Part shown: positions 1-64,000 of the stretch, piece by piece
Numbering within the stretch: position 1 is the stretch's first letter
Layout of the letters: every line of letters begins with the position of its first letter
Assembly (NCBI GenBank): GCA_040375445.1
Contig: JBEISK010000005.1
Location: forward strand, 3,546-67,545
Direction: 5' to 3'
Length of the DNA: 64,000 nucleotides
Source of the DNA: Gammaproteobacteria bacterium
GTDB lineage: Bacteria > Cyanobacteriota > Vampirovibrionia > Vampirovibrionales > JAJTHC01
Notes under the pieces: generated by a model
Seen by the model: only the letters and a program-made list of their open reading frames with translations
The model's database searches: none
What the model was told of the DNA's origin: nothing
Program-made: the position numbers and the translations under genes

Positions 1-733
1 TCATGCCCTCGCCAAAGCCTTGAGCCAGCATCACGAGGTGTATGTCGTGGCACCTGAAAAAGAACAATCCGCTCAAGGTCACGCCTTGACTCTGCACCAT
101 CCCCTACGAGCCATTGATTTTACCAAACAATTCAACAAAGAAGGGGCAAACGTCCAACAAGCCCTCGCCATTTCAGGCACGCCCAGCGATTGCGTCAAGC
201 TCGCCATTACCACGCTTTTGAAAGATACTCCTGTCGATGTCGTGATTTCAGGCATGAATCACGGGCCTAACTTGGGGGGCGATGTCGTGTACTCAGGCAC
301 GGTGTCAGCTGCGCTTGAAGCCGCCATGAATGGCGTGCCAGCCATTGCCACCAGTGCCTTAGACGGGTATAATCCGCTATTCGATTATGACGATGCGTGT
401 CGATATTTAGCCAGCGTTTTACCAGACTTGGTGGATTTATTGAAGCATTCGTCTTGCATGGTCTTAAATGTGAACGTGCCAGCGGTGGAAGCCCAGTATT
501 ACGCAGGGCTGAAGCTTTGTAAGTTGGGGCATCGCATGTATAGCGATTTTTACGAAAAGCGTCAAGACCCCCGAGGCATTACGTATTACTGGCTCGCTGG
601 CGAACTGGTGCAGACAGGGGCTCATGCGGAAGAAGATGTGGAAGCCATTCGCAACAATTATGTGACGGTCACGCCCATTCATGCGGATTTAACCGATGAA
701 ACCGTCTATACGCTTTTACAAGGCAAATTGTAA
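1..733 (+). CDS. surE: 5'/3'-nucleotidase SurE (5'-truncated at window edge)
   Basis: VVAPEKEQSAQGHALT, GTPSDCV, SGMNHGPNLGGDVVYSGTVSAALEA motifs; frame open back to window start, N-terminal NDDG motif lies outside the window. Confidence 0.95.
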   Translation, partial: HALAKALSQHHEVYVVAPEKEQSAQGHALTLHHPLRAIDFTKQFNKEGANVQQALAISGTPSDCVKLAITTLLKDTPVDVVISGMNHGPNLGGDVVYSGTVSAALEAAMNGVPAIATSALDGYNPLFDYDDACRYLASVLPDLVDLLKHSSCMVLNVNVPAVEAQYYAGLKLCKLGHRMYSDFYEKRQDPRGITYYWLAGELVQTGAHAEEDVEAIRNNYVTVTPIHADLTDETVYTLLQGKL

Positions 734-734
734 A

Positions 735-2246
735 TTAGCCCACCATGTTGATAATGCTTTTGTAGATCTCATTATAGGTTTGCACAATGCGAGACGACGC
801 TTCAAACATACGCTGATACTTAATCATATCCAAGCCTTCTTCATCCGTATTCACCCCTGAAACGGCTTGACGGTTGGCTTGTAGTTGATTCAACAAGTCT
901 TTTTGACTTTCGTTACGGTCGCTATAACTTTTGGTGTCTGTTCCCAATGCTGACACGAAGTTTTGATGAAACCCTTCAAGCGTATTATTATTCAAGACCG
1001 CAAATATCGTATTCTTAATCGCCGCCATGCTCGCCGCATTCCGAGAATCCCCCACCCCAGCAAAGTTACCTGGTGCGGTGGCGTCGTTATTAGCAAGGGA
1101 AATTTTGTCCATATTATTGTCAAAAGCCGTGTTGACATTCAAGTAAAGCAGTTTAGGGCCTGACACATAAGAGGGGTCTAAGCTGTAAAGATTCGTATAC
1201 GCATCCGCCGTGTGAAGGGTACCTGCCAAATCTCGACCCGTGGCTTGTAAGTTGTTAAATTGAGTAGAAAGCGTTTCCAACATATTCGACAAATCTTCAA
1301 ACGTGGAATACACGTTTTTAATCGACGTATTATTACCAGCGACATCTAAGACCGCTTTCACTTCTCCAGACGCAATGGTATTCGTAATATCCACCGCACC
1401 GTTTACTGTTGTGATGCGAGCAGGGATTCGATCCGCATTAGGCAAGGTACTAGCGGTGAGTGCAAGGGTATCGAGGATTTTACCGCCTCTCAACATATCC
1501 TGCCCCCCGATGCTTAAGCTCACTTGGTAATTGGGCATATCCGTTGTTTTGACATCAATGACTTTAGAAATCTGTTCGAGCAGAAGGTTACGCTTGTCGA
1601 TTAAGTCATTCGGCACCGCATTGGCGGATGTCGAAATCCCGATTTGACGGTTTAAATCGGCAATTAAGGCAATTTTCGTATTGACATCATTCACCCTTAA
1701 ACCCAACTGGCTATTGGGCCAGCTTCCTGCGGTGGAATCGCCCACTAGGTTTTTATGCAAGTCCATCAGTTGTTGCCCTTGTTGCTTAAACACACGAATC
1801 ATGTCCCGACTTTGCTGAATAAAGGCGGTACGAGCAGGCAAGCTCTGCGGATTGTTTCGCATATCTGAAACAGCGTCAAACATGGCTTGCACTCGGTTTG
1901 AAAGCCCTGAAAAGGACGGTTCCCCAATAATGCCTTCGGTTTGTCCTAAAAGCGTTGCCGCAGTCTTGACTTCACCTTGGACGGCTTGTTCTTGCCGATA
2001 TTGCTTGTCTAAAAAGCTGTCTCTCAGTTGTGTAATGCCTGTGACATCGACACCTTGCCCGATGAAAAAACCCGCCCCTGACGTTTTGAGTGGGTAAGCG
2101 GTTGCTAAATCTACCCGCTGGCGAGTGTAGCCTTCCACATTGGCATTTGAAACGTTATGGTTCACCACGTTCAACGCCGTTTGAGCGGCAAGCAAACTTC
2201 TTTGTGCGGTTTGAAATCCGAAGAAACTAGGGCTAATACTCATCAT
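735..2246 (-). CDS. flgK: Flagellar hook-associated protein 1 FlgK
   Basis: N-terminal ALNVVNHNVSNANVEGYTRQRV and C-terminal SGVNTDEEGLDMIKYQRMFEASSRIV axial-protein motifs; start moved to the MMSIS Met. Confidence 0.92.
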   Translation of the reverse strand: MMSISPSFFGFQTAQRSLLAAQTALNVVNHNVSNANVEGYTRQRVDLATAYPLKTSGAGFFIGQGVDVTGITQLRDSFLDKQYRQEQAVQGEVKTAATLLGQTEGIIGEPSFSGLSNRVQAMFDAVSDMRNNPQSLPARTAFIQQSRDMIRVFKQQGQQLMDLHKNLVGDSTAGSWPNSQLGLRVNDVNTKIALIADLNRQIGISTSANAVPNDLIDKRNLLLEQISKVIDVKTTDMPNYQVSLSIGGQDMLRGGKILDTLALTASTLPNADRIPARITTVNGAVDITNTIASGEVKAVLDVAGNNTSIKNVYSTFEDLSNMLETLSTQFNNLQATGRDLAGTLHTADAYTNLYSLDPSYVSGPKLLYLNVNTAFDNNMDKISLANNDATAPGNFAGVGDSRNAASMAAIKNTIFAVLNNNTLEGFHQNFVSALGTDTKSYSDRNESQKDLLNQLQANRQAVSGVNTDEEGLDMIKYQRMFEASSRIVQTYNEIYKSIINMVG

Positions 2247-2297
2247 GGGGGAAACTCTCTTTCTCATCCGTTTGGCGTTCAATCAACGGGTAATTTT

Positions 2298-2867
2298 CTA
2301 TACTTGGCGTTGCATGGTACTGATGCTTTGATTTTTCTTCGTTTTGCCTTGGGCGGTATAAGTGAGTTCTTTTTGCCCACTTTGAATGTGTTGTTTGACC
2401 CATGCCATACCTTGATTCACCCAGTCTAGAGAGGCATGTAATAAGCGTTGCGTTTCTTCTTGCAAGTGAGCGACTTGTGTTAAAGTGACTTTAAGATCGT
2501 TTCTCACTAGGTTGAACGCCTCTTTTTGATCCGTCGGCATTGCCAGTAGAATCATCGTGGCGTGAACAGGTTCAAGGGCAAGTGGCCAGAATTCTTTAAG
2601 CATCTCCATGCGTCCTTCTTCAAGGGCATCGAGCTGTTTACGCAGTTTTTTGAGTACTTTGTCTTGAGCGGGTAAATCCATGACGCTTTGTTTTAACAGA
2701 CTGACTTTCTTTTGCAATAACAGATCTTGCACATTACGGTAAATGTGCAATTGTTGCTGTAAATTGTCAATCATCGTCACCGCTTGATAGGGTGTTAACG
2801 TACTTAGAACAGGGGTGTGTGGTTCAGCATTAAAGGGTGTAGAATGTTGTGTGTTTGGTGAAATCAT
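2298..2867 (-). CDS. flgN: FlgN-like flagellar export chaperone
   Basis: Helical protein immediately upstream of flgK; C-terminal LQEETQRLLHASLDWV...TYTAQG pattern typical of FlgN. Confidence 0.7.
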   Translation of the reverse strand: MISPNTQHSTPFNAEPHTPVLSTLTPYQAVTMIDNLQQQLHIYRNVQDLLLQKKVSLLKQSVMDLPAQDKVLKKLRKQLDALEEGRMEMLKEFWPLALEPVHATMILLAMPTDQKEAFNLVRNDLKVTLTQVAHLQEETQRLLHASLDWVNQGMAWVKQHIQSGQKELTYTAQGKTKKNQSISTMQRQV

Positions 2868-2896
2868 GGGGGTTGGTTCTCTTCGTTTTACAGGCG

Positions 2897-3400
2897 TTAT
2901 ATTTTGATGTCGACAAAAAGGCTTTTTCGTGTGGCATAAGCTCGTTCAATGGCAGATTGATCCACGCCCACAAAACCGGCCTTCTCAGCGATGGATTGAA
3001 TGTCTCCTACAGGGAGACCAAAACGTCCTTGTGGAAGTAGTTGAGCTGGGGAAAGGTTTCTATTTCTAGGGGGCTGTGTAGGTGACTGTGTCTCAATAAA
3101 ATCTACTTGCGATTGGGCTTGATTTTGAAAGCGGTTGTAGTCTTGCTGACGAAGTTCAGGACTTAGAACGGCAGATGTTTGTGGAGGGGGGGGGACTTCA
3201 ACACGTCCACTAGTGGGCATTGCTCGATTAGACGTTTCGGATGAAAGGATTTGTGTTTCTTGCAAGTTTTGAGAAAAAACGTCAGGAGCAGTCGTTTTAG
3301 GGGGGATATTCGTTTGTTGAATGCGTTCTCGAACGGCTTTAAGGCGTTCCATATTCAATTTGGCTTGCGTCCCATTAGACGAAATTTGTGTCATCATCAT
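2897..3400 (-). CDS. Hypothetical protein upstream of flgN-flgK
   Basis: ORF in track (2897..3478); likely start at MMMTQ; low-complexity N-terminal two thirds. Confidence 0.6.
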   Translation of the reverse strand: MMMTQISSNGTQAKLNMERLKAVRERIQQTNIPPKTTAPDVFSQNLQETQILSSETSNRAMPTSGRVEVPPPPQTSAVLSPELRQQDYNRFQNQAQSQVDFIETQSPTQPPRNRNLSPAQLLPQGRFGLPVGDIQSIAEKAGFVGVDQSAIERAYATRKSLFVDIKI

Positions 3401-3535
3401 TCGGTTGTTCTCTCTCTTTAATGTCGGCAGTGGTGTTAGTTGAAGGTATCCTTTAGCAGTATGACGCCTTTCGTACAATGCCTTGATGCACCTTTAGACG
3501 TATTTTTTGTATCCACAGGTTAGATAAAGCTTCCT

Positions 3536-3639
3536 TGTCCCCTCTCCTAATTTTAGGAGAGGGAAGAGAACGTCGCTAGACGTTCGAGGGTGAGGTTAAA
3601 CCTTAGACTCCGTTTGTGGGTTTAACCGCCCCCTAACCC
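3536..3639. repeat. BoxC/REP-like palindromic repeat, family A (partial, inverted relative to 10667 copy)
   Basis: tgtcccctctcctaattttaggagaggg hairpin, then the reverse complement of the 10667-10794 body. Confidence 0.85.
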
Positions 3640-3654
3640 GTCGAAGCTAAAGCT

Positions 3655-3728
3655 TCTCTTGGGAAAGAAAACCGTTGGTTTCCTCTCCCAACCTCTCCTT
3701 CCTAAAGGGGTAGATTCACTTCGTGAAT
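3655..3728. repeat. Repeat module B (second copy 16246-16319)
   Basis: gggaaagaaaaccgttggtttcctctcccaacctctccttcctaaagg..agattcacttcgtgaat nearly identical at both sites. Confidence 0.85.
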
Positions 3729-3830
3729 GAGTTTATCCCACCCCTCTCGCTTTCCCTTTGTTCCTGCCGTCCGCAAAATGTCTCGGAAGCCTCGCATTTA
3801 GTGCGTTGTCGGCAAGTATTTGCTTTGTCC

Positions 3831-3858
3831 GTCATTGCCACGCTACGCTCGCAATGAC
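3831..3858. repeat. GTCATTGC-type palindromic repeat (family D)
   Basis: GTCATTGC-N12-GCAATGAC hairpin; related sequence at 60297-60375. Confidence 0.6.
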
Positions 3859-3894
3859 AAAATTCGTGGTTCGGGACGGGAGGGAGGGGGGGAC

Positions 3895-4020
3895 GGGGGA
3901 TTCTTAAGGGGGGCATACTGGGGGGAGGGAGGACGTAACACGTCCCTCCCCCCGCCGCCCCTTAAGCCGCTTTGGGGGTTTGGGGAGTCTTTGGCGGGAC
4001 AAAGACCCCCAAGCACCAGC
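3895..4020 (+). repeat. GC-rich structured repeat, family C, copy 1
   Basis: Shares taagggggg..ccccttaa stem and gtctttggcgg..caaagac..gcaccagc end with 19305-19530 and 27374-27584. Confidence 0.85.
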
Positions 4021-4066
4021 TATAAAAGGGAACGAAAACCCAAAAACCACTTATTATATAAAAACA

Positions 4067-5914
4067 CTATACACGAGTTGCAATGGCTTCATGAAGCTTT
4101 TCCGCCACCGTGAGTGACACGCCCAAGACACGCTGTAAATCGTCCACGCTGGCGGATTGAATCTTTGCCCATGTGCCAAACGCATTAAGAAGCTTTTGCT
4201 TGCGTTTTTCACCGACACCAGCGACACCATCCAACGGATGCTTTAACGCCTGCTTGCCTCGCAATTGACGGTGGTAGCTAATCGCAAAGCGGTGAGCTTC
4301 GTCTCGAATGCGTTGCACCACTTGCAAAGCAGGAGCCGAATGCGGTATCACCACAGGGTAGTCTTCCCCAGCAATGAAAATCTCTTCAAACCGCTTGGCA
4401 AGCGACACCATGGGAATTCCCTGCCAGCTTTGCTCGTGGGTGGCTCGTAAGGCGGCGTTTAGCTGTCCCTTGCCTCCGTCGATAATCAATAAATCAGGTC
4501 TCGCCCAATCGTCACGGTGCTTGCTACGACGGGTAATCACTTCGTGCATGGAAATAAAGTCATCGGGCTTGCCTTCGGCGGACTGGATTTTAAAACGGCG
4601 GTACTCTTCTTTCGCTGGGACGCCGTCGACAAAAACCGTCATGCTGGCGACGGTTTGACTGCCTTGAAAGTGAGAAATATCGTAGCATTCCATGCGTCGA
4701 GGGAAAATCGGTAAACGCAAGCGTTCTTGTAAATCCAACAAGGCTTTGGTCGGATCGTTCCTCAACTTCGACGCTTCATAGAGTTGAGCTTGTTCCAAAC
4801 CACTTTGGGCGTTGACTTGAGCCAGCTTTAACAGGTCAAACTTGCCCCCCTTCTGCGGATGCACCAAGCTCACCTTCTTTTGATGCACATGGCTCAACCA
4901 GTCTTCGACGACATCGGCATCGTAAATCGGGTATTCGACAATGACTTCATCGGGCAGATCGTCGGCTTCTAAACGCCTGTAATACTGCAATAAAAAGCTA
5001 TTATACACTTCTTCCGCCGATTCCCCAAAACTCAAGGGAATCACAAAGGGTTTGGATGCCACGACCTTGCCGTAGCGAATCACCAAAACCTGCATCGACG
5101 CTTGAAAGGCATCGCTGGCAAGGGCAATGACATCTTGATGCTTGGTCATATCTTCAGAGACAATCACCTGTTTTTGCCCAATGCGTTCGACGGCTTCAAG
5201 GCGTTCAAGCAAGGCTTTCGCTCGTTCGTATTGCATGACATCGCTGGCTTTTTGGATTTCTTGCTTGAGCTTGGCTTCTAAATCGTGCGTTTTGCCTTTC
5301 AAGACCAGCACCGCTTGATTGACAATATCTTGGTAGTCTTTTGGTGAAACCAGCCCTTGACACGGCCCCGCACAAAGCCCAAGCGTGTAATTCATGCACG
5401 GCCGGTCTTTAAACAACGGCGTGGGGCGTTTGCGTAAGGGAAAATGCTTTTGCAACAATTTTAACAAGGCATACAATTCAGATGAATTCGTGTAAGGACC
5501 AAAAAAACGAGTGTTTTTACCCTTGTGATGCGTGGGCTTTTTGGTGGAACGTGCCACAAAAAGACGTGGGTAGTCGTCGTCGCTAATGCCGATCCACGGG
5601 AAGCGTTTGTCGTCCTTGAGCAGGATGTTGTACTTGGGTTGGTGTTGTTTGACGAGGCTGTCTTCTAAAATTAGGGCTTCGACTTCGGTATTGGTGACGA
5701 TGTAATTGAACTGCTTAATCAGCGGAATCATCATTTTGGTTTTGGGGCTATGACCGCCGTTTTTGTTGAAATAGCTTTTTAGACGGTTTTTCAGCACTTT
5801 GGCTTTGCCGATGTACAGCACCTCGCCGTGGGCATCCAACATACGGTACACCCCCGGTTTCGCGGGGATGTTCTTGAGTTCGCGTTTCCAGTCAAAGGGA
5901 GCAGGGATATTCAT
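4067..5914 (-). CDS. uvrC: Excinuclease ABC subunit C
   Basis: GIY-YIG (PGVYRMLD..LYIGKAKVLKNRLKSYF), ECYDISHFQG, LLIIDGGKGQL, QRIRDEAHRFA, C-terminal HhH. Confidence 0.97.
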   Translation of the reverse strand: MNIPAPFDWKRELKNIPAKPGVYRMLDAHGEVLYIGKAKVLKNRLKSYFNKNGGHSPKTKMMIPLIKQFNYIVTNTEVEALILEDSLVKQHQPKYNILLKDDKRFPWIGISDDDYPRLFVARSTKKPTHHKGKNTRFFGPYTNSSELYALLKLLQKHFPLRKRPTPLFKDRPCMNYTLGLCAGPCQGLVSPKDYQDIVNQAVLVLKGKTHDLEAKLKQEIQKASDVMQYERAKALLERLEAVERIGQKQVIVSEDMTKHQDVIALASDAFQASMQVLVIRYGKVVASKPFVIPLSFGESAEEVYNSFLLQYYRRLEADDLPDEVIVEYPIYDADVVEDWLSHVHQKKVSLVHPQKGGKFDLLKLAQVNAQSGLEQAQLYEASKLRNDPTKALLDLQERLRLPIFPRRMECYDISHFQGSQTVASMTVFVDGVPAKEEYRRFKIQSAEGKPDDFISMHEVITRRSKHRDDWARPDLLIIDGGKGQLNAALRATHEQSWQGIPMVSLAKRFEEIFIAGEDYPVVIPHSAPALQVVQRIRDEAHRFAISYHRQLRGKQALKHPLDGVAGVGEKRKQKLLNAFGTWAKIQSASVDDLQRVLGVSLTVAEKLHEAIATRV

Positions 5915-6041
5915 GTCATGACTTTTTTGTAACAATCTTAATGGCATTAGCACTATTGTACGTCCTAAATACGTTTTTGCTCATAAGTCGTATAATTATT
6001 CGTACGTTATCTATTATTTTAGTGTGAAAAAAGGAACTATT

Positions 6042-6839
6042 ATGTCATTAAATCCAACAAGTCTTGTAAATACACCTGCTACTAGCCCTACGGCTTATGT
6101 GCCGTTGAATCAGCGAAAGGACCATAAACTCATAATCGAAGTCCCTGAAGATCCTCAAGACGCCTTGGCTTTGGTGGAAGATCTTTACAATCAGGCATCC
6201 GTTCCCACGGAAGAACAAAAGGCCACGGCTCCTTATAATAAAATCGTTCGGAATGATGGTTCGATTTATCTTAGTCCTAATAGTGATAGTCTTCCAAGAG
6301 GTACTTTTTTTGGCGTTGACGGATCTTTTTGTGAAACTATGAACAATAATGAGTTAAGCACTTCTACAGTGGAAGGACCTTCTTTTTTAATTGATACAAA
6401 CGGTAAAGTACAGGTAATCCCTCGGGAGTACCTATTACCCGGAATTTCAGGGATTCAAGAACAAGCCACGGATCCTAAAATTATTGAAGAAGTGCAAACC
6501 TTAATGTCCCAAGCCAAGCCCCAAGAAGAAATCCCCGAACGTTCCCTTGAAGTGGGTTATGTGAAATTCCCGGGTGGTCATTTAGAAATACTCAAAAAAG
6601 AACTCGATGGAACAGATAAATTATATTCTATATTTACAGATGGTAGTGTGCTTGTTTCTGTCAAGAAGGATAAAAATGTTCTTGGGTTTGGTGACCCTCA
6701 ACAAATTATTAAACCTGGGGAATTGCCTGTTTTAAAAGAAGGCGAAGAACGCCCTGTAGGTCAAGCCCTAAGCGAAGCGACGGCGACGGAAGAAGCCAAA
6801 TCCCCTGCCAATGGTCAAGTTCTCAATTTAGAAGCGTAG
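6042..6839 (+). CDS. Hypothetical protein, S/T/P-rich N-terminus, no signal peptide
   Basis: Long ORF, AAAGGA RBS before MSLNPT, downstream terminator-like hairpin. Confidence 0.75.
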   Translation: MSLNPTSLVNTPATSPTAYVPLNQRKDHKLIIEVPEDPQDALALVEDLYNQASVPTEEQKATAPYNKIVRNDGSIYLSPNSDSLPRGTFFGVDGSFCETMNNNELSTSTVEGPSFLIDTNGKVQVIPREYLLPGISGIQEQATDPKIIEEVQTLMSQAKPQEEIPERSLEVGYVKFPGGHLEILKKELDGTDKLYSIFTDGSVLVSVKKDKNVLGFGDPQQIIKPGELPVLKEGEERPVGQALSEATATEEAKSPANGQVLNLEA

Positions 6840-6863
6840 TCCTTTAAAATCAGTGATTTACAG

Positions 6864-6901
6864 AAAAACCCTAACGTTTTGTAACAAAGCGTTAGGGTTT
6901 T
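6864..6901 (+). terminator. Intrinsic terminator-like hairpin
   Basis: aaaaccctaacg...cgttagggtttt inverted repeat after the 6839 stop. Confidence 0.6.
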
Positions 6902-6966
6902 CTTCATAGGTGCCGAAGGGTATTGTATACCATTTAAACGAGTGAATAGCGTGTTAGGCTATTCTA

Positions 6967-7046
6967 GGAGCCTAGATTTTTTTGTGAGGGCGTGTAGTGA
7001 GACCTACATAACCAAACAAAAAAATCGTAGCGACAACGAAGAGACA
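6967..7046. repeat. Hairpin repeat family E (partial copy at 35069-35096)
   Basis: gg(a/c)gcctagatttttt(t)gtg(a/c)gggcgtgt shared by both sites; here gatttttttgt pairs with acaaaaaaatc. Confidence 0.55.
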
Positions 7047-7162
7047 ACACGACATTTAATCGTTTCATTGGTATTAACGCTAGTGACCCCCTTATCGCTT
7101 AGCGTGTGTGAAATCGTGGTGCATCGTCACCATTAACCTGTAAGAGAGAAGGAAATACTCCT

Positions 7163-7393
7163 ATGTCACTTTTAAAATTGGTTCAAGTCGCAAGCCTTTC
7201 GTTACTACTCACTTTAGGCGTGAATGCCAGCAGTGCTTTTGCAGAAGAGCATCCTGCTTCACATGGTGGGGTGGAAGCCACCGCTTCTAATGAACATCAA
7301 GACAAACATCCTGCTGAACATGGTACGACTCATGGTAGTGAACATGGTGGAGCGAATCACGCTGAACACCCAGATGCTTCAAAAGGCAAGTAA
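7163..7393 (+). CDS. Small secreted His/Glu-rich protein
   Basis: AAGGA RBS; Sec signal ending SSAFA-EE; mature part EHPASHGG..EHGTTHGSEHGG. Confidence 0.8.
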   Translation: MSLLKLVQVASLSLLLTLGVNASSAFAEEHPASHGGVEATASNEHQDKHPAEHGTTHGSEHGGANHAEHPDASKGK

Positions 7394-7406
7394 GTTTATT
7401 ATTCTT

Positions 7407-7438
7407 AAACACCCTGTTTCTTTGGAATAGGGTGTTTT
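7407..7438 (+). terminator. Intrinsic terminator
   Basis: aaacaccctgtttc-ttt-ggaatagggtgtttt. Confidence 0.7.
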
Positions 7439-7516
7439 GCCTTCTTTGATGTTACTCTATTATAATAGGGAGAGGGTTCAAAGAACTCCATTACTATGAA
7501 GATAAAGGATCTAACG

Positions 7517-8035
7517 ATGAAAAATGTTTCCATTACCCAATTTTCTGCGTTTGCTTTAGCCATTACGCTTGCTTGTGCGAGTACTTCTGCCTTTGCCGAA
7601 GGCGGAGGAGGTCAATACCAAGCCCAACGTCAGCAAATGCAACAGCAACGTCAAAGTAATCAAGCCCAATGGCAACAACAACGTGAGTCGAATCAAGCCC
7701 AAATGCAACAGCAAAAAGCCCAGTGGGAACAGCAGAAGCAAGCGGGTCAAGCGCAGCGTCAACAAATGCAAGCCCAGCGTGAATCGATGAAGACTCAAAT
7801 GGAACAGCAACGTGCGGAACGTCAAGCTCAAATGCAAGCCAAACAACAAGAAAGACAAGCCCAACACGCCCAGCGTCAGCAAGACATGCAGGCTCGTCAG
7901 CAACAGTTTGAGCAAAGAAGTCAAGAACGTCAAGCGAAAATGAATGAAATGCAGGCTCAACAAGCCCAACGTCAAACTCAAATGCAAGCTCGTCAACAAC
8001 AGTTCCAACAGCGTCAAACCGCTAGACCTCAATAG
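7517..8035 (+). CDS. Secreted Gln/Arg-rich coiled-coil protein
   Basis: AAAGGA RBS; signal peptide ending TSAFA-EG; mature region almost only Q/R/A/M/E. Confidence 0.8.
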   Translation: MKNVSITQFSAFALAITLACASTSAFAEGGGGQYQAQRQQMQQQRQSNQAQWQQQRESNQAQMQQQKAQWEQQKQAGQAQRQQMQAQRESMKTQMEQQRAERQAQMQAKQQERQAQHAQRQQDMQARQQQFEQRSQERQAKMNEMQAQQAQRQTQMQARQQQFQQRQTARPQ

Positions 8036-8050
8036 TTTCCTTCCGATTCA

Positions 8051-8088
8051 AAACCCTCCTTCTCATCATTGTGGAAGGAGGGCTTTTT
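8051..8088 (+). terminator. Intrinsic terminator
   Basis: ccctccttc..gaaggaggg followed by cttttt. Confidence 0.7.
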
Positions 8089-8119
8089 CATACCTTCTAT
8101 AAACTTTTGTAACGCACCC

Positions 8120-8147
8120 TAAAGCTTTGATGACAATGTACCGATAG
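8120..8147 (+). promoter_or_regulatory. Putative sigma28/SigD-type promoter
   Basis: TAAA-N16-ACCGATAG resembles the TAAA-N15/16-GCCGATA(A/T) consensus. Confidence 0.4.
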
Positions 8148-8233
8148 AAATAATAAGCCCTAACTTAATTTGAATGAGGAGCAGGCTTAAAATTCAAAAA
8201 TTTTGCCAAGAGAGATTATAAGGAATCCCACTC

Positions 8234-9001
8234 ATGAAAGCACTTTTTTCAAAACAAGCTTTGACTTTTGTCCTCGCCATGACTTTTAGTTTGGTCGGAC
8301 TGAATGCTGTTCATGCGATTGTTGTACAAAGTCAAAATGGTAATGTGGCTGATGAACAAGCCATTGCCGCTGAAATGGCACGTCTTGACGCACTTGCCGC
8401 TCAACAAGCAGCGGCTCAAGCGGCAGCGGCTCAAGCGGCCCAACAGGCGGCGGCCCAACAAGCAGCAGCTCAAGCGGCAGCGTACCAAGCGGCCCAACAG
8501 GCGGCGGCCCAACAAGCAGCAGCTCAACAGGCAGCGGCCGCAGCGGCGGCTCAACAAGCAGCTATAAATGCGGCAGCGGCTCAAGCATCTCAACTGGCGG
8601 CTCAACAAGCAGAAATAGCAAGACGAGCAGGTTTAACGCAAGGGCAACGTGATGCTGAAGATGCTGCTATTGCAGCTCAACAAGCGGCGGCTCAAGCGGC
8701 TCAAGCAGCAGCGGCGGCTCAAGCGGCTCAAGCAGCGGCGGCGGCTCAAGCGGCTCAACAAGCGGCTCAACAAGCGGCTCAAGCAGCGGCGGATCAAGCG
8801 GCGGCGGCTCAAGCGGCTCAACAAGCAGCGGCTCAAGCAGCGGCTCAAGCAGCGGCGGATCAAGCGGCTCAACAAGCAGCGGCTACAACGGCTCGCCTTG
8901 CACCATTTACTAAGCCTGAGAAAGTTAGCTTAGATATGGCAGCACAAAGTACGCTTTCACCTCAACGTCAGCTTAAAGCAAGAACTCAAAATTGTACATA
9001 A
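8234..9001 (+). CDS. Secreted Ala/Gln-rich repetitive helical protein
   Basis: AAGGA RBS; signal peptide ending NAVHA; QAAAAQ repeats encoded by caagcggcggct-type microrepeats. Confidence 0.8.
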   Translation: MKALFSKQALTFVLAMTFSLVGLNAVHAIVVQSQNGNVADEQAIAAEMARLDALAAQQAAAQAAAAQAAQQAAAQQAAAQAAAYQAAQQAAAQQAAAQQAAAAAAAQQAAINAAAAQASQLAAQQAEIARRAGLTQGQRDAEDAAIAAQQAAAQAAQAAAAAQAAQAAAAAQAAQQAAQQAAQAAADQAAAAQAAQQAAAQAAAQAAADQAAQQAAATTARLAPFTKPEKVSLDMAAQSTLSPQRQLKARTQNCT

Positions 9002-9035
9002 AATTTAACCTACACGATTTGTCAAGAGAGGGCTT

Positions 9036-9944
9036 TTAGCCCTCTCTTTGGCTTTCGCTGAGCAATTCCCGAACATGTAAGGTATCAATCAACCGCAACG
9101 TCCCCAATCGCGCCGCCACAAGCAAGCGACTATGACTCGTCAAGAACGCCTGTGGTTCAAAGGTCTCATCATCGACGGCTTCGACATACTCCCACTGAAG
9201 TTCCTGCCCCAAGGGATACATGGGTTGTAGTGCTTTCCACGAAAGTTCAAATGCCTTTTGAAGATTCAACGGCGGAGCCGTAGGAGCCTGATTTAAGGTA
9301 TGAAACGCCACCGCAAGCCCTTGCATGGTTTCAAATAAGGCGAGTGCCGTTTGACGCTCTTCAGGGGTATTGATGTATTGATTGCGTGACGACAATGCCA
9401 AGCCGTCGCTGTCACGCACCACAGGATGCACCAACAGTTGAATAGGGAAGGCTTTGCTTTTAATCAAGGCTTTAATTACAGCGACTTGTTGGGCGTCTTT
9501 CTGTCCAAAAACAGCGAGTTGAGGTTCTACCAGGCTAAACAGTCGATGCACCACGGTGACGACGCCGTCAAAATGCCCCTTGCGACTCGCACCGCATAAG
9601 CGGTTGGCGATTGATTCTTCCGCGTAATGCGTAATCTTAAGCCCGTCAGGATACATCACCTCAACAGACGGGGCAAAAATAGCATCCACTTGATCGTTTT
9701 GGCAGGCGATGAGATCCGCTTCAAAGGTACGTGGGTATCGATCTAAATCTTCATTCACGGCAAATTGTGTCGGATTCACAAAAATAGACACAATGACAGC
9801 GTCTGCGTTCTGGTGGGCGTCTTTAACCAAGGCTAAATGCCCTGCATGGAGGTTGCCCATGGTCGGTACCAAGGCGATCTTTTTCGATGCTTGGGATTGT
9901 TTCCAATTTTGAAGTTCTTCTAGTGTTCGTAAAACGATGGTCAT
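9036..9944 (-). CDS. panC: Pantoate--beta-alanine ligase
   Basis: VPTMGNLHAGH, SIFVNPTQF, FGQKDAQQ, LALSSRNQY, RLIDT. Confidence 0.97.
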   Translation of the reverse strand: MTIVLRTLEELQNWKQSQASKKIALVPTMGNLHAGHLALVKDAHQNADAVIVSIFVNPTQFAVNEDLDRYPRTFEADLIACQNDQVDAIFAPSVEVMYPDGLKITHYAEESIANRLCGASRKGHFDGVVTVVHRLFSLVEPQLAVFGQKDAQQVAVIKALIKSKAFPIQLLVHPVVRDSDGLALSSRNQYINTPEERQTALALFETMQGLAVAFHTLNQAPTAPPLNLQKAFELSWKALQPMYPLGQELQWEYVEAVDDETFEPQAFLTSHSRLLVAARLGTLRLIDTLHVRELLSESQREG

Positions 9945-9961
9945 CGAGTTGTCCTTTTTTC

Positions 9962-10630
9962 TTAATCAAAGTAATGGCGTTCTTGCTGAATAGTCGTGAG
10001 CTTTCCGTGTCCTGTCACCACGGTGGTGTCCACATCTAGTACATGTAAACGTTGGGTAATGGAACGATAGATGGCGAATTCGTCGCCTCCCCACAAGTCG
10101 GTGCGACCAATGCCTCCGTGAAAAAGCGTGTCGCCTGCCACCAAAATGCCTTGCGATTCCAAGTGAAAACAGCAGGAACCAGGTGTATGGCCTGGGGTCA
10201 CCAGCGTTTGGTGCGTGCCTAAGTCGTCCAAATCAAGCGTTTGTCCGTCTTTAATAAAGCCGTCAGGGGGGAGCGTTTTTTCTTGGTGGAGGGGGAATCC
10301 AAAGAGTTGGCATTGTGTTTCCAGCATATCCCACAAAAAGAGGTCTTTTTTGTGGAGGAAGAGGGGGCAACCTGTGGCTTTTCGCAAAGCTTCGGACGCT
10401 AAAAAGTGGTCGAAATGGGCGTGGGTATGGTACACCGCTTTAAGCGTGAGTTTATAGGTGCGTAAGCATTTCAGGAGTTCATCGGCATCACCCCCTGCAT
10501 CGATGATGACGGCTTCTAGGGTAACGGCGTTGTAGACCAAGGTGCAATTGCATTTCAGGGGGCCTACAGCCGTCACCAGCACATGAATGTGCTTGGATTG
10601 CGTTTCAAGTGGGATCCATTTTAGTGCCAT
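9962..10630 (-). CDS. MBL-fold metallo-hydrolase (glyoxalase II-like)
   Basis: THAHFDH, TPGHTPGS, GDTLFHGGIGRTD, GHG motifs. Confidence 0.92.
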   Translation of the reverse strand: MALKWIPLETQSKHIHVLVTAVGPLKCNCTLVYNAVTLEAVIIDAGGDADELLKCLRTYKLTLKAVYHTHAHFDHFLASEALRKATGCPLFLHKKDLFLWDMLETQCQLFGFPLHQEKTLPPDGFIKDGQTLDLDDLGTHQTLVTPGHTPGSCCFHLESQGILVAGDTLFHGGIGRTDLWGGDEFAIYRSITQRLHVLDVDTTVVTGHGKLTTIQQERHYFD

Positions 10631-10666
10631 GATGCCTGTGTCCTTTTGAAGTTTCTCTATTTGTAT

Positions 10667-10794
10667 TGTCCCCCTCCTAATTTTAGGAGGGGGTTAGGGG
10701 GCGGTTAAACTCACCAACAGCGTCTAGGGTTTAACCTCACCCTCGAACGTCTAACGACGTTCTCTTCCCTCTCCTAAAATTAGGAGAGGGGACA
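10667..10794. repeat. Full-length family A element (REPIN/MITE-like, terminal inverted repeats)
   Basis: Left end tgtccccctcctaattttaggagggg; right end ccctctcctaaaattaggagaggggaca. Confidence 0.9.
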
Positions 10795-10928
10795 GGACTT
10801 TCACAAAATCCTATATAGCATAACGGAATTGTAAAAGATTTACAAACAAATAAAGACAAGCGTTGCAAAATATGATATGCTGGTTTCATCTTGAAGTCTG
10901 AATGAAGATTTCAAAGCTATGAGGAAAT

Positions 10929-11378
10929 ATGAACCCTATGCCAAGCGGTCATTTTTTGTTTAAGCTTTCTCCCAAGAAAGTGGACTTTGTCGGTTTGTTT
11001 GCGATGGTACTCGCCTTATTTTGGATCGTGAGTGTGACCTTGTTGAATGAAAAACACTTGTTGGAATCCCAAGCAGATGGGGATCAGTTGGTGGTCTTTA
11101 CAGCTCAATGGTGTGCGTCTTGCGTCACATTAGTACCGAGCATTCAAGGGGTGTCTACTCGTTTGGGCATACCGTTTACGAAAATTGATGTGGACGATAC
11201 CAAAGCAACGGCTCAAGCCCGTCAATTTGGCTTGACGATTCCTCGTGCAGATTTACCGCAGGCGTATTACATTCAATCAGGTAAGCAAACGTTGGTGTTG
11301 AACGGTAAGCAATATACACCGAATCAAAGCAAGCAGGCGGATGCGGATGTAACGATTCAGTTGAACCGTTTGCGATAG
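10929..11378 (+). CDS. Membrane-anchored thioredoxin-like protein
   Basis: N-terminal TM helix; VVFTAQWCASC motif; KIDVD strand. Confidence 0.8.
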   Translation: MNPMPSGHFLFKLSPKKVDFVGLFAMVLALFWIVSVTLLNEKHLLESQADGDQLVVFTAQWCASCVTLVPSIQGVSTRLGIPFTKIDVDDTKATAQARQFGLTIPRADLPQAYYIQSGKQTLVLNGKQYTPNQSKQADADVTIQLNRLR

Positions 11379-11471
11379 ATTTCTCCTCTATTTAGTAGAC
11401 CTTACTATAGAAAATGTTTTTGGCAACGAAACAATAAGGAAGAATCCCTCTTGTTTTTATAGGAACTTGCC

Positions 11472-12479
11472 ATGTCTAAACTGCTTACAATTTTTACCTA
11501 TGCGTCTTGGGGACTAGGAGCTTTCTTTGTGGGGGCGAGTATTTTTGTCTGTATTTTGTACTTTTTTGCTCAAAACACACTGTCTCGTTACCTCTTTGAT
11601 GCGGCGTGGGTTTTATATCAGAAGCAATACTATAAAACAGCCTTGTTTGTTTTAGAAAGAGTTTTTCAATATACGCCGAACCATCCTTTGCTGTTTTATA
11701 CAATGGGCTTAATTCACCTTGAACTGGGTCACTTTGAACGTGGGAAAGATTATTTCTATATGGCTTTGCTTCAAAATAGTGAAGATCCTCTCTGTCTTTA
11801 TCAGTTAGGCGTTTTAGAATATCAATCCGAACACTATACCCTAGCGATTGATCACTGGATTAGTGCGATTCAATATCAAGAAAAACCTGAAGCCGATACA
11901 TACTATTATATAGGACTGGCGTATGACGCGTTACAGGAATTCCAAGCCACTTACGAAATTTTTCAACAAGGGTTGGAATTGGATCCAGGACATCAAGACA
12001 TGCTCACTTCAATGGCATATACCTGCTTAAATTTAGGAAACTTGGATGAATGTCGAATTTATTTAGAGGCTTTGTCAGAGTTTGGGGATCTTTCGGCTGA
12101 AGCGTATTACGTCATGGCATTGCTTTATGTGGAACAGGGGGATTTAGAAGAAGCCTTTAAAGCGATAGAAGATGCCGTAAGCTTGGATCCTAAAAACGTG
12201 GAAGTGCTTAATACGGCAGGAGTTTTAGCCATGTTGAATGAAGATGCGGATAAAGAATTGGCCCTTAGTCGTTTGGAAAAAGCTAGCAAAAATTACACGA
12301 AAGGGCAGGAAGCCGTTTTGTACAATTATGCGATTGCTTTAGGCGTTTCAGAAAATGCCGTGATGGCTCGACGGATTTTACGTTCGTTTACAAAGTTAGA
12401 AGTGGATGGGGAACTGCGTCGCAGTGCCACGCAGGCTCGTTTGATTTTACAGAAGCAGAATGTGATGACTACTATGTGA
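11472..12479 (+). CDS. Membrane-anchored tetratricopeptide repeat protein
   Basis: N-terminal TM; repeated YYYIGLAY/AYYVMALLY..A...DP TPR patterns. Confidence 0.85.
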   Translation: MSKLLTIFTYASWGLGAFFVGASIFVCILYFFAQNTLSRYLFDAAWVLYQKQYYKTALFVLERVFQYTPNHPLLFYTMGLIHLELGHFERGKDYFYMALLQNSEDPLCLYQLGVLEYQSEHYTLAIDHWISAIQYQEKPEADTYYYIGLAYDALQEFQATYEIFQQGLELDPGHQDMLTSMAYTCLNLGNLDECRIYLEALSEFGDLSAEAYYVMALLYVEQGDLEEAFKAIEDAVSLDPKNVEVLNTAGVLAMLNEDADKELALSRLEKASKNYTKGQEAVLYNYAIALGVSENAVMARRILRSFTKLEVDGELRRSATQARLILQKQNVMTTM

Positions 12480-12489
12480 TATAGTATGA

Positions 12490-12897
12490 TTACAGTTCAA
12501 AGCGATCAGGCAGGAAGTCAACGACGTTTTTTTGTGTCAACACGCCTTGAGCATCCCGAAAAACCAGCACGGTATCGTCCCCACAAAACTCGACCAAAGA
12601 CTGTCGACACGCCCCACAAGGGGTGATGTGATGATGCGGCGTTTTGGCGCCATACACGGCGATCGCCACAATGGCATCCGCTTGCTTGCCTTGTGAAACC
12701 CATGAAACCAACGCCGTGCGTTCGGCACAAATGGTTAAGCCAAAGCTGGCATTTTCGACGTTGCATCCGTGAAGGATCCCACCAGACGCAAGAAGCAACG
12801 CTGCTCCCACAGGGAATTGACTGTAGGGTGAGTAGGACGCTTCGCTGGCTTTTTGGGCTTCCGCAAACAAGGCTTCCGCTTGGTGTTGTTCTAACAT
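12490..12897 (-). CDS. cdd: Cytidine deaminase
   Basis: YSPYSQFPVGAALL, NVENASFGLTICAERTA, PCGACRQ. Confidence 0.96.
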   Translation of the reverse strand: MLEQHQAEALFAEAQKASEASYSPYSQFPVGAALLLASGGILHGCNVENASFGLTICAERTALVSWVSQGKQADAIVAIAVYGAKTPHHHITPCGACRQSLVEFCGDDTVLVFRDAQGVLTQKNVVDFLPDRFEL

Positions 12898-13376
12898 GAA
12901 AGCTCCTTTTCTTTGAGATGCTTTAAAAAGCCTACGCTGGAAATCTGCACCAACTGATACACATGCTCAAACCCATCGATACCCCCATAATAAGGATCAG
13001 GCACCTCAATTTCGCTGAAATCGCCCAAGCTGTAATCCAAGAACAAGGTCAATTTCTTCGCCAGTTCAGGGGTGGGAGCAATCAGCGAAGCATCCCGCAA
13101 GTTACGCTTGTCCATGACGAGCAGGTAGTCGAATTCGGTGAAGTCTTCGGCGGTGAGCTGTCTCGCACGTTGCGTGGTAAGGTCTATGCCGTATTGAGCG
13201 GCTTTGTCGATCGAACGCTCATCGGGTAGACATCCGACGTGATAGTAATGCGTCCCTGCCGAATCAACGTGGATTTTGTCGGCAAGTCCAGCGTCTTTCA
13301 CGAGATATTCCAAAACGCCGTGGGCGAGGGGGGATCTGCAAATGTTGCCCATGCAAATCATCAAGACTTTAATCAT
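12891..13376 (-). CDS. Low-molecular-weight protein-tyrosine phosphatase
   Basis: CMGNICRSP P-loop; DSAGT; VPDPYY. Confidence 0.95.
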   Translation of the reverse strand: MIKVLMICMGNICRSPLAHGVLEYLVKDAGLADKIHVDSAGTHYYHVGCLPDERSIDKAAQYGIDLTTQRARQLTAEDFTEFDYLLVMDKRNLRDASLIAPTPELAKKLTLFLDYSLGDFSEIEVPDPYYGGIDGFEHVYQLVQISSVGFLKHLKEKELSC

Positions 13377-14545
13377 AATGGGGTTCCTTCTAAAACAAGT
13401 TCAATCACACGAGCCTGATCGCTTTTGCTCAAATGCGGAGACGAGGGTAAGTTGATGCCTCTTTCCCACAAGGCATAGGCGTTTTCAAACTGAGAGCGAG
13501 GCTCCTGCAACGACGCTTCCACCAAAAACGGATGCACATAGTCAAAGGCGGTAAATGGCATAAAGACAGGTCGCACCTGCACACCACGAGTCTGTAAAAA
13601 GCCTTGCAAGCCTTTGCGTCTGGCGTGATTTTCCACATAAAGCAGATTCAGCCAATAGCTTGGTGTGATGTGTTCAAAGGCGTTTTGATACGGCGGATTG
13701 TGATGATGCACAAAATCCAAAGACGCTTGCCCCTTAAACGTCTGAAGATACCCATCCGCAATGCGACTCTTGGCATCTAAAAACGCAGGCAGTCGCTTGA
13801 GTTGGCTGATGCCTAAGCTGGCGTGCAAGGCGTTCATTCGCAGGTTGAAGCCGAGGGCATCGTGGAAGAGTTCGCCACTGCCGTAGCACTTGGCTTGTGT
13901 GCTTTGGTGCTTAATTTTAGCGAGTAAGTCGTGGTCTTCCGAAACCAAGATGCCTCCGCTGGCGGTGGTGAGGGTTTTGTTGACGTTGAAACTATAAAAG
14001 CCGTAATGCCCGATCGTACCTACAGGTTTGCCTTCCACCAGCGTGCCGAGCGATTCGGCGGCATCTTCAATTAGAATCAACCCTTCGGCGTCGCACCAGT
14101 GACGTAATTTTAGTAGTTCAGGCATGGCAAGTCCGTAAAGATGCGTCACCAACACGACTTTCGTGTGGGGGGTTTTGGCGGATTGATACGCCTCAAGCGT
14201 GGGGGCAAAGGTGAGCGGATGCACATCCACCAAGCGGAGGCGGTGCTTTTGGTACAAAAACGGATGAATACTGGCCACAAAGCTGGTCGCTGGGCAAAGG
14301 ACTTCCGTGCCTTGGGGCAAATCGAGCAAGTGCAAACACATCCACAAGGCGGACGTGCCTGATTGTGTGGCGACGCATCCCAAATCGGGGCTGGCTCCCC
14401 ATGCGTGGAGCTGGGCAAGAAAGGCGTCTTCAAAGGTTTCCACCACAGGAGCGGCAGACGAAATCCAACCGTCTCGCAAGGTGGATGCCACCGCTTGCAC
14501 GTCGTCTTCATTCAAATCAGCTTCACACAGGGGAATGGATTTCAT
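13373..14545 (-). CDS. DegT/DnrJ/EryC1/StrS family PLP-dependent aminotransferase
   Basis: SGTSAL, IEDAAESLG, YSFNVNKTLTTASGG, GFNLRM, GINLPSSP. Confidence 0.9.
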   Translation of the reverse strand: MKSIPLCEADLNEDDVQAVASTLRDGWISSAAPVVETFEDAFLAQLHAWGASPDLGCVATQSGTSALWMCLHLLDLPQGTEVLCPATSFVASIHPFLYQKHRLRLVDVHPLTFAPTLEAYQSAKTPHTKVVLVTHLYGLAMPELLKLRHWCDAEGLILIEDAAESLGTLVEGKPVGTIGHYGFYSFNVNKTLTTASGGILVSEDHDLLAKIKHQSTQAKCYGSGELFHDALGFNLRMNALHASLGISQLKRLPAFLDAKSRIADGYLQTFKGQASLDFVHHHNPPYQNAFEHITPSYWLNLLYVENHARRKGLQGFLQTRGVQVRPVFMPFTAFDYVHPFLVEASLQEPRSQFENAYALWERGINLPSSPHLSKSDQARVIELVLEGTPL

Positions 14546-14687
14546 AATAAGGACTCTAGTACTAAAGGCTACAGTCCTTATTTTACATGATTTTCTAAGT
14601 TTGGCTTTCATCTTGAATAAAAAAGCCCAAACTCACCTTCAATGTTATAATAGAAACAAGAACGCTCTAAACATAGGAGAAATTGCC

Positions 14688-15305
14688 ATGCCCCTTCTTG
14701 AATCTACTGCAACCGCCACAACTCTTGCCACGCCCACCAGCCAAACCTTGATCTGGAAGTACATGGGAAGCGTCGGCTTGTGGAGCGTCTTGATTATCGG
14801 CGGATTGGTCGCTTTTTTGTGGCTTCTGAAAACCAAGCCCGAAGTCGTGCAGATCATCCGCAGTTGGGTGGGTATGGGGCATCCGCCGAGTCAAGAAGAC
14901 GAAAGCAAGCTTAAGGTCGAAGAAACCTTAGAGCTTGACGAAAACAAGCAATTGATGATTATTCAATGCGAACACGAGCGTTTTCTCGTGTCTTCAGGCG
15001 CCGATGGCTTGCGTTTTCTCACCAAGCTAGACAGTAGCCAAGCTTACGTGGAAGCCTTGCAAGACGCCTACGAATCTGAAAAAACCACGCATGAAGATGC
15101 CGCAGGCACACGAGGCATGGCGATTACCCCCAATGATACAGGCTATAGTCCTGCTAGTACACAAGCAGGGGTCACGGCTCCGACTAGCCCACGTTCAGGC
15201 ACCTTTTTACAAGGGGTGAGAAGTCTCTTCCCGTTGACACAGGGGACGCCACAGTCATGGGGGACTACTTCGTCGTCATCGCATCCACCATTCGGCTTAA
15301 AATAG
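14688..15305 (+). CDS. fliO: FliO-like export-gate assembly protein
   Basis: AGGAG RBS; one TM then LKVEETLELDENKQLMIIQCEHERFLV (FliO cytoplasmic domain); directly upstream of fliP. Confidence 0.75.
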   Translation: MPLLESTATATTLATPTSQTLIWKYMGSVGLWSVLIIGGLVAFLWLLKTKPEVVQIIRSWVGMGHPPSQEDESKLKVEETLELDENKQLMIIQCEHERFLVSSGADGLRFLTKLDSSQAYVEALQDAYESEKTTHEDAAGTRGMAITPNDTGYSPASTQAGVTAPTSPRSGTFLQGVRSLFPLTQGTPQSWGTTSSSSHPPFGLK

Positions 15306-15360
15306 CGAAGGCTCTGAAAAATAAGGCATTTGGCGTGCTTTAATAAGCGTGTATAACTGC

Positions 15361-15490
15361 TTGTCCCCCCTCCTGATTTTAGGAGGGGGTTAGGGGGCGG
15401 TTAAATCCTCAAACGAAGTCTAGGGTTTAACCTCACCTCGAACGTCTGAAGACGTTCTCTGCCCTCTCCTAAAATTAGGAGAGGGGACAA
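15361..15490. repeat. Full-length family A element
   Basis: Colinear near-copy of 10667-10794 with the same terminal inverted repeats. Confidence 0.9.
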
Positions 15491-15528
15491 GACAAGAACA
15501 CCCCTTCAAGAAAAAGGAAGACACCCCC

Positions 15529-16188
15529 ATGGCGACCGCCGCTTTTTCAGGAGCCTTTGCCAATTTAGACCCTGCCTTGCAGCTCATGTTGCTGATGGCA
15601 AGCTTGACCCTGCTTCCCTTTATGGTGTCAGGCATGACGAGTTTCTTAAGGTATGTCATTGTTTTTTCCATTCTCAAGCAAGCCATGGGAACCCAGCAGG
15701 TTCCGCCTTCTATGGTCTTAGTGGGGCTTGCCTTAATCCTCACCTTTTACACCATGAGTCCTGTTTTTGGAGAGATGTACACGGCGGTGAATCCCTTATT
15801 GAATAACCCCAAATCAAATGTCATGGATATTATGAACAAAGGCGTGGTGCCGTTGAAGCAATTTATGATGCGTCAAACGCGAGAGGAAGATGTGCGTATC
15901 TTCTTAGAAGTGTCTCGTAAACGAGCCCCCGAATCGGTGAACGACTTAAGTATTTGGGAAATTACGCCTGCCTTTATGTTGAGTGAATTGCGGACGTCCT
16001 TTGAAATTGGCTTTGTCATTTTCATTCCCTTTGTCATCATCGATTTGGTGGTTGCCAACATCTTGATGGCACTGGGGATGATGATGCTGTCGCCCACGAT
16101 TATTTCATTGCCGTTTAAGATCTTGATTTTCATTGCGGTCGACGGTTGGTCTTTAATTGTCAGAGGTCTCATTCAAAGCTTCAACTAG
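15529..16188 (+). CDS. fliP: Type III export gate protein FliP/SctR
   Basis: MTSFLRYVIVFSILKQAMGTQQVPP, PAFMLSELRTSFEIGF, LGMMMLSPTIISLPFK..VDGW. Confidence 0.93.
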   Translation: MATAAFSGAFANLDPALQLMLLMASLTLLPFMVSGMTSFLRYVIVFSILKQAMGTQQVPPSMVLVGLALILTFYTMSPVFGEMYTAVNPLLNNPKSNVMDIMNKGVVPLKQFMMRQTREEDVRIFLEVSRKRAPESVNDLSIWEITPAFMLSELRTSFEIGFVIFIPFVIIDLVVANILMALGMMMLSPTIISLPFKILIFIAVDGWSLIVRGLIQSFN

Positions 16189-16206
16189 GAACTGTCTGTA
16201 AGAAGT

Positions 16207-16355
16207 CTCCCTCACCCCACCATGGTCGAAAAAGTTAAAACTTTTTCTCCTGGGAAAGAAAACCGTTGGTTTCCTCTCCCAACCTCTCCTTCCTAAAGGC
16301 GAAGATTCACTTCGTGAATAAGAAGGATGTTTACCTCTCCCAAAGGGAGAGGGAG
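16207..16355. repeat. BoxC-like repeat interrupted by module B
   Basis: ctccctcaccccacc ... [module B 16246-16319] ... cctctcccaaagggagaggga. Confidence 0.7.
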
Positions 16356-16393
16356 TAAAGCCCCCTAAATCCCCTAAAGAAAGTGTTGCCCCC

Positions 16394-16804
16394 ATGGATT
16401 ACCTACTCGAACATGTGAGACAAGGCATCTTATTGAGCCTCATGCTTTCAATGCCCCCTATTTTAGCGGCGGCGGTGATTGGTTTAATCGTGGGTATTTT
16501 ACAAGCCGTCACCCAAGTACAAGAACAAACACTTTCCGCTGTGCCTAAAATGATTGTGGTTTTTTTGATACTGATTTTAGCAGGGGGTACGATGCTTGAA
16601 ATGTCTGGGCAGTATATTCGCGAATCCATGCAACTGGCGTTTCAAGTGGTTCCAGCGACAGGGCATTTCTTGTTACCGCCTCAGCAAAAAAATGCAGGCT
16701 ATCAAAAAACGGCGGGTGAAAAAGGCACCGTTTATATGATTCAAGAAAAACGTCAAGCTCGTAATTCGGCTCAAGCCAGCCGTAAAACCATGGAAACGCC
16801 GTAA
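16394..16804 (+). CDS. fliQ: Type III export gate protein FliQ/SctS with C-terminal extension
   Basis: GLIVGILQAVTQVQEQTLSAVPK motif; 136 aa versus about 89 aa typical. Confidence 0.9.
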   Translation: MDYLLEHVRQGILLSLMLSMPPILAAAVIGLIVGILQAVTQVQEQTLSAVPKMIVVFLILILAGGTMLEMSGQYIRESMQLAFQVVPATGHFLLPPQQKNAGYQKTAGEKGTVYMIQEKRQARNSAQASRKTMETP

Positions 16805-17610
16805 TGGCAGGTTTTGAATCGTTATTACAAGGCTTTCACGTCTTACATGCCCAAGCCAATGGAGGCATTGATGCGGGGCTTTTGATGTTATGTCGCTTTG
16901 GTGGATTCATCAGCATTGCCCCCGTACTAAGCCGTAAGGATATGCCCCCCCAATTTAAAATTGGGTTGCTCTTAATGCTTACCTTTGCGATGATGTCTCA
17001 TCCTTCGGTGCAGGCATCCGCCAATATCTTGAAAAGCACCGTCATTACAGAGTTTATGATGCTTATGGTCATCAACATTGTGCTAGGCTTATTCCTTGGG
17101 TTTGCCGTACGACTTATTTTTGAAGCGGTGTCTATGGCAGGCGGATTCATTACCATGCAAATCGGGCTTCAAATGGCGAGTATGATGGATCCTTCTACCA
17201 AGCAAAGTTCAGCGATTATGGGGCCTATTTTCAGTGGTGTTGCGTCAATTATTTTTGTCTACGTCGGAGGCATTGAACTATTGCTTAAAACACTGGACAA
17301 AAGCCTAGGACTGGTGCCGTTGCACGTGTTGAATGTGGCGTTTTTTAAGGTGATTACGGTCTATCAGTGGATTGATACATCGGCGTCGATTATTCCGCTG
17401 GCCATGTTGATTTCCGCACCGTTTTATATTACGACGATTTTGATGGATTGTATTTTAGGCATCGTGAACAAAACCGCTCAACAGATCCCTGTGTTTCAGT
17501 TGAGTGCGAGCATCAAACCCCTATTGGGTTTGATTATCTTTTTCGTGACGGTACCGACCTTGTTTCCCCTCATCCGCCATATAATGATCACCATGTTGCT
17601 GCGGATTTAA
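16804..17610 (+). CDS. fliR: Type III export gate protein FliR/SctT
   Basis: RFGGFISIAPVLS, MAGGFITMQIGLQMASMMDP, KTAQQIPVFQLSASIK; 1-nt overlap with fliQ. Confidence 0.9.
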   Translation: MAGFESLLQGFHVLHAQANGGIDAGLLMLCRFGGFISIAPVLSRKDMPPQFKIGLLLMLTFAMMSHPSVQASANILKSTVITEFMMLMVINIVLGLFLGFAVRLIFEAVSMAGGFITMQIGLQMASMMDPSTKQSSAIMGPIFSGVASIIFVYVGGIELLLKTLDKSLGLVPLHVLNVAFFKVITVYQWIDTSASIIPLAMLISAPFYITTILMDCILGIVNKTAQQIPVFQLSASIKPLLGLIIFFVTVPTLFPLIRHIMITMLLRI

Positions 17611-17620
17611 GCATATTATT

Positions 17621-17648
17621 CCCTCTCCTAATTTTAGGAGAGGGGACA
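17621..17648. repeat. Single family A hairpin
   Basis: ccctctcctaattttaggagaggggaca. Confidence 0.8.
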
Positions 17649-17793
17649 AAGCCGTTTGCTTTACAACCAAAAAAACATGGGTTTTAGGCACTAGTCAAAA
17701 GAAGCTTCCCTTTGTCATAATGAAAAAGAGTAGCTCTTTGAAAATTAACAAAAAACAGACGTGAGGGTCAAGAAATCGACTCAAATCCCTTTA

Positions 17794-17941
17794 TTGTGTG
17801 TGTCAAAAAACGAGTTTTATGTGTCAGAAATAGGGGTTTCGTGTGACGAGAATCGGTATTTCGTGTGTCGAAAATAGGGGTTTCGTGTGTCAGAAATGAG
17901 GGTTTCGTGTGTCGAAAATTAGATTTCGTGTGTCGGAAATT
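17794..17941. repeat. Seven direct repeats with 21-22 bp period (iteron-like)
   Basis: Core TTTCGTGTGTC(A/G) starting at 17794, 17815, 17837, 17859, 17881, 17903, 17924 (first two degenerate). Confidence 0.85.
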
Positions 17942-18021
17942 ACCTCTTTTCACTAGCCTTTTTTATTTTTATGGCATAATAAAAATTGATTATACCTCCG
18001 AAACGTAAAAGGTGTTTCTCT

Positions 18022-19230
18022 ATGCCAAATGAATCCAACCCCTCAACCGACGCCCACTTTACCGATGACCTCTATACCCCCTTTGCCAGCGATTGGCCTT
18101 CTATTGCAGGGCGTCCGCCACGGCGGGTGTCTAAAAAAATATGGGTTGGTAACGTCCCTGTCGGTGGCAATGCCCCTGTTTCCGTGCAAAGCATGCTTGT
18201 GAACGACACCCGAGACATCAAAGAAAGCATCATGCAGATTCAACGCCTCGCGGATGCAGGCGTGGATATTGTGCGTTTAGCTGTTCCTGATGCCGAAGCC
18301 GCAGAAGCCCTAAAATCAATCATTCCAGCGTCGCCTGTGCCCATTGTAGCAGATATTCACTTTGATTACCGCCTCGCCTTGCAAGCGGCGGACAACGGCG
18401 TGCATGCCATTCGTATCAATCCTGGTAATATCGGATCTAAAGACTTTGTGCGAAAAGTCGTAGAAAAATGCAAAGAACGTGAACTCCCGATACGTATTGG
18501 GGTTAACGGTGGTTCGGTGGAAAAAGCCATTAAATTGGCTTACCCCAAGCAGTTGGAACGTCAATTGGTGGAAAGTGCCTTGCTCAACGCTCGCATTTTA
18601 GAAGACGAAAACTTCGATCAGTTTAAAATTTCGGTCAAAGCCAGCGACCCTTTGCAAGCGGTCACGGCGTATCGGGAACTGGCTCGGCGGTGTGATTACC
18701 CATTACATTTAGGCGTCACCGAAGCAGGCACCTTAAAACGCGGCATCTCAAAAAGTGCGTTTGCCTTAGGCATGCTCCTCTATGAAGGCATTGGCGATAC
18801 CATTCGGGTGTCGTTAACGGCCGATAGTGTGGAAGAAGTCTTTGCAGGACAAGAAATTTTACGAAGCGTGGGCTTACGTCAAGAAGGGGTGAACATTATT
18901 TCATGCCCCGCATGTGGACGTTGCGAAGTGGATTTACATGGCTTGACCACTCAAGTAGAACAGCTTATCGCGAAATTGGATGTGCCTTTGACGGTGGCAG
19001 TCATGGGATGCTTTGTCAACGGACCTGGTGAAGCCGAGCATTCGGATGTCGGCATTGCAGGGGGTATTGGGCAGTATTACATTTTCCGTGGGGAAGATCG
19101 TATTCGCCGAGTCCCTGAAGCCGAAGCCTTGGATGCCTTAAAAGATGAGATTGAGCGAGCTACCGAAGAATTCAGAAAAGCGAACCCTGATTGGCAGGGA
19201 AGCAAGAAGGCTCAGCTGATTAGAAAGTAA
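18022..19230 (+). CDS. ispG: (E)-4-hydroxy-3-methylbut-2-enyl-diphosphate synthase
   Basis: VSVQSM, ADIHFDY, RINPGNIG, IRIGVNGGS, HLGVTEAG, ISCPACGR, MGCFVNGPGEA. Confidence 0.97.
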   Translation: MPNESNPSTDAHFTDDLYTPFASDWPSIAGRPPRRVSKKIWVGNVPVGGNAPVSVQSMLVNDTRDIKESIMQIQRLADAGVDIVRLAVPDAEAAEALKSIIPASPVPIVADIHFDYRLALQAADNGVHAIRINPGNIGSKDFVRKVVEKCKERELPIRIGVNGGSVEKAIKLAYPKQLERQLVESALLNARILEDENFDQFKISVKASDPLQAVTAYRELARRCDYPLHLGVTEAGTLKRGISKSAFALGMLLYEGIGDTIRVSLTADSVEEVFAGQEILRSVGLRQEGVNIISCPACGRCEVDLHGLTTQVEQLIAKLDVPLTVAVMGCFVNGPGEAEHSDVGIAGGIGQYYIFRGEDRIRRVPEAEALDALKDEIERATEEFRKANPDWQGSKKAQLIRK

Positions 19231-19304
19231 TTTTTTGCTTATGCTCGTTTACGTGTAGTGTCTTATTAATAAATGGAAAATGAGATGTTTAGACCGTTGC
19301 ATAA

Positions 19305-19530
19305 GCAGGCGTCCAAGCACTAAATCCGAGCGGGTGAGCGTACTGCGAATCCCCGAGCGATTTTGCGGACGTCGTGCAAAGGAATGATGCGAGGAGGTGG
19401 GGATTCAGGGGGGATTTTCAAGGGGGGACGAAGGGGAGGAGAAACGCAATGCGTCCTTCCCCGTCCCCCCTTGAACCGCCTTTGGGGGTTTGGGGAGTCT
19501 TTGGCGGCACAAAGACCCCCGAGCACCAGC
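19305..19530 (+). repeat. GC-rich structured repeat, family C, copy 2
   Basis: Aligns end to end with the reverse complement of 27374-27584. Confidence 0.9.
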
Positions 19531-19706
19531 TCAAGAAAGAAGCGAGAAACCCAAAAGCAGGATTCTTAAAATATCACTCTCTAAACCTAAAACACTAGAT
19601 AAACGTACCATGCTTGGTGGATTCTGTCAAAAAAATAGACAAAGGCGTTCATAATCTCTTATAATGAAGGCAACGTTCGTTTTTCATTAATTGGAGCCAC
19701 TCATCT

Positions 19707-22142
19707 ATGTTTTTTAATAAAAAAGAAGACGCCCATTCATCAAAAAAAAAGGTTAATACACTGGCTCCCGCCTTTCGCTATCCCAAAGTTAAAAATCGAG
19801 AGAAAAATCTCTTAACGCAAGATCCCCCTTCTTTTAATGATGATATTGACAACTACCTTCCTGAATACAATCCCACGGCTCACTTGAAAGTTGACCCCCC
19901 TTCATTAAATCTAAATCCAGATAGTTTACCTCCTTTAGTAAAGCCTGCAACACAGGAGTCGCCTATTTTTAGCTTAGAAGACGATTTGGAGACCAATCCT
20001 GAACTCACGACAAGCCTTTTTTTGGAAGAAGACCCTTCTTCCCTTGAACAGGAAAGTTCTTTTTCACCCATCTTTTCTGTTGAAACAGAAGGGGAATCCC
20101 CTCATTTTATGAAAGAAATAGAATCCGTATCCCTAGAAACGCCTATAACCGTATTGAGCGAGCCTGCGTTTAACTTGCCAAGTGAGATACCAAGCCTTAG
20201 TTCTTATGAAGCACCGCTTTCTTTTGAAGCCACGGATTCAGACGTAGAAAACGTCTATGAAACGGTATTGACTCATGAAATCGAAGATCTGTCTAAACAA
20301 ACTGTACGTGAAGAAGAGCATTTACTCAGTCCTCATGTGGCGAAACCTGCTCCTGAAAAGTTGACGCCAGCGGAAGAACTTTCGATTCAAGACCGTACCC
20401 TCGCGTTTGAAAATGAAGATCACTATTATAATCCCCTTGCCATTGGCGAAACCCTGCCAAGCTATCGCCTCGCCGAAACACAGGCACAAAAGCCGATAGA
20501 CACAACAGAGCTGGATGTTTTTGAAGATTTAGAAGAAGCAGATTTAGACTTACAAGAAAGCTTTGCCGTGGCTCAAAAAAGCAGTGAAGCGTTAGAAGCT
20601 GCTTTTAGCGTTAGCCCTACTGTTGAAGCCTTTAAAGCAGTCGAAGACCCTGTAGAAGATGCCGTTTTTGAAGAGGAAGCATCCGTTGAAGTTGTTTTTG
20701 AAGTAGAGCCTTCTAACGACCCGCCCGTTTTAAGTCCGCAGGAAGAAGACAGTCCCTTTTCGTTTCTTTCCATTGAAGAACCGCCTTCTTTAAGCGAACT
20801 GGAGACAACCGCTCTTTCAGATGTTTTTGAAACAGATATTGATGCATCTTTAGATTCGTCCCTGAATACTTCTTTAGATACCATCTTCGATACTTCAGTA
20901 GAAGCAGAAGCTCCCCCTGAAGAACCTCCCTTTATCCCTATGGATGAGAACACCTTTGACTTTTCACTCTTTTTGGATGAACACCCTGAAGCGGATACAC
21001 CCCTTATTGCTGAGGAAAGTAAGAACGTAGAAGCGGTTGTCCTTCCGAATCAAGACAATAACACGCAAGAGCTGTTTCCAAACAATCTCAATGACGATCT
21101 TGCCCCTTCAGGACGCATGGAGTCCCCCACAGAATCGCTTGAAAGTATTGAAGTGGTTGAGTTTCCAACAGAAGAAAACTTAGTAGTTGAAGACGATGAT
21201 GATTTACAATTCGTCGCCGAACCTTTTGCGTCACCTTCGGTGGAAACGAATTTCATTGCTTTGGAAGAAAATTTGGAAACTTTGTGCGATGCTAATCTTG
21301 AACTAGCGACTTTAGGCTTAGAAACGCCCTTAAATGAAGACCTTTCTGAAAAACGCTTGCCGGAAATTTTACCAGATGCCTTGCCTTTAGATGCCTTTTT
21401 TCTAGAAGAAGACGATCCCTTTGAAACCTTGCCCCCAGAGCTTAGCTCCCTTGAAGAAACAACCCCCACCCTTGCTTACGAAACCTTTCGCCAATTAGAA
21501 GAAGGTGATGATGGCTTAGATGCTGTTGAAAGCACTTTGTCCAACCACTTTTCCATTAAAAGCGATGCCGTGCTTGAAGATCCCAATGCTTTTTTAGATC
21601 CTAACTTGTTTTTTAGTTTAGATAGCTTGGAAGACGGATCAGCACCTGAAGAACTTTCAATGGATTTAGACCCTTTACCTGACTTTGAATCACTGGTGCC
21701 TATCTCCCCCCCTCACGTGTATACTTCGTCTGAAACCAGTGTGGCACAATCCAATAGAAATGAGCTTGCCACCCACGTCCCACCACAAGGCACCAGCGAA
21801 GTCACCTTAGAAGAATACGCCTGCTTGGCATTAGAAGATTTGGATATTCTCGTTTCACAACCTTTTCCTTATGGGGAAAGTCACTTGTACTTAGTTCACG
21901 TTAATAACATGTATGCCATTATTGCCCTCAAGCAAAACAAGTACACCTTCTTACAATCATTTTCAACCTTGCCTGAAGGCGTAGAAACTGCCAAAACAGC
22001 GGAAGGTCTAAAGTCAAAAGACGGCACGATCCAATTAACGTGGAATGCGTCTAGTTACAATGAACATATTTTTGACTTACAATTAGGCGCTTGGCACGCC
22101 TTAGTTGTAGAAGACAGCCAAAATATTACTTTGATGAAGTAG
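19707..22142 (+). CDS. Large highly acidic low-complexity protein with small C-terminal globular domain
   Basis: 811-aa ORF; E/D/P/S/L-rich for about 700 aa; last about 110 aa looks like beta-strands. Confidence 0.8.
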   Translation: MFFNKKEDAHSSKKKVNTLAPAFRYPKVKNREKNLLTQDPPSFNDDIDNYLPEYNPTAHLKVDPPSLNLNPDSLPPLVKPATQESPIFSLEDDLETNPELTTSLFLEEDPSSLEQESSFSPIFSVETEGESPHFMKEIESVSLETPITVLSEPAFNLPSEIPSLSSYEAPLSFEATDSDVENVYETVLTHEIEDLSKQTVREEEHLLSPHVAKPAPEKLTPAEELSIQDRTLAFENEDHYYNPLAIGETLPSYRLAETQAQKPIDTTELDVFEDLEEADLDLQESFAVAQKSSEALEAAFSVSPTVEAFKAVEDPVEDAVFEEEASVEVVFEVEPSNDPPVLSPQEEDSPFSFLSIEEPPSLSELETTALSDVFETDIDASLDSSLNTSLDTIFDTSVEAEAPPEEPPFIPMDENTFDFSLFLDEHPEADTPLIAEESKNVEAVVLPNQDNNTQELFPNNLNDDLAPSGRMESPTESLESIEVVEFPTEENLVVEDDDDLQFVAEPFASPSVETNFIALEENLETLCDANLELATLGLETPLNEDLSEKRLPEILPDALPLDAFFLEEDDPFETLPPELSSLEETTPTLAYETFRQLEEGDDGLDAVESTLSNHFSIKSDAVLEDPNAFLDPNLFFSLDSLEDGSAPEELSMDLDPLPDFESLVPISPPHVYTSSETSVAQSNRNELATHVPPQGTSEVTLEEYACLALEDLDILVSQPFPYGESHLYLVHVNNMYAIIALKQNKYTFLQSFSTLPEGVETAKTAEGLKSKDGTIQLTWNASSYNEHIFDLQLGAWHALVVEDSQNITLMK

Positions 22143-22650
22143 ACGCTTTTTCAAGCACAGCTTCAAAAGGAATTAACGGCGTAAAAGTGAAGCTACAGTC
22201 TTTGGGGAGCTTTGCTCCCATAAGGATGCCGGCTTCGTTGGGGTAGCTGCGGCAAAAAATCGGACGTGCCTCGTAATCCATACACAAGTTGTCTTCGCCC
22301 AAATTGTGGCACTTAAACACGACGCCTGTTTCCGTTTCGTATTGGGCTTCAAAAAATTGGTATTCATCAGGATGCAAGGCCTGCAAGGCTTGAAAGTCTT
22401 CCACCGACTGAATCACCTGCTTGCCGTAGGTAAGGAACAAGTTCTTGCAACAATCCCCGCATTGGTTGCAGGTGCCTGTTCGCACGGTGTACTTACCTTT
22501 TTCAATCACTTCTTTATAGGGAAACAAACGGTGCCGTAATTGACGAGACCACTTCAACAGTAGCGAAGAAAAGGGGATGCACCCTAATATAGTGAGGTAA
22601 AGCCGACTGCTGAGGCGTCGTTTGGGAAAAGAAGAGGGTAAATGGCGCAT
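22126..22650 (-). CDS. YkgJ/CxxCxxCC family cysteine-cluster protein
   Basis: CNQCGDCC ... CHNL..NLCMDYEARPIFCRSYP. Confidence 0.85.
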   Translation of the reverse strand: MRHLPSSFPKRRLSSRLYLTILGCIPFSSLLLKWSRQLRHRLFPYKEVIEKGKYTVRTGTCNQCGDCCKNLFLTYGKQVIQSVEDFQALQALHPDEYQFFEAQYETETGVVFKCHNLGEDNLCMDYEARPIFCRSYPNEAGILMGAKLPKDCSFTFTPLIPFEAVLEKASTSSK

Positions 22651-22713
22651 AGCTCCATTTTAAAAGAAACATCGCAGAAAGGCAAGTGAGAGTCACCTGT
22701 AAAGCGTTTGATT

Positions 22714-23427
22714 TTAATTAGAGCCGTTATTTAGTTGAGCTATTACTTCTCTTAAACCGTTATTTCTGTTTAACCAACCATTTAGGAATACACCTTGCCC
22801 TCGTGCGCGTGCAAAACGACGATAGGTTTGTTCCCTAATACGCAGATATTGATGAGGATCTTCTTGACTTTGGGACAGTAAACGTTCTGCTCGTTTAGGG
22901 CCCATGTTAACGGCTGTGTCAAAATGTACCATGGCTAGTGGCTGATTCGTTTGAGCAATTTTATCGGCACCACTGGCCCTCCAATAATCATTATAATAAA
23001 TATCTCGTATTTCTTTTTCAGAAATGTTTCTAACATATTTTGAAGTTAATCCTCTTCTTCCGCGGTAACTGTCATATGTTGCTTGTGTAATCCCTTGCAT
23101 GGTAGCTCCACCTGCATCATTGGGATGATTTGAAAATCCTCCTTCGAATCTTAAAGTATGTTCTAAGGCTACCTGAAAGTTAGAATCTGTTTCAGGGCTT
23201 GTGCCAGCTGTTTTAGGAGAGTCGGGGCCAGTCGTGTTTCTTGTAGCGAAAAAGGGTCCCTTAGATCCAGCACGACCAGACCACGGAAGTCCACTAGATG
23301 GCTCAAAGGTATCAACACGAGCAAGAGTGGTCGCGGGGGGGGCAGTCGTGGCGGGGGCGGATGATCGGGGGCGCGGTCCAATTTGTTGACTAGCACGTTC
23401 AAATCTATCTAAAGCAAAAACCATCAT
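22714..23427 (-). CDS. Glycoside hydrolase family 108 (lysozyme-like) with disordered N-terminus
   Basis: FEGGFSNHPNDAGGATMQGIT, IYYNDYW, FDTAVNMGP, FLNGWLNR. Confidence 0.88.
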   Translation of the reverse strand: MMVFALDRFERASQQIGPRPRSSAPATTAPPATTLARVDTFEPSSGLPWSGRAGSKGPFFATRNTTGPDSPKTAGTSPETDSNFQVALEHTLRFEGGFSNHPNDAGGATMQGITQATYDSYRGRRGLTSKYVRNISEKEIRDIYYNDYWRASGADKIAQTNQPLAMVHFDTAVNMGPKRAERLLSQSQEDPHQYLRIREQTYRRFARARGQGVFLNGWLNRNNGLREVIAQLNNGSN

Positions 23428-23559
23428 TTAATCGTCTCCTTCTGTGTGTGTTCGGGGGGGGATTTCGTGTTTTAATAAAAACAATCATTCCTTGCGAATT
23501 GCCCGCTTTAAGAAAGCTTTAAGCTTTCATAGAGGCCTTCTTTCTGCTATGCTGGGTGT

Positions 23560-25371
23560 ATGATGAACCCTCACGCTCCATTTCCCCCCAATGCCCAACG
23601 GCTCGATGCCCTAAGTACCCAGCAGGCTGTTGGAGAACTTCATGCCCTGTTTCAAGGGGCTAAAGTTCAAAAAATCAATCAATACAGCCCCACAGATTTT
23701 TCCTTTCACTTGTGGAAGCCCAACCCTGACAAGCACCCTGCGCTAGATCGGTGCTTTTTGTATGTCCATCTCAACAAGCAAAACCCCTTTTTCGCCATGC
23801 TCACCCACGACGAAGTGAAATCGATGTTTCCCACGGCAACACATCAAAGCCCCCTGCTGATGAGCCTGCGAAAATACTTGCAAGGCAGTCGTTTGGATGT
23901 CGCACAAAGCATAGCGGGTGAACCTGCTTTCACACTGGGCTTTAATTACAGCACCGAATTGGGCTTCAGGGCCTCGGTTAAGCTCGTGGTGGAAATGATT
24001 GGGAAATATAGCAACCTGCTTTTACTAGAAGGTGAAACACAAAAAATCCTTAACCTATTGAACGTCGTGAGTGACGAGCAAAGCCAGCTTCGTCCCCTTC
24101 ATGTGGGAACGCCCTACACCCCTCCCCCCCGTCCACAAGGCAAAACCCCTTGGACGAGCCTTGATTTGTCCCTATTATGGCCAACTGTCGACACCCCTTA
24201 TTCGGCAGAAACGGCATTTGACGCCATTAAGTCGGTGGGTTGGGGTATCGCTAAACATTTGGCGATGCCGTTACTAGAAACGGCACGCTCGTTTGAAGAA
24301 GCTCAAACCATTTTGAAGCAATGGGAAACGCATCCGCAGGGGGTACTGTTTCGAGATGCACATGGCGTCTTAACAGGTTTTCATGGCGTGGATGTCACAG
24401 GCAAAGGTGAAGCGGTTGGCTCGTCTCTACTTGCGGTGAGCGTTTATTACGGTTCGTGGAAGCAAGGGCAGTTGTGGGAAGAGGCTCGTCAACACTTACG
24501 CAAGCCCTTACGCAAGAAGCTAAACATACTCAAAAAAGGCTTAGAACACTTAAATACCAGTCAAGTCACGTCCCATACCCTAGACGATCTGCAAGTGAAG
24601 GGCGATATTTTAATGACGCTGTATAGTATGCGGCATTTCACGCAGGCAAAACCCTTTGAAAATACGTTTACGCCTGAAATGAATCCCTTAACAGGTGAAG
24701 CTGGCGAAGCGATTGATGTGGATGTCAAAAAAACGTGGCTCGAAAATGCCCAAGTCTATTACCGTTTGGTTCAAAAAGCCAAGGGTCGCAATACTTACAC
24801 GATTGAAGAACGCCTGCGTTTAGAAAACGAGCTTGCGTATTATAAGTCTTTGTCAGTTTTGTTGGAAAATGCCGAATCCTTAGAGGATCTTCATACCCTT
24901 GAAGCCGATTGGCGAGAGGCGGGCTTAGTAAAAGCGTTGAAATCAAAGGCTGGCAAGGGAAAAGCCTCTCCAAAAGCGGCGGCTGAAGAGGTGGGTGTTT
25001 TGAAGCTCACCAGCCCAGATGACTTGGTGATTTGGGTGGGGAAAAGCAGTAAAGCCAACGGTCAACTCATTCAGAAGCATTTGCGTCCGAAAGATTGGTG
25101 GGTGCATGTGGCGGAAGGTTTGTCGGGCTCTCATGTGGTGGTGAAGGTACATGGCACGCCGTGGGCAGACACGCCCAGCCTGCCGTTGCCCACACTCGCC
25201 ATGGCAACGGCTTTGGCGGCATGGTATTCCGAAGCACGTGACAGTGGGAAAGTGCCTGTTTTGTATACACGGGGCAAGTATGTTCGCCCCATTCCACAGT
25301 CATGGGCAGGGCATGTGAACTATTCGCATGAAGAAGCCCTCATGATCACCCCTCAAAAAGACGGGTTTTAG
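23560..25371 (+). CDS. rqcH: NFACT family protein RqcH/Rqc2 (FbpA-like)
   Basis: LRKYLQGSRL, LVVEMIGKYSNLLL, ENAQVYYR..KAK, NFACT-R IWVGKSSKAN..WWVHV..GSHVV. Confidence 0.88.
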   Translation: MMNPHAPFPPNAQRLDALSTQQAVGELHALFQGAKVQKINQYSPTDFSFHLWKPNPDKHPALDRCFLYVHLNKQNPFFAMLTHDEVKSMFPTATHQSPLLMSLRKYLQGSRLDVAQSIAGEPAFTLGFNYSTELGFRASVKLVVEMIGKYSNLLLLEGETQKILNLLNVVSDEQSQLRPLHVGTPYTPPPRPQGKTPWTSLDLSLLWPTVDTPYSAETAFDAIKSVGWGIAKHLAMPLLETARSFEEAQTILKQWETHPQGVLFRDAHGVLTGFHGVDVTGKGEAVGSSLLAVSVYYGSWKQGQLWEEARQHLRKPLRKKLNILKKGLEHLNTSQVTSHTLDDLQVKGDILMTLYSMRHFTQAKPFENTFTPEMNPLTGEAGEAIDVDVKKTWLENAQVYYRLVQKAKGRNTYTIEERLRLENELAYYKSLSVLLENAESLEDLHTLEADWREAGLVKALKSKAGKGKASPKAAAEEVGVLKLTSPDDLVIWVGKSSKANGQLIQKHLRPKDWWVHVAEGLSGSHVVVKVHGTPWADTPSLPLPTLAMATALAAWYSEARDSGKVPVLYTRGKYVRPIPQSWAGHVNYSHEEALMITPQKDGF

Positions 25372-25376
25372 GACTC

Positions 25377-26180
25377 TTACTGCCCGATTTGTTCAAACGT
25401 CGTTTGGGTCGGTTGGGCAAGATCTCTCCAAAATTTGGTAAGGGCTCGTTTGCCTTCTTGAAATTGTTCTACGACCCGCCCATGTGTTTCGCCTTGTTTG
25501 AGTGGAGGTAAGTTCAATATAACACTTCTAGAACCCTCTGGATTCGAATCTGAAGGAAGACGCAAATTCCCAAGTGAAGCGATCAGTTCTTGTTTGATTG
25601 CTAGTTTCCCTGGAACAATCAAAGAATCAGATGTTTCTTGAGCCCAAATTGTCGGAGCATTACCAAGTCCTGCTAATTCGGTGGTGTTAAACAAACTCGT
25701 ACTGGATCCTTTTTCATTTAACGAAGCAGGTGTTATTTGAGTGGTTAAACTAGCAGAAAGAGGTGCCGAGACAAAAGCCTGTAATTTGTTGGGAGTTTTT
25801 TTAGACAAATCTGCATGATCAATTCGACTCACTAACGTGGACGAGGAGTTTACCCTGCCGAAGTAGTAAAAAAGTTTTATCGCATGAGCCAAAACCTCGT
25901 CTATTGCAGAACCAAGTTCTCTATTTCTTGAAAACTGAATTTTTTGCTCCTTAGTACGAAAACGCAGAACGTCATTGGCTGGGGTAGTCGTCCTTCTTAT
26001 GCTTGGTACAATTTTTAAGGCCATGCCCTCCCAAGGGCTATCTCGTCCAACAAAGCTATTTACTAATTCCACATACCCTTTTACAAAGGCTCCCTGTGTC
26101 TTCGAATTAGCAAAGAGTAATCCTTGTCTTTGTTGAGTTGAGTTGAGTTGAGTTGAGTTGAGTTGGAGCGGACTGGACAT
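25377..26180 (-). CDS. Hypothetical protein with 5' (CAACT)6 tract; true start may be the out-of-frame ATG at 26197
   Basis: 267-aa ORF; stronger RBS (AGAGGA) precedes ATGs at 26200/26197 in another frame. Confidence 0.65.
   Translation of the reverse strand: MSSPLQLNSTQLNSTQQRQGLLFANSKTQGAFVKGYVELVNSFVGRDSPWEGMALKIVPSIRRTTTPANDVLRFRTKEQKIQFSRNRELGSAIDEVLAHAIKLFYYFGRVNSSSTLVSRIDHADLSKKTPNKLQAFVSAPLSASLTTQITPASLNEKGSSTSLFNTTELAGLGNAPTIWAQETSDSLIVPGKLAIKQELIASLGNLRLPSDSNPEGSRSVILNLPPLKQGETHGRVVEQFQEGKRALTKFWRDLAQPTQTTFEQIGQ
26136..26165 (-). repeat. Pentanucleotide SSR (CAACT)6
   Basis: Six perfect AGTTG units on the + strand. Confidence 0.95.
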
Positions 26181-26298
26181 AACCTACTAATGTTCATCAT
26201 AAAATCCTCTACATATTAAAAAACACAAAACACTAAAGATGCTATTGTAGTTTAATATGGTTAAATAGGGTTGTTTATGACAAAAGTGTTACAACTAT

Positions 26299-26763
26299 CT
26301 AAGCGTTTAAGGTGCTCAACATCCCGACACGACGTTCGTGACGCTCCCCTTCAAAGCGAGCATTCAACCACGCTTGAGTAATCACCGTGCCATACGCCCC
26401 TGAAACAAAGCGTCCGCCCATGCACAAGACGTTAGAATCGTTATGTTCACGGCTGAGTTGAGCCAAGTACGCATCATGCGCATGCACCGCCCGCACCCAA
26501 GGGAAGCGATTAGCCGCAATCGCCACACCCACGCCTGAACCACAGGTGATAATGGCTTTAGAAATGTCCGCTTCTTGCATGAAGCGTGCCACTTTTTCAG
26601 CAATCGACGGATAGTCCACCTTATCCGTTTCGCTAAAGCATCCCAAATCTTGCACATCATAGCCTTGTTGAGACAAGTAATCCGCCAAAACAGACTTTAG
26701 GGCAAACCCAGCATGATCGCACCCTACGACGATGCGTTTGTCGATGACATTTTTAATAGTCAT
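26299..26763 (-). CDS. rpiB: Ribose 5-phosphate isomerase B
   Basis: GCDHAGF, VDYP, CGSGVGVAIAANR, REHNDSNVLCMG, FEGERHERRV. Confidence 0.96.
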   Translation of the reverse strand: MTIKNVIDKRIVVGCDHAGFALKSVLADYLSQQGYDVQDLGCFSETDKVDYPSIAEKVARFMQEADISKAIITCGSGVGVAIAANRFPWVRAVHAHDAYLAQLSREHNDSNVLCMGGRFVSGAYGTVITQAWLNARFEGERHERRVGMLSTLNA

Positions 26764-26784
26764 GATTTTACCTAACTATTGGTA

Positions 26785-27180
26785 TTAATTGTCGTGATGC
26801 TTGTGGTCGTGCGTGCAATCGTCCCCATGCACGTGATCGTCACACAAGCCCAAATGATCATGTAAGTCTACTTCAAAATCCATGCCTTCAAGCTGTTCGA
26901 TGACTTTATTGAACTCGTCTTCATCTTCAATCGATTCATAGACACGTTCTTCGCCGTCTAGCGTCACTTTCATCACCACAAACTCTTCTTCATAACCTTC
27001 TTCAGAATCGGGGGCATCCAAGGAATCACCCTGATATACCAACAAAGCATAGAGGCTACCGTCAATTTCAAACTCTTCAACAGGCTCAAAATAATGGACG
27101 TTGCCGTCTTCATCGGTGGTTTCTACCACGGCGACTTCATGCAAGTTTTTTTTCAATTCAGCATCATCAAATCCCATCAT
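26785..27180 (-). CDS. DUF1292-like acidic protein with His/Cys-rich tail
   Basis: TDEDGNVHYFE..FEIDGSLYALL..IEDEDEFNKV pattern; tail HDHLGLCDDHVHGDDCTHDHKHHDN. Confidence 0.7.
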   Translation of the reverse strand: MMGFDDAELKKNLHEVAVVETTDEDGNVHYFEPVEEFEIDGSLYALLVYQGDSLDAPDSEEGYEEEFVVMKVTLDGEERVYESIEDEDEFNKVIEQLEGMDFEVDLHDHLGLCDDHVHGDDCTHDHKHHDN

Positions 27181-27373
27181 TTCAAGTATTTCCTTTATTT
27201 AGCTGTACTTCCCGAGAAGCTTTCTAGCAGGTCACACCTTATTTAATCACAAGGGCATTTTGACGACAACCCTTTGTTTTTTCTTTGTGTTTTAGAAAGG
27301 TTTGCATTACACTAGACCTTGATATTTAATTATTTGTTTCTTTACAAGAAAATAGATAACTTGTTCCTTTTAG

Positions 27374-27584
27374 GCTGGTGGTCGTCAGAGACCTTTGCTC
27401 CGCCAAAGGTCTCCAACACCTCTAAAGGCGGTTTAAGGGGGGACGGGGGAGGACGTATTGCGTTTCTCCTCCCCTTCGTCCCCCCTTAAAAATCCCCCCT
27501 GAAACCCCACCTCGTCGCATCATTCCATTGCACGACGTCCGCAAAATGTCTCGGAAGCCTCGCATTTAGTGCTTGGACGCCTGC
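27374..27584 (-). repeat. GC-rich structured repeat, family C, copy 3
   Basis: Reverse complement aligns with 19305-19530; 27536-27572 is identical to 3768-3804. Confidence 0.9.
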
Positions 27585-27648
27585 CCATCGATTATCTCCA
27601 TTTTCGCAAAGAAGTTAATTGCAACAAAATAAAAAGGATTTAAACACC

Positions 27649-28842
27649 ATGAAATTTCTTACAGCAGGCGAGTCTCACGGGCCAGGTTTAACCATTTTAC
27701 TCGACAACATTCCCGCAGGTATTCCGATTTCGTCTGAATTAATTAACAACGATTTACGGCGTCGCCAAGGCGGTTACGGTCGTGGCGGTCGCATGTTGAT
27801 TGAAAAAGACACCGTACGTTTTTTGGCAGGCGTGCGTTTTGGAAAAACCACGGGCGCACCGATTGCGTTATTCATCGAAAATAAAGATCATAAAAACTGG
27901 GCAGGCATCATGGATGCAGAAGGTGAGCCTACTGATGAAAAAGCCTTCGTTCGTCCACGCCCTGGTCATGCGGATTTGGCAGGCTTTTACAAGTATGGTT
28001 TGACGGATTTACGAGATGCGCTTGAGCGAGCGTCCGCTAGAGAAACGGCGGCTCGTGTAGCGGCAGGTGGCGTGGCGAAAGCTTTATTAAAAGCCGTAGG
28101 CATTGATGTCTTTAGTTACGTGCATGTGCTAGGCGGAAAAGCCTTGCCCATTGGCGAAGGCTTAGATTACACGCAGGATGTAGACGCTTTTATTGCCTAT
28201 GTGGAAGGCAACAATCTGCGTTGTGCGAGTGATGATGCCACCCAAGTCGCCGTTCGTCAATACATTGATGAGGTTCGCAAAGCAGGGTCTACCTTAGGTG
28301 GTGAAGTGCATTGCGTGGCAACAGGCGTGCCAGCAGGTTTGGGCAGCTATGTGCAGTGGGATCGCAAGCTCGACGGGCAGTTGGCGCAAGCTGTGATGTC
28401 GATTCAAGCGGTGAAAGCTGTGGCGATTGGCGATGGTGAGCAGGGGTCTTTGGTAGACGGTTCCGTGTTTCACGATGAAATTCGTCTAAATGCCGACAAG
28501 CAGGTGGTTCGTCCCACGAATCGATCAGGGGGCTTAGAAGGCGGTGTGACCAACGGACAACCGCTTTTGGTTAAAGCGTGGATGAAGCCGATTGCGACCT
28601 TGATCAAACCCTTAATGAGTGTGAACTTAGACACGCAAGAAGAAGAAGTGGCTCACTTTGAACGCAGTGATGTGACGGCGGTTCCTGCCTGTGCGGTGGT
28701 GGTTGAAGCCATGACGGCATTGACGCTTGCCAAAGCCCTCACCGAAAAGTTTGGCATGGATCACTTGGGCGACATTCAAGCAGGGATTGCTCACTATCAA
28801 GCCCGTTTGACGCCAGCTCCTGTGGGCGAACATTCGACTTGA
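27649..28842 (+). CDS. aroC: Chorismate synthase
   Basis: TAGESHG, RRRQGGYGRGGRM, RPGHADL, ERASARETA, SGGLEGGVTNG, MKPIATL, ERSDV. Confidence 0.97.
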   Translation: MKFLTAGESHGPGLTILLDNIPAGIPISSELINNDLRRRQGGYGRGGRMLIEKDTVRFLAGVRFGKTTGAPIALFIENKDHKNWAGIMDAEGEPTDEKAFVRPRPGHADLAGFYKYGLTDLRDALERASARETAARVAAGGVAKALLKAVGIDVFSYVHVLGGKALPIGEGLDYTQDVDAFIAYVEGNNLRCASDDATQVAVRQYIDEVRKAGSTLGGEVHCVATGVPAGLGSYVQWDRKLDGQLAQAVMSIQAVKAVAIGDGEQGSLVDGSVFHDEIRLNADKQVVRPTNRSGGLEGGVTNGQPLLVKAWMKPIATLIKPLMSVNLDTQEEEVAHFERSDVTAVPACAVVVEAMTALTLAKALTEKFGMDHLGDIQAGIAHYQARLTPAPVGEHST

Positions 28843-28937
28843 ACTTTCTATTTACCTTCATGTATAGACAATCGACTTTCTTATGCTATACTAAGTGATG
28901 TGATTTACGCTTTTCTTTTTTTCAAGGTCTTTTTGTT

Positions 28938-29627
28938 ATGGCAACTCTCCCCACGATGTCTCCATACCTCCCTATCCACTGGGGAGCCTCCGTGCATCCA
29001 GCCCCTTCAGCAAGAGGGCCAATTAACGCATCCAGCAAAGTAAACACAACTTACCCTAGCTTGTACGATAAAGTCAAATCCGTGAGACAAGGTGGCGTTT
29101 TCATAACCTATGTCTTTACGCCACCGACACGAGCAAAAATGAGTAAATGTTCCATTTACCTTGAACAGGCGTTACGCCCCATATTGACTTCGCCCAATTG
29201 CATTCGCTACTTGGAAGAAGCGGGCTTCCCTGAAGTGAGGCAAGACAACCAACTCTTACATCAAGCTCAACAGCTTTTGGATTTAGCGTGCTTAACCTTG
29301 AGCATCAATAACGTACAACGCCCTACGAATTACCCCACTCCCCTTTATCGATTAAGTATTGAAATGAATGCCTACCTAAATGACCGCCCTTCAGAGATGC
29401 AAGCCCTAGGTATTAGAGGAATTTCAAACTATGATGCAGGGGTCTTCCACCAGTTGGCAACGAAGTTGCTATGGTCTGTCGGCGTTCAAGAAACCTATTT
29501 GACCATTCAGGAACAAGACAATTTGTTACATATTTTAATTGATGCCGCTCAAGCGTCTTTACGCATGTTGGTTTGGCAAAAGCAAGCCAGCAAAATTAGA
29601 AACAATTACAACCAGCCAAATTATTAA
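28938..29627 (+). CDS. Hypothetical protein, P/S/T-rich N-terminus
   Basis: 229-aa ORF, no family recognised. Confidence 0.7.
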   Translation: MATLPTMSPYLPIHWGASVHPAPSARGPINASSKVNTTYPSLYDKVKSVRQGGVFITYVFTPPTRAKMSKCSIYLEQALRPILTSPNCIRYLEEAGFPEVRQDNQLLHQAQQLLDLACLTLSINNVQRPTNYPTPLYRLSIEMNAYLNDRPSEMQALGIRGISNYDAGVFHQLATKLLWSVGVQETYLTIQEQDNLLHILIDAAQASLRMLVWQKQASKIRNNYNQPNY

Positions 29628-29844
29628 ATTTCGTAGAATGTCTTTGGCAGATCGACTATTTTAATACTGATAGCGGTTTTACAGGTGACTAAAAAGTCGT
29701 TTACTCCCTCTCCAACTCACTAAATGCCTTCACCCGATATGATGAGCCTGTAATATATTTTAATGATCTGTAAGAAAATTTCGTAAGCGTTTCCTTTTTA
29801 TTGAGTATACTGACATTATCTTTACTGCTAGAAAAGGTTCACTA

Positions 29845-30402
29845 ATGCAATTCAGACAATGGGCTTCGGCGTTTACAATTATCGAGCTTAGTATTATCAT
29901 TGCAGTCATCGGTATTATGTCAGCTGTGGTCGTCGTGATCTTTAAAAATACAGAAGAAGCTACAGACAAAGCCTCGTTAGAAGCAGGTATGTCGACCTTT
30001 CAAAATGTCTTGGTGGAAGGCAGTCAACGATCTGACGTCGCCCCTAGAAATATTGATCTACGTGCCATTCTTGCTGCGGTAGACCCTCAAGCTGCCTATG
30101 CAGGTTTTACAGGAGATGCTACCGCTTATACTACTGCAATTGCTGGTGTGCCAGCAAACACTCAATATCAATGGACGTTTAATAATGGGGCACCCCCAAC
30201 CGTAACTTTGCAGACCAAAGCTCGTCGAGCTGCTGACTGGTCAGGATCAAGAAGCCTAACCTTTCGTGTTAACGATTGTGGAACGGTTTGCCCTGTTACC
30301 TTAACTGGCTTTGACAATTATGAATTAATACCAAACACGAACACCTTTTGTGAGGCTGATCCTGTTGAACAAGACTGCAATGTGATTTTGAGAAAGCCTT
30401 AA
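29845..30402 (+). CDS. Type IV pilin-like protein
   Basis: A|FTIIELSIIIAVIGIMSAVVV class III signal (E at +5); four Cys near the C-terminus. Confidence 0.8.
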   Translation: MQFRQWASAFTIIELSIIIAVIGIMSAVVVVIFKNTEEATDKASLEAGMSTFQNVLVEGSQRSDVAPRNIDLRAILAAVDPQAAYAGFTGDATAYTTAIAGVPANTQYQWTFNNGAPPTVTLQTKARRAADWSGSRSLTFRVNDCGTVCPVTLTGFDNYELIPNTNTFCEADPVEQDCNVILRKP

Positions 30403-30476
30403 TGATATAATGCTATTTATCGGCTATACTGAAGAAGTGTCCGCAACAGGGGATTTATTTTGTGACGTTTCCATCG

Positions 30477-30962
30477 ATGCCTGCTTATTTTAACGCCTTT
30501 ACCCGTCTTGAAATGGGAGTAAGCGTCTTGATTATGGCGATTCTGTTTATCTTTGCTTGGGTGACCTATGAACGTGCCTTTGAAGAAACCGATGCCAAAG
30601 CCCTTCAGCAAAAGCTTCTTGACTTTCAAAACGCTTTGATCGAAGGCGGCCAACGTAGCAATCTTCCCCCTAAAGACTTAGACCTCAAAATGGTCATAGA
30701 AACCATGCCTGTTGAACCCTTCTACCAATGGAAAAACCTAGACGATTCAGGTGTCGATCAACGCATTGAATTGCGTATGACTCCAAAGAACCGTCCTTCA
30801 TTGACTGAACTACGTGCGCTCACGTTTCGGGTGAGTGATTGTGGAGATGTTTGCCTCGTTACCTTAACAAACTTTAGTTATTACCACCTTAGTCCCAATC
30901 CTAATGCCAGTTGCCCTGAAGACCCTGTTTCAACGGTGTGCAATTACTTGTCTAATGAATAG
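30477..30962 (+). CDS. Type IV pilin-like protein, paralog of upstream gene
   Basis: A|FTRLEMGVSVLIMAILF; shares FQN.L.EG.QRS...P...DL and LTFRV.DCG.VC motifs with 29845. Confidence 0.72.
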   Translation: MPAYFNAFTRLEMGVSVLIMAILFIFAWVTYERAFEETDAKALQQKLLDFQNALIEGGQRSNLPPKDLDLKMVIETMPVEPFYQWKNLDDSGVDQRIELRMTPKNRPSLTELRALTFRVSDCGDVCLVTLTNFSYYHLSPNPNASCPEDPVSTVCNYLSNE

Positions 30963-30985
30963 GAAGTGATAAATAGGAAACTCTT

Positions 30986-33019
30986 ATGTTTGATGCGTCG
31001 ATTGCAAGTGTTTTACTGGTAGCAACCGGAGTTGCCACCCTTTTTCACTCCCTAAAACTACCCCCTGTCTTAGGCTTTATGCTCGTGGGAACGTTAACAG
31101 GTCCTTATGGACTTAAATGGATGCAAGATCAAGCCACCGTAGACGGTATGGCAGAACTTGGTTTGATTTTCTTGCTCTTTATGGTGGGCTTAGAACTTTC
31201 GCCAGCCAAGCTAAAACGGATGAAAAATACCGCCTTAAGTGTCGGGGTTCGTTACATGTGCTTAGGTACCCTTGTCTTAGGAACTGGGTTACTCGCTTTA
31301 CAAGCACCACCATTACTGGCTTATGTGTTAGGAGGCGTCTTAAGCCTTAGCTCAACGGCTTTGGTCATTAAATGTTTGGAAGATGCACAAGCCATGACAA
31401 GCACGGTGGGACGTGTGACACTCGGCACCCTTATTGTTCAAGATATTACGGTGATCCCCCTTTTATTGCTGGCACCTGTAGTACTTAAAGTCTACGGAGG
31501 AGGCGATGTAAACATTACATTGCTCGTGTGGGACTTAAGCAAAGCCCTTTTAGTTTTGGTGGCAACTGTGGCCTTAAGCTTCCACTTTATACCTAAATTG
31601 GTAGATAAATTGGCACAAGCCCGAAATCGTGAACTCTTTACCTTGTCTGTATTTAGTTTAGGAATTGGCATGGCGTTCTTCACCTATTGGCTGGGTTTGA
31701 GCCTTGAAGCTGGTGCCTTTGTGGGGGGACTCGCCTTAAGCGGAAGCCTTTATAGCAAGCAAGTCTTGAGTGACAGCCGTCCCTTTCGGGATGTCTTTGC
31801 CTCTGTCTTTTTTGTTTCATTAGGGGCTTTACTCAACTGGGATGTCTTAAGTTCACAATGGCTCCAGATTCTAGGCTTGTGTGTGACTATTTTAGGACTC
31901 AAAACCATTGTAGGCATCGTCGTGGCCAAGCAAGCCAAACTTTCATGGAAGGTCGCTATTTCATCCGCCTTGCTCTTATTTCAAGTGGGTGAACTTTCTT
32001 TCATGGTGCTTCATCATCTCAAAGACGGCGTGCAAAACGCGCCACTTCTCCTAGCATGGAGCCAGCAATGGATGGATGCCTTCATTCACGCCATTATCTT
32101 AAGCCTATGGGTGACGCCTTTACTAAGCCGCTTTTTATTTTCGCATGGGCAAGCATGGCTTTCAAAATTCACCGACAGGTGGGATCATGCCGATCTCCTT
32201 GAAGAACAACGCCATACCTTAGCTGACGCCAAAGGACAAAAACAATTAGAAAAAAGTACGGTTTTAATAGTGGGTTACGGACCTGTGGCTCAACAGCTTG
32301 CTGAAGCCTTGCGTTCTGAACATATTGCTTACCATGTACTTGAACATAATGCCGTCACCGTTAAAAGCTTAAAAGAAGAAGGGATTTCGGCGATTTATGG
32401 GGATGCCACATCCCCTCACGTTTTAGAATCAGCAGGAGTCAAATCCGTCGATTTATTGGTGGTCACGGTTCCCATTGTCCATGTGGCAACTTCCATTCTC
32501 TTTCATGCCCGAGCACTCAAACCTGAACTGACGATTGTGGCACGAGCCAAATATCGTACGGATGTCTCCCCCCTGTATGAAGCAGGAGCGGATGCTGTTA
32601 TTTACGATGAACTCGAATCGGGGCATCGTTTTATTCATTATAGCTTACTCAAATTGGGCTTTTCCATGCAAGAATCGCATAGCATGGGCTTATTGTTAAG
32701 GCAGCAATTTGAAGGGGAGTTCCATCCCCCTGAAATAAGTGGTACCTTACCTGAACATTCTAGTCGCTTGGCTCTAGTGGGAGACACCTTACTAGAATGG
32801 ATGCCTGTCCCCAAAGGGTCACCCCTTATTTGCCAAAGCCTGGAAGGGACGAAGCTAAGACAACGCACAGGCGTCAATATCGTGTCCATTATTCAAGGAG
32901 ACACCCTTGAGCGACATGATGCCACAGCCAAAAGCGTCCTAAACGCAGGGGATGTACTCATTGCTATCGGAAAGGCCTCTCAACTGGATACCTTACGAGA
33001 GACCTTAAATAACATTTAA
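30986..33019 (+). CDS. CPA2/Kef-type cation:proton antiporter with TrkA-N and TrkA-C domains
   Basis: AELGLIFLLFMVGLE, LSSTA, LIVQDI, FQVGELSF, VLIVGYGPVA, YGDAT, LRQRTGVNIVSI. Confidence 0.93.
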   Translation: MFDASIASVLLVATGVATLFHSLKLPPVLGFMLVGTLTGPYGLKWMQDQATVDGMAELGLIFLLFMVGLELSPAKLKRMKNTALSVGVRYMCLGTLVLGTGLLALQAPPLLAYVLGGVLSLSSTALVIKCLEDAQAMTSTVGRVTLGTLIVQDITVIPLLLLAPVVLKVYGGGDVNITLLVWDLSKALLVLVATVALSFHFIPKLVDKLAQARNRELFTLSVFSLGIGMAFFTYWLGLSLEAGAFVGGLALSGSLYSKQVLSDSRPFRDVFASVFFVSLGALLNWDVLSSQWLQILGLCVTILGLKTIVGIVVAKQAKLSWKVAISSALLLFQVGELSFMVLHHLKDGVQNAPLLLAWSQQWMDAFIHAIILSLWVTPLLSRFLFSHGQAWLSKFTDRWDHADLLEEQRHTLADAKGQKQLEKSTVLIVGYGPVAQQLAEALRSEHIAYHVLEHNAVTVKSLKEEGISAIYGDATSPHVLESAGVKSVDLLVVTVPIVHVATSILFHARALKPELTIVARAKYRTDVSPLYEAGADAVIYDELESGHRFIHYSLLKLGFSMQESHSMGLLLRQQFEGEFHPPEISGTLPEHSSRLALVGDTLLEWMPVPKGSPLICQSLEGTKLRQRTGVNIVSIIQGDTLERHDATAKSVLNAGDVLIAIGKASQLDTLRETLNNI

Positions 33020-33450
33020 TTGGTATTCGTAGATTTAGCAGTCGCCTTTGTAGGGGACTTTGCTTTTGAAACCGCGGGTGTTTCAAGATCTTTAACGATG
33101 GCCTCTTTCACCGCATCAACAGCATCTCGCTTAAGTTTAACAGGAATACTTGCCATTAACGCCACTTGATTCGTTTCAGGATCCGTCTCTAAGTTCAGCT
33201 CAATATCTTGCTTGTCAATTTCAATATACTTTGAAATAACCGTCACAAGCTCATCTCGCATGGCTTCAATCACATGCGGTTCAAGTTGCGTACGGTCATG
33301 CATTAACACCAAACGCAGACGGTTATAGGCAGAAGAGCGCCCTGAATTACTCGCATCATCGGCATCAAAGTGCTTATCTAAAGGATTTGTCGTAATGTTG
33401 GCTTGTTCTAAAGTCGTCAAACCAAATAAGTTAAGGAGTTGTTTAAACAT
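33016..33450 (-). CDS. minE: Cell division topological specificity factor MinE
   Basis: SSAYNRLRLVLMHDR..MRDELVTVISKYIEID..ALMASIPV; downstream of minD. Confidence 0.93.
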   Translation of the reverse strand: MFKQLLNLFGLTTLEQANITTNPLDKHFDADDASNSGRSSAYNRLRLVLMHDRTQLEPHVIEAMRDELVTVISKYIEIDKQDIELNLETDPETNQVALMASIPVKLKRDAVDAVKEAIVKDLETPAVSKAKSPTKATAKSTNTN

Positions 33451-33523
33451 CTGTATAGACCTTTCTATCCGTAATCGGTAAATGAGCTTTTTTCAATTAA
33501 AATAGTATCACATTTTAATTGAC

Positions 33524-34399
33524 TTACGCTTGCTTACGACTCCCCTTAAATAAGGCTTTTAACTTGTCTACCCATGAATCAGGTTCATCCAGATTCAAGA
33601 ACGGTACGTCTTCTCCCGCAATGCGTTTCGCTACATTACGGTACGCTTGGCCAGACACACTTTCTTCGATGTTCACCACAGGCTCGCCACGGTTAGTGCT
33701 AATGATAATATCCTTGTCTTCAGGAATCTGCCCCAACAGACGGATGGATAAAATCTCTAACACATCTTCAGTAGACATCATATCATTCATCTTCACCAAG
33801 GCAGGACGCACACGGTTGAGTACCAAGCGATAGTCTTCAATCGTGTTTTTCGCTTCCAGCAAGCCAATCACACGATCGGCATCCCGTACGGAAGACATTT
33901 CAGGGGTGGCGACCACAATGGCTTCATCGGCGGCGGCAATGGCGGTTTGAAAGCCTTGCTCAATGCCAGCTGGGCAATCAAGCAAAACGAAATCAGCCAC
34001 TTCACGCAGTTGCTTACAAATTTCGACCATATGCTCTTCATTCAAGGCACTTTTGTCTCGGGTTTGAGCCGCTGGCAACAGTGTCAAGTTTGGCAGGCGT
34101 TTGTCTTTTACCAAGGCTTGTTGCAAACGGCAACGCCCTTCTAAAACATCAATCAAGTTATAAACAATGCGGTTTTCAAGCCCCATTAAAATATCCAAGT
34201 TCCGCAAGCCAATATCGGTGTCAACCAACACAACTTTAAAACCTAAGCGTGCTAAACCCGTTCCAATATTGGCGGTTGTGGTGGTTTTGCCCACACCCCC
34301 TTTGCCCGAAGTCACCACAATGACTCGACCCTTGGGTTTGGCAGGCTTCTTTTTGGGGGCTTTTTCAGTGGAATCCATCAAATCTTTTTCGACTGTCAT
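33524..34399 (-). CDS. minD: Septum site-determining ATPase MinD
   Basis: VTSGKGGVGKTT, DIGLRNLD, DCPAGIEQGF, SSVRDADR, C-terminal amphipathic WVDKLKALF. Confidence 0.97.
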   Translation of the reverse strand: MTVEKDLMDSTEKAPKKKPAKPKGRVIVVTSGKGGVGKTTTTANIGTGLARLGFKVVLVDTDIGLRNLDILMGLENRIVYNLIDVLEGRCRLQQALVKDKRLPNLTLLPAAQTRDKSALNEEHMVEICKQLREVADFVLLDCPAGIEQGFQTAIAAADEAIVVATPEMSSVRDADRVIGLLEAKNTIEDYRLVLNRVRPALVKMNDMMSTEDVLEILSIRLLGQIPEDKDIIISTNRGEPVVNIEESVSGQAYRNVAKRIAGEDVPFLNLDEPDSWVDKLKALFKGSRKQA

Positions 34400-34652
34400 G
34401 GTGATACCTCGTAAATACAAAGACAAATACATTAAAATTAAGAGCAAAATGCCGTACGTATTAAACAAATTACTTAGTAACGTAACTATTTAATAGTATA
34501 CGCCAAAGGGGTTTATTTTGGTTGCGATTGTAAAGTCATTTGCTAAAGATGTTACATTTTAGGCTTATTTACAAGTCACTTAGGCAATTTATGAGAAGAC
34601 CGCTTCTTTATTTAATTAAGTCACGTTTAATCAAAAGAAAGAGTCCTCCACT

Positions 34653-35024
34653 TTGCAAGAATTATTACGCACACGTTCTATTCATTCCTTTCTGCAATAC
34701 TGCTTTGGCCTGCCTTCATGGGTGCATGGTATTTTAATGTGCGTGGCTTTAAGTGTTTATAGTATGATGTCTCCCTTGTGGGGGCTGATTAAAGCCGCCT
34801 TTTCCCCTTACTTGGATGTAAACACTTTGACGCATTCGCCCGAACAGGCGATGCAAGCCTTAACGGAATTTGCCGACTTGATTGAGTTGAATCCTGATGT
34901 CGTGCAAGACTTGCAGTTAGCGCTTATGACTTATTTGATTTTTCACCTGATTTACATGATATTCATGTGGAAGTTTACCTTGTGGACGGTGGATGTCCTT
35001 AAGGAACGAGTCCACTCTGACTAG
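34653..35024 (+). CDS. Hypothetical membrane protein
   Basis: 123-aa ORF with two hydrophobic segments; start uncertain. Confidence 0.5.
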   Translation: MQELLRTRSIHSFLQYCFGLPSWVHGILMCVALSVYSMMSPLWGLIKAAFSPYLDVNTLTHSPEQAMQALTEFADLIELNPDVVQDLQLALMTYLIFHLIYMIFMWKFTLWTVDVLKERVHSD

Positions 35025-35209
35025 ATAGAGAGCCATTTTTAGAGTTTTATGTACAGGTTGCTAGACAAGGCGCCTAGATTTTTTGTGCGGGCGTGTGGAT
35101 TAAGTTTTGTAACAATTGTTTGTGACTGGCAGGATTTAAAATTGAGGGTGTTTTATACTGATGTCTTCCCCTAGACGTTCTTGTTCAATAAAACCTAAAG
35201 GATCTAACC

Positions 35210-35795
35210 ATGTTGTCTGTCTCCTCTCCTCTCCTCTCCTAATACACCCACTCGTGTCGCAAAGGGGGCTTCTCAGTCGGCTCATCAGCAACGAGACGGA
35301 GCACTCTTTAAGGCACTAGTTAACAATACCCATCCGAATCAAAACAAAATTATTTACACTCTTCCACCCTTAATACTTAGGTTATCCCCTGATATTATTC
35401 CAGCAAACGACCAAACAGGCTTTTTCTCAAATGTCAATACTTTCCCTGGAGGTACCTCTTTTAACTTTAAGAACTTCTACAGTTTTAGGATTAAGAGTCC
35501 GACTCAGAAAGGTTGGCTTATTGCAGTGGGAGAACATTTACCCAAAGTCAGAGCTATAGATGAAATAAGCCAGACTAAAGAAATTGTCAGTGACCCAAAA
35601 TTGAAAGAAGAACTAGATTCACTAGAGATTGAATTGGTTACAGATCTAGCAAAGCAAGTCCCTAATTACACGATTAAGAACAAAGAAGGTGTGCTTACAT
35701 TGATTCGAGATATTGTTCTAAGCTTGGGGGAGCCTTGGAGTCCAGAAAACATAGAGAAGGTTATAGCCAAAATGAATGAGTATTCCTTTTCTTAA
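35210..35795 (+). pseudogene. SSR-frameshifted (putatively phase-OFF) hypothetical gene
   Basis: AAAGGA RBS + ATG 35210 reads MLSVSSPLLS*; the frame from 35241 is stop-free (NTPTRVAKG...) into ORF 35526..35795; a (CTCCT)4 tract lies at the junction. Confidence 0.75.
35221..35240 (+). repeat. Pentanucleotide SSR (CTCCT)4
   Basis: ctcctctcctctcctctcct, starting 11 nt after the A of ATG 35210. Confidence 0.9.
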
Positions 35796-35852
35796 CGATT
35801 AAAAACAGACTTCTCTCCCTCTTGGCGAAATAAAAAAGGGAGAAACGTTTGA

Positions 35853-36959
35853 CTAAACGTTAAACCTAAAGTGCATGACATCGCCGTCTTTTGCGATGTA
35901 CTCTTTGCCTTCCAAACGGAGCTTGCCTGCTTCTTTGGCCCCTTTTTCCCCTTTGCACTGCACATAATCGTCATAGGCGGTGACTTCGGCTCGAATAAAG
36001 CCTTTTTCAAAATCCGTATGAATCACCCCTGCACACTGAGGTGCCGTAAAGCCTGCTTCAAACGGCCAAGCCCGTACTTCCTTCACGCCTGCCGTAAAAT
36101 ACGTATACAAGCCCAACAAACGATACGTTTCCGTAATCAGCGAATCCACGCCACTGGCTTTGACGCCCAAACTTTCTAAGTAGCTTTGCTTTTCAGCTTC
36201 ATCATCCAACGCCGAAAGTTCCGCTTCAATTTGAGCCGAAATCGCCACCACAGGACGCCCCTCTTCTTTCGCTCGTTCCACCAACGCCTTATAATGGGGA
36301 TTCGCTAGAGGATCCGCCAATTCTTCTTCGGCGACATTGCCTGCATAAATCAAGGGTTTTACCGTCAATAAGCCTGAACGCTTTAAAAGCTCGGTTTCAT
36401 CGGCATCAAACTCATGGGCATGTTGACTAATCATTTCGCCCCCTTCTAAGAAAGGCACCAAACGTTGCATTAAAGCGAGTTCAGATTTGGCATCCGTTTC
36501 GACTTTGGCCGATTTCTGCAAACGAGGCAAGCGTTTTTCAATGGATGTCACATCCGACATGCAAAGCTCTAGCACGATGGTATCTACATCACGACAAGGG
36601 TTCACGCTATTTTCAACGTGCTGAATGTTGTCGTCTTCAAAGCAACGCACGACTTGCACAATGGCATCCACTTCTCGGATGTTCGCTAAGAATTGATTGC
36701 CCAAGCCTTCGCCTTTGGAAGCCCCTCGAACCAGTCCAGCAATATCCACAAACTCAAACACGGCAGGAATCACTCGTTCCGTTTTCACCAAGTCTTGCAA
36801 GACATACATACGAGGGTCTGGCACTTTAACGATGCCTGTATTCGGTTCAATGGTACAAAACGGGTAGTTGGCACTTTCGGCTTGAAAGGTCGAGGTAAGA
36901 GCGTTGAAGAGGGTTGATTTTCCGACGTTGGGCAATCCAACAATACCAGCTTTAAGCAT
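35853..36959 (-). CDS. ychF: Ribosome-binding ATPase YchF
   Basis: GIVGLPNVGKSTLFNALT, ANYPFCTIEPN, DIAGLVRGASKGEGLGNQFL, TGS-domain end DGDVMHFRFNV. Confidence 0.98.
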   Translation of the reverse strand: MLKAGIVGLPNVGKSTLFNALTSTFQAESANYPFCTIEPNTGIVKVPDPRMYVLQDLVKTERVIPAVFEFVDIAGLVRGASKGEGLGNQFLANIREVDAIVQVVRCFEDDNIQHVENSVNPCRDVDTIVLELCMSDVTSIEKRLPRLQKSAKVETDAKSELALMQRLVPFLEGGEMISQHAHEFDADETELLKRSGLLTVKPLIYAGNVAEEELADPLANPHYKALVERAKEEGRPVVAISAQIEAELSALDDEAEKQSYLESLGVKASGVDSLITETYRLLGLYTYFTAGVKEVRAWPFEAGFTAPQCAGVIHTDFEKGFIRAEVTAYDDYVQCKGEKGAKEAGKLRLEGKEYIAKDGDVMHFRFNV

Positions 36960-37130
36960 AAGTGTTTCCTTTATGACGTTAGAACGAGTCTAGCTTATCA
37001 AAAACAGGCGTTTTGTGAAAGCCTCTTTTTGTGGAACCCTGCATAGAAAAACAGACGCTTGTGAGGCGTCTGTTTTATTGAACTATTTATTTGTAGAATG
37101 GTTCTATTTAGTTGTCGGAAGATTGAGTCT

Positions 37131-37847
37131 CTAGTAAGGTGAATACTGTTGAGGCATTGGGCTGTAAGAACCGCCGTAGCTAGGAGGCTGTGGTTGAGGC
37201 ATGCCATATCCGCCCTGTTGAGCGTAAGGATCCATGCTGTAGCCGCCATAGCCTTGGCCCATGCCGTAGCCGCCCTGTTGAGCGTAAGGATCCATGCCGT
37301 AGCCACCGTAGCCTTGGTCCATGCCGTAGCCGCCCTGTTGAGCGTAGCCGCCGTAAGCACCATAACCGCCTTGGTAAGGTACTCCAGCAGACCAACCTTG
37401 TGGAATATAACGCGGATCGTTGAGACCCATGGTGTTGTAACCTTGAGCATCGCGACGTAAGGAAGGAAACGTGGAAATAGGTTGGAAGAATCCAGGGAAG
37501 CTTGCCGTAGTTGGGTTACTTGCCAAACCGCCTTGTTCTGGGGTTCCCCATGAACTAAGACTGAATCCAGGTGTAATAGCTGCTCCGATAACGGAAGACA
37601 AGGAGTATTCGTTACCGTACAATCCAGGGTTACCCGTAAACAAAGCAATTTGACCCGCTAAGTCACGAGATAAAGCAGCACCGACTCGGCTGATGTTTTG
37701 TGGAAGTTGTAAGCTGGAAGAAACGTTGACTAACTCACTCGAAGGAGGGTTAGCAAACTGACTGCCACCTTGCTGTCCATAAGCTTGGTAGCCTTGTGGT
37801 TGACCGTAGCCTTGTGGTTGGGCATACTGTGGGTTGTTCATATACAT
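37131..37847 (-). CDS. Gly/Tyr/Gln/Pro-rich low-complexity protein
   Basis: AGAGGA upstream; QPQGYG and YAQQGGYGMxQGYGGY repeats. Confidence 0.75.
   Translation of the reverse strand: MYMNNPQYAQPQGYGQPQGYQAYGQQGGSQFANPPSSELVNVSSSLQLPQNISRVGAALSRDLAGQIALFTGNPGLYGNEYSLSSVIGAAITPGFSLSSWGTPEQGGLASNPTTASFPGFFQPISTFPSLRRDAQGYNTMGLNDPRYIPQGWSAGVPYQGGYGAYGGYAQQGGYGMDQGYGGYGMDPYAQQGGYGMGQGYGGYSMDPYAQQGGYGMPQPQPPSYGGSYSPMPQQYSPY
37201..37346. repeat. Intragenic 60-bp tandem repeat (about 2.4 copies)
   Basis: atgcc.ta.ccgccctgttgagcgta recurs at 37201, 37261, 37321. Confidence 0.85.
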
Positions 37848-38023
37848 TGTGATTAAAAGTCCTCTATTTTCTACTCTATTGTTAAGGTGTTGTTAATGTG
37901 TTCTAAAGGTTGTGTGTCGTAAAGATAAAACCTAAGTGAAGTCTATGTGCCTAAATAAAGTATTAAGGCATAATTAAATTGACGTTTTGATACATTTTGT
38001 TACAAAATGCTGTAGAAAGCTCT

Positions 38024-38125
38024 GTCCCCTCTCCTTGAGGAGAGGGCTAGGGAGAGGGGGGGATTTTTAAAACCCAGCGTTGACATCTACTCCCCACCCC
38101 AACCCTCCCCTTAAAGGGGAGGGAG
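38024..38125. repeat. BoxC-like inverted doublet (family A-related)
   Basis: ccctctccttgaggagagggctagggagagg ... ctccccaccccaaccctccccttaaaggggaggga. Confidence 0.75.
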
Positions 38126-38295
38126 TAAAACCACTTTCGCAGAATCTTCCAAAGAGGTTACAATCCAGTAACAATCATTAAACTTTACTTATGAACTAGA
38201 CGAAGTAAATAAGATACCCTATACTTGTAGTATAAGGTCAATCTTTGGGTAGCTCCGCTACCTATTTCAGTTGAATAATGAGGAGGATCTAGCAT

Positions 38296-38772
38296 ATGAT
38301 GACTAGACTGTCGATTCATGGCCGTAACATCGAATTAACGTCTGCGATTAAAGACGCCCTATTCGAAAAAACGGAACGTGTGTTTTCCCATTTTGACTTT
38401 ATTCAAAGCGTGGATATTCACCTGTCTGTTCAAAAAAACCCCCGAATTAGTGAAGCGCATTCTGCCGAAGCCTTGGTGCATGTCAACGGTGGCATGGTGA
38501 AGGTGGAAGCATCGAGTGAAAATTTGTATGCGTCGATTGATTTATTGATTGACAAAATCATGCGTTCCCTTACCAAGTACAAGTCTAAACATTTAATGAG
38601 ACAAAAATCGGCTCGTAGTCAAGGTGGCGAAACCTTACGAGTACAAGGACTTGATCAAACTGTTTCAGGCTATGAAGAAGATGCCTACCACATTGAGTTA
38701 GAACTGAGTAATGACAATGAAGCCGCCGCCTTTGCGGAAGCGGAAGTGCAAAGCATTCGCTATGCGTCTTAA
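38296..38772 (+). CDS. hpf: Ribosome hibernation promoting factor (HPF/RaiA)
   Basis: GAGGAGG RBS; IHGRNIELTSAIKD, ENLYASIDLLIDKIMRSLTKYKSK. Confidence 0.92.
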   Translation: MMTRLSIHGRNIELTSAIKDALFEKTERVFSHFDFIQSVDIHLSVQKNPRISEAHSAEALVHVNGGMVKVEASSENLYASIDLLIDKIMRSLTKYKSKHLMRQKSARSQGGETLRVQGLDQTVSGYEEDAYHIELELSNDNEAAAFAEAEVQSIRYAS

Positions 38773-38809
38773 CGGTCGTTTGGGTTTGCGACTAGATGAC
38801 TAAATACTT

Positions 38810-38840
38810 AAAGGGATGCTTCGAAAGGGCATCCCTTTTT
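38810..38840. terminator. Bidirectional intrinsic terminator
   Basis: aaagggatgc-ttcgaaagg-gcatccctttt between convergent genes. Confidence 0.75.
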
Positions 38841-38849
38841 GGTTTAGGG

Positions 38850-39494
38850 TTACTTTATCGACCGCTCTTTAAATACATATGAGAGTGCTTGAGACACTGG
38901 GTTAAAAGATTTTCTCGCTAATTTACATAACGGGGATTGCCAAAACGCATTGACGCCTTTTACCATATTGACCACACCAGTTGCTGTATCGACCAATTCT
39001 TTAGTTTCCATATTTTTTTTCAAAGCCGTTACCGCATTACTGAACTGCTGTAAATCAGGGTTCCTCATAGTTGCTCCTGAAAGCAATTCCTGCCCCACAA
39101 TTAAAAGATCTTGCAAGGATTTTTTATCAAGCACATCCTTTTTAATATTATCAATGGTATTTTCCATACTGTGTTGGCACGACTTTAAAGCGGCCATTTC
39201 GTTCATGTTAAAGGCCAACAAACCCAACGTGGCCACTTGTGTGGCAACTAAAAAAGGCAAGCCCCATTTCACATAAGCAGGCACAGGGGCTTCTTTACTT
39301 TCTTCATTACTTTTTTCAATCGAGTTTAACACCGCAAACAAACGAGCGTTCAAAGAGTTTTCATCCCGATGATGCCCTACATCCATCACAGGCTTCACGA
39401 CCGTCGCGGCAGGAGCCTGTGTCGAAGATCCTACTGGTAACGGCGGCAGGCTAGGCGGATATATCATTGAAGGTGAAGCAGGAAGGCTCGCCAT
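38850..39494 (-). CDS. Hypothetical protein, P/S-rich N-terminus and one central TM helix
   Basis: AGGA RBS before MASLPASP; WGLPFLVATQVATLGLLAF hydrophobic segment. Confidence 0.7.
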   Translation of the reverse strand: MASLPASPSMIYPPSLPPLPVGSSTQAPAATVVKPVMDVGHHRDENSLNARLFAVLNSIEKSNEESKEAPVPAYVKWGLPFLVATQVATLGLLAFNMNEMAALKSCQHSMENTIDNIKKDVLDKKSLQDLLIVGQELLSGATMRNPDLQQFSNAVTALKKNMETKELVDTATGVVNMVKGVNAFWQSPLCKLARKSFNPVSQALSYVFKERSIK

Positions 39495-39570
39495 AGATTT
39501 TCCTAACAGAATAAAAGGTTCCATTAGTCAGATAAAACACCCTAAAGCGTAAAAGATGCTAGCTAAACTT

Positions 39571-40554
39571 CTACAATGTGGGTTTCTCAAAATGAGTCGG
39601 GACATCCCACCGTGTGGGAGGCATTGGCTTCGGCAGGCTAGGCTTTAAAGCTTGATACGGCGAAACGATTTTCGCTTCCGTGTAAGGAAACAAGTCCTTC
39701 GAAGGGACAAAACTGCTATAGCAACGGTGTTTTTGACACACGGCGATCGTTACCTGCCCTGTCATTTCGTCCAAGTGAAAACGGGTCACAGGTCGCCCTT
39801 CCGTTTCATCTAGGCGTGCCTTCATCGTATCCACCCAGCCGATCTTGCCTCGCTGCGGATGCCGTGCATTTTCGTGTCGTAAGACGGCGGTCACCTTTGA
39901 AATCCCTTCGGGCGTGGCTTGACTTTCCATAATGGGCAAGACTGCCATGACCTTGCCTCCTTGGGTGACGATGATGAGATCCATTTGCTTGTTGAGTCGC
40001 TTAAGCTGCCCTAAGCTTTCATTTACAGGTGGATTCCCTTTTGAAAGGGACGATTGGGGGGCTTCTCGTAGGTTCACTTTTTGCGATCCGTCATTCCACT
40101 GCCCCAACTTAAATTGATAAATACCCGCCTTTAAGCTCATTTGATGCCATTTAACGGCATAGGGTAAGGTTCCCACAGCATAAGGGGTGTAATTGTTGAA
40201 GGCTTGTTCAGCGAAGGCTTCTAAGTCCACTTCTTCAAAGGGATGCTCCTTCGCATTCCAAAAGGAACGAGGGCCGTCGTCCTTAAAGCCATGCTTATTT
40301 TCGCTAGAACCAGGGTCGTCCCATGCGTTTTTATATCCACGAGATGCCCCCCAATGATCTAACGCCCAAGGGGTGTCGGGTTTGGCAAAAACAGGTTGCA
40401 CCGATTCAAAGCGTTCAGGCGCATGATACGGTTCATAAATGCCTAACGCCCTTACTTCACTTTTTGGGTAGGGTTCGTTTATGGCATGAGCAAAAGAGGT
40501 CGCCGTTGCGAAATAGAAAAAAGTAAAGGCAAATACAAAGGGATTCATGTTCAA
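39571..40554 (-). CDS. Hypothetical secreted protein
   Basis: Hydrophobic N-terminus ending SFAHA; 327 aa, no family recognised. Confidence 0.7.
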   Translation of the reverse strand: MNMNPFVFAFTFFYFATATSFAHAINEPYPKSEVRALGIYEPYHAPERFESVQPVFAKPDTPWALDHWGASRGYKNAWDDPGSSENKHGFKDDGPRSFWNAKEHPFEEVDLEAFAEQAFNNYTPYAVGTLPYAVKWHQMSLKAGIYQFKLGQWNDGSQKVNLREAPQSSLSKGNPPVNESLGQLKRLNKQMDLIIVTQGGKVMAVLPIMESQATPEGISKVTAVLRHENARHPQRGKIGWVDTMKARLDETEGRPVTRFHLDEMTGQVTIAVCQKHRCYSSFVPSKDLFPYTEAKIVSPYQALKPSLPKPMPPTRWDVPTHFEKPTL

Positions 40555-40596
40555 AGAAGTTATCCTTTAAATCATAAAAGCATCCATGCCTTATCA

Positions 40597-41262
40597 TTAA
40601 GTGTTTGGGCGTCCTTGCCTTAACTGTTGAATGGTTTCGCTCATGTTAGGAGCATTAAAAATCGCCGAGCCTGCCACAATCGTGTCGGCTCCTGCGGTTA
40701 ATATCTCGGCGATATTCGTCAATCCCACACCGCCATCCACTTCTAAGTGGATGCGTCTTTCACCAATGAGGGCTTTCGCCTGCTTGATCTTTTCTAAGCT
40801 GTACGGAATAAAAGCTTGTCCCCCAAATCCAGGGTTCACACTCATAATCAAGATTAAATCTAGATCGTCAATGACAGGTTCCAACACAGAAACAGGCGTA
40901 TGCGGATTCAAGGAAACCCCTGCTTTAACGCCTAAAGACTTAATCAACTGCAAAGTACGATGCAAATGCGTGCAAGCTTCCACATGGACGGTGAGAATAT
41001 CCGCCCCTGCCTTGGCAAAGTCGGGGATGAGGGCATCGGGTTTTTCAATCATCAAGTGAACATCCAACGGTAGGGTCGTGACTTGGCGTAAGGCGTGAAC
41101 AACAGGAGCCCCAATGGTCAGGTTCGGTACAAAGTGACCGTCCATCACATCCACATGAATCCAATCGGCTCCAGCGGATTCCAGTGTTTTTAAGGCATCG
41201 CCCAAGTAGGCAAAATCCGCAGAAAGAATGGAAGGGGCAATAAGAACAGGTGATTGAGGCAT
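40597..41262 (-). CDS. rpe: Ribulose-phosphate 3-epimerase
   Basis: IAPSILSADF, HVDVMDGHFVPNLT, DVHLMI, MSVNPGFGGQ, EVDGG, VAGSAIF. Confidence 0.98.
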   Translation of the reverse strand: MPQSPVLIAPSILSADFAYLGDALKTLESAGADWIHVDVMDGHFVPNLTIGAPVVHALRQVTTLPLDVHLMIEKPDALIPDFAKAGADILTVHVEACTHLHRTLQLIKSLGVKAGVSLNPHTPVSVLEPVIDDLDLILIMSVNPGFGGQAFIPYSLEKIKQAKALIGERRIHLEVDGGVGLTNIAEILTAGADTIVAGSAIFNAPNMSETIQQLRQGRPNT

Positions 41263-41337
41263 GACAGTTTCCTTATGCATTTTGAGAAGCATCGTAATCA
41301 TGATACACTAAACAAAGTTCTACAAAAATCTTCTTTG

Positions 41338-41368
41338 TCTTATTCCTCCTCCCTAAGGGAGAGAGGGT
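41338..41368. repeat. Family A-related hairpin fragment
   Basis: gtcttattcctcctccct is the reverse complement of the end of the 51632-51760 element. Confidence 0.55.
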
Positions 41369-41403
41369 AAAGTCTTCTATCAACGAAAGAAATTTATACA
41401 TTG

Positions 41404-42150
41404 ATGATGTCTAAAAAAGGAATCGCCCACTATTACAACATCTTCAAATATGACGTCGCCTTGCCGTTTTTTTCAAAGCAGTTAGCCCCTGCTTTTTTGA
41501 ATCATGTACGGTGGTGGTGGCGACGTTCGACTTGGCAAGTTCACTCTGAAACGCAAGCCTTACTAGATGCTGGCACGCCTGTTATTTTCGCTATTTGGCA
41601 TGGGCAAATGTTTACGCTGGTGCATCCGCAATGGATGAAAGGTGTCAGTGAATCGGATCAAACGTTGCCTCCTTATGTCTTGATTTCTCAAAGTCGGGAC
41701 GGTGATTTTATCGCCAATGTTGCCAAGCATATCGGATTCCCTCACAACATTCGAGGCGCTCACGGTCGTGGCGGGAGCAAAGCCGTGATGGCGATACAAA
41801 ATTTGTTCACCGAAAAGAAGGGGCATCTTATTTGCTTAATGGATGGACCTCGTGGGCCGAAGCATGAAGCGAAAAAGGGCATTGTGAACTTGGCGTTTCA
41901 GCTTGGTGTGCCAATTATTCCTGTCGCTGGGGTTACACCGCACCACTGGTTTAAGTTCTATTCGGCGTGGGACGATTTTGAGATTCCCGATATCGCCTTT
42001 CCCATTCATGTAGACTTAGGCAAGCCGATTTGGATTGAAGCCTCCGCCGATGAGGATGAAGGCGTGTTGGCGAAGGTCAATGAGACGTTGGTGTCTCATT
42101 TAAAGACGACGTTGTTGCGTTGTGGGAAGAATCCTCAAAATAGGCTTTAA
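41404..42150 (+). CDS. DUF374 / lysophospholipid acyltransferase family protein
   Basis: VIFAIWHG, LISQSRDGD, IRGAHGRGG, DGPRGP, GVPIIPV, WDDFEIP. Confidence 0.85.
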   Translation: MMSKKGIAHYYNIFKYDVALPFFSKQLAPAFLNHVRWWWRRSTWQVHSETQALLDAGTPVIFAIWHGQMFTLVHPQWMKGVSESDQTLPPYVLISQSRDGDFIANVAKHIGFPHNIRGAHGRGGSKAVMAIQNLFTEKKGHLICLMDGPRGPKHEAKKGIVNLAFQLGVPIIPVAGVTPHHWFKFYSAWDDFEIPDIAFPIHVDLGKPIWIEASADEDEGVLAKVNETLVSHLKTTLLRCGKNPQNRL

Positions 42151-42163
42151 AACACTATGTGAT

Positions 42164-44266
42164 CTACTCTTCCATGTTAATGGACGCCACTGCCTGCACC
42201 TTCACATCAGGGATGAGTTCGCTGTACGCCAAAACCACCGAATTGGGCAGGTGTCGGTCTAACAGCTCAAACAACGGCAAGCGAATACGAGGCGAGCATA
42301 AGATCACAGGCGGTCTTCCATAATGCTGTTGCACCATGCGAGACGTGTCACTAATGGCTTGAATCAACTGTTGCACCTGCATCGGATTCAACAAGAACAT
42401 GACGCCCAATTCCGTGCGTTGGCAGGCTTCATCCAACACGGTTTCCCATTCGTTAGACAAGGTCGCCGCCAGTAACTGCTTGGTTTTATCCGCATGAGAA
42501 ATACAGATTTGACGACCTAGTGAAGCCCTTAATCGTTCTGAAAGCGTGTCAGATTCTCGGCTAAATCGAGCGTAATCACTCAAGCGTTCAAAAATGAATT
42601 GAATGTCTTTAATCGACACTTTTTCTCGAATGAGGTTGACGAAAATCTTACGTAAGTCATTGGGCGTCAACATATTCGGCACGAGTTCTTGAATGACACT
42701 TGGATCACTACCCCGCATCAGCTCCATGAGCTTAAGTACATCAATTTTCGTCATCACATCATCGACGTATTTAATCACCACCATTTGCAAGTGAGTAATC
42801 ACGGCATCGGTCGATTCAACCGCCACGGTCTGCAATTGTTCAGGAATATCCGCTTGAGCCACCCATAAGGCAGGCACGTTCAAGGCGGAATCCGTGCCTT
42901 GAATGACTTGAGCAGGCTGCGCGACGCCATAGGTGTCAAAATAACTTTGCAAAATCATGTAATAACCAGGGTAAACCTTGCCTGTGGCGACAGGGTTGCC
43001 TCGAATGGAAATGAGGTATTCGTAAGGTTCAATTTCGGTGGAATCCATAATGCGGATGTTGGGTAGAATGAAGCCGAGTTCATCGGTTAAGCGAGTCCGC
43101 AGACCTGCAATTTTACCGAGCAACTGCCCGTCTTGCTCAGGGTCTGCAATTTGAAGGAGGCTTGCCCCCACTTGAAGACTAAGTACATCGACGCCCATTC
43201 GTTCGTACATACGGTTGGGATCAATCATTTGTTGCATGTTTTCTTGCACTTCTTGCAATTCACCCATTTGAGCCTGAACATCGCTGGTGATGAAGACGCT
43301 AAACGCCATGCCCCCTAGAATCATAGCAAACAGGACAAAAGGCCACCAGCTTAAACCTGTAATGGAAGAGGTCACCGCAATAAAGAGCAAGAACATCGCC
43401 GCAAAAATAAGACCATACGGCTTGCCACGAAACTGGGTGAAGAAATCTTTCGCCAAACTGTCGGAAACACTGGTGGTACGCGTCAGTGTAATCCCAATCG
43501 CCACGGACATAATCAAGGCAGGAATCTGTGAAGCCAAGCCGTCACCGATTGTTAGAATCGTGTATTTATTGACGGCTTCCATAATCGGTAAGCCTTTCAT
43601 CAAAACCCCAATGGCAATACCCCCCACGATGTTAATAATTGTGATGATAATCGCCGCAATCGAATCTCCTTTGACGAACTTCATGGCACCATCCATCGAA
43701 CCCAACAGGGACATTTCCCGTTGCAAGTTTTCACGCAATTGCCGTGCTTGATCAGGTCCAATAAAGCCTGCGTTTAAGTCGCCATCGATCTGCATTTGTC
43801 GACCGCCCAAAGAGTCGAGAGCGAATCTCGCCCCAACTTCCGCCACACGTTCCGACCCCTTGGTAATAACCATAAAGTTCACGGTTAAAATGATTAAGAA
43901 CAAAATCGCCCCAACCACCATGTTACCGCCTGTAACGAATTCTCCGAAGGCTTGCACCATCTGCCCCGCATGACCATGTGCCAAAACGGCACGAGTAACC
44001 GCAATCCCCAACGCCAATCGAAACAGGGTAGACACCAAAATCAAAGACGGAATCGCCGCCAAATCCAGAGGTTGCTTAACGTACAAGGACATCATGAGCA
44101 AGACCACGGAAAGGCTGATGTTAAAGGCAATGGAAGCATCCATAAACCAATCAGGCAAAGGCACCAAAATGATCAAAATTAGAATAAGCACGCCAACAAC
44201 CAGCAATATCTCACTAATAGGAGGAATTGCAAAGGCGTTGTTTGGAGGAGCGTCGGACATCATCAT
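42164..44266 (-). CDS. flhA: FHIPEP-family type III export protein FlhA/SctV
   Basis: TLFRLAL, VITKGSERVAEVGARF, DGAMKFVKGD, LTIGDGLASQIP; cytoplasmic domain with LIREKVSIKD and VLAYSEL. Confidence 0.92.
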   Translation of the reverse strand: MMMSDAPPNNAFAIPPISEILLVVGVLILILIILVPLPDWFMDASIAFNISLSVVLLMMSLYVKQPLDLAAIPSLILVSTLFRLALGIAVTRAVLAHGHAGQMVQAFGEFVTGGNMVVGAILFLIILTVNFMVITKGSERVAEVGARFALDSLGGRQMQIDGDLNAGFIGPDQARQLRENLQREMSLLGSMDGAMKFVKGDSIAAIIITIINIVGGIAIGVLMKGLPIMEAVNKYTILTIGDGLASQIPALIMSVAIGITLTRTTSVSDSLAKDFFTQFRGKPYGLIFAAMFLLFIAVTSSITGLSWWPFVLFAMILGGMAFSVFITSDVQAQMGELQEVQENMQQMIDPNRMYERMGVDVLSLQVGASLLQIADPEQDGQLLGKIAGLRTRLTDELGFILPNIRIMDSTEIEPYEYLISIRGNPVATGKVYPGYYMILQSYFDTYGVAQPAQVIQGTDSALNVPALWVAQADIPEQLQTVAVESTDAVITHLQMVVIKYVDDVMTKIDVLKLMELMRGSDPSVIQELVPNMLTPNDLRKIFVNLIREKVSIKDIQFIFERLSDYARFSRESDTLSERLRASLGRQICISHADKTKQLLAATLSNEWETVLDEACQRTELGVMFLLNPMQVQQLIQAISDTSRMVQQHYGRPPVILCSPRIRLPLFELLDRHLPNSVVLAYSELIPDVKVQAVASINMEE

Positions 44267-44346
44267 TTATTTGGATTCTTTACGAGTTTGGCATTTATTC
44301 ATTATAGAGGATGAACATTACATTAGTATAAAGTATGTAGAAAGGT

Positions 44347-45264
44347 TTAATGTTCGTCGAAGGCAGGAGCATCCCACGTTTGGAGGGTAGCATCGCCTTC
44401 AAGCAAGTGATCAAACTCAGCTTCGGCGGAAGATTGCGAGGCGATCGCCACATTCGGCAAGCCTAAAATCTTGCGAATCATGTGAAGTTGCGTGGTAAAC
44501 GTCGCATCAATTTGCCCACCAGACGTTTCTACAATGCAACTACCTAAGTCCACTTCGGCGTCGCCCACCACAATAATATGGCGCTGCACTTCGCCTTGCC
44601 ACGTTTCTTCATGTTCTTTAATATGTTGACGCAAAAATTTCACATCGCTGGGGTGTACTTTAAACACCACTTCTTTCTGGGTGCGATCCACCTTGCCTAA
44701 AACATCAAGAGCGATACCCACGACCAAGGCACGATCGCACGACAATTCCACCTTAATCAAGCGCTGGGCGATCGCCATTGCCATGGGGGCAATGTCTTGC
44801 ACAGATTTTTCAAGCACTTGGCTTTTAATCGTATCCAACTGGTCTAAAATCTGCCAAATCGCTTTGGACGATTCTTCGGCTTCTTTCATGCCTTCGACGT
44901 AACCATTTTGCTTGGCTTCTTCAAAGCCTGCTTGATACCCTTGTGGATGTCCATCCTGATAACCTTTGTTATAACCCGTATCATAAGCGTCTTGATAGAT
45001 GGCTTGCGGGTCTAAAGGGGCTTCATGGTCACTACGGCGACGCTTATAGGTGCTGGGGTCTTGGGGAACTTGTGTTTCTTCCCAAACCAGTTGATTCAAG
45101 AAATCATCGTCTGACGATGTGGGGGCTGTTGGTGAAGACACACCTGCTTGCTGATGAGCCACTTGGGCTAGCCACGGAGGCAACGGCTCCCCTGTGGGAA
45201 GCGTCCCATGACTGGTGGGGTTTTGTGTGGCTTGTTGTGAACGAATCCGTTTAATCAGAGGCAT
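44347..45264 (-). CDS. fliH: FliH/SctL ATPase-regulator
   Basis: GxxxG run (GYNKGYQDGHPQGYQAGFEEA), KVHPSD, GSCIVETSGGQIDA. Confidence 0.9.
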   Translation of the reverse strand: MPLIKRIRSQQATQNPTSHGTLPTGEPLPPWLAQVAHQQAGVSSPTAPTSSDDDFLNQLVWEETQVPQDPSTYKRRRSDHEAPLDPQAIYQDAYDTGYNKGYQDGHPQGYQAGFEEAKQNGYVEGMKEAEESSKAIWQILDQLDTIKSQVLEKSVQDIAPMAMAIAQRLIKVELSCDRALVVGIALDVLGKVDRTQKEVVFKVHPSDVKFLRQHIKEHEETWQGEVQRHIIVVGDAEVDLGSCIVETSGGQIDATFTTQLHMIRKILGLPNVAIASQSSAEAEFDHLLEGDATLQTWDAPAFDEH

Positions 45265-45307
45265 AAGGGGTTTCTCTTTATAGTGGGAGCTTCAGTCGTG
45301 TTGAGAT

Positions 45308-46510
45308 TTAGGCAAGAATGGTATTGTAGTAATTGAATAGGGCTTGTTCGAGTTTCGGCGTCCACTGCGGGATTTGATTATACCCGTTGGAGTGCTTATG
45401 TACAAGTCCTGCTGCCTTAAATAGACGTTGTATTTCAATACGTTCACCTTGCATCAAGTTTTCTAGCACCGTTCGGTTGTCAGGGCGTGCTAAAATATCA
45501 CATAGGGCGTGACGTAGGCGTTTTTCTTGGGCATGGGGATCTTCAGCCACCGCCTTAACGTTGTGTCTAAAGTCATTAAGCTTTTCAAGCACTTCATTCA
45601 TGGGCAGTTCTTGGGCAATATTTTCTACATTCATATAATGAATAATCTGATTACCCACCCCAGAAGGGAACTGATTCAACCATTCATTTTGAAGTGGAGG
45701 GGCTTGCGTCGTTAAAAACAAAGCGAGTGCCGCCAATTTAAGTTGCACATGCTTGGTATTCTGATGAGGTATCGCCACAGGTTCTGGCGGAGGGGCAGGG
45801 GCATACATCGCTTCATAAGACTGAAGGGCTTGAGGCGACGGCATGGTCTGAATAGGCACTTGGCGATTCATGGGTGAAGCTGGAACGTCTTTTTCATCAA
45901 AAAGAGGAGCCTCTTCAAGAGGCAGTTCAGCTTGAGGGGTTTTATTAAATCGATTCGTGGGAGCATCAGGGGGCATGTCTTCTTGCCCAATCGGGCCATG
46001 AATATTTTCATATTCGCCCAAATAATGGTGCAAGGCACTGGCGACCATTTGCTCCATCCAGCTTTCAAGTTGGGCGTCATCAAACTGCAATTCGGGCGTC
46101 GCTTCTTGCCCTACGGTGGCGGAAACAAACTGCTTGGCTTGAAAGAAGGCATCTTTCGCCAAACCTTGCAAAATGACTGATTTAGGCTCGCCTTTTAGAT
46201 TGTGTTCTTGAGCCTTTTCACTGGCATGAATAATTGCATGGGTAAATAGCGACAAAACCTTATAGCAGTGCCCCACATTAAAGGCCAAATAAGGAGCCTT
46301 AGGATCCTGCGGTTGAAACCCTGGTTCTTGCTGAAGTAAGCCCACCGCCACTTGAATAAAGTGAGCCGTAATATCCGCCGAACGTTTAATTTCACTGATA
46401 TTTAAGCCTGAACTACTGAGGGCTTCCGTGACTTTCTCGGCAAACTCCACCGAAAGGGCTTCGGCGTTCATGGAAATAATCAAAGGATCCACAGGGGGAC
46501 GTTTTGCCAT
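45308..46510 (-). CDS. Hypothetical protein in the fliG position, with a FliG-like segment
   Basis: Between fliF and fliH; LKLAALALFLTTQAPPLQNEWLNQFP..QIIHYM resembles one FliG helical repeat. Confidence 0.55.
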   Translation of the reverse strand: MAKRPPVDPLIISMNAEALSVEFAEKVTEALSSSGLNISEIKRSADITAHFIQVAVGLLQQEPGFQPQDPKAPYLAFNVGHCYKVLSLFTHAIIHASEKAQEHNLKGEPKSVILQGLAKDAFFQAKQFVSATVGQEATPELQFDDAQLESWMEQMVASALHHYLGEYENIHGPIGQEDMPPDAPTNRFNKTPQAELPLEEAPLFDEKDVPASPMNRQVPIQTMPSPQALQSYEAMYAPAPPPEPVAIPHQNTKHVQLKLAALALFLTTQAPPLQNEWLNQFPSGVGNQIIHYMNVENIAQELPMNEVLEKLNDFRHNVKAVAEDPHAQEKRLRHALCDILARPDNRTVLENLMQGERIEIQRLFKAAGLVHKHSNGYNQIPQWTPKLEQALFNYYNTILA

Positions 46511-46531
46511 GCGTGAGTCTCCTTGTTTTCC

Positions 46532-48286
46532 TTATTCTGCGGAACTTAACCATTGAGCAATATTCATATCCTGCGGACGAATCGCTGGGGCATCGTTGGA
46601 CGCATTCTTCATGTTTTCATTCAATTCCTTCAGGGCATCTTTCAGTTTTTCAACGCTCTGTTGGCGGGTGCGTTCAAGCACTTGATGCTGTTCTTGTTGG
46701 GCTTGCATCAACTGTTCATTCAGCTGTTGCTGATACTGCAAGTGCGTTTGCGTTTCTTCCGCATGTTGACGCAATTGCTGTAATTCGTTAATCGCCGAAT
46801 CCAAGGTTTCTGCGGTATGCTGTGTCTTTCCACTATTACCCATAAACATCATAATGGCAACCGCTCCTATTACCGTAATCGCCATCCAAGGGAGCCACGT
46901 CATCACGCCAGCCGCCGTTTCAGGGCTTAAACCTGGCAATAAAAAGCCAGCGGTATTCATCGGCGGTTCAGGTAAAGGATCTTCTCCTGCCAAAGGCTTG
47001 GGGTTTTCAAAATCGGTGCGAGCCAAGCTCACATTCAACGGATTGACTCGTGGGCTTGCGGAACGAGCAATCAAGACTTGTAAATCTTCAGGCGGAATGT
47101 TAGGGTAGTAATCGTCATCAATCGTCACCGCAATCGAAACATCTTCCACCATACCCGGTACGCTGGTTTCCACCCATTGCGTATGCCCGTTTTGATAGCT
47201 CACTTCCGTGCCTTCACGCAAGTAGCCGTCGTTACTGCTACTTTTGGATATATTTTCCATAGACTGCATGGATTGACCGATCGCCACTTTACTGTCGAGT
47301 TCAGGGGGTAAGAATCCCGAAACAGGTCCACTGGCTTTACCGTTGGAACTGGAACTTCCTCCACTACCACCGAGTGTTTCTTGAAAACGTTGCTTACTTG
47401 CCACTACTGATTTGGATGGATCAAAGTTCTGCACCATGGTTTCTTTGGGCGATTCACGCAAGAAGGTCGAAACTGTCACCACATAACGCCCTTCGCCAAT
47501 GAGCTTGTCGAGTTGAGCCGCCACTTTTTGCTTCATGTAAAAATCTTGATCCGCAGCCTTGTCTTGCAATTCTAAGGCGGAATCTAGCACACTATTATAG
47601 GTATTGCCGTTGGTGTCCGACAGTGCCACATGCTTGGCTTCCAACCCTTGAATACCCCCCACCATTAAATTGATGACGGCTCTGACTTTGTCTCGTGTGA
47701 GCCGTTCACCAGGAGGCAACGTCACTTGCACCGCCGCCGACGGAGGCTTACGATCGCTGGCAAAAAGCGTGGGGTCTGCTATTGAAATTTTCACATGGGC
47801 GTCTTCCACAGGGGGCATTTTGCGGATGATTCTGGCCAAATCGCCTTCTTGCCCACGAATGAGTTTGATCTGCTTTTCTTCACGGCTTGCCATCATATCG
47901 CTGGTGTCAAAGGCTTCCATGCCGAGCTTGCCGTCCATTAAGCCTGATTGAGCGAGAGTCAGCAGAGCTTGATCCCGATCGTTTAAGGTGGCATCTTCCG
48001 CAAACATCAACGACACTTTGCCCCCTGTGCCAGCGAGGGTATCGAGGCGGATGTCTTGCCGAGAGAGTAAGGCTCTGATTTCGACGGCTTTACCTGCGGC
48101 GATGTCGGTGGCTAAAGGGAGCTGTTCTTCGCTCAGGACTTTCGCCCCTTCATCGACCTTGACTGCTTTGCCTCCACTGCCTGCGACGGCTGTGATGATA
48201 ATAATCACCACAAGCAGAACCACCCCTCCGATGATCGAAAAGAAGAGTCTTCTATTTTCCATTAAGGCTTGCAATTGTGGAGGCAC
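46532..48286 (-). CDS. fliF: MS-ring protein FliF/SctJ-like
   Basis: Two TMs; GMEAFDTSD..SREE..RGQEGDLARII..VEDAHVKI..LF..PPSAAV..HVALSDTNG (YscJ/FliF ring motif). Confidence 0.85.
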   Translation of the reverse strand: MPPQLQALMENRRLFFSIIGGVVLLVVIIIITAVAGSGGKAVKVDEGAKVLSEEQLPLATDIAAGKAVEIRALLSRQDIRLDTLAGTGGKVSLMFAEDATLNDRDQALLTLAQSGLMDGKLGMEAFDTSDMMASREEKQIKLIRGQEGDLARIIRKMPPVEDAHVKISIADPTLFASDRKPPSAAVQVTLPPGERLTRDKVRAVINLMVGGIQGLEAKHVALSDTNGNTYNSVLDSALELQDKAADQDFYMKQKVAAQLDKLIGEGRYVVTVSTFLRESPKETMVQNFDPSKSVVASKQRFQETLGGSGGSSSSNGKASGPVSGFLPPELDSKVAIGQSMQSMENISKSSSNDGYLREGTEVSYQNGHTQWVETSVPGMVEDVSIAVTIDDDYYPNIPPEDLQVLIARSASPRVNPLNVSLARTDFENPKPLAGEDPLPEPPMNTAGFLLPGLSPETAAGVMTWLPWMAITVIGAVAIMMFMGNSGKTQHTAETLDSAINELQQLRQHAEETQTHLQYQQQLNEQLMQAQQEQHQVLERTRQQSVEKLKDALKELNENMKNASNDAPAIRPQDMNIAQWLSSAE

Positions 48287-48388
48287 GCTAAAAATCCCTA
48301 ATTTAAGCTAGTATTAGTCTAGTCTTATTTTAGCAAGTTCTAAAGCGACTTTTCAGGATTCTTGAACGGCTTCCACTATTTAGGGTAT

Positions 48389-48748
48389 TTAAGGCAAGAA
48401 ATAGCAGACGGCTTGGGTATCGGTTTCGTAAATACAGACCTTGCTCACCTCAGAGATGCTTTCTCGCAATTCATTAAAAATCAAGCGAGCCATAAATTCG
48501 GCACTGGGACTTTCACCTGCAAAATCGGGCAAGGTGTTGAGATCCTGATGATCAAAACGGTCGATAATAGGATCCAAGACCGCTTTCATGTCCTTAAAAT
48601 CTAGGGCGATATTCGCTTTGTCGAGCGTGTTCATTTGCACATAGACCCGTACTTTATAGTTGTGTCCGTGAGGGGTGGCACATTTGCCGACATAATTGAG
48701 CAAGTGGTGAGCCGAAGAAAAATGGCGTTCTAGCATCATTTCAAACAT
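48389..48748 (-). CDS. queD: 6-carboxytetrahydropterin synthase
   Basis: FSSAHHL..GKCATPHGHNY, DFKDMK, FDHQDLN, PSAEFMA, IYET. Confidence 0.93.
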   Translation of the reverse strand: MFEMMLERHFSSAHHLLNYVGKCATPHGHNYKVRVYVQMNTLDKANIALDFKDMKAVLDPIIDRFDHQDLNTLPDFAGESPSAEFMARLIFNELRESISEVSKVCIYETDTQAVCYFLP

Positions 48749-48873
48749 AAAAAATCGTTCCTTTTTAAAAAACAGAAGGGTGAGGGAACCTTCATTCAAA
48801 GGGTATCATAAACATAGGGGACAAAACAAGTCAAAGACTTGTGAGAAGACCTTTCGATTCGTTATTCTGAAAG

Positions 48874-50190
48874 GTGAAGCACAGACTCAATCAAGGTAAA
48901 TGCGACGTGGTAGTTTCGATCAAAAAAAGCCTCATTCTACTAAGCACGCTCGTCGTGCTAGCCGTTGCCGTACTATTTTATCAACTTTCCTATATCATCG
49001 TACATGACGACTTAAGCCGTCATCTTGGCGTGTGGATGAAAGCTCCCCAAGCATTTTTGGGGAATCCGCCAGCGTGGTTGAATCAAAGCTGGAAGAGCTA
49101 CAAAGCTCGCTTTATTCAAGCCGATGGGCGAGTCAAAGACTTTTATAATAATAGTGCCACCACAAGCGAAGGGCAAAGCTACGCCCTTCAACAAGCCGTT
49201 TGGCTCAACGACAAAGCCTCGTTCGACACCCTCTGGCATTGGACGAGAGACAACCTGCAAGTGCAAAAAGAGCATAAGCTCTTTTCATGGAAGTGGGGAG
49301 AAGATCCCAAAACGAAAAAATGGGGCGTGCTAGACGCCAGCGTCGCTGCGGATGCCGATCAAGACATCGCCTTTGCCCTACTTATGGCTCACGAGCGGTG
49401 GCACGATCCGAACTACAAAAAAGAGGCCCTTCGTATTTTAAACGACTTATGGAAGCACGAAGTTACTGAATCGGCATGGGGGCCAGTGCTTTTACCGGGG
49501 AATTGGCATCGCTTTGAAGCCAAGATCCCTGATGTGGTTTTGGTGAATCCGTCGTATTTGTCTCCAGCCTTGTACCGAGTCTTTGCTCAAGTGGACAAAA
49601 CGCATCCTTGGGAAAAGCTGGTGAGCAGTAGCTATCAAATTTGGGAGGCATCCTTTAAGCTAAACAAACGAGGCTTACCCCCTGATTGGGTGTGGCTAGA
49701 TCGTTCCAAAGGCAAAATCTACGCCAAGCACGACGATCCAGCGTTTAAGGGTATGACGAGTCAATTTGGCTATGAAGCCTGTCGACTGCCGTGGCGTTTG
49801 TTTCAAGATGTGGCGATTAGTCGGGCGTACAAGTGGAAGAATCCCACGGGCGAAGCCTTGTTGAAGGGACTCAACGAAAGCTTAGATCAAGGTTTCCCAG
49901 AAGTCACGCGCTTAGACGGCGTCAAAGTGCAGGCGTTTGGTTCAAAGGCTCGAGAAGCAGGCTTTTGGCCCTTGTTGATTTTAAATGATTCCCCCTTGTA
50001 CGAAACCTATGCTTCGCATTATAATTGGCAAGACGCCCTTAAAAGCGACGATTACTATGCACGCAATTGGTTATGGTTTGCGGTGTGGTTACAGGTGTTT
50101 CAACAAACACAGTTACAGCATTTAGAAAGTACGCACAACACCCCGCCTCAATTGTTGCCCTTGTTGACTCATTCTTTAGATGTTGATTGA
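48874..50190 (+). CDS. Glycoside hydrolase family 8 (endoglucanase/chitosanase-like), membrane-anchored
   Basis: TSEGQSYAL, FDTLWHWT, AADADQDIAFALLMA, VNPSY, GLPPDW, GYEACRLPW. Confidence 0.9.
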   Translation: MKHRLNQGKCDVVVSIKKSLILLSTLVVLAVAVLFYQLSYIIVHDDLSRHLGVWMKAPQAFLGNPPAWLNQSWKSYKARFIQADGRVKDFYNNSATTSEGQSYALQQAVWLNDKASFDTLWHWTRDNLQVQKEHKLFSWKWGEDPKTKKWGVLDASVAADADQDIAFALLMAHERWHDPNYKKEALRILNDLWKHEVTESAWGPVLLPGNWHRFEAKIPDVVLVNPSYLSPALYRVFAQVDKTHPWEKLVSSSYQIWEASFKLNKRGLPPDWVWLDRSKGKIYAKHDDPAFKGMTSQFGYEACRLPWRLFQDVAISRAYKWKNPTGEALLKGLNESLDQGFPEVTRLDGVKVQAFGSKAREAGFWPLLILNDSPLYETYASHYNWQDALKSDDYYARNWLWFAVWLQVFQQTQLQHLESTHNTPPQLLPLLTHSLDVD

Positions 50191-50213
50191 ATAAATAGAG
50201 AGACCCCCTTGCG

Positions 50214-50615
50214 ATGAAATTGCCCCATACCGCAGAAGAATTATTGTTTCAGGTGCATCACGGCGTGATGCTCTCTCGGGTGGACAATTTCATTCTGCCC
50301 TTTCAAGTGGGGATTCTGCCGAAGGAAATCGGCATGACGCAACGCTTACGCTTCAATGTGCGGGTGGCGTCTAAAGAAATGGGGCGGGTGGGCGAAAATT
50401 TGCAACTCAGTTTTGACTATCGCTTGATTGTGGAAACGCTGGAAATACTTTCCAAAGCCAAGCACGTGCCGTTATTGGAAGAAATCGCCGAAGAGCTGGC
50501 AGGGGTCGTCTTGTCGCATCCTTTGGGCTTGGGCTTGTGGGTGCGGATTGAAAAGCTGGACTTGCTCCCTAATGCCGAAAGCATCGGTATTGAGCGCGTG
50601 TTTCTCAAACATTAG
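50214..50615 (+). CDS. folB: Dihydroneopterin aldolase-like protein
   Basis: VGILPKE..TQRLRFNV, FDYRLIVE, HVPLLEEIAEELA, VRIEK..AESIGIE. Confidence 0.75.
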   Translation: MKLPHTAEELLFQVHHGVMLSRVDNFILPFQVGILPKEIGMTQRLRFNVRVASKEMGRVGENLQLSFDYRLIVETLEILSKAKHVPLLEEIAEELAGVVLSHPLGLGLWVRIEKLDLLPNAESIGIERVFLKH

Positions 50616-51526
50616 GCTTTTTTAGATTTGTTTAAATCGGGCAAATAGGCGACAGGGTTTTCAGCCTTGCCTGCTGTATTGCGAACTTCAAAATGCAAGT
50701 GAGGTCCTGTGGAACCGCCTGTACTACCTACTTCCCCAATTTGTTGCCCTTGGGTCACTTCTGTACCGTCCGCTAAAGGAGATGGGTTCTTCATGTGACC
50801 ATAACGGGTACTGGTTCCGTTCGCATGGATAATATCAATATAGTTTCCGTAGCCACCCGCATTAAATGGTTTCTGTTTCACTTTCCCTGCAGCAGCAGCA
50901 AGAATTGGGGTACCCTCAGGCGCGGCTAAATCTTGCCCTTCGTGCATTTTTTCAGTTCCGTGGATAGGGTGCTTTCGCATACCAAACCCTGATGTCGCCT
51001 GTCCTTTTGGTAAAGGGTTAATAAAACTTACATTGCCTGACCCGCCTGATGCGTTCGACGTTGGCATAGCAGGATAACCCGAGTTCATCGCCACGGCATT
51101 GGTAGGTATCGTCGCCGCTTGAGCGGGGGCTCCTGTTACAAACTGCTTGGCACCAGCAATGAGTTGTTCCATTCCCGTCCATGCGTCCGAAGCGACTCGT
51201 TTGGCAAAGTCAACAGGATTACTCGAATCAGACGCAGGAATCGACGCACTACGAGGCATCACGGAGGGCGAGCTTGTGGGACTTGTTCCACTAGGCTGTG
51301 AAGCATTTTGATTCGCACGCAAAGCAGAAATATATTGCTTTTCCATATCCTTGGCTTTTTGAGCCTGCTCGTTCTGCTGGGCGGTGACTTGCATACTTGT
51401 CGTAAGCTGGGTTGTGGCCTTTAAAAGCTGATTAACATCCGAACCCATACCACTCGACGGACTTTGTGCTGTGGGCGGAACAGGCATTGACATATTCGGA
51501 TTGCTCAAATAATTGGTTGAAATCAC
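50612..51526 (-). CDS. M23 family metallopeptidase with low-complexity N-terminus
   Basis: TSGFGMRKHPI..MHEGQDLAAPEGTPI, TRYGHM, GSTGGSTGPHLHFEVR. Confidence 0.92.
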   Translation of the reverse strand: MISTNYLSNPNMSMPVPPTAQSPSSGMGSDVNQLLKATTQLTTSMQVTAQQNEQAQKAKDMEKQYISALRANQNASQPSGTSPTSSPSVMPRSASIPASDSSNPVDFAKRVASDAWTGMEQLIAGAKQFVTGAPAQAATIPTNAVAMNSGYPAMPTSNASGGSGNVSFINPLPKGQATSGFGMRKHPIHGTEKMHEGQDLAAPEGTPILAAAAGKVKQKPFNAGGYGNYIDIIHANGTSTRYGHMKNPSPLADGTEVTQGQQIGEVGSTGGSTGPHLHFEVRNTAGKAENPVAYLPDLNKSKKA

Positions 51527-51631
51527 AAGTATTGTCCTACGTCGATGTCTCTATAAATGTCGTCACTAGCATAAAACCATGCAAGAGACTCTTTTGTGCT
51601 ATCTATTATTATAAAAACAAGCACTAAGCTT

Positions 51632-51760
51632 CTTATCCCTTCTCCCTTAGGGAGAAGGTTAGGATGAGGGATTCGAGATGCCTAGTCAGAGCTGGTGTCC
51701 CTCCTCCTAGCGTAGCCCGCCATAGGCGAGGCGTGCGACCTAAGGGAGGAGGAATAAGAC
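51632..51760. repeat. BoxC-like composite repeat (family A-related)
   Basis: cttatcccttctcccttagggagaaggttaggatgaggg ... taagggaggaggaataag. Confidence 0.7.
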
Positions 51761-51856
51761 GAACAAGAAGTTCGCAGAACTTTCTATAGACCTCCTTTTT
51801 CGTTTATACTAGAATAAAGCTACTTTATTAAAACTTTATAAAGGAGTCCCCTCGCC

Positions 51857-52360
51857 ATGATGAGTCCCCAAGCCACGACGGAGAAAAATCTTGTGACTGC
51901 TGAAGAACACCTAGAAATGCTCCCTGCCTTAACAGTGAATGAAATCAAAGCACACATCCCCCATCGCTACCCTTTTTTGTTGGTGGATCGCGTCACCGCT
52001 CACGCCAAAGGGACTTACATTGAAGGCTATAAAAACCTGACCGCCAACGAAGCGTTTTTTGAAGGGCATTTCCCCCACCTCCCTGTGATGCCGGGCGTGC
52101 TTCAAATTGAAGCACTGGCTCAACTCGGGGGTATTATGGTCGCTCATATGCCAGATGGCATCGGCAAAATTGGCTTATTTGCGGGTTTAGACAACGTGCG
52201 TTTTCGTCGCATGGTCACTCCTGGTGATCGGCTGGATTTGCGGGTGGAACTCGTGCAGTTTCGTCGTGTGTTGGTCAAAGTCAAAGCCGTGGCTTCGGTG
52301 AATGGGGAAACCTCCGTTGAAGCAGATATGATGTTTAGCTTGATGCCCAAAGCAGACTAA
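51857..52360 (+). CDS. fabZ: 3-hydroxyacyl-ACP dehydratase
   Basis: IPHRYPFLLVDRV, FFEGHFP..PVMPGVLQIEALAQ. Confidence 0.97.
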   Translation: MMSPQATTEKNLVTAEEHLEMLPALTVNEIKAHIPHRYPFLLVDRVTAHAKGTYIEGYKNLTANEAFFEGHFPHLPVMPGVLQIEALAQLGGIMVAHMPDGIGKIGLFAGLDNVRFRRMVTPGDRLDLRVELVQFRRVLVKVKAVASVNGETSVEADMMFSLMPKAD

Positions 52361-52447
52361 CCCAAATTAGCACAAGGGCTTGTTTTGACGTATTTATGCT
52401 ACTATAACGATAATAACCCTCTTTTGAACAACTTACAGGACTCCAAA

Positions 52448-53608
52448 ATGCCCTCCACACTGCTTTCTCCCCCCTCTGCTTCTGAAGAAATTGCCGACTA
52501 CACCCCCATGACGCAAGTCACCTTGCCCCCTTTGAAAAACAGTGGCTTGGCTCCGTTAATTGGTAAGACGCAGGCGGAATTGGTGGATCTCTTTACGAAA
52601 ATGGGGCATCCTCGCTTTCGGGCGGAACAGGTGCATCATTGGTTATATGTGAAATGCGTACAATCCTTTGATGAGATGTTGAACTTGTCGAAAGGCTTTC
52701 GTCAACACCTTGCTGAAAGTTTCCAAATCGGGACGCTTCAAATCGCCAGCAAGCAGGTTTCTGAAGACGGCACGGTGAAGTACTTGTTTCAATGTGCCGA
52801 CGGCAACGTCATTGAATCGGTTTTAATGTATTTTGAAGAACGAGAAAGCTACGCCCTATGCGTGTCGACTCAAGTAGGGTGTGCCATTAACTGTTCGTTT
52901 TGTGCCACAGGCAAAATGGGCTTAAAGCGGCATTTGTCTGCAAGTGAAATTGTGGAACAATATGTGAAAGTACAAGCCGACAGTGGCCAAGAAATTCGAA
53001 ACGTGGTGTACATGGGCCAAGGCGAACCTTTGCACAATTATGAAAACACGGTAAAATCCCTGCGGGTGCTTAATGAATCCTGCGAAGTGGGGATGCGTCG
53101 TATAACAGTGTCGACCTCAGGCTTGGTGGATCACATCGACAAGCTCGCCGAAGAGGAAATGCCCTTGACGCTGGCGTTGTCGCTTCATGCTCCGAACAAC
53201 GAGATTCGCTCTCACATTATGCCGATTAACAAGCGTTGGCCACTGGAAACGCTCATCCCTTCGCTGGAGCGGTACTTAGCATCCACCAACCGTCGTTTGA
53301 CGATGGAATACATTATGATTGACGGCATAAACGATCAACCCGAACACGCGCACCAACTGGGGCAGTTGATTCAGCATTTGAAGTGTAATATCAATTTAAT
53401 TCCGTACAATCCGATCGCCAAAGACTTGCCTCGTGCGGTGGATTATAAGCGTTCGAGCAATAATGCGATCCGCACCTTTATGATGATTTTGTTGGATCGT
53501 TACCACAAGAAGGTGACGGTGCGTTTAGAGCGTGGCGTTGATATTGACGCGGCTTGTGGTCAGCTCGCCAATCGCTTTCAAGCGGACAAAGAGTTAGTCC
53601 TTAATTAG
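52448..53608 (+). CDS. rlmN: 23S rRNA m2A2503 methyltransferase RlmN
   Basis: CVSTQVGCAINCSFCATG, MGQGEP, SLHA, INLIPYN, DIDAACGQL. Confidence 0.96.
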   Translation: MPSTLLSPPSASEEIADYTPMTQVTLPPLKNSGLAPLIGKTQAELVDLFTKMGHPRFRAEQVHHWLYVKCVQSFDEMLNLSKGFRQHLAESFQIGTLQIASKQVSEDGTVKYLFQCADGNVIESVLMYFEERESYALCVSTQVGCAINCSFCATGKMGLKRHLSASEIVEQYVKVQADSGQEIRNVVYMGQGEPLHNYENTVKSLRVLNESCEVGMRRITVSTSGLVDHIDKLAEEEMPLTLALSLHAPNNEIRSHIMPINKRWPLETLIPSLERYLASTNRRLTMEYIMIDGINDQPEHAHQLGQLIQHLKCNINLIPYNPIAKDLPRAVDYKRSSNNAIRTFMMILLDRYHKKVTVRLERGVDIDAACGQLANRFQADKELVLN

Positions 53609-53646
53609 CAGACGCTTCGCCGAATAGGACTTTTTCTTTAAGTTCG

Positions 53647-53955
53647 TTAGCCCTCAAAATCGGAGGCTTTCACCTCATGCAACCAACGGCGATACTGCCA
53701 ATCTTCGTAAGAAAGGCAGTATTCATAAAGACTTTTCAGCAAAATATCCCCACTCGGGCTTTTGCCTTGAAACAACAACACTGGGCGTTCAAGGGTCAAC
53801 TCAATTTCCGCCACCAGTACATCCCGCACCTTGTCTTCGCTTGTCGAATCAGGATGCTTCAAATGCCACAAAAGCCAATTTTGTAAGACTTTAATCGCCG
53901 ATCCTCGTTCAAGGAACTGGGCTTTTAAGGTTTCAGCAAAGGCTTCTAAAATCAT
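53647..53955 (-). CDS. Hypothetical protein
   Basis: 102-aa ORF of globular composition occupying the gap between rlmN and the porin gene. Confidence 0.65.
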   Translation of the reverse strand: MILEAFAETLKAQFLERGSAIKVLQNWLLWHLKHPDSTSEDKVRDVLVAEIELTLERPVLLFQGKSPSGDILLKSLYEYCLSYEDWQYRRWLHEVKASDFEG

Positions 53956-54280
53956 CGCAGGGGGGTCTTTCTACTTATAACGCTTTTATAATATTGTAAC
54001 AAAAAAGAGGGATCCGCTAAAGCCCTCTAAAAAGGGGACTTTCTTTGTCTGTTTTACTAAAAATGAAAAATTTTTCATCTATTTTGATGATTTACCTATT
54101 CCCTTAATGGAAGACTTGTGTTAGTATGGCGTCAAATGGTATGTTGAGAACCGTTGGTTTAAACACATTAAGTTTTGGGACGTAACTTAGTATTATAATG
54201 ACGAATCGTTATACTAGTAAGAAAGTCCTTATATGTTACCTAGTTCAGTGTAAATACTGAGAGTTAAGGAGTAGAAATCC

Positions 54281-55945
54281 ATGGCTTCGAATAAAGTGAC
54301 CCCCATTTTATTGGCAGGATCCTTGTTTTTAGCAGGTATGGTCAATGTGGCAGATGCCCGCATTGAGTCCATTGACACCACTCGTCCTGAAGATCAACGT
54401 TTGACCCGTATGGAAGATTTAGTTGATGTTTCTGCACATCATTGGGCGTATGACGCCTTAGAAGAATTGGTAAGTAAGTACGACGTAATTGAAGGTTACC
54501 AAGTTGCTAATGGCAAGTTCAAGTTCAAAGGGACTCAATATGCCACACGTTACGAACTCGCCGCTGCCTTGCGTGATGTTTTGTACTTAGTACGCTCTGG
54601 TAAGGTGTTCTTGAAAAATAGTGACACCAAAACCTTGTCCGCTTTGGAATCTGAGTTTGCTCCTGAATTGGGTGCGTTGAAAGCGCGTACCGAAGCGTTA
54701 GAAGCTCGTGTAGGTGCTATTGAAGCTGACAAAGATCGCTTTAAAGTCGGCGGGGACTTCACCGTAGGTGCTTTAGGCGGTTTTGAGTCAGGTGACAATA
54801 GCTACGGTGATGCTGTTCAAGCCATTTCTCGTTTACGCTTAACCGTTGAAGCCCCTGTTTACAAGGGTGAAGAAGGTAAGTTCTTGGGTGAAGGTCGTGT
54901 CAAAGTTCGTGCGGTTGCTGCTTTGGGTAGCAATACGGGTGGCATTTTTGGACAAAGCCGTATTGCAGCAGATGCGTCTAACGGTAATGAAAAGGGTTCC
55001 AACGGAAGCACAAACTCCCGTCAGAATGTTTACTTGGATCGTGCGGGTTATGAACAAGATTTCAACTTGTTTAACAATAGCCACACCTTATTCGCGGGTA
55101 TTTTACCTTGGCGTGATTACTTCGACAAATCCGCTTACCGTGGTCAAGAAAACACGCAATTCCAAAACAGTGCGTTGGTCAACATTCCTGGTATGCCAAC
55201 AAATGCAACGCTTGCCATGGTCGGTGCTAAAACCAACTTTGTCATCAATGATGACTTAAACGTTGGATTGACCCTTGCCTATGGTGCGCCTAACGAGCGT
55301 AACGTGCAGAATAACTACTTTGCCAATGCTGAAGCACGTGCCGATTATAACTGGTCAAACTTAGACAACCGTAAAACAAGCGTTTACGCTGGTTTAGTAG
55401 GTATCTTCAATGACAACTCCAGTTATCAAGCGGCCACAACAACGACTGTTAACCGTGCAGGTAGTCTTAACGCTTATGGGCCAGGTAACACCCACTTGGC
55501 TTACATCGGTTTAGATCAAGAAATCTACAAAGGCATTGGCTTGCATGCAGATTACATGTACAACAATGCTAAAGCGGGTTCTGCTTACTTGAACGGCATG
55601 AACCAAAACTACAATAACACGGGTGGTTTTAGTACCTTCGGTGGGGCGAATGTTGCGTTAGCACCTCGTCAAGCGGGTAGTGTTGCCTTACATATTCCCA
55701 CGAAAACCCTTGGTTTCCGTGATGGAGACAACATCGGTGTTGGTTATGCGGTGACGACATTCAGCGATAGTTTCACATCCGACGGACGTGATCGTATTGC
55801 TCAAGTGGTAGAAACTTACTACAACTTCCGCTTGAACGATCGTGTTAGCATCATTCCTAGCCTTCAAGCAGGCATTACGCCTTTTGGACGCTCTGATCAA
55901 GACTTGTTCTACGCTGGCGGACTCCGCACCAGCATCAAGTTCTAA
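54281..55945 (+). CDS. SLH-domain outer-membrane porin (cyanobacterial SomA/OprB-like)
   Basis: Signal peptide; DVSAHHWAYDALEELV..IEGY..TRYELAAAL SLH; coiled coil; beta-barrel ending VETYYNF..LRTSIKF. Confidence 0.9.
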   Translation: MASNKVTPILLAGSLFLAGMVNVADARIESIDTTRPEDQRLTRMEDLVDVSAHHWAYDALEELVSKYDVIEGYQVANGKFKFKGTQYATRYELAAALRDVLYLVRSGKVFLKNSDTKTLSALESEFAPELGALKARTEALEARVGAIEADKDRFKVGGDFTVGALGGFESGDNSYGDAVQAISRLRLTVEAPVYKGEEGKFLGEGRVKVRAVAALGSNTGGIFGQSRIAADASNGNEKGSNGSTNSRQNVYLDRAGYEQDFNLFNNSHTLFAGILPWRDYFDKSAYRGQENTQFQNSALVNIPGMPTNATLAMVGAKTNFVINDDLNVGLTLAYGAPNERNVQNNYFANAEARADYNWSNLDNRKTSVYAGLVGIFNDNSSYQAATTTTVNRAGSLNAYGPGNTHLAYIGLDQEIYKGIGLHADYMYNNAKAGSAYLNGMNQNYNNTGGFSTFGGANVALAPRQAGSVALHIPTKTLGFRDGDNIGVGYAVTTFSDSFTSDGRDRIAQVVETYYNFRLNDRVSIIPSLQAGITPFGRSDQDLFYAGGLRTSIKF

Positions 55946-55969
55946 GCTATTCTATAGCTAAAGCTAACG

Positions 55970-56004
55970 AAACGCCCTTTGCTCAACGAGTAGAGGGCGT
56001 TTTT
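55970..56004 (+). terminator. Intrinsic terminator
   Basis: aaacgccct.tgctc-aac-gagtagagggcgttttt. Confidence 0.75.
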
Positions 56005-56050
56005 ATGCTATAGTTACAAGGTATAGTCGTCTTTAGAGTTTTCTGTGTAT

Positions 56051-56521
56051 ATGAAAATACTCGGTATCGACCCTGGATTAGGACGCATCGGCTTTGGGCT
56101 GATTGATGTAAGCGTTCGTAATAATCCCCAAGCACTCGGCTGGGGGATTATTGAAACCACGCCAAAAGCACCCATTGGCAAGCGTTTGGTGGAAATACAT
56201 CATGATGTCAAAGCACTCATTGAAGAGGCGGCTCCCGATGTGATTGCGATTGAATCGCTCTTTTATTTTCGCAACAATACAACGATCGTACCTGTGGCTC
56301 AAGCCCGTGGGGTGATTTTGCTCTTGGCGGAACTCGCTGGCGTGCAGACGGTTGATTATACGCCGATGCAGGTCAAGCAAGCCTTGACAGGCTACGGCAA
56401 GGCGGAAAAGCACGAGGTCACCGAAGCGGTGATTTTGCGACTGAACCTACTCAAAAAACCCACCCCCGACGACGCCGCCGACGGTCTAGCCATTGCACTG
56501 ACTCACAGTCAATTCATTTAA
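56051..56521 (+). CDS. ruvC: Holliday junction resolvase RuvC
   Basis: ILGIDPG, IAIESLFY, QARGVI, YTPMQVK..GYGKAEK, DDAADGLAIA. Confidence 0.97.
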   Translation: MKILGIDPGLGRIGFGLIDVSVRNNPQALGWGIIETTPKAPIGKRLVEIHHDVKALIEEAAPDVIAIESLFYFRNNTTIVPVAQARGVILLLAELAGVQTVDYTPMQVKQALTGYGKAEKHEVTEAVILRLNLLKKPTPDDAADGLAIALTHSQFI

Positions 56522-56660
56522 TCTATCGAATACTATAGAGTCATGTGTTTTGACTGAAAGGCTTGTCATTTTTATGTTTTGGGTATAATGGGGGTATGTC
56601 CCCCTATTGGTGAGTTTTTCAACCTGCCAAACCTATTTAATCTAAAAAGGATGCTTCCCC

Positions 56661-58145
56661 ATGACGGCACTGAAAGAACGTAATTCCATTGAACAAACCG
56701 TAAACTCCCGCCTTACCAAAATTGTTGCCACGCTCGGGCCCGCCAGCCGTCACGCTGAAGGCATCTACAGCCTTATTTCATCAGGGGCAAACGTCTTTCG
56801 CTTTAACTATTCCCACGCTGAATACGAAGAGCTCGAAAAAGCGTATGTGAATGTCCGTAAAATCTCCAAAGAACTCGGCAAGCCTGTCGGTATTTTAAGC
56901 GATTTGCAAGGCCCTAAGTTCCGTGTTGGTTTCTTTGAAGGCACCGACGGCATACCTTTGAAAGCGGGGCAGTCTCTACGTTTTGCCTACAGCGAAAAGA
57001 ACGACGGGGGCAATGAAGACTTAATCGTCTGTAATGTCAAACCCATGTTTGAAGCCTTTGAAATCGGCAACACAGTTTTGTTCGACGACGGCAACATCCA
57101 AATGAAAGTAAGCTCTCGTGTAAGTTCCACCGAAGTCATCGTAGAAGTCTTGACAGATGGCACCTTAAAGCAACGTAAAGGCATCAACGTGCCTGAAATC
57201 ACCATTCCTGTGGCGGCTTTGTCCGACAAAGACAAAACCGATTGTTTGTTTGCCTTAAAGCAAGGCACCGATTTTATGGCCCTTTCCTTTGTACAACGCC
57301 CTGAAGATGTCATTGAATTGCGGGATTTCATGCTCGCTAACGGATGCACACCTTCCAATATCCCCAAAATCATCGTCAAAATCGAAAAGCCTCAAGCGGT
57401 TGAGCGTTTGGATGACATCCTCGCTGAAGCGGATGGTGTCATGGTCGCTCGTGGAGACTTGGGTGTGGAATTACCTGCCGAACAAGTCCCTGCGGCTCAA
57501 AAAATGATGATCCGTAAATGTATTGAAGCAGGCAAGCCTGTTATTACCGCCACGCAAATGTTGGAATCTATGACCTCTGCCCCTGTGCCAACTCGTGCGG
57601 AAGTCTCTGATATTGCCAACGCTGTTTATGACGGTAGTGATGCCACAATGCTTTCGGGCGAATCCGCTTATGGCGACTACCCCACGGAATCCGTCCAAGT
57701 CATGGCAAAAGTGCAAGCCGAAGCTCGCAAGCATTACGGCGAGTTTACTAGCTTTGACAGCCTTTGCTATGAAGAATACCCTGAATCTGTATCGCCTGAA
57801 ATTGTGGCTCGTGCAGCTGTTGATGCCACTTGGGCCGGTGAAATTGAAGCCATTGTGGTCATGAGTTATTCAGGTGCCATGGCTCAACGTGTGTCCAAAT
57901 ATCGCCCTGAAGTGCCGATTATCGCCTTGACGCCAAATGAATCCGTTTTCTATCAATTGACCTTGCTTTACGCCGTTTTACCTGTTCAATTTAACGCATC
58001 TGAAACCACGGAAGCCACCCTTGCAAGTATTCGTACTTGGTTGCTTGAAAAAGGCTTGGTCTCTTCAGGAGCCAACATAGTGGTCTGTGCAGGGACGACT
58101 GAATTAGCGGGATTAAGCAACAGCCTCTTGATCACCAAAGTATAA
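56661..58145 (+). CDS. pyk: Pyruvate kinase
   Basis: TKIVATLGPAS, DLQGPKFR, IVKIEK, MVARGDLGVE, ATQMLESM, PTRAEVSD, MLSGESA. Confidence 0.98.
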   Translation: MTALKERNSIEQTVNSRLTKIVATLGPASRHAEGIYSLISSGANVFRFNYSHAEYEELEKAYVNVRKISKELGKPVGILSDLQGPKFRVGFFEGTDGIPLKAGQSLRFAYSEKNDGGNEDLIVCNVKPMFEAFEIGNTVLFDDGNIQMKVSSRVSSTEVIVEVLTDGTLKQRKGINVPEITIPVAALSDKDKTDCLFALKQGTDFMALSFVQRPEDVIELRDFMLANGCTPSNIPKIIVKIEKPQAVERLDDILAEADGVMVARGDLGVELPAEQVPAAQKMMIRKCIEAGKPVITATQMLESMTSAPVPTRAEVSDIANAVYDGSDATMLSGESAYGDYPTESVQVMAKVQAEARKHYGEFTSFDSLCYEEYPESVSPEIVARAAVDATWAGEIEAIVVMSYSGAMAQRVSKYRPEVPIIALTPNESVFYQLTLLYAVLPVQFNASETTEATLASIRTWLLEKGLVSSGANIVVCAGTTELAGLSNSLLITKV

Positions 58146-58191
58146 GAAACCCCCTGTTTAAAAGACTTATAGTTTAGAGGAGTTTTCGTCC

Positions 58192-59493
58192 ATGAACGCC
58201 ACGTCTTCAACGAATACAACGAATGTCTTCACATTTACTTTGCCGGATATTGGTGAGGGAGTAGCTGAAGGCGAGATTATGGCATGGTTTGCGGAAGAAG
58301 GGCAAGCCCTTCAAGAAGATCAAGCCCTCTTAGAAGTGATGACCGATAAAGTCACGGTCGAAATACCTGCACCTCGGGCGGGGATTTTACATAAAAAATA
58401 CGTCCAAGTCGGTGATGTCGTGCCTGTTGGCAAAGCCTTGGTTGATATTCATTTTGGGGATGCCCCAGCGGAGGCCCCCTTCTCAAAAAGCCTCGAAAAA
58501 AAACCCGACGTTTCAACCTCAAGCATTGCTCCAGTACAAATGCCCCCTCAAACGCCAAAAGAGAAGTCAATAGTGGAGCCTCCCCCTCAAACGACTTGTG
58601 CATTAACTCACGCCGTGTTAGCCGCACCTGCCACACGCCAACTTGCCAAGCGTTTAAATGTGGATATTCACACCGTAGTAGGAACAGGGCTTCACGGACG
58701 GATTCGTCCTGAAGATGTGGAAGATCACGCACGCCGAGTCAGTGTGCCACAAGGGGCAACGTCCATTCATACCAGCATTCTACGTCAAAGCCCTTTAGAA
58801 GCAAAAGATATTCCGTATACAGGCATTCGCAAAAAAATTGGCGAACGACTTTTAGCCAGCACGAAAAACATCCCGAGCTTTGCGTATGTGGATGAAATCC
58901 GCATGGACAAGGTCGAAGCCTTACGCCAAGAACTCAAAGGCATGGCAAGTGAAGCAGGCGTGAAGCTTACGCCCTTGACCTTCGTTTTAAAAGCCGTGAC
59001 CCTTGCCTTGCAAAGCTTTCCCCAGCTTAATAGCCGTTTAAATGACGCTCAAACGATCATTCATCAGCATGCGGGCATCCACTTGGGAGTGGCGGTAGAT
59101 GCCCCCATTGGACTTGTGGTACCTGTCATTAGCAATGCCGAGCATTTACACCTATTTGAGATTGCCAAACGTGTTCAAGAACTGGGTATGCTTGCTCGAG
59201 ACGGAAAACTCAAACCTCAGCAGCTGCAAGGTGGAACTTTCACCGTTTCAAGCATCGGCAGTATCGGCGGACTATTAGGGATTCCTATTATCAACGCCCC
59301 TGAAGTGGCTATTTTAGGCGTGAATGCCTTGCGTAAGGTCGCTGTGGTCAATGAGCGAGACGAGATTGTGGTCGGCAAAGTCTTAAACCTGTCGCTTAGT
59401 GCGGATCACCGTGTCGTCGACGGAGCTGATGCCGCTCGCTTTGTCAACCTGCTGAAGTCTCTCTTAGAATCGCCCGCTCAACTGCTTTTGTAG
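58192..59493 (+). CDS. 2-oxoacid dehydrogenase E2 (dihydrolipoamide acyltransferase)
   Basis: Lipoyl domain EVMTDKV, E3-binding AAPATRQLA..GTGLHGRI, catalytic DHRVVDG. Confidence 0.95.
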   Translation: MNATSSTNTTNVFTFTLPDIGEGVAEGEIMAWFAEEGQALQEDQALLEVMTDKVTVEIPAPRAGILHKKYVQVGDVVPVGKALVDIHFGDAPAEAPFSKSLEKKPDVSTSSIAPVQMPPQTPKEKSIVEPPPQTTCALTHAVLAAPATRQLAKRLNVDIHTVVGTGLHGRIRPEDVEDHARRVSVPQGATSIHTSILRQSPLEAKDIPYTGIRKKIGERLLASTKNIPSFAYVDEIRMDKVEALRQELKGMASEAGVKLTPLTFVLKAVTLALQSFPQLNSRLNDAQTIIHQHAGIHLGVAVDAPIGLVVPVISNAEHLHLFEIAKRVQELGMLARDGKLKPQQLQGGTFTVSSIGSIGGLLGIPIINAPEVAILGVNALRKVAVVNERDEIVVGKVLNLSLSADHRVVDGADAARFVNLLKSLLESPAQLLL

Positions 59494-59621
59494 GGAACTA
59501 GCTTAAGCACCTCTTAAAATGCTTGCCTTTTAAGCATTACTATATTAAAATGCACTCAATGTTATGCTTTTACAGGCGAAACTTATTACTTGAACCCCTG
59601 ATCAATTGAGGACACTTTTTT

Positions 59622-60248
59622 ATGAAAACGGCTTCGTTCAATGCGTTTACTAGTTCACCTATGGCGATGCAACACCCTTTGGCAAAGAATCAAAAAGCGT
59701 TGGGGCAATCCCAGCGTGAAGGTTTCAGTATTTTAATCCCCTTAAGTCCTTCAGAAGTAGCGGCAAAAAACTCATTAAATTATTCAGCTTTGAAACCTAT
59801 AGACTTGAAAAACATACTCCGTGTTCCTCCTGAAGAAGGTATCACTTTTACGGATGCTGCTAAGAATGATTCTAGCTATAACAGAAGAATACTTAACTCA
59901 ACCGAAGCATCGAAGTTGTCTTTACGGAATCTAAGTTATGTATTGAATCCATACGGCTTGGACATTGGTATTGTTATAAATCCAGATAGATTGGTACGCC
60001 CTAGGTTTACGGCGCTAATCACCCCAAAACAAATGAAAGGAGAAAGATCTAGGCTTGTAATCCCAGTTCTCGGAATCAAAGATCCGATTCAGGTAGGAAC
60101 AAAATTCACTTTAGCTAAAGATGCAGCAACATCCATCATAGATGAAGTTATAAGGGTATTTTCGGAGAAAGAACTAAAAATTATAAAGGAAAGGCTTATA
60201 GGACAAAGGGGTCCCCTTAACGCACTTATTTCAGGCTTATCCATTTAA
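59622..60248 (+). CDS. Hypothetical protein
   Basis: 208-aa AT-rich ORF with GAGGA RBS; no family recognised. Confidence 0.7.
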   Translation: MKTASFNAFTSSPMAMQHPLAKNQKALGQSQREGFSILIPLSPSEVAAKNSLNYSALKPIDLKNILRVPPEEGITFTDAAKNDSSYNRRILNSTEASKLSLRNLSYVLNPYGLDIGIVINPDRLVRPRFTALITPKQMKGERSRLVIPVLGIKDPIQVGTKFTLAKDAATSIIDEVIRVFSEKELKIIKERLIGQRGPLNALISGLSI

Positions 60249-60296
60249 TAAGTCCTAGACATTATTAATTTTTCTACCCACGAAAGTCCTATTTCT

Positions 60297-60375
60297 GTCA
60301 TTGCGAGCGTAGATTGGCAATCTGTCAAGACCTCACAGGTGGGGGAAGAGATTACTTTGTTTCACTCGCCATGAC
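60297..60375. repeat. GTCATTGC-type inverted repeat element (family D)
   Basis: gtcattgcgagcgtag..ggcaatc ... gattac..ctcgccatgac between convergent genes. Confidence 0.6.
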
Positions 60376-60422
60376 GCTGGATTATTTTGGATAAATTTCC
60401 CAGAGCTTTCTATAAGATTTTG

Positions 60423-61352
60423 TCAATCCACCTTCAGAATATCAATATCTTGCGACGCCAAAGCAGGCAAATGCGTCTTTAAATAAGCGTTTAAGGTCTC
60501 CACTCGACCCGTCGCCAATAAGCGGACAAGATCCTTCCCCTGCCCTTCAATACCAAGAGATTGACGCTCATAAGCGATCCCTAAACGCTCGGCAATCACC
60601 AAAACCAACGCTTCACTCGGATCTATAAAAATCGTCTTGGGCATATACCTGCGTAAATCGGCTTTCAAACCCAAGTAATGGGTACAACCAATAATCAAGG
60701 CTTCTGGCGGATCCTCTTCAAACAAAGACGCATAACGATGCAATAAAACCTCTACCGATTCGACCTCAGGGTTACCTTCTACCGCTTGAGCCAACCCTGC
60801 ACAGGAAGCGCTCTGCCAGCTAAGTTGAGGGTAAGACGCATCAGCATATAAGCGTTTTGCTAAGGCAGGGTATGCCCCACTATTGACGGTAAGGGGCGTT
60901 GCCATGAGTCCCACATGGGCATAATGTTGCTCTGCCCCTAAGCTGGCAATCAGTTCACGCATCAACAACGACAAGGTGGGTCGCAGAATATCAATGACGC
61001 GATCAGGACGAATCCCATGCTGGGCAAAGACTTCAGGTGAAATACTTTCCCACACGGCAGATGCCGTATTACAGGCAAATAAAATATAGCTATTGTCACA
61101 ATGACGGGTCAATAAAGTGCCGACCAAGAGCAGGAGCCTCTCTCTTAAAAGGGCGGGATCTTTATCGCCATAGGGCATCCACGCCGAATCGGCGACAAAA
61201 CTAATGGGGCACCCTAAATTGGCAGACCACAATGTTTTAAGAACGTTTAAGCCCCCCACGCCTGAATCAAAAACAATCAAATGAGCAGGACGAGGGCTCA
61301 ACCACTTTAAAGACGCATCATCTTGAAGAAGAGAAAGAAGGGATTTAGGCAT
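60423..61352 (-). CDS. murI: Glutamate racemase
   Basis: FDSGVGG, MPYGDK, ACNTAS, GCTHY. Confidence 0.93.
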   Translation of the reverse strand: MPKSLLSLLQDDASLKWLSPRPAHLIVFDSGVGGLNVLKTLWSANLGCPISFVADSAWMPYGDKDPALLRERLLLLVGTLLTRHCDNSYILFACNTASAVWESISPEVFAQHGIRPDRVIDILRPTLSLLMRELIASLGAEQHYAHVGLMATPLTVNSGAYPALAKRLYADASYPQLSWQSASCAGLAQAVEGNPEVESVEVLLHRYASLFEEDPPEALIIGCTHYLGLKADLRRYMPKTIFIDPSEALVLVIAERLGIAYERQSLGIEGQGKDLVRLLATGRVETLNAYLKTHLPALASQDIDILKVD

Positions 61353-61358
61353 ACTGGT

Positions 61359-63323
61359 TTACCGCCCGTTTCGCTTGAAGTAGGCATCCACCCCATCGGC
61401 GATCGCTTTGGCTTGCTGGCGTTGACGAAGCTCCGTATTCAGAACCTTCAGCTCATTAGCATTTGAAACATAGCCCAATTCACATAAAATGCTTGGCACC
61501 TTAACGTGATTAATCACATAAAACTGATTCTTTCTCACCCCACGATCCAGCACCGCCAAAGACTGCACCTGCTTGGCATGCACCGCTTGAGCCAAACTCA
61601 AGCTAAAGCCATGATAGTAATACGTTTCAAGCCCATAAATCGCTGAACTATTGCTGGAATTATGATGCACACTAATAAAAATGGTGGGATTATAACTGGC
61701 AGCCACCTGCGTAATTTCTTTCAGACTCAAGAAGGCATCCGTGCTACGGGTCATGTAAACAAGGTAGCCTCGAGCTTGTAATTCGTTGCGTAACTTCAGT
61801 GCGACACTTAAATTCAAGTTTTTTTCCATAATCCCGTCACGCATGGCACCCGCATCTTTACCGCCATGCCCTGCATCAATCACAATCACCTTTCGAGCGT
61901 TATTCGAGGGACGGATCGGCGTATTCATTCGAGAAGGGTTCACTAAATTAAAGCTGAGCTCTAAGGCATTTAAACTCGTAAAGGGCGTGCTTCTCAAATC
62001 TTCAAACGGCTTATTCAATTCCACCAACAAACGACTGCCTTGAGCCGACTGCATATGACTCAAGCTTTTCAAATACGGGAAATGGGACACATCAAAACCC
62101 ATCGGTTCAGGAGGCGCCGTGACATTCAACAAGTCCACACTAAAGCGAGTCGGACTTTCCTTCACCACCTTGTACTGAATAGGGCGTTGCGATTCCAAAC
62201 GAAACTTAACTGGCGTATTCGGGGATTCATTTGAAATATACAGTTGCTTTAAGGCACTCATGACCTTGGGCTGGGTGAGTCTAACCTTGTCCCAAAACGG
62301 GTTCTTGGATTGAGACGGTTGAATAATCACACTATTTTTAAAGGCGTTGTCTTGGCCTTGCAGCACCGTAAAATTACGAGGCTCTTCCGTCTCAATAACG
62401 ACTCTCACCACATTCGGGGTATTTTGAGACACCCTCACAGACCAGCCCTGCCACTGAGTCACACCAGAAGTTGGGTATGCCCCTTTGGCATCAGGTTCAC
62501 TTGAAAAGAGTTTGGGCGAAATCGCCGCAGGTTCCAGATCCAAAACAAAGCGATGGGGATTTTCCAAGTAAAACTCATTTTTAACCTTAAGGGGAAGACT
62601 ATTGAGTGAAGGCTTTAGCATGAAGAATTGATCTTCAATTTCAATGAGTTCAATGGTCGTTCGGCTTTCAACAGGCTTCGTTGGAGAGACAGGGGTAGAT
62701 GAGCCATCACTGGCATTTGAAGGCACTGGCGAACTGGCATAGGTTGGACTTTTCGTATTTTCAATAACCCCACCACCATGCCTAGATTCGCTCCGCACGA
62801 TGTTAGACGCTCCACTCAAAGGGTTCGGAATGAGGAGACGTCCGTTACTGAGGCTTACCAAGTTTAATGCCGTTAACGTCGTGCCTGCCTTATAGGTGAG
62901 TACGACACGGGCTAAATCAATCAGACTACCGCCATGTTGAAGCAATTCCACTTTTTCAATGCCTTGCATGCCAACAGCGTAGCCTGAAGGCAAGTCATTT
63001 TTTAACTTAGCAAAGGGGAAGTCAATAATCAGTTGATTCTTGGGGATATCCAACTTCAAGAGGTATCGGGGGGAGGAACCTTCAGGCGTATTTTCGAACA
63101 AGCGTTCAGGCAAAAGGAAAAAGCCCTTTTCATCAATGTCAAAGGGTTGAGAGTCGATATTCGATTGAATCGACACAAGCGAAAATGCCACTGGTTTTGG
63201 GGATAGCGGTAAACCTGATTCCGCCCAAGTGAAAAGCGGATTCAGAAGTCCCCCTACAAGGAGGAGGGAAAAGAGATTAAAAATCGTATAAGTTCGCCAC
63301 AAACGCACTAAGCAAAACCTCAT
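61359..63323 (-). CDS. N-acetylmuramoyl-L-alanine amidase (Amidase_3) with AMIN-like domains
   Basis: Signal peptide; LENPHRFVLDL and RVSQN..VRVVIE AMIN; VIDAGHGGKD, EKNLNL, FISVHHNS, SILCELGY. Confidence 0.93.
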   Translation of the reverse strand: MRFCLVRLWRTYTIFNLFSLLLVGGLLNPLFTWAESGLPLSPKPVAFSLVSIQSNIDSQPFDIDEKGFFLLPERLFENTPEGSSPRYLLKLDIPKNQLIIDFPFAKLKNDLPSGYAVGMQGIEKVELLQHGGSLIDLARVVLTYKAGTTLTALNLVSLSNGRLLIPNPLSGASNIVRSESRHGGGVIENTKSPTYASSPVPSNASDGSSTPVSPTKPVESRTTIELIEIEDQFFMLKPSLNSLPLKVKNEFYLENPHRFVLDLEPAAISPKLFSSEPDAKGAYPTSGVTQWQGWSVRVSQNTPNVVRVVIETEEPRNFTVLQGQDNAFKNSVIIQPSQSKNPFWDKVRLTQPKVMSALKQLYISNESPNTPVKFRLESQRPIQYKVVKESPTRFSVDLLNVTAPPEPMGFDVSHFPYLKSLSHMQSAQGSRLLVELNKPFEDLRSTPFTSLNALELSFNLVNPSRMNTPIRPSNNARKVIVIDAGHGGKDAGAMRDGIMEKNLNLSVALKLRNELQARGYLVYMTRSTDAFLSLKEITQVAASYNPTIFISVHHNSSNSSAIYGLETYYYHGFSLSLAQAVHAKQVQSLAVLDRGVRKNQFYVINHVKVPSILCELGYVSNANELKVLNTELRQRQQAKAIADGVDAYFKRNGR

Positions 63324-63402
63324 TTATGCTAGATTTAATACTAACATAAGTACACCATTTTCGCATCGGTCTGTATTTTTTGTTTCAGGATTTCACGGCC
63401 AC

Positions 63403-63432
63403 AAAAAAGCCCTCCGTGTAGAAGGGCTTTTT
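63403..63432 (-). terminator. Intrinsic terminator after rpsI
   Basis: aaaaaagccct-ccgtgtaga-agggcttttt. Confidence 0.75.
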
Positions 63433-63437
63433 GAAGC

Positions 63438-63839
63438 TTAACGCTTGGAGTATTGAGGTTTCTTACGAGCTTTGTGAAGTCCGTATTTCTTACGCTCTTT
63501 TACACGAGCGTCACGAGTTAAGAAGCCTTCGACACGCATCAAACGAGCGTAATCAGGGTTAAGTTCAGCTAAAGCACGTGCCACACCCAAGCGAATCGCT
63601 TGAGATTGACCGACTTTTCCGCCACCTTCTACCTTACACAACACCGTGTATTGAGATTCTACACCAGCAGAAACCAAGGCTTGCTTGACTGAAACATGCA
63701 AAGACGCACGGTTTCCAAGATACTCTTCAACACTTTTTCCGTTGATGAGGATCGTACCTGTACCAGGCAATAAACGCACACGAGCAATCGCTGATTTACG
63801 GCGACCTGTACCACGTTGTCCAACTTGGGGATAAGACAT
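63438..63839 (-). CDS. rpsI: 30S ribosomal protein S9
   Basis: GTGRRKSAIARV, GGGKVGQ, LTRDARVKERKKYGLHKARKKPQYSKR. Confidence 0.98.
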   Translation of the reverse strand: MSYPQVGQRGTGRRKSAIARVRLLPGTGTILINGKSVEEYLGNRASLHVSVKQALVSAGVESQYTVLCKVEGGGKVGQSQAIRLGVARALAELNPDYARLMRVEGFLTRDARVKERKKYGLHKARKKPQYSKR

Positions 63840-63887
63840 ATAACGTCTCCTAAATTAATCCTTGTAAACAAATAAATCTTGCAAAGC

Positions 63888-64000
63888 CTATTGGGGGAAT
63901 ACTTTAGGCTGTTGAGCTTCATGCGGATGTTCAGCACCCACATAAACGTGAAGTTTCTTAATTTGCTGACGACCTAAACGGTTGTGAGGCAACATGCCAC
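63888..64000 (-). CDS. rplM: 50S ribosomal protein L13, C-terminal part (truncated by window)
   Basis: Manual translation [36 protein letters not shown]; upstream of rpsI; not in ORF track. Confidence 0.95.

Follow-up and report, generated by a model that had tools for sequence, protein, structure and literature searches.

The window, a 64,000-nucleotide stretch of DNA, contains a fliO-fliP-fliQ-fliR locus that probably encodes the gate of a second type III export apparatus of the flagellar kind, which on its gene content would be rod-bearing, hook-less and filament-less and would serve an export or envelope task instead of swimming. The host, a Vampirovibrio-like melainabacterium, has two full export-apparatus gene sets: a canonical one (set A) and a divergent one (set B), to which the window locus belongs. 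Set B is a separate system that is vertically inherited and is under purifying selection in genomes in which flagellin, FliG and FliM all went undetected. The window locus does not belong to an injectisome and is probably the gate of a separate, rod-bearing and filament-less flagellar-type type III secretion system (T3SS). A preliminary description of this DNA had seen a single gate locus with injectisome-like signatures; the canonical flagellar set is found elsewhere in the same genome.

The gene order fliO-P-Q-R and the extent of the locus given in that description (gene coordinates in Table 1) were borne out by the open reading frames and Pfam scores. The scores of the predicted FliO, FliP, FliQ and FliR were 29.5 (FliO; cut-off 22), 237.1 (FliP), 84.9 (Bac_export_3) and 164.4 bits (Bac_export_1), respectively, all above the cut-offs. 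Of the NCBIfam flagellar equivalog cut-offs, the gate passed that of fliP (234.7; cut-off 217.45), while its scores for fliQ (74.8; cut-off 88.9), fliR (138.3; cut-off 168.6) and FliO (TIGR03500, 28.3; cut-off 55.25) were below. None of the SctR, SctS and SctT equivalog cut-offs was reached, the scores being 204.3 for yscR (cut-off 208.6), 66.6 for SctS (cut-off 76.5) and 116.4 for SctT (cut-off 163.05). FliP also passed the SctR-subfamily model NF009438 (227.5; cut-off 179), which is non-discriminating because the flagellar set A passed it too (203.4). FliP of set A scored 274.6 with the fliP model, and the small margin between 234.7 and 227.5 for the window FliP supports the mosaic character previously ascribed to this locus. 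In the flagellum-less genome G153, a FliO gene (31.5 bits) occupied the equivalent position. The hairpin next to fliR is possibly a terminator. As had been described, fliR was followed by repeats and ispG, and no flhB was found 3' of fliR in the window locus; flhB was located elsewhere in the genome (C44:7765-8856) and set-B fliI on contig C49.

Table 1. Features of the two set-B loci of the window and of the region flanking fliR.
Feature	Position	Strand	Description
fliO-like, set B	14688..15305	+	205 aa; N-terminal membrane helix; C-terminal part Pro/Ser/Thr-rich
fliP, set B	15529..16188	+	219 aa; pore-forming export-gate subunit; without signal peptide
fliQ, set B	16394..16804	+	136 aa; conserved hairpin core and 48-aa hydrophilic C-terminal tail (~16658-16801)
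fliR, set B	16804..17610	+	268 aa; start overlaps fliQ stop
Hairpin	17616..17649	+	directly 3' of fliR stop; inverted repeat, 16-nt arms, 88% complementary, 2-nt loop
Direct-repeat array	17798..17940		about six 22-nt copies (D1 and D2 families) 22 nt apart; between fliR and ispG
ispG (GcpE)	17986-19230		3' of repeat array
flhA, set B	42164..44266	-	FHIPEP 671 bits
fliH, set B	44347..45264	-	Pfam FliH 68.8 bits; position as FliH in G153
400-aa protein	45308..46510	-	family unassigned; occupies fliG place of flagellar operons
fliF, set B	46532..48286	-	full-length MS-ring protein, 584 aa; YscJ_FliF 106.4 bits, YscJ_FliF_C 39.6 bits

FliP of the window contains FEIGF, ANILMALGMMMLSP and PLKQFMMRQTRE, as the preliminary description had read. 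Its frame has no start codon further upstream and its Pfam domain begins at residue 22; therefore, there is no room for an N-terminal signal peptide, the absence of which had also been noted. FliPs of Oceanobacillus and Kurthia likewise lack a signal peptide. In length, the polypeptide matches the SctR references (median 217 aa). The contrast drawn between SctR and FliP held for the ANIL..ALGM..LSP motif and failed for FEIGF. At three positions of the motif, the states N, A and S were found in all 22 set-B FliPs and in none of the 12 of set A; 145 other FliPs had them in 4, 41 and 15 cases, respectively, and they are common in SctR and the Myxococcota-type T3SS. The E of FEIGF was found in 9 of 22 set-B FliPs, 21 of 145 other flagellar FliPs and 2 of 6 SctR references. 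One FliP motif is genuinely injectisome-like; FEIGF, the absent signal peptide and FliO are each non-diagnostic. The view of FliO as flagellum-specific no longer holds, as the available text of PMC12248157 places FliO within operons for non-flagellar T3SS of Myxococcota and some Pseudomonadota. FliQ carries LSMPPILAAAVIG and a C-terminal extension, earlier put at roughly 45 residues; the string given for YscS, LSMPPVLVAAVVG, is indeed that of Y. enterocolitica YscS. The tails of set-B FliQs ranged from 35 to 247 residues (20/20), those of set-A FliQs from 0 to 6 (11/11) and those of the SctS references from 0 to 2 (6/6), and the four FliQ references had none.

In the host genome, the FliPQR genes occur twice, on contigs C47 (the window) and C28. 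FlhA, FliF and FliI are also present in two copies, as is FlhB, with one of its two genes divided by a break between contigs. Second copies exist of FliE and FlgC as well, and the FlgF/G-like genes number five. One each was found of FliG, FliM, an FlgE-sized gene and FlgK, along with six flagellin_N genes. Set A exceeds the cut-offs of the flagellar equivalog models for FliP, FliR, FlhA and FliF, and set B does so only for FliP. For FliH and FliO, the set-B genes were the only ones found; thus, some parts may be shared with the flagellum, and set B may not be independent in this host. The SpoA-domain protein of contig C60 scored 52.7 with SctQ vs. 41.1 with fliN, and the SpoA protein of G153 scored 61.8 with fliN vs. 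43 with SctQ. Assignment of the C44 FlhB to the flagellar set A, considered from nearby Maf-like genes, was ruled out, as this gene is a set-B orthologue. The secretins on C43 and C28 were likewise rejected as outer-membrane partners, being GspD/PilQ-like, adjacent to type II secretion or unrelated genes and unlinked to set B; no conduit through the outer membrane was found for set B.

The gate had been proposed to be the partner of the FliF/FliH/FlhA locus at 42-48 kb. This proposal is supported by G153, which possesses set B only: its single set matches both window loci. FliF of G153 scored 289 bits with the window FliF vs. 67.5 with the set-A copy, and its sole full-length FlhA scored 880 bits with the window FlhA. 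Both window proteins were under the TIGR cut-offs (FlhA 633, cut-off 772; FliF 111.5, cut-off 129.75), and their set-A copies scored 828 (on C20) and 228, respectively. The 400-aa protein between fliF and fliH had no match to Pfam or NCBIfam. It was present in all 48 sampled members of the order; a single-query search found it in 0 of 152 genomes outside the order, which does not count as absence. Its AF2 model has two helical domains (mean pLDDT 73.9), of which residues 252-323 matched FliG_N chains with VIA-align Z of 6.2 (8umd_B) and 6.1 (5wuj_B), values within the noise range for helical models. An atlas match to FliG_N/FliG_M (0.75) is a lead only. The hhalign probability against the FliG of the same genome was 0.2%, no PDB sequence matched its profile below E 0.1 and Foldseek found no structure at E <= 0.001. 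The protein could nevertheless be a very divergent FliG and the SpoA protein might make up a C-ring, so that a rotor for set B is possible.

Sets A and B differ in their distribution among 201 genomes of the class, in which FliP, FliG_C and flagellin_N were searched by Pfam models over draft genomes. In families f7 (49/49), f8 (7/9) and f9 (11/12), B-type FliP was the sole FliP, in total in 67 of 70 genomes, and neither FliG_C nor flagellin_N was found by these models in any of the 70 drafts; the f8 and f9 genomes are 79-98% complete. These families are presumably the Gastranaerophilales. In the families with two FliPs, FliG was found in 78 and flagellin in 81 of 81 genomes, and set B occurs alongside a full flagellar set in six families. 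FliM was detected in none of nine f7-f9 genomes tested and in all four two-set genomes. The gate was thus not co-inherited with the motile flagellum, since 67 of the 70 f7-f9 genomes keep it where no FliG or flagellin was found. That set B is the ancestral melainabacterial flagellar gate was also considered, and was dropped because FliG and flagellin are missing from the B-only families. One full-length FlhA and one FlhB were present in nine of nine B-only genomes. The set of G153 consists of SpoA-FliO-FliP-FliQ-FliR, FliE-FliF-X-FliH-FlhA, FlgF-FlgG-FlgB-FlgC and FlhB, and that of another B-only genome, G007, includes FlgF-FlgG-x-FlgB-FlgC-SLT-FliF and FlhA-FliI. In seven B-only genomes tested, no rod-family open frame exceeded 300 residues and, hence, there was no hook-sized gene. 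The set-B genes of B-only genomes are syntenic, with intact frames and conserved operons, and are under purifying selection, their dN/dS ranging from 0.04 to 0.08 for FliP, from 0.09 to 0.17 for FliR and from 0.06 to 0.21 for FliQ.

Phylogenetic trees were inferred with care from 51 FliP rows and 28 concatenated FliPQR rows, and quick versions from 98 and 66 rows. The other FliPs sampled were the 150 nearest to set B and a few named references, which makes the sample biased, and the Mycetohabitans "SctT" in the concatenated tree is an unannotated hypothetical ORF with a very long branch. Set B and all flagellar FliPs were split from the SctR references and the Myxococcota-type SctR with support of 100/100 (FliPQR, 100/99); the branch between set B and the Myxococcota-type group had 100/100, or 100* in the quick tree. 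Set B formed one clade (98/92), as did set A (100/98), which was nested among other flagellar FliPs. The internal order of families was alike in both sets, in agreement with the FliPQR tree. All other sampled flagellar FliPs, among them set A and those of Firmicutes, made up a clade that excluded set B; the grouping of set A with these FliPs to the exclusion of set B had support of 98/91 (FliP), 98/96 (FliPQR) and 95 (quick tree).

How set B originated can be read in two ways. Conceivably, though at present this is rather doubtful, it is a living side branch near the point where the non-flagellar T3SS left the flagellar lineage: a rod-only, filament-less exporter that split before the other sampled flagellar gates radiated and retained gate residues of the SctR/myxobacterial type. 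If so, Melainabacteria would carry an intermediate form of the flagellum-to-secretion-system transition, a scenario that is reportedly that of Abby and Rocha in 2012, and this machine would be used by an algal predator and by gut symbionts. Alternatively, set B may be a fast-evolving duplicate of set A, with its deep position and SctR-like residues being a long-branch artefact after a change of function. This second origin, which concerns the past of set B and leaves its present function as proposed, is a possibility to be reckoned with, albeit a minority one. The AU test with FliP alone left a clade of A and B standing (p 0.08), the stems of set B are longer and its HMM scores lower than those of set A, and the bias of the FliP sample also favors it. 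With FliPQR, however, that clade was rejected, only marginally (p-AU 0.0215, delta lnL 10.4), and the grouping of set A with other flagellar FliPs runs against it, as does the Sericytochromatia FliO-FliP fusion P0134, which scores as fliP despite sharing the motif states of set B.

With regard to present function, it is unlikely that set B provides the gate for another true flagellum, or an additional gate for the same flagellum, as in bacteria with dual flagella. FliO, full-length FliF, FliE and FlgB/C/F/G are flagellar-type parts, the genome has six flagellin_N genes and the duplicates of V. chlorellavorus are given simply as flagellar genes (PMC4451040, Table S3), but FliG, FliM, the FlgE-sized gene and FlgK are single, and 67 of 70 genomes of families without detected flagellin or FliG keep set B. 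The absence of filament and switch genes from the B-only families might instead mark decaying remains of a lost flagellum, the interpretation given to partial Gastranaerophilales sets in the accessible part of PMC4040986. Such decay is very improbable here, as the genes kept are orthologous to set B and not to the flagellar set A, their frames are intact and operons conserved, dN/dS is at most about 0.2 and six families have set B together with a full flagellar set. Least probable of all, indeed barely credible, is a gate SctR/S/T of a genuine non-flagellar injectisome. The N, A and S states, the SctR-like length of FliP and the SctQ score of the C60 protein point that way; in the opposite direction point the place of set B on the flagellar side of the 100/100 branch, the unreached SctR, SctS and SctT cut-offs, the fliN score of the G153 SpoA protein, the GspD/PilQ-like secretins without T3SS neighbors and the presence of full-length FliF, FliE and FlgB/C/F/G rod proteins where an injectisome would have SctJ/SctD and a needle, in a search that covered ring, rod and secretin families. 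As a statement of kind, "injectisome-like" was thus not upheld by either tree or by these parts.

For the preferred reading, that of a filament-less flagellar-type exporter, the following working can be proposed from gene content. By homology with solved gates, FliO would aid the assembly of FliP, FliQ and FliR into a helical export gate, which would sit inside the ring of set-B FliF. Its partners would be FlhA, FliH and the 400-aa protein of the window, FlhB (C44), FliI (C49) and the SpoA-domain protein (C60), and its first substrates would be the FliE and the FlgB/C/F/G rod proteins of set B itself. The resulting rod-bearing basal body, predicted to lack hook and filament, would serve protein export or another envelope task. 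Since relatives in the gut that have no flagellum retain set B as well, its role is probably one other than swimming.

On this reading, the "partial flagellar gene sets" of gut Melainabacteria would represent a conserved and distinct machine equipped with a rod of its own, as opposed to the debris left by a lost flagellum, and a microalgal predator would gain a second type III machine. Set B would also provide a natural test case of a flagellar export apparatus kept for a non-motility role, which bears on the origin of injectisomes. Two clade markers, the tail of FliQ and the 400-aa protein in the place of fliG, could be taken up in structural work on export gates.

Similar to the canonical FliO/FliP/FliQ/FliR gate of Salmonella (PDB 6f2d), the window locus comprises the four families in identical gene order, set B has FliF, FliE and rod genes linked to it, and in the tree it belongs to the flagellar side; the best matches of its FliP to solved structures were flagellar FliPs (176-199 bits vs. 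145-155 bits for SpaP). Different from that gate, set-B FliP has no signal peptide and has the SctR-like N/A/S states, set-B FliQ has its clade-specific tail, and set B lies outside the other sampled flagellar FliPs and is kept without flagellin, FliG and FliM. With SctR/SctS/SctT of injectisomes (Ysc, Mxi-Spa, Hrp, Rhc), it shares a homologous gate, a similar FliP length and some motif states. However, the identities to these were 33-40%, vs. 42-52% to plasmid-borne FliP, and the ring and axial parts differ, with no linked secretin.

The "needleless" T3SS* of the Myxococcota type, as presented in the available text of PMC12075869, resembles set B in its predator host, in including FliO (PMC12248157, likewise in part) and in the nearly identical motif of its gate protein, ANILLALGMHMLSP; six Myxococcota-type SctRs ranked among the 150 representatives nearest to the window FliP. 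These proteins, however, score as SctR (249-259 vs. 194-204 for fliP), and set B is across the 100/100 branch, not in their clade. According to the part of PMC7688988 at hand, the non-flagellated predator Lysobacter enzymogenes OH11 uses flagellar T3SS-like genes to export non-flagellar proteins against other microbes. Similar to OH11, set B retains flagellar-type export genes without flagellin. The OH11 genes, as described there, are its only flagellar set, minus fliC, whereas set B, which is old and paralogous, has rod genes of its own and stands beside a working flagellar set. Most non-flagellated Gastranaerophilales genomes are reported to keep a gene subset, with flhB, fliI and flgG named, that is "postulated to be involved in extracellular secretion" (PMC4040986; bioRxiv 10.64898/2026.04.24.720558; the available portions of both). 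These partial sets are probably the same genes as set B. The papers found, in their available parts, treat set-B genes as flagellar genes or leftovers, and the Gastranaerophilales sets are read there as the remainder of a flagellum; here, they are orthologous to a distinct paralogous set that occurs together with a full flagellar set in Vampirovibrionales and further families.

Four co-oriented ORFs at 14688–17610 encoded a FliO-like protein, FliP, FliQ and FliR, and the genes, their order and every sequence string quoted for them in the preliminary description were found there. No flhB was found downstream of fliR in the window, where a hairpin, repeats and ispG followed instead. The repeats could form a putative protein-binding array. 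Together with the FliF/FliH/FlhA locus at 42–48 kb of the window, these genes belong to a divergent export-apparatus set, hereafter set B; set A refers to the canonical flagellar set elsewhere in the genome.

Features of the gate locus and of related loci. Positions without a prefix are those of the window; C22, C43, C44 and C49 are contigs of its genome (G000), L045, L105 and L187 are loci, and G153 is a closed genome of family f7.
Feature	Position	Description	Pfam match
FliO-like	14688–17610, first ORF	205 aa, one N-terminal membrane helix	FliO, 29.5 bits (cut-off 22)
FliP	14688–17610, second ORF	219 aa	237.1 bits
FliQ	14688–17610, third ORF	136 aa	Bac_export_3, 84.9 bits
FliR	14688–17610, fourth ORF	268 aa, start overlapping fliQ stop	Bac_export_1, 164.4 bits
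Hairpin	17616–17649	3' of fliR	
22-nt direct repeats	17798–17940	fliR-ispG spacer; about six tandem copies, core GTTTCGTGTGTC	
ispG	17986–19230	3' of the 22-nt repeats	
811-aa ORF	19707–22142	just 3' of ispG; very acidic, Pro/Ser/Glu-rich	none
FlgK and FlgN	735–2867	same contig as the set-B gate, 12 kb 5' of it	
400-aa protein	45308–46510 (-)	at the fliG position between fliF and fliH	
Set-B flhB	C44:7765–8856		
Set-B fliI	C49:32761–34221		
257-aa ORF	G000:C22:14862–15635 (L045:8863–9636)	directly after the only fliG	none
Secretin pair	G000:C43:107666–111685 (L187:4667–8686)	two adjacent genes, 695 and 643 aa	
Extra FlhA-C-terminal protein	L105:3921–5399 (G153:C1:1501950–1502969)	about 500 aa	FHIPEP positions about 310–655

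Among named relatives, the window FliP was nearest to that of Vampirovibrio sp. (91% identity) and to those from Vampirovibrionales and from 'Melainabacteria' MAGs. In the 1.91-Mb genome, a second FliPQR was encoded on contig C28, of which FliP had 254 aa and an N-terminal hydrophobic leader and was just 42% identical to the window FliP. FlhA, FlhB, FliF and FliI were also found in two copies, one FlhB copy being broken by a contig end with a 47-aa identical overlap between its pieces. Moreover, FliE and FlgC each had a second copy and five FlgF/G-like genes were present. FliG, a FliM-FliN/Y pair, an FlgE-sized gene and FlgK were found in single copies. The genes of both sets were dispersed across many contigs. 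FliH and FliO were detected in set B alone, and thus set B may share parts with the flagellum in this genome. No FliH of set A was detected in the genome; the 257-aa ORF after fliG may encode a divergent one. The secretins on C43 were GspD/PilQ-like by score, under all curated cut-offs, and no pilus or secretion ATPase genes were found beside them. In the available parts of the V. chlorellavorus genome paper, such duplicates are listed in Table S3, among them the run spoA-fliO-fliP-fliQ-fliR and the pair fliH-flhA, and the main text discusses the functional flagellum alone.

Survey of 201 genomes sampled from the class, with their 11 families (f1–f11); absence means no Pfam match, mostly in draft genomes.
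Families	FliP	FliG_C	Flagellin_N
f1, f2, f3, f4, f6, f11 (besides the window's genome)	81/81, nearly always two matches	78/81	81/81
f7	49/49, single B-type	0/49	0/49
f8	7/9, single B-type	0/9	0/9
f9	11/12, single B-type	0/12	0/12
f5, f10	0/49	0/49	0/49

Set B outlives the flagellum in relatives of this bacterium. In the families with two matches, the identities of the B-like FliP to the window protein were 63–100% in order-mates and 46–59% in other families, and those of the other FliP were about 44%. The single B-type FliPs of f7, f8 and f9, whose open frames ranged from about 212 to 254 aa, were 45–60% identical to the window FliP; the completeness of f7 genomes was about 99%. FliM was found in none of nine genomes with only set B, compared with all four tested genomes with both sets.

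Genes for an export gate, a ring, an ATPase complex and a rod make up set B, which is complete and conserved and has been inherited separately from the genes for filament and switch. In G153, the gate run comprised a SpoA-domain protein, FliO, FliP, FliQ (162 aa) and FliR; the ring/ATPase-complex run FliE, FliF, a 336-aa protein without assigned family, FliH and FlhA; and the rod run FlgF, FlgG, FlgB and FlgC, with a lone FlhB elsewhere. In the f9 genome G007, the order was FlgF, FlgG, x, FlgB, FlgC, a lytic transglycosylase and FliF, and separately FlhA and FliI. Exactly one full-length FlhA and exactly one FlhB were found in each of nine B-only genomes tested. In seven B-only genomes, rod-family matches ranged from 0 to 4 per genome, all with frames shorter than 300 aa, and thus none was as large as a hook gene. 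An extra protein limited to the C-terminal cytoplasmic portion of FlhA, encoded at a distance from the full-length FlhA, was found in all three f7 genomes tested and in the f4 genome G001, with matches in G030, G005 and G001.

FliF of G153 matched the window FliF at 289 bits and that of set A at 67.5 bits, and its FlhA matched the window FlhA at 880 bits, far better than that of set A. Thus, the gate locus and the 42–48 kb locus are partners, as previously proposed. The flhB and fliI expected elsewhere in the genome were also located by the same test (flhB, 355 vs. 126 bits; fliI, 511 vs. 459 bits). Decay of the set-B genes was disfavored by dN/dS values of 0.04–0.21 among B-only genomes (FliP, 0.04–0.08; FliR, 0.09–0.17; FliQ, 0.06–0.21), which are rough because dS was saturated at 1.2–2.3.

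The preliminary description also regarded FliP and FliQ as injectisome-like. For all three gate proteins the flagellar model was ahead, by narrow margins: FliP scored 234.7 with fliP, 227.5 with the SctR-subfamily model and 204.3 with yscR; FliQ 74.8 with fliQ vs. 66.6 with SctS; and FliR 138.3 with fliR vs. 116.4 with SctT. Only FliP passed the flagellar equivalog cut-off. Window FliP matched solved structures of flagellar FliP at 176–199 bits and SpaP at 145–155 bits, and its identities to plasmid-recorded FliP and SctR were 42–52% and 33–40%, respectively. Set A passed the flagellar cut-offs with FliP (274.6; SctR-subfamily model, 203.4), FliR (186.3), FlhA (827.7) and FliF (228.2), whereas FlhA and FliF of set B fell below them (633.2 vs. 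772 and 111.5 vs. 129.75, respectively).

The earlier observations were confirmed and their interpretation was upheld in part, including the gate partnership, and three of the signatures did not stand. FEIGF was not diagnostic, FliPs of Oceanobacillus (221 aa) and Kurthia (231 aa) also lacked a signal peptide, and FliO, taken as flagellum-specific, is present in several non-flagellar T3SS according to the available part of PMC12248157. PLK.FM..QT was a flagellar state. In FliQ, MPP was found only in the window protein within set B, and the.AA..G pattern was found in all 20 set-B proteins and in some SctS. A feature that marks set B and no other group is the C-terminal tail of its FliQ, which measured 35–247 aa in 20/20 set-B proteins and 0–6 aa in 21 others. 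The FliP motif ANIL.ALGM.MLSP did distinguish set B. All five Firmicutes FliPs had the flagellar state, and the set-B motif is therefore not a Terrabacteria trait; in this respect, the outcome that the preliminary description named as refuting its reading did not occur. P0134, a FliO-FliP fusion of 392 aa from a Candidatus Sericytochromatia MAG of the sister class (fliP, 252.7), had SctR-like motif states as in set B and took a near-basal position on the flagellar side.

States of the FliP motif at three positions.
State	Set B	Set A	Other FliPs	SctR references	Myxococcota type
N at position 2	22/22	0/12	4/145	3/6	5/6
A at position 6	22/22	0/12	41/145	6/6	4/6
S at position 13	22/22	0/12	15/145	4/6	6/6

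In a 51-row FliP tree (LG+C20 PMSF), the SctR references and six SctR-like representatives were split from all others by a branch of length 0.67 (100/100). These six were of the Myxococcota type, with relatives in Myxococcales, Bradymonadales and Acidobacteriota, and scored 249–259 with SctR vs. 194–204 with fliP. Set B formed one clade (98/92), to which the lone FliPs of f7, f8 and f9 also belonged, and all other FliPs formed its sister clade (98/91), within which set A (100/98) was nested. The internal family order was alike in both sets, consistent with both having been passed down vertically from an early melainabacterium and with loss of set A in f7–f9. The shape was unchanged in a quick 66-row tree to which named FliPs from Firmicutes, Nitrospira, the FCB group and proteobacteria had been added (B, 98; other FliPs, 95), in which set A grouped weakly with Firmicutes. 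In a FliPQR concatenate (28 rows, 558 columns), SctRST lay opposite a group in which set B was sister to a clade of set A with proteobacterial FliPQR (98/96). A clade of sets A and B was not rejected on FliP alone (p 0.08) and was marginally rejected on the concatenate (p 0.0215). The deep position that these sequences suggest for set B is a lead only, because sampling was skewed to its neighbours and was without Chlamydiota. Among the 150 nearest FliP representatives, many were 350–760 aa long, with a C-terminal FliP domain and long N-terminal extensions or fusions.

By homology with solved gates, FliO would aid assembly of a helical FliP/Q/R gate within the set-B FliF ring, FlhB and FlhA would surround this gate, FliH/FliI and the SpoA protein would sit at its cytoplasmic face, and FliE and rod subunits would be exported. 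The 400-aa protein was modeled with two helical domains, its likeness to FliG_N being at noise level only.

As far as the available texts go, most Gastranaerophilales hold only part of the flagellar genes, which was read as loss (PMC4040986), and partial sets of earlier genomes were stated again (PMC5877343). A preprint, in its available part, reports a complete set in about a quarter of genomes and retention of flhB, fliI, flgG and others in the rest, with a 'postulated' secretion role (bioRxiv 10.64898/2026.04.24.720558). In the passages of the literature that were compared, the retained genes were not stated to be a separate paralogous set coexisting with the flagellum. The locus is predicted to encode the gate of a distinct flagellar-type T3SS of Melainabacteria that bears a rod and is independent of the flagellum. 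Among its closest functional precedents, from the accessible parts of the sources, are the flagellar-type export system of the non-flagellated Lysobacter enzymogenes and the needleless T3SS* of Myxococcus.

What the first reader, a model, noticed from the sequence alone, without database searches (positions are those of the whole stretch)
25377..60248. Dispersed orphan family sharing a disordered leader ending in R-[QDE]-G: candidate secretion tag
Seen: four otherwise unrelated 200-270 aa orphans, each inserted singly between conserved genes and lacking Sec/Tat signals, start with S/P/T/Q-rich leaders followed by QQRQGLLF (25377-26180), SVRQGGVF (28938-29627), QQRDGALF (35210-35795) and SQREGFSI (59622-60248), within the first ~18-50 residues. 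Two carry the SSR switches. Known: type III substrates have disordered S/P/T-rich N-termini and chaperone-binding motifs. Inference: substrates or effectors of the hybrid T3SS, with the motif as an export, chaperone or cleavage signal. The motif is short, so chance is possible.
Basis: inference. Interest (0 to 1): 0.72.

Follow-up and report, generated by a model that had tools for sequence, protein, structure and literature searches.

The report
Shared Q-R-x-G leader on variable orphans
About sixty unrelated small proteins of this uncultured lake bacterium, a relative of the algal predator Vampirovibrio, carry the same acid-free leader ending in Gln-Arg-x-Gly, often with an on/off repeat switch inside it, in front of a fast-changing body, which looks like an undescribed export or targeting tag.

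Summary
Its real form is Q-R-x-G (sometimes A/L-R-x-G). It closes a 15-50 residue leader that is rich in S/T/P/N/Q and has no acidic residues and no hydrophobic core.

- **Size of the family:** about 56-70 genes in this 1.9 Mb Vampirovibrionales genome carry it. Their bodies fall into 53 sequence-unrelated groups.
- **Enrichment:** QRQG occurs 24 times in the first 75 residues, against 0.67 in shuffles.
- **The four ORFs:** A, C and D are members. B probably is not.
- **Selection:** across orthologues and metagenome alleles the leader and motif are invariant, while the body diverges right after the G. In D, dN/dS is 3.3, and at syntenic loci the body is often replaced outright.
- **Switches:** 22 of 56 leaders hold a poly-C tract or a 4-5 nt repeat. 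About half are out of frame, including A and C in the window.
- **Distribution:** the family is restricted to one genus.

The genome has two type III export-gate sets. I found no VirB4 (the type IV ATPase), no T6SS or phage-like sheath, and no C39 peptidase of leader-cleaving ABC exporters. Type III export is therefore the leading route, but it is unproven. Both gate sets occur order-wide, so co-distribution does not discriminate.

The parts
25377..26180 (-). Member A: 267-aa orphan with leader MSSPLQLNSTQLNSTQ, QRQG motif and a variable body
   Evidence: S9-F23 (STQLNSTQQRQGLLF) is invariant in 5 of 5 alleles, while overall identity falls to 45%.
26132..26161 (-). Pentanucleotide repeat in the leader of A: five full CAACT units plus CAAC (the scan counts six GTTGA units), coding (NSTQL)n
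   Evidence: Allele P0010 has one extra NSTQL and the 91%-identical P0009 has one unit fewer. Metagenome contigs break at 26122-26178.
26198..26200 (-). Upstream ATG (ATGATG, with a ribosome-binding site) used as the start (MMN...) by all four homologues; out of frame in the window, so A is OFF
26121..26132 (-). QRQG motif of A
28938..29627 (+). ORF B: 229-aa genus-conserved orphan with VRQGG; probably not a member
   Evidence: Present in 9 of 9 congeners. Orthologues read RQAG or RQGY. dN/dS is 0.16 and it is not hypervariable. The leader holds D and K.
35208..35795 (+). Member C: 195-codon open frame with leader, QRDG and a variable body; currently lacks an in-frame start
   Evidence: In the AF2 model residues 1-30 have pLDDT below 50 and the first strand is 34-39.
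35210..35212 (+). ATG of C, in a different frame from the ORF; it reads MLSVSSPLLS then stops
   Evidence: The ON alleles P0014 and P0015 start MLPVSSPLLSSPNTP.
35220..35239 (+). (TCTCC)4 repeat switch in the leader of C
   Evidence: Two other lake metagenomes carry an extra TCTCCTCTCC here.
35289..35300 (+). QRDG motif of C
   Evidence: QRDG in 4 of 5 alleles, QREG in 1 of 5.
59622..60248 (+). Member D: 208-aa orphan with a 30-aa leader, QREG and a body under positive selection
59712..59723 (+). QREG motif of D
   Evidence: Q17-G34 is invariant in 8 of 8 alleles.
15529..17610 (+). FliP/FliQ/FliR-like export-gate genes of the divergent type III set; a candidate route only, with no link shown
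42164..48286 (-). FlhA-like, FliH-like, an unassigned 400-aa ORF and FliF-like genes of the divergent type III set; a candidate route only, with no link shown

Best explanation
A, C and D belong to a genus-restricted repertoire of about 56-70 small, mostly orphan proteins built on one modular plan.

**The plan, in order along the gene:**
1. The gene's own sigma-70-type promoter.
2. A 15-50 residue leader that is disordered, free of acidic residues, rich in S/T/P/N/Q and without a hydrophobic core.
3. Often, inside that leader, a poly-C tract or a 4-5 nt repeat that switches the reading frame on and off.
4. The closing motif Q-R-x-G (x is mostly Q; A or L can replace the first Q).
5. Immediately after the G, a folded body unrelated from gene to gene, which evolves by positive selection or outright replacement.

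**Shown here:**
- The motif is enriched and acts at protein level.
- The leader is under purifying selection and the body is hypervariable.
- The repeat switches exist, with ON and OFF states and length differences between populations.

**Inferred:**
- The leader is a Sec-independent export or targeting signal.
- Q-R-x-G is its recognition or cleavage site, at the leader/body junction.
- The bodies are exposed to an arms race with prey, phage or grazers, as secreted effectors or surface proteins.
- The likeliest route is one of the two type III export gates. I put that at about 0.3 on its own, reached mainly by eliminating other systems.
For: **Enrichment**
- QRQG occurs 22 times in the first 60 aa against 7 elsewhere, 13-fold per residue.
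- It ranks 7th of 12,622 N-terminal patterns. The patterns above it come from a mis-called tandem repeat (6 patterns) and one Leu-rich pattern.
- Shuffle controls agree.
- Of 93 QR.G sites within 75 aa of a start, 49 follow a leader-like stretch, against 4 of 111 further in. Control patterns give QK.G 0 of 32, QR.A 3 of 24 and G.RQ 3 of 23.

**Protein level, not DNA**
- Arg is coded by 5 different codons and Gly by 4 across 43 instances.

**Leader properties**
- D+E make up 4 of 532 residues at -45..-21, a region I did not select on, against 198 of 1680 at +1..+30.
- A hydrophobic 10-residue window occurs in 2 of 54 leaders, against 357 of 1487 genes overall.

**Unrelated bodies**
- The 56 bodies fall into 53 BLASTP clusters.
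- 4 of the 53 scanned reach a Pfam cut-off: Metallophos, pentapeptide twice, and sigma-70.

**Conservation**
- D: Q17-G34 is invariant in 8 of 8 alleles while overall identity falls to 59%.
- D against G005: leader DNA 101 of 102, body 392 of 522. Leader dN is 0. The body has dN 0.359 and dS 0.107, a ratio of 3.3. C gives 1.5.
- The Metallophos member keeps QR[ST]G in all 10 species of the genus, despite leader indels and 38-43% identity.
- Syntenic pairs with 92-97% identical flanks keep the leader but not the body: 33 of 34 leader residues against 24% body identity, and similar cases.

**Switches**
- 17 of 56 leaders have a homopolymer of 8 or more (16 of them poly-C), and 5 of 56 have a short repeat. 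The 5' ends of other genes give 55 and 3 of 1552.
- Of 21 tract-bearing leaders, 11 are ON and 10 OFF.
- Repeat length differs between lake populations and between alleles.

**Junction**
- In the AF2 model of C, residues 1-30 are disordered and the first strand starts 3 residues after the G.

**Route**
- Two FlhA, FliPQR, FliF and FlhB sets are present.
- I found no VirB4, phage sheath, VipB or C39 peptidase.

**Transcription**
- TTGACA lies upstream of 14 of 50 members, against 70 of 1590 genes overall.
Against: - **No direct evidence of export or cleavage.** I saw no proteome, no N-termini and no expression data. All sequencing runs laid were DNA contigs.
- **The type III link is weak.** An FlhA matches in 41 of 41 relatives, with two or more copies in 39 of 41. 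The leader family is confined to one genus, and was not detected in V. chlorellavorus or in 400 kb of another genus. Type III presence therefore does not predict the leader.
- **No flagellar-type regulation or chaperones seen.** The promoters are not of the flagellar late type. I noticed no adjacent chaperone genes, though I did not search for them systematically.
- **Only one type III signal rule clearly fits.** Of three rules recalled from Pseudomonas syringae work, the lack of early acidic residues is strongly met (48 of 50). The aliphatic/Pro rule is not enriched: 26 of 50 against 661 of 1427.
- **Other routes remain open.** The genome is 94.6% complete, so a missing system is not excluded. 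I did not search for TolC or HlyD-type type I components.
- **Methods are crude.** Gene calls are my own and rough. The leader-like filter is partly circular. Homopolymer lengths in a metagenome assembly can be wrong, which could inflate the OFF count.
- **dN/dS rests on thin data.** It comes from one species pair and a simple Nei-Gojobori script.
Confidence: 0.55

Rival explanations
1. The leader is exported by a route other than type III and is removed at Q-R-x-G, like a bacteriocin or polymorphic-toxin leader. Candidate routes are an ABC/type I-like exporter, vesicles or an unknown machine. On this reading the bodies are variable toxins or adhesins aimed at prey or competitors.
For: - A conserved short leader, a demarcating motif and replaceable bodies at syntenic loci resemble polymorphic-toxin and leader-peptide logic.
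- Several members lie in tandem (C17 three times, C37, C44, C70).
- Three secretins and four T2SSE-type ATPases are present.
Against: - No C39 peptidase was found, and the motif is not Gly-Gly.
- No known toxin domain appears in the 53 bodies scanned.
- No obvious immunity gene follows the window members, which sit singly between housekeeping genes.
- Type II and type IV pilus routes need a Sec or Tat step, which these leaders cannot provide.
Confidence: 0.2
2. The leader is an intracellular tag and the proteins never leave the cell. It could be a degron, a tag for placement at a pole or organelle, or a handle for a genus-specific protease or chaperone.
For: - No export machine is tied to the leader, and its distribution does not follow any secretion system tested.
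- Disordered acid-free N-termini can serve as protease-recognition tags (general knowledge).
Against: Phase-variable tracts in 22 of 56 leaders, dN/dS above 1 and body replacement between close species are hallmarks of proteins facing an outside adversary. From general knowledge they are unusual for purely internal regulation.
Confidence: 0.15
3. The conserved 5' module is mainly a DNA-level device: a promoter plus switch plus a recombination junction for swapping cassettes. On this reading Q-R-x-G has no role as protein.
For: - Identity drops sharply right after the motif, and bodies are swapped at syntenic loci.
- The upstream Pro box is often simply TTTAC(C)n.
- GGG is over-used for the motif Gly: 24 of 43, against 22% genome-wide.
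Against: - The motif's codons vary synonymously between genes.
- The motif is kept in the Metallophos orthologues of all 10 species in the genus, through leader indels and at 38-43% identity.
- Reversed or near patterns are not enriched.
- In D the body's dS (0.107) equals the genomic background, so the divergence there is amino-acid change and not imported DNA.
Confidence: 0.07
4. The shared R-[QDE]-G string is chance.
For: - The tripeptide is short, and one of the four ORFs (B) does look like chance.
- R[QDE]G alone is only 1.4-fold enriched per residue.
Against: - QRQG is seen 24 times against 0.67 expected, with a maximum of 4 in 500 shuffles.
- 49 of 93 near-start sites are leader-like, against 4 of 111 further in.
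- The motif is invariant across alleles.
Confidence: 0.02

Closest known systems
Conserved N-terminal translocation region of Salmonella SPI-2 effectors (WEK(I/M)xxFF), and terminal reassortment of type III effectors (recalled from the literature, not read here)
   Same: A short conserved N-terminal element is shared by otherwise unrelated proteins, and new bodies are placed behind the same export leader.
   Different: The motif and composition differ. Here the leader is only 15-50 residues, the family is far larger relative to genome size, and type III dependence is not shown. The organism is a non-photosynthetic cyanobacterial relative with flagellar-type gates only.
Neisseria opa genes: CTCTT pentamer repeats within the leader-peptide coding region (recalled)
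   Same: Pentanucleotide repeats inside the leader-coding part shift the frame and switch a variable protein on or off. CAACT and TCTCC play that role here.
   Different: Opa leaders are Sec signal peptides. These leaders have no hydrophobic core. Poly-C tracts that code Pro runs are the commoner switch here.
PEXEL (RxLxE/Q/D) and RxLR host-targeting motifs of Plasmodium and oomycetes (recalled)
   Same: A very short motif 20-60 residues from the N-terminus marks a large, fast-evolving, lineage-specific repertoire. PEXEL is also a cleavage site.
   Different: Those motifs follow a Sec signal peptide in eukaryotes. Here there is no signal peptide, and cleavage is untested.
General type III secretion signals, for example the Pseudomonas syringae Hop rules (recalled)
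   Same: Disordered, Ser-rich N-termini without early acidic residues: Ser of 10% or more in 32 of 50, and no D/E in the first 12 in 48 of 50.
   Different: Classical type III signals have no conserved sequence motif. The aliphatic/Pro rule at position 3-4 is not enriched.
Polymorphic toxin junction motifs, for example VENN of CdiA (recalled)
   Same: A short conserved motif separates a constant N-terminal part from replaceable C-terminal parts.
   Different: The constant part here is only a short leader. No known toxin domains were found, and no evident immunity genes.

Membership tests
Type III secretion substrates | A type III export apparatus is present in the same genome | tested here: met
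   There are two sets. The window's FlhA, FliP/FliQ/FliR and FliF have flagellar families as best NCBIfam hits; four of the five (not FliP) score below the equivalog cut-off, and FliH is also below. A second set on C20, C28, C56 and C44 or C51 scores higher: FlhA, FliP and FliR reach the cut-offs and FliQ is just below.
Type III secretion substrates | Disordered N-terminus, Ser-rich and poor in acidic residues | tested here: met
   Leader composition is S 13.9%, P 13.5%, D 0.3% and E 0.4%. No D/E in the first 12 residues in 48 of 50. In the AF2 model of C, residues 1-30 have pLDDT below 50.
Type III secretion substrates | Repertoire co-distributed with the apparatus across genomes | tested here: inconclusive
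   An FlhA matches in 41 of 41 relatives, with two or more copies in 39 of 41. Leaders are abundant only within the genus: 35, 21, 25, 23 and 10 hits, against 0-3 elsewhere.
Type III secretion substrates | Export depends on the apparatus | not testable with these tools
   This needs experiments in an uncultured lineage.
Sec signal peptide | Hydrophobic core of about 10-15 residues after a basic N-region | tested here: not met
   A 10-residue Kyte-Doolittle window of 2.0 or more occurs in 2 of 54 leaders.
Tat signal peptide | Twin arginine followed by a hydrophobic core | tested here: not met
   The motif has a single Arg (Q-R-x-G) and no hydrophobic core.
Prepilin (class III) signal | Short basic leader, then G/A | F-T-L-I-E and a hydrophobic helix | tested here: not met
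   The genome's true pilins read K-x-x-[GA]|FTLIE plus a helix. The leaders here lack both the E+5 and the helix.
Double-glycine leader with a peptidase-containing ABC exporter | Gly-Gly cleavage site and a C39 peptidase transporter | tested here: not met
   No PF03412 match in the genome, which is 94.6% complete. The motif is R-x-G.
Contingency (phase-variable) loci | Simple repeat or homopolymer inside the 5' coding region | tested here: met
   22 of 56 leaders carry one, against 58 of 1552 other genes.
Contingency (phase-variable) loci | Tract length varies between populations and sets the reading frame | tested here: met
   C gains 10 nt in 2 of the 4 runs laid. A and C alleles differ in repeat number and in start. 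Of 21 tract-bearing leaders, 11 are ON and 10 OFF. Variation within a single population was not seen, because only contigs were available.
Polymorphic toxin systems | Known toxin domain at the C-terminus with an adjacent immunity gene | tested here: not met
   No toxin family appears among the 53 scanned. The window members lie singly between housekeeping genes. Immunity genes were not searched for systematically.

The most novel reading that the evidence does not exclude
Q-R-x-G leaders are a new class of cleavable, Sec-independent secretion signal read by the divergent second type III gate of the Vampirovibrionales. That gate would be a flagellum-derived export machine, evolved independently of known injectisomes. 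It would deliver a phase-variable, rapidly diversifying effector set into or onto algal or cyanobacterial prey.
Probability: 0.2. Interest if true: 0.9.

Novelty: new variant of a known kind. Interest (0 to 1): 0.72.

Why it matters
Roughly 3-4% of the genes of a widespread freshwater lineage appear to share one undescribed N-terminal tag. Twenty metagenome runs from 12 studies hold this stretch or part of it. The tag comes with built-in on/off switches and bodies under positive selection.

That combination usually marks the molecules a parasite or predator uses at the interface with its victim. How non-photosynthetic cyanobacterial relatives attack prey is largely unknown. The only cultured model has been proposed to use a type IV system (PMC4451040, passages read), and I did not find that system here.

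The motif gives a simple sequence handle. It can list the candidate interface proteins in any genome of the genus. It also makes testable whether the second type III gate, conserved across the order, is a secretion machine.

I found no description of this in print. Searches for 'RxG motif' plus 'secret', Vampirovibrionales plus secretion, Melainabacteria plus 'type III secretion', and Vampirovibrio plus 'phase variation' gave nothing relevant.

Tried and rejected
- **Family and atlas searches.** Pfam and NCBIfam on the four ORFs reached no cut-off. The ESM Atlas gave no usable hit for B.
- **Structure.** The AF2 model of D had pLDDT 42.8 and was unusable. For the model of C, Foldseek against PDB gave 0 matches at E <= 0.001. 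The VIA-align wide search gave a best Z of 7.5, with helical hairpins only. No fold was assigned.
- **Prepilin-like processing.** I considered it because of Q-R-x-G-F-[ST]. I rejected it because the genome's true pilins look different and have the hydrophobic helix.
- **DNA-level motif.** Rejected on codon variation.
- **Flagellar late (sigma-28-type) promoters.** Not seen. Sigma-70-type promoters were found instead.
- **The leader model beyond the genus.** V. chlorellavorus gave 1 hit at E 0.58. A 400 kb sample of another genus, G011, gave .R.G 9 of 62 leader-like against .K.G 15 of 87, so no family there. Metallophos homologues in three other genera do carry an S/T/P leader plus [VL]R[NSQ]G, which I could not generalise.
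- **Link to the roughly 220 bp dispersed repeat.** None: 3 of 56 leader genes lie within 300 nt of a copy, against 94 of 1616 genes overall.
- **Rfam on 27100-27700.** No family.
- **Finding the cognate receptor or protease by gene-content comparison.** Not feasible, because the divergent congener G007 also has the family: 17 leader-like sites near starts, against 6 of 102 further in.
- **Complex prediction.** Not used. I had no specific receptor to name.
- **The search of earlier findings.** Closed.
- **Metagenome contig cover.** Parts of A and C were uncovered in X2 and X3 at 85% likeness or more. This fits hypervariability but is not proof.

Full report
**What is at the coordinates.**
- A: 25377-26180 (-), 267 aa, ...STQQRQGLLF.
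- B: 28938-29627 (+), 229 aa, ...KSVRQGGVF.
- C: open frame 35208-35795 (+), ...HQQRDGALF.
- D: 59622-60248 (+), 208 aa, ...GQSQREGFSI.

None reaches a Pfam or NCBIfam cut-off. No pair is similar (best BLASTP E 0.56), and none has a paralogue in the 1.91 Mb, 71-contig genome. The ATG of C at 35210 reads MLSVSSPLLS and then stops. The long frame is shifted relative to it, with (TCTCC)4 at 35220-35239 in between.

**The organism.** The window's FlhA is 92-94% identical to metagenome-assembled genomes titled Vampirovibrionales. It is 63% identical to Vampirovibrio chlorellavorus and about 60% to Gastranaerophilales. Twenty freshwater or lake metagenome runs from 12 studies hold the stretch or part of it.

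**Are the ORFs real genes?** Open frames are kept in congeners.
- A: found in G005 at 46% identity.
- B: found in 9 of 9 species of the genus.
- C: found in G005 and G002.
- D: found in G005.

None was found in the 31 genomes of other genera searched, apart from one weak hit for A at E 0.006.

**The motif is real but needs redefining.** I made crude gene calls (1616 genes).
- QRQG is 13-fold enriched, 22 against 7.
- In shuffles of each protein's first 75 aa, QR.G is seen 60 times against 12.2 +/- 3.5 (maximum 26 of 500). QRQG is seen 24 times against 0.67 (maximum 4). R[QDE]G is seen 68 times against 38.9 +/- 5.8.
- An unbiased scan of 12,622 short patterns ranks QRQG 7th. Six of the patterns above it come from a 21-nt tandem repeat that my caller mistook for ORFs, and one is a Leu-rich signal-peptide pattern.
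- Because these genes score poorly on codon usage, my caller missed many of them.
- A six-frame scan finds 276 QR.G sites in frames of 80 aa or more. Of these, 123 lie within 75 aa of the first start. Sixty of those follow a leader-like stretch (S/T/P/N/Q/A at 55% or more, at most one D/E in 20 aa), against 4 of 118 further in.
- A stricter version gives 49 of 93 against 4 of 111. Controls give QK.G 0 of 32, QR.A 3 of 24 and G.RQ 3 of 23.
- About 11 more genes have A or L in place of the first Q.
- After I dropped four sites with other middle residues or no room for a leader, 56 remained for the analyses below.

**Protein level, not DNA.** In 43 instances Arg uses CGC, CGT, CGG, CGA and AGA, and Gly uses all four codons.

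**Anatomy of the leader.**
- Composition is P 13.5%, S 13.9%, T 10.6%, D 0.3% and E 0.4%.
- In the stretch -45..-21, which I did not select on, D+E are 4 of 532. At +1..+30 they are 198 of 1680.
- Only 2 of 54 leaders have a hydrophobic 10-residue window, against 357 of 1487 genes overall. Three of 56 bodies have a membrane-like stretch.
- I aligned 32 of 37 long leaders, dropping three near-duplicate paralogues and two doubtful members. The alignment shows a second box, [FLY]-[ST]-P(-P), 17-22 residues upstream of the motif.
- In the AF2 model of C (three sequences, mean pLDDT 65), residues 1-30 are below 50. The first strand is 34-39, right after QRDG at 28-31.

**Unrelated bodies.** The 56 bodies form 53 BLASTP clusters. 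Of the 53 scanned with Pfam (the three window members had been scanned), 4 reach a cut-off. These are a calcineurin-like phosphoesterase, two pentapeptide-repeat proteins, and a sigma-70 factor that is probably a chance member.

**Selection.**
- Eight alleles of D from public metagenomes are invariant at Q17-G34 (18 of 18 columns), while overall identity falls to 59%. Variation starts at residue 35.
- A and C behave alike. S9-F23 is invariant in 5 of 5 A alleles, and S22-F34 is nearly so in 5 C alleles.
- Against the close species G005, D has upstream DNA 198 of 200, leader 101 of 102 and body 392 of 522.
- By my Nei-Gojobori script, the body of D has dN 0.359 and dS 0.107, a ratio of 3.3, and its leader has dN 0. 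C gives 1.5. A is saturated (dS 0.85). B gives 0.16.
- At syntenic loci with flanks 92-97% identical, the leader is kept and the body is not. For example C65: 33 of 34 leader residues against 24% body identity. C12: 0.88 against 0.34. C22: 0.71 against 0.23. Two loci keep both.
- The phosphoesterase member keeps QR[ST]G in all 10 species of the genus, through leader indels and at 38-43% identity.

**Switches.**
- Seventeen of 56 leader regions hold a homopolymer of 8 or more: 16 are poly-C on the coding strand, up to C16, and one is a T run. Five hold a 4-5 nt repeat.
- The 5' ends of other genes give 55 and 3 of 1552.
- The Pro box is often simply TTTAC(C)n.
- Of 21 tract-bearing leaders, 11 have an in-frame upstream ATG and 10 have only out-of-frame ones.
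- Two other lake metagenomes carry two extra TCTCC units in C.
- Alleles P0014 and P0015 of C start MLPVSSPLLSSPNTP (ON), while the window, P0013 and P0016 are shifted.
- All four homologues of A start MMN..RL.PVR.. and differ in NSTQL number. The window has one CAACT unit more than the 91%-identical P0009, so that start is out of frame. Only an ATG without a ribosome-binding site remains in frame.
- Caveat: tract lengths in assemblies can be wrong, and only contigs, not reads, were available.

**Expression signals.** TTGACA is enriched upstream: 14 of 50 against 70 of 1590. Clear TTGACA-N17-TAnnAT promoters and GAAAGG ribosome-binding sites are present. I saw no flagellar late-type promoter.

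**Distribution.**
- A leader profile built from this genome finds 35 matches here and 21, 25, 23 and 10 in four congeners. Five others give 3-6; several of those are fragmented assemblies.
- The 31 genomes of other genera give 0-3 weak matches each.
- The complete genome of the divergent congener G007 has 17 leader-like sites near starts, against 6 of 102 further in.
- V. chlorellavorus gave one hit at E 0.58.
- A 400 kb sample of genus g3 showed no excess.

**Which route?**
- The genome has two type III core sets. The window's FlhA, FliP/FliQ/FliR and FliF best match the flagellar families, but four of the five (FlhA, FliQ, FliR, FliF) score below NCBIfam's equivalog cut-offs, for example FlhA 633 against 772; FliP is above its cut-off. 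FliH also scores below. A second set on other contigs scores higher: FlhA 828, FliP and FliR clear the cut-offs and FliQ (87.3 against 88.9) is just below.
- Six flagellin genes are present.
- I found no VirB4, phage-type sheath, VipB or C39 peptidase. The genome is 94.6% complete.
- Type IV pilus or type II parts are present, but they need a Sec or Tat step.
- Type III export is therefore the leading candidate by elimination and by leader composition. Yet an FlhA matches in 41 of 41 relatives, with two or more copies in 39 of 41, so the co-distribution test is uninformative.
- The one paper on the cultured relative whose passages I read proposes a type IV system and never mentions type III (PMC4451040).

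**Verdict.** A, C and D are members of a large, genus-restricted, phase-variable and hypervariable repertoire defined by an acid-free leader ending in Q-R-x-G. B is probably not a member. The leader is most likely a Sec-independent export or targeting signal, with the motif as its recognition or cleavage site. The type III route is plausible (about 0.3) but unproven.

Noticed in passing
window 15529-17610 and 42164-48286; also G000:C20:5521-7674, C28:87813-89702, C56:17718, C44:7774, C51:4269: The genome has two type III export-gate sets. The window set's FlhA, FliQ, FliR and FliF score below the NCBIfam flagellar equivalog cut-offs (its FliP is above). An FlhA matches in 41 of 41 Vampirovibrionales genomes searched, and two or more copies in 39 of 41. 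The ORF at the fliG position (45308-46510) and the 811-aa ORF at 19707-22142 match no family.
   Followed up: partly
window ~27365-27585 and 19305-19530: A dispersed repeat of about 220 bp with G/C-rich palindromes has about 70 copies on 42 contigs, 33 of them at contig ends. It explains a 30-50-fold depth spike in the metagenome contigs. There is no Rfam match and no association with the leader genes.
   Followed up: yes
G000:C55:10412-10609, C8:41113-41346, C46:15226-15414, C28:2240-2401, C7:24122-24355: Arrays of a 21-nt tandem repeat, which read as (DFRGQKT)n when translated, lie at five loci. My gene caller mistook them for small ORFs.
   Followed up: no
window 29845-30402 and 30462-30962: Two adjacent pilin-like genes have Ala, not Gly, before the FT(I/R)(I/L)E cleavage box. 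Several other pilins in the genome do the same.
   Followed up: no
43 QRxG instances genome-wide: The motif's Gly is coded by GGG in 24 of 43 cases, against 22% GGG among Gly codons genome-wide. I have no explanation.
   Followed up: no
window 6024-6839: A 271-aa orphan starts MSLNPTSLVNTPATSPTAYVPLNQRKDHKL. This is a leader-like N-terminus ending in QRKD instead of QRxG, and may be a decayed or variant member.
   Followed up: no
G000:C43:107666-111685: Two tandem secretin genes with long Gly/Ala/Ser low-complexity inserts lie about 1.4 kb from a leader gene. That leader gene's (CTCCT)4 tract is in the OFF state.
   Followed up: no

Follow-up and report, generated by a model that had tools for sequence, protein, structure and literature searches.

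In genome G000, a perfect tandem tract of CAACT pentanucleotides stands at the 5' end of an orphan gene, in the part that encodes the leader, and we consider it probable, at roughly three chances in four, that this (CAACT)n tract is a slipped-strand SSR translational phase switch. In the mechanism that we propose from the sequence, ribosomes would start at a conserved Shine-Dalgarno (SD) motif followed by ATGATG, the tract would lie in a low-complexity spacer tolerant of length change, and the gain or loss of one 5-nt unit during replication would move the body of the gene (QRQG onward) in or out of frame. The gene would thereby be ON with five or eight units and OFF with the six units found in this assembly, which are predicted to yield a 39-aa peptide. 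We infer that replication slippage would be the cause of these changes, that they would be reversible and occur at a high rate, and that they may bring some benefit.

The window, i.e. the whole 64,000-nt stretch of DNA that was analysed, corresponds to G000:C47:3546-67545, and the genome to which it belongs comprises 1.91 Mb in 71 contigs, with 46% GC and a completeness of 94.6%. The runs holding this stretch (20 holders from 14 studies) are mostly labelled as freshwater or lake metagenomes. The orphan gene lies among housekeeping neighbours, namely an NFACT/FbpA-type gene, rpiB and a DUF1292 gene, and the ORF at 27619-28842 (+) is, judged by eye, presumably aroC. The features discussed below are compiled in Table 1.

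Table 1. Features of the orphan gene, its surroundings and related loci (window coordinates).
Feature	Position	Strand	Remarks
NFACT/FbpA-type gene	23560-25371	+	Housekeeping neighbour
Orphan gene body, 267-aa ORF	25377..26180	-	Frame differs from that of the canonical start at six units
Predicted dead-end frame from canonical start at six units	26081..26200	-	39 codons; ORF list
QQRQG codons (CAA CAA AGA CAA GGA)	26121..26135	-	Invariant QRxG ending the leader; straddle the last four bases of the tract
Pentanucleotide tract, (CAACT)6 + CAAC	26132..26165	-	Encodes spacer ...NSTQLNSTQ...; TRF, probe
Alternative ATG in the long-ORF frame at six units	26178..26180	-	Publicly annotated start (P0005)
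Canonical tandem start ATG ATG (MMN...)	26195..26200	-	Conserved in G005 DNA
Shine-Dalgarno motif AGAGGA	26205..26210	-	4 nt before ATG 26200, 7 nt before ATG 26197; identical in G005
Promoter-like site TTGTCA, 18 nt, CATATT	26254..26283	-	Sole match in region; shuffle mean 2.6, hence weak
rpiB	26299-26763	-	Housekeeping neighbour
Second family member with pentanucleotide tract	35210..35795	+	SD-ATG 35210; (TCTCC)4.2 at 35220-35240
FliF, unknown gene, FliH, FlhA set	42164-48286		16 kb from orphan gene
Third family member (MKTASFNAFTSSPMAMQHPLAKNQKALGQSQREG...)	59622..60248	+	No SSR; in frame

Tandem-repeat analysis (TRF) describes the tract as a period-5 array of 6.8 copies with 100% matches and a score of 68, which reads on the minus strand as six CAACT units followed by CAAC and bears out the six perfect units claimed in the preliminary description. 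A 20-nt (CAACT)4 probe found the tract as its single site in the window and gave 0 matches in 100 dinucleotide-preserving shuffles. The tract is also the longest 5-mer SSR of the entire genome, in which the only other 5-mer SSRs of at least 4 units are the (TCTCC)4.2 tract of the second family member listed in Table 1 and a (CTCCT)4 tract on contig C43. It lies 35 nt behind ATG 26200, the first codon of a tandem start that is separated from the AGAGGA motif by TTTT. Between ATG ATG and the tract stands AAC ATT AGT AGG TTA TGT CCA GTC CGC TC, and the tract is followed on its 3' side by AAAGACAAGGA... Upstream, a spacer of 98 nt, largely conserved in genome G005, extends from the rpiB stop (26299) to the start codon and contains the promoter-like site.

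ATG 26200 and the TQQRQG codons are 62 nt apart, i.e. 2 mod 3, so that the frame is kept with five or eight units and lost with six. At six units, the frame opened at 26200 reads MMNISRLCPVRSNSTQLNSTQLNKDKDYSLLIRRHREPL and then meets a stop (39 aa), in agreement with the earlier observation that the start best placed behind AGAGGA leads into a frame that ends early. A change of a single unit hence shifts the gene between the full-length and the truncated frame. The preliminary description had further proposed that removal of one unit would join the SD-led start with the long ORF; the N-terminus predicted for this five-unit form, MMNISRLCPVRSNSTQLNSTQQRQGLLF, is exactly that of the public protein P0001.

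The same region offers a second way of reading the six-unit allele, in which it is not OFF and ATG 26180 gives the 267-aa protein minus the first leader residues, so that tract length would decide which of two N-terminal isoforms is made, or whether the gene is null. This ATG shares the frame of the body and serves as start in the public annotation, the homologous ATG was called in P0013 (MSSS...) on another contig, and a related gene with a C14 tract on contig C22 likewise has an in-frame ATG 10 nt behind an out-of-frame SD-ATG. We nevertheless regard its use as very unlikely. The ATG is embedded in the leader codons TTA TGT, and an SD scan found no SD motif before it, as the earlier remark on the missing well-spaced ribosome-binding site had anticipated; of the 42 assigned starts in the gene family described below, by contrast, 33 have an SD-like motif upstream. 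ATG 26180 is also missing from G005, which has CTT CTT at this place, and from all LNRLL-type alleles. Eight homologous proteins start with MMN or MMK, and P0014 starts with MN. Moreover, ribosomes coming from the strong upstream start would cross ATG 26180 in another frame. When the regions upstream of the assigned family starts were searched for k-mers pointing to a common promoter, it was mainly the SD-like GAAAGG that was enriched.

Tract length varies among relatives, as the preliminary description had required of a switch. In the 41 related genomes searched, the gene is present in only two, G000 and G005. The ortholog in G005 is syntenic, lying between the NFACT gene and rpiB, and its SD motif and ATGATGAAC are identical to those of G000. 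It is in frame, with (CAACT)3.8 preceded by degenerate units and an N-terminus that reads MMNLNRLLPVRPISTQLNSTQQRQGLLF. When the DNA of the two genomes is aligned, a 5-nt indel falls into the tract, point differences render the units of G000 perfect, and the flanks are alike.

For the alleles found in public protein sets, unit counts were inferred from the amino-acid periodicity of the N-termini and not from DNA; a period of 5 aa corresponds to three 5-nt units, and periodic runs therefore imply pentanucleotide tracts. By this measure five units are implied for P0001 (275 aa, 91% identical to the protein of the window; MMNISRLCPVRSNSTQLNSTQQRQG) and for P0011 and P0003 (MMNLNRLLPVRPNSTQLNSTQQRQG), eight units for P0006 and P0002, which have one extra LNSTQ, and six units for P0014 (MNISRLCPVQLNSTQLNSTQQRQG), in which the flank is 5 nt shorter and the frame is kept. 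Other pentanucleotide units are implied at the same site in P0010, MMNISRLCPV(QFSSV)5..(TQPNP)2TQQRQG, and in P0013, MSSSVQFSS(TQPNP)3TQQRQG, which was called from an alternative ATG and whose canonical start is out of frame; P0012 has no tract. Tract variants of 3.8, 5, 6 and 8 units, plus those with other units, are thus found among the alleles, with cluster members being at least 90% identical. The canonical start is in frame in 10 of the 12 alleles with a visible N-terminus and out of frame in two (G000 and P0013), a tally that omits P0007, P0008 and P0009, which have no N-terminus. We had considered the latter three as OFF alleles and dropped them, as they start at an internal V and may equally be partial genes. 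They may represent contig ends at which the conserved 5' part meets a variable body.

Assembled contigs from individual sequencing runs add to this picture; the comparison was made with the tract masked, and run depth and uncovered parts were not used as evidence. One contig of run X2 covers the locus in 1496 nt as compared to 1501 nt here, with 7 gap letters including +1 and -1 near 25378-25382, and its cover in the bin 26116-26166 is 8.42 versus 9.34. As this contig is 5 nt short in the bin of the tract, it would therefore carry five units. The Logan contigs of X1 (the probable source), X3 and X4 approach the tract from either side and end approximately 30 nt (k-1) inside it. As a k=31 graph should not be branched by a single 34-nt tract, this suggests tracts of at least 36 nt or mixed lengths in these samples; other strains could be the cause. 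In the probable source run, these breaks in contigs assembled independently by Logan also leave the unit count unconfirmed, and they could be taken to indicate an assembly or sequencing artefact, with five units as the true allele. We consider such an artefact extremely unlikely, since the tract of 34 nt, much less than the length of a read, is located in the middle part of a 70-kb contig, sequencing errors of the homopolymer type do not tend to affect pentanucleotide units, and the public protein set contains an identical 267-aa call made on this 70,041-nt contig.

Behind its conserved start, the gene has diverged strongly. Amino-acid identity between G000 and G005 amounts to 91.5% for NFACT, 97.4% for RpiB and 99.2% for the DUF1292 protein, and to 42.8% for the orphan body. 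The DNA of the two genomes can be aligned over the initial ~185 nt of the gene, along with the upstream spacer and genes, and over the final ~100 nt, along with the NFACT gene, but not over the ~540 nt in the middle. Each of two leader types (ISRLC and LNRLL) is combined with each of two body types (A and B) among P0001, P0002, P0006/P0011 and P0003/P0004; leader and body would therefore have been reshuffled by recombination. On these alignments, the orphan is a mosaic, fast-evolving gene.

The orphan gene is not alone in its design. Approximately 45 genes of G000, all of them orphans that match no Pfam family, share one N-terminal layout, namely M[LM]xxx..[FY]xP, a spacer rich in S/T/P/A/Q/N and devoid of acidic residues, an invariant QRxG and then an unrelated body. 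The list used here has 47 members, picked by eye from regex matches. The motif [STHAQ]xQRxG within 110 codons of the frame opening gave 61 matches, compared to 8-29 for eight control motifs. Apart from one listed paralog pair, we found no mutual similarity among the bodies of the family, which would therefore have no common domain, and none of the 40 bodies tested contains a Pfam domain above cut-off. For two bodies, homologs were absent from nine other genomes of the genus, and four other SSR-bearing proteins of the family form singleton clusters at 90% identity.

SSRs are strongly concentrated in the leaders of this family. The genome contains 79 frame-shifting SSRs, after six at contig ends were dropped, and 13 of these lie within 150 nt upstream of the 61 motif matches, i.e. 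in 0.48% of the genome, where 0.38 would be expected (~34-fold); for five control motifs the corresponding counts were 0, 1, 0, 0 and 0. The genome-wide scan called for in the preliminary description thus places such repeats at the 5' ends of one gene family. All three pentanucleotide SSRs of at least 4 units and two of the four tetranucleotide SSRs fall into family leaders, and C-runs of at least 8 are found in 13 of the 47 leaders as compared to 8 of 972 control ORF starts. In total, about 18 family genes have a frame-shifting SSR in the spacer, either poly-C of 8-16 (with run lengths of C14-C16 that may be off by one in short-read assemblies) or 4-/5-mers. The units vary between loci and alleles (CAACT, TCTCC, CTCCT, CAGT, AACC and poly-C), and all leader SSRs are C-rich on the coding strand. 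MutS and MutL are encoded in the genome, and the SSR load would therefore be no by-product of lost mismatch repair.

For nine family genes, eight of them SD-led according to the SD scan, the leader ATG is out of frame with the body, and in all nine an SSR lies between the two. These are the gene under study, window 35210, C22:38917, C53:31002, C54:53418, C54:39313, C65:61990, C15:69007 and C43:113097; no SSR-free gene among the 47 members is out of frame. The bodies at the out-of-frame loci have stayed open over 126 to 253 codons. In the TCTCC gene at window 35210, the body containing ..HQQRDG.. runs from 35283 in another frame than the SD-ATG, so that the gene is predicted to be OFF in G000, while its counterparts have two units in G002 and long imperfect blocks in G005 and are in frame in both. 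Its start lies 73 nt before the motif, which one additional unit would turn into 78 nt and into frame, in keeping with the earlier proposal that both pentanucleotide genes would be ON at five units. Two genes with C14 tracts behave alike: the one on C22 is OFF in G000 and ON in G003, where the tract is interrupted, and the one on C54 is OFF in G000 and ON, with C9, in a 29%-identical homolog of G003.

The length polymorphism could also have arisen by non-adaptive slippage, with repeats drifting in a low-complexity spacer and the six-unit allele being a recent null and an incipient pseudogene. That 10 of the 12 alleles are in frame is what purifying selection against frameshifts would produce, and indeed the scarcity of out-of-frame alleles counts against the switch, as rare deleterious frameshifts would give the same picture. 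The restriction of the gene to 2 of 41 relatives marks it as dispensable and likewise speaks against the switch reading, and the very fast evolution of the body next to its conserved neighbours would fit a gene in decay. The QRxG enrichment, moreover, is absent from the first 400 kb of G007, a genome of the same genus (3 matches versus 1-6 for controls), which we also count against a switch, although this part of G007 contains a (CTCA)9 tract behind an SD-ATG leader (MMKINLLNSRSS) and a C14 tract behind an SD-ATG with a closed frame. Under neutral drift, however, 3-, 6- and 9-mers would be expected to predominate in a coding spacer; none was found in any of the 47 leaders, whereas 1-, 4- and 5-mers are strongly enriched. 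Perfect tracts of at least 5 units also recur in most alleles with differing unit sequences, and nine paralogous loci are OFF solely via an SSR with their bodies still open. We therefore judge the non-adaptive explanation to be unlikely and favour the phase switch.

As to what would be switched, the orphan protein matches no Pfam, NCBIfam or PADLOC family. Only four matching clusters were found among 5.8 billion proteins, and a profile search of 1.84 billion representatives returned only six proteins and added three clusters. We discounted one match of the profile search, P0015 (1481 aa, E 5.9e-4, 10 short stretches), as a likely false hit. Metagenome contigs scanned with the protein alignment yielded 595 pattern matches but no relative, and two matches of a 20-nt start-region pattern in a metagenome scan (L003 and L004) were unrelated chance hits. 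No relative was found in the PDB (best E=1 in a profile search), nor was a usable match in the ESM Atlas, and an AF2 model built from 10 sequences, with predicted helices and a pLDDT of 33, was unusable. The protein sequence has no signal peptide or hydrophobic N-terminal stretch. With no function, signal peptide or usable model for the protein, there is no known selective reason for switching, which we count as a further point against the switch reading.

The N-termini of T3SS substrates, which a T3SS-type apparatus exports, are disordered, rich in Ser/Thr/Pro/Gln and poor in acidic residues, and in its composition the QRxG leader would fit such a signal. A type IV prepilin or pseudopilin leader, which ends in G before a hydrophobic helix of roughly 20 residues with E at +5, was considered, the genome having a prepilin peptidase gene, and rejected: in the 47 aligned members, QRxG is followed by polar or mixed residues and by no hydrophobic segment. 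The genome has two genes each for FlhA and FliF, two or three for FlhB and three for secretins, and a flagellar-type gene set lies in the window itself (Table 1). We tried the FlhA paralog of this set as an injectisome SctV and discarded the assignment, since the score was higher with flagellar FlhA (633 bits) than with SctV (546 bits), neither of which reached the cut-off. T4SS-based predation is proposed for V. chlorellavorus in its genome paper, whose passages considered here do not mention SSRs (PMC4451040); a T4SS of that kind was rejected for the present genome, in which no VirB4 match was found at 94.6% completeness. In the literature searched, no relevant paper links Vampirovibrio to phase variation, and neither Melainabacteria nor Vampirovibrionia is mentioned in a further set of retrieved papers.

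As a tentative and rather doubtful scenario, the ~45 QRxG orphans might be exported proteins of predatory or epibiotic Vampirovibrionales, with the leader as a new export or processing signal, the second, divergent flagellar-type apparatus as a possible route of export, and the SSRs as a means by which a free-living relative of cyanobacteria would practise combinatorial bet-hedging against variable prey, hosts or phages. A link between the flagellar-type apparatus at 42164-48286 and the QRxG leader is speculation. If the export scenario were true, the ~18 SSR leaders would let each cell line display a differing random subset of these proteins. Irrespective of export, many ON/OFF combinations of family proteins could coexist in a cell population.

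To our knowledge, SSR contingency loci have been described almost exclusively in host-adapted pathogens. The present design places what would be such loci in uncultured freshwater, non-photosynthetic relatives of cyanobacteria, and does so across a large orphan family. If confirmed, it would mark these orphans as sometimes costly proteins, e.g. surface-located, secreted or exposed to phages or prey, and the combination of QRxG leader and SSR would offer a handle for finding such genes in other genomes. It would also warn annotators that public calls like the 267-aa protein begin at the wrong ATG.

Known contingency loci provide the closest comparison. The poly-G/C contingency loci described for Campylobacter (PMC8355987) and the tetranucleotide contingency loci described for Haemophilus influenzae (PMC2651432) resemble the present case in that sets of frame-shifting SSRs are spread over the genome within the 5' parts of coding regions. 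The counterparts here are the poly-C runs of 8-16 in 13 of 47 leaders and two tetranucleotide tracts. The targets differ, however: in Campylobacter and Haemophilus they are mostly genes for surface glycans, flagellar modification, LOS and restriction-modification, whereas here all are orphans under one shared leader. The presence of MutS and MutL in this genome is likewise to be set against those loci.

The repeat unit of the Neisseria opa genes is CTCTT. In this multigene family, pentanucleotide repeats in the leader-coding part are described as setting the expression state by their number (PMC7157529), with 11 phase-variable opa genes reported for N. gonorrhoeae (PMC11868660). The likeness to the gene studied here extends from the 5-nt unit and the position of the tract, just behind the start in the part coding for the N-terminal leader, to the frame that sets ON or OFF and to the many paralogs, each with its own tract, that would permit combinatorial expression. 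In contrast to opa, the units here vary between loci and alleles, the leader is no Sec signal peptide, the protein is no known outer-membrane barrel and the gene has no sequence relation to opa, as judged from the lack of any Pfam or NCBIfam match; the organism differs too, being an uncultured Vampirovibrionales bacterium from freshwater instead of a host-restricted pathogen. The orphan gene is no member of the Opa family, yet it is opa-like in its predicted working, and together with its relatives it looks like a known kind of switch, a stochastic on/off system, in an unexpected lineage and a large orphan family.

Genome-wide, the source genome G000 encodes approximately 45 orphan genes with a common N-terminal leader, in which an M[LM]xxx..[FY]xP segment is followed by a Ser/Thr/Pro-rich spacer without acidic residues and then by an invariant QRxG motif. 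The bodies behind this leader are Pfam-less and mutually unrelated. The spacers of roughly 18 of these ~45 genes carry simple-sequence repeats (SSRs; poly-C or 4-5-mer units), and nine members of the family are out of frame. The SSR counts for this genome leave out homopolymer runs of C or G, 14 to 74 nt long, that lie at its contig ends (C16:1-77, C18:4238-4311 and C46:53817-53856) and look like sequencing artefacts. Three family members lie within the window (see table).

Coordinates of leader genes, repeat tracts and export genes (window positions unless a contig or stretch is named)
Feature	Position	Strand	Content
QRxG-leader gene (CAACT tract)	25377-26200	-	
QRxG-leader gene, '(TCTCC)4.2 switch'	35210-35795	+	
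QRxG-leader gene	59622-60248	+	
Second flagellar-type export set	42164-48286	-	FliF-like gene (584 aa), unknown 400-aa gene, FliH, FlhA
(AG)8.5 tract, G000	C28:55335-55351		
(AG)7.5 tract, G000	C58:20953-20967		
(TC)11 tract, G000	C36:17876-17897		
(CTCA)9 locus, G007	L065:2781-2816		
C14 locus, G007	L072:11308-11321		

The CAACT orphan gene is a mosaic. Compared with the related genome G005 (stretch L002), its 5' end (~185 nt) and 3' end (~100 nt) are conserved, and its middle (window 25473-26015) is unalignable at the DNA level. The public alleles show two types of leader and two of body, and each leader type is seen with each body type.

For the (TCTCC)4.2 gene, the frame opened by the Shine-Dalgarno (SD)-led ATG encodes MLSVSSPLLS and then reaches a stop, with the ..HQQRDG.. 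body sitting in a different frame; addition of one unit would bring the two back into frame. Both counterparts in related genomes are in frame, the one in G002 with two units and the one in G005 with long imperfect CTCCT/TCTCC blocks.

The window holds further repeats. An intergenic tandem array at 17798-17940 has a period of 22 (44 and 66 also scored), ~6.6 copies, 74-82% matches and the consensus GTGTGTCAGAAATAGGGGTTTC. A 255-aa ORF at 8234-9001 (+) consists mostly of 9-, 27- and 54-nt repeats (GCGGCTCAA and similar), its product being a Gln/Ala-rich repeat protein, and a 25-nt TTAGGAGGCGG repeat array is present twice (10683-10707 and 15379-15403), 4.7 kb apart.

Elsewhere in G000, the (AG)8.5 and (AG)7.5 tracts end 8 nt 5' of the ATG, at the ribosome-binding-site position, of two genes encoding 262 and 224 aa, and a third gene has (TC)11 ~80 nt upstream; all three dinucleotide tracts are possible expression-level SSR switches. 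In G007, a complete genome of the same genus, one SD-ATG opens the leader MMKINLLNSRSS followed by (CTCA)9, and another (MIQPT...) precedes a C14 tract, where the frame from the ATG closes and another remains open. Neither G007 gene contains the QRxG motif.

The window also encodes a second flagellar-type export set, and the genome has a further FlhA, FliF and FlhB at other sites. The FlhA of the window scores under the equivalog cut-offs of both FlhA and SctV. One possibility is that the cell has dual flagella, another that the set is an export apparatus of derived type.

Follow-up and report, generated by a model that had tools for sequence, protein, structure and literature searches.

A pentanucleotide repeat behind a native start codon as a probable translational switch in a Vampirovibrionales gene of no known family

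Organisation of the locus

The locus described here lies on the + strand at 35197-35795 of the window, i.e. of the whole stretch of 64,000 nucleotides that was analysed, and the features discussed in the following sections are:

35161..35163, + strand: third-frame ATG, open through the tract (ORF 35161..35319); no Shine-Dalgarno (SD)-like motif seen upstream; putative start, from frame arithmetic
35172..35207, + strand: three stops in the frame of the gene body upstream of the tract (TAG 35172-74, TAA 35196-98, TAA 35205-07)
35197..35202, + strand: SD-like AAAGGA, 7 nt before ATG 35210; same motif and spacing before ychF and other long ORFs
35210..35242, + strand: native start and the 10-codon product MLSVSSPLLS predicted for the OFF state; P0003, P0004, P0015 and P0008 begin ML(P/S)VSS or MFSVSS here
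35220..35240, + strand: frame-setting pentanucleotide repeat (TCTCC)4.2, found by Tandem Repeats Finder (TRF); beyond chance; length differs among relatives
35241..35795, + strand: gene body, 184 codons plus stop, in the +1 frame with respect to ATG 35210; homologues cover 96-99% of the 195-codon frame
35526..35795, + strand: 89-aa ORF with GTG start, the sole part reported by the ORF caller; like the stubs called in P0007, P0012, P0013 and P0014

Sequence reading places the AAAGGA at 35197-35202, followed by a 7-nt spacer and by an ATG at 35210-35212, whose frame reads ATG TTG TCT GTC TCC TCT CCT CTC CTC TCC TAA (MLSVSSPLLS) and ends at the TAA 35240-35242. The start context of ATG 35210 is genuine; the usual one in the window is an AAAGGA located 6-9 nt before the start codon, e.g. 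in front of ychF, and SD-like motifs precede 20 of its 39 long ATG ORFs. According to TRF the tract at 35220-35240 has a period of 5, 4.2 copies, 100% matches and the unit TCTCC, and it is the same tract as the (CTCCT)4 at 35221-35240. It lies inside the coding region 8 nt past ATG 35210, and its unit length is not a multiple of 3. The tract is no chance feature; a 15-mer comprising three units of the repeat is unique to it within the window (two overlapping matches), and was matched in none of 100 dinucleotide-preserving shuffles.

The frame of position 35241 is open from 35208, directly after the TAA 35205-07, to the TAA 35793-95 and thus spans 195 codons, a length reached by just 45 of the 5915 runs between stops that the window has in its six frames. 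As GTG 35526 is the first and only ATG, GTG or TTG in this frame, an ORF listing gives the 89-aa ORF alone. GTG 35526 itself has no well-spaced SD, the nearest candidate being an AAAGG about 15 nt upstream. By frame arithmetic, the body is joined in frame to ATG 35210 by 2, 5 or 8 units and to the third-frame ATG 35161 by 3 or 6 units, and with 4 units there are no canonical starts in frame with the body before GTG 35526. An earlier note on this DNA, made from the sequence alone, had described the ribosome binding site AAAGGA, ATG 35210, a (CTCCT)4 tract and a stop after 10 codons, and every one of these elements was confirmed by sequence reading and TRF. The same is true of the open frame of 35241 that was said to continue to 35795 into the tracked ORF; the statement that 5 (or 2) units would bring the gene into frame is arithmetically right, and 8 units also fit.

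Homologues, native start and tract length

Judged by its sequence relatives the 195-codon frame is a real gene, and homologues of 195-206 aa span it end to end. A word-indexed search returned four proteins of 200-227 aa with 60-85% identity, all four of which cover 96-99% of the frame, and when 1.84 billion cluster representatives were searched exhaustively with a profile, just six matches at E <= 0.001 were obtained. The profile search yielded P0008, a distant relative of 195 aa (29% identity, E = 4e-13). The family is therefore best described as real but small, and its most conserved motif in the alignments, NTPTRVAKGASxSAHQQRDGALF, occupies codons 1-25 of the body.

Five relatives, namely P0003, P0004, P0015 (a partial protein of 79 aa from an NCBI Vampirovibrionales MAG), the ORF on contig L001 and the distant P0008, start at the equivalent ATG and read in frame through the tract. 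The N-terminus of P0003 and P0004 is MLPVSSPLLSSPNTPTRV, with a tract part reading MLPVSSPLLSSPNTP, and that of P0015 is MLSVSSPLLSSPLLSSPNTPTRV, with a tract part reading MLSVSSPLLSSPLLSSPNTP, which corresponds to 5 and 8 units, respectively, as read from the 5-residue period of the peptides and not from DNA. P0008 begins with MFSVSSSLSSSP. L001 is a Vampirovibrionales MAG contig, the one confirmed of 27 pattern matches in a genome-contig scan, and here the units were counted on the DNA: ATG 212 adjoins a 51-nt CT tract of about 10 units with three interruptions and is in frame, giving a protein of 206 aa. Although their tracts differ, the bodies of L001 and P0004 are 99% identical in the N part and 90% identical in the C part. 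In P0006, a different N-terminus of 56 residues replaces the tract and the motif, and the protein is nearly identical to P0005 from FKALFDDTHP onward; it is either an assembly chimera or the result of a recombination at the 5′ end.

L001 is syntenic with the window, with ychF and a QGYG-rich protein gene following on the opposite strand, and its homology to the window sets in precisely at the tract, with 92.9% over 2.8 kb from position 35220 of the window on. The window therefore stems from a relative of the L001 organism.

The ON peptide that the earlier note had predicted, MLSVSSP(LLSSP)NTPTRVAKGAS, recurs near letter-for-letter in P0015 and in P0003/P0004. The note had also named homologues starting downstream of the tract and an invariant tract length as findings that would speak against a switch. 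What was found is that five relatives start at the equivalent ATG, and that the tract comprises 4 units in the window (OFF), 5 in P0003/P0004 (ON), 8 in P0015 (ON) and a longer, interrupted run of about 10 in L001 (ON), the ORF being intact in all of them. The gene was indeed missed by ORF callers, as had been supposed, since four relatives as well as the window's own record, P0011, are represented by the 89-aa stub alone. The interpretation as a contingency locus thus gains support from the starts of the homologues and from the variable tract length.

Out-of-frame alleles in relatives

P0002 (85% identical) and P0005 (60% identical), which like the stubs described below stem from independent assemblies, have the ATG in the shifted phase of the window, reading ...ACCLSPLLSSS... 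and ...ACFLSYPLLTSP..., respectively. In both, the start that was called is a leucine codon that lies further upstream in the body's frame and corresponds to a TTG at the equivalent position in the window, where the stops at 35172-35207 close the frame that P0002 and P0005 keep open. Because of this open frame, the alleles of P0002 and P0005 may be expressed by another route, and a classification as ON or OFF by the ATG alone may oversimplify.

A search for shorter proteins returned the window's own 89-aa stub together with P0007, P0012, P0013 and P0014 at 81-90% identity, P0013 being identical to the C-terminal 89 residues of P0002. Counting distinct sequences, six are non-ON (window, P0002/P0013, P0007, P0012, P0014 and P0005) and five are ON (P0003, P0004, L001, P0015 and P0008), with P0006 counted apart. 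In the close clade of the window (81-90% identity) all five distinct sequences are non-ON (window, P0002, P0007, P0012 and P0014); if one third of states were ON, zero ON out of five would have p ~0.13 by our own arithmetic. With all close relatives being non-ON, the OFF allele in the clade of the window may be a long-standing one. The tracts of the window and of P0002 are of equal length, which fits an OFF allele inherited across the clade as well as it fits a switch. At the tract end P0002 has SSS versus SSP in the window, so that its perfect run is probably shorter and could be in decay.

Sequence evolution of the gene

Rates were estimated with our own Nei-Gojobori script by comparing the window with L001. 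Over the 184 codons of the target gene dN/dS is 1.35 (dS 0.14, dN 0.19), with values of 0.52 for the first 25 codons, 0.99 for codons 26-95 and 2.38 for the last 89 codons, as compared to 0.039 for the neighbouring ychF and 0.135 for the QGYG protein. The non-synonymous excess of the target over ychF has a Fisher p of 1e-14, and the omega above 1 in the C part is suggestive but not significant (Fisher p = 0.06). Nucleotide identity between the window and L001 is 0.72-0.85 across the target gene versus 0.93-1.00 in most flanking genes. The target gene evolves fast yet stays open: in 20000 neutral simulations with the observed 88 substitutions the frame was open in 3.7% of the runs, and it is intact in every family member down to 29% identity. 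A dN/dS near 1 is, on the other hand, also expected of a pseudogene.

With respect to the two expression states, the OFF-OFF pair (window and P0002) has 23/25 identical residues in the motif and identities of 0.79 in the N part and 0.88 in the C part, the corresponding figures for the ON-ON pair (P0003 and P0004) being 25/25, 0.81 and 0.88. Conservation of the part before the GTG is not lower in the OFF-OFF than in the ON-ON pair, and no relaxation is seen in the OFF clade. L001 is nearest to P0004 in the N part (0.99) and nearest to P0003 in the C part (0.93), and for this reason the alleles look mosaic.

In addition, the 106 codons at 35208-35525 contain no ATG, GTG or TTG (P ~0.01 for the 95-codon N part, given the Leu/Val codon usage of the window). 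The N part of L001 (266-550) likewise has none except for the GTG equivalent to 35526, which lies inside the slice counted. An absence of these codons upstream of GTG 35526 would keep an OFF state tight, this being a post-hoc observation.

Protein family and product

The product is predicted from its sequence to be a soluble protein that lies outside known families and diversifies rapidly. It has neither a signal peptide nor a membrane segment, the maximum Kyte-Doolittle score over 10 residues being 0.79-1.19 within the first 35 residues. Pfam, NCBIfam and PADLOC yielded no family for the target or its homologues, no Pfam model scores above threshold for P0001, P0003 or P0008, a sequence search of the PDB gave nothing below E = 0.5, and P0003 had no tblastn match among plasmids and phages. 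A relationship to SpoVIF (PF14069) was rejected, as the 195-aa frame scores 16.2 bits and the 89-aa part 18.4 bits against a gathering cut-off of 27, and P0003 and P0008 do not match. The profile search also matched two giant proteins (E = 8e-7 and 1.5e-5) in 6 and 11 stretches, among them P0009, an ankyrin-repeat protein. An assignment to the ankyrin repeat proteins was not supported and is at most a lead, with an hhalign probability of 2% and no match of the Pfam ANK models to the family at E <= 0.1.

A second pentanucleotide locus

At a threshold of at least 3 units the window has just two SSRs with units of 4-8 nt, i.e. the target tract and a (GTTGA)6.8 at 26132-26165, which belongs to the following gene:

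25377..26210, - strand: second SSR gene, with ribosome binding site AGAGGA 26210-05, ATGATG 26200-26195, (AACTC)6 plus AAC 26165-26132, and an alternative ATG 26180

The tract makes up codons 13-24 of this gene. Its homologues P0016-P0019 start with MMN(I/L)(S/N)RL(C/L)PVR(S/P), followed by (NSTQL)n and NSTQQRQGLLF, and the number of units is 5 in three of them, 8 in P0017 and 6 in the window. The conserved start is MMNISRLCPVRS, and the tract of the window is out of frame with it; the 6-unit reading from this start is MMNISRLCPVRSNSTQLNSTQLNKDK...*, and from ATGATG 26200 with its AGAGGA the window reads MMNISRLCPVRSNSTQLNSTQLNKDKDYSLLIRRHREPL and then a stop. The body of 267 aa is in frame with ATG 26180 only, which has no evident SD. 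The protein matches no Pfam, NCBIfam or PADLOC family.

Both tracts of the window are thus situated just past a conserved start, vary by whole units among relatives and are shifted in the window, and both bodies begin with QQR(D/Q)G(A/L)LF. Homology of the two gene families was considered but is not supported (BLASTP E = 0.51; hhalign E = 0.008 with 5% probability over 38 columns), and what they have in common is limited to the short QQRxGxLF motif. A tblastn search found no paralogue of the target in the window, and a third copy of the QQRxGxLF motif was not found in a convincing ORF.

A putative translational switch and its alternatives

In our view the locus is probably an SSR-driven translational switch that is now OFF. 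The stretch at 35197-35795 would constitute one gene of about 200 codons with ATG 35210 as its native start, in which (TCTCC)n, located between codon 4 and the conserved body, would set the reading frame. The full protein would be made whenever n is 2, 5 or 8. With n = 4, as in the window, ribosomes starting at ATG 35210 would terminate at TAA 35240 after 10 codons, leaving the 184-codon body without a canonical start until GTG 35526. Slipped-strand mispairing at replication would add or remove whole 5-nt units and in this way turn the gene ON or OFF, i.e. bring about translational phase variation. By frame logic, a change in tract length is expected to alter protein expression. Slippage is the presumed mutational mechanism, and the change would have to be reversible and frequent enough to act as a switch within populations; the state of the gene in this genome is likewise taken to be truly OFF rather than leaky.

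A single slippage in the ancestor of the clade might instead have produced a fixed frameshift and hence a young pseudogene, with the tract as a mutational hot spot instead of a maintained switch and at most the 89-aa GTG ORF being made. Such a history would be in line with the non-ON state of all five distinct close relatives, with the equal tract length in the window and P0002, with the substitution in the P0002 tract, with a dN/dS of about 1 over the gene and with the three stops that close the frame of the body upstream of the tract in the window. However, the window, P0002 and P0005 all have an intact stretch of 106 codons in front of the GTG, the OFF-OFF pair agrees in 23/25 positions of the 25-residue motif, and the ratio of N- to C-part divergence in this pair equals that of the ON-ON pair. 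Moreover, the dN/dS of about 1 holds family-wide, with a frame that is kept down to 29% identity and is kept in 3.7% of the neutral simulations, GTG 35526 lacks a well-spaced SD, and the second locus has a tract of the same design. We therefore regard a fixed frameshift as unlikely. An error of the assembly or consensus, with a true count of 5 units and the gene being ON, appears highly improbable. The tract of 21 nt is far below read length, P0002, from an independent assembly, has the same out-of-frame length, four more relatives gave the 89-aa call alone, and the second locus is off by +1 unit and not by -1, which argues against a systematic collapse of repeats. Such an error is nevertheless conceivable in so far as repeats can be miscounted, a metagenomic consensus can hide heterogeneity, and the contigs around the gene are often short (the longest having 1317, 1327 and 1939 nt), L001 ending as close as 211 nt upstream of its ATG.

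Expression of the 4-unit allele in spite of its frame, be it by a ribosomal +1 or -5 shift before TAA 35240 or from a non-canonical start such as CTG 35217, is given very little weight here. It could explain why three lineages (window, P0002 and P0005) share the same out-of-frame phase and the same TAA end, the 5-nt periodic tract offers identical codons 5 nt back, and CTG 35217 is in the frame of the body. Yet neither a shift-prone heptamer of a known type nor a prfB-like CUU-UGA site is present, an SD-like stimulator is missing upstream of the stop, the tract is of the same sense as the anti-SD, the re-pairing from UCC to CCU is not cognate, CTG 35217 at 14 nt from the SD is too far away, and the region 35185-35320 has neither a significant RNA structure (z = -0.69) nor a match in Rfam. 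In programmed +1 frameshifting of the prfB type, a shift-prone codon precedes an in-frame stop and an SD-like stimulator lies upstream. This type was rejected for the site CUC UCC UAA, which allows no cognate +1 re-pairing and is preceded by a CU-rich and not an SD-like tract. An RNA element or riboswitch behind the conserved 5′ region was rejected, too, as Rfam gave nothing at E <= 1 in 34400-36200 and nothing at gathering score in the whole window, and as the RNA fold of 35185-35320 is no better than that of shuffled sequences. Pairing between the SD and the tract amounts to only 4 bp, and the tract has no fold as single-stranded DNA. A scan of 34400-35950 gave 3 promoter-like sites versus 3.3 expected, and no terminator.

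Comparison with known phase-variable systems

The closest analogue of the target appears to be the CTCTT repeat of the opa genes in Neisseria. According to the passages on opa in PMC3745409, this pentameric coding repeat is located in the leader-peptide region, and whole-unit changes restore or disrupt the reading frame. Common to both are a CT-rich pentanucleotide repeat a few codons past the ATG in the N-terminal coding region and a highly diverse protein body, the alleles of the target looking mosaic. However, the unit of the target is TCTCC/CTCCT and not CTCTT, there are only 4-8 perfect units at the target locus, the repeat encodes no signal-peptide core and the product has no membrane segment, and the host is an uncultured Vampirovibrionales bacterium and not a human pathogen. 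Membership in the Opa family was rejected, P0001, P0003 and P0008 having no Pfam match and no signal-peptide-like hydrophobic core.

A short pentanucleotide tract within an ORF is also found in hsdM of Haemophilus influenzae, where, as described in part of PMC2651432, a (GACGA)4 tract switches at a high rate and some strains have the gene truncated by an intragenic tract of 1-4 units; '3+ GACGA' is classed as hypermutable in Table 1 of PMC4235727. By analogy, a switching rate of this kind would be plausible at the target. In contrast to hsdM, a type I methyltransferase, the target belongs to no known family and has no PADLOC match. A third group of similar systems comprises 5′ SSR loci with starts in several frames, such as the lic loci of H. 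influenzae. As outlined in the section concerned of PMC4235727, multiple initiation codons in different frames upstream of a 5′ SSR result in graded expression. Two frames are likewise served by ATG 35210 and ATG 35161 at the target and by ATGATG 26200 and ATG 26180 at the second locus, where the window allele is in the frame of the second of these. In contrast to the known loci, ATG 35161 and ATG 26180 are putative starts that have no SD-like motif at normal spacing.

Significance for the Vampirovibrionales

The Vampirovibrionales are a non-photosynthetic sister lineage of the Cyanobacteria, the best-known member of which preys on algae. To our knowledge, almost all SSR contingency loci described so far are those of host-adapted pathogens and commensals. 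At the level of a keyword search, and within the portions of the literature so covered, no work linking Vampirovibrionales, Melainabacteria or Vampirovibrio with SSR phase variation was found, the matches being concerned with invertons, flagellins and TM7x. The locus thus seems to be a contingency switch in a bacterial group without a described example, and the target is a known kind of system in an unexpected lineage together with an unknown, fast-evolving protein family.

It is conceivable, if doubtful, that the Vampirovibrionales carry a set of contingency genes switched by slippage, with the shared N-terminal motif serving to target or export proteins that come into contact with prey, host or phage. 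The design common to both loci would then consist of a start codon, a pentanucleotide repeat, the conserved QQRxGxLF motif and a fast-diversifying mosaic body, the two genes themselves being unrelated or only remotely related. If true, this would be the first SSR phasome in the phylum and a new protein family under diversifying selection. Two loci within 64 kb, both encoding fast-evolving proteins of unknown family and both in a shifted state, suggest that stochastic on/off switching shapes the biology of the little-studied Vampirovibrionales. Since gene callers reduce the target to an 89-aa stub, both in the window and in four relatives, and the second locus is called from an ATG other than the start of its homologues, such genes are systematically mis-annotated in metagenome-assembled genomes.

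Genomic context and further repeats

Upstream of the tract, positions 1-245 of L001 and 35000-35219 of the window are not alignable, and the tract thus marks the breakpoint of homology. The ATG of L001, 211 nt upstream of which the contig ends, has no SD-like motif. In the 740-nt gap between minD and the target the window contains a 123-aa ORF (34653-35024, + strand), a candidate gene without a known family. The flagellar genes flgK, flgN, fliOPQR, flhA, fliH and fliF are found in the window among housekeeping genes.

Homopolymeric tracts comprise an A9 at 19742-19750, which lies in frame at a distance of 12 codons from the start of an 811-aa ORF without a Pfam family (19707..22142) and could likewise be a 5′ tract of variable length, a G9 at 3186-3194 inside the ORF 2897..3478 (- strand), and two G8 tracts at 23335-23342 and 23454-23461 near a glycosyl-hydrolase-108 gene (22714..23427, - strand), one about 90 nt inside it and the other 27 nt in front of its start. 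Palindromic elements sharing the core CCCTCTCCTAA(A/T)TTTAGGAGAGGG are repeated in the intergenic regions at 3514-3640, 10670-10798, 15366-15493 and 17595-17652, and resemble REP or MITE elements or terminators. There are also an inverted pair of 176 nt (19353-19528 and 27379-27554), direct pairs of 78-124 nt (3654/16245 and 3945/19455) and, between a fliR-like gene and gcpE/ispG, a tandem array of 6.6 copies of the 22-nt unit GTGTGTCAGAAATAGGGGTTTC at 17798-17940.

With respect to coding repeats, the ORFs 7496..8035 and 8234..9001 contain Gln/Ala-rich ones, and the gene for the Gln/Gly/Tyr-rich protein (window 37131-37847, - strand, 238 aa; L001 2163-2888, 241 aa), which has no known family, contains 60-nt tandem repeats at 37200-37346. 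When compared to L001, islands of low identity or with indels are located at 38020-38169, 38770-39220, 40420-40674 and 41275-41424 in a backbone that is otherwise 90-100% identical. These islands include the 3′ half of the gene 38850..39524 (- strand) as well as the 5′ end, a signal-peptide-like part, and the upstream region of the gene 39571..40554 (- strand).
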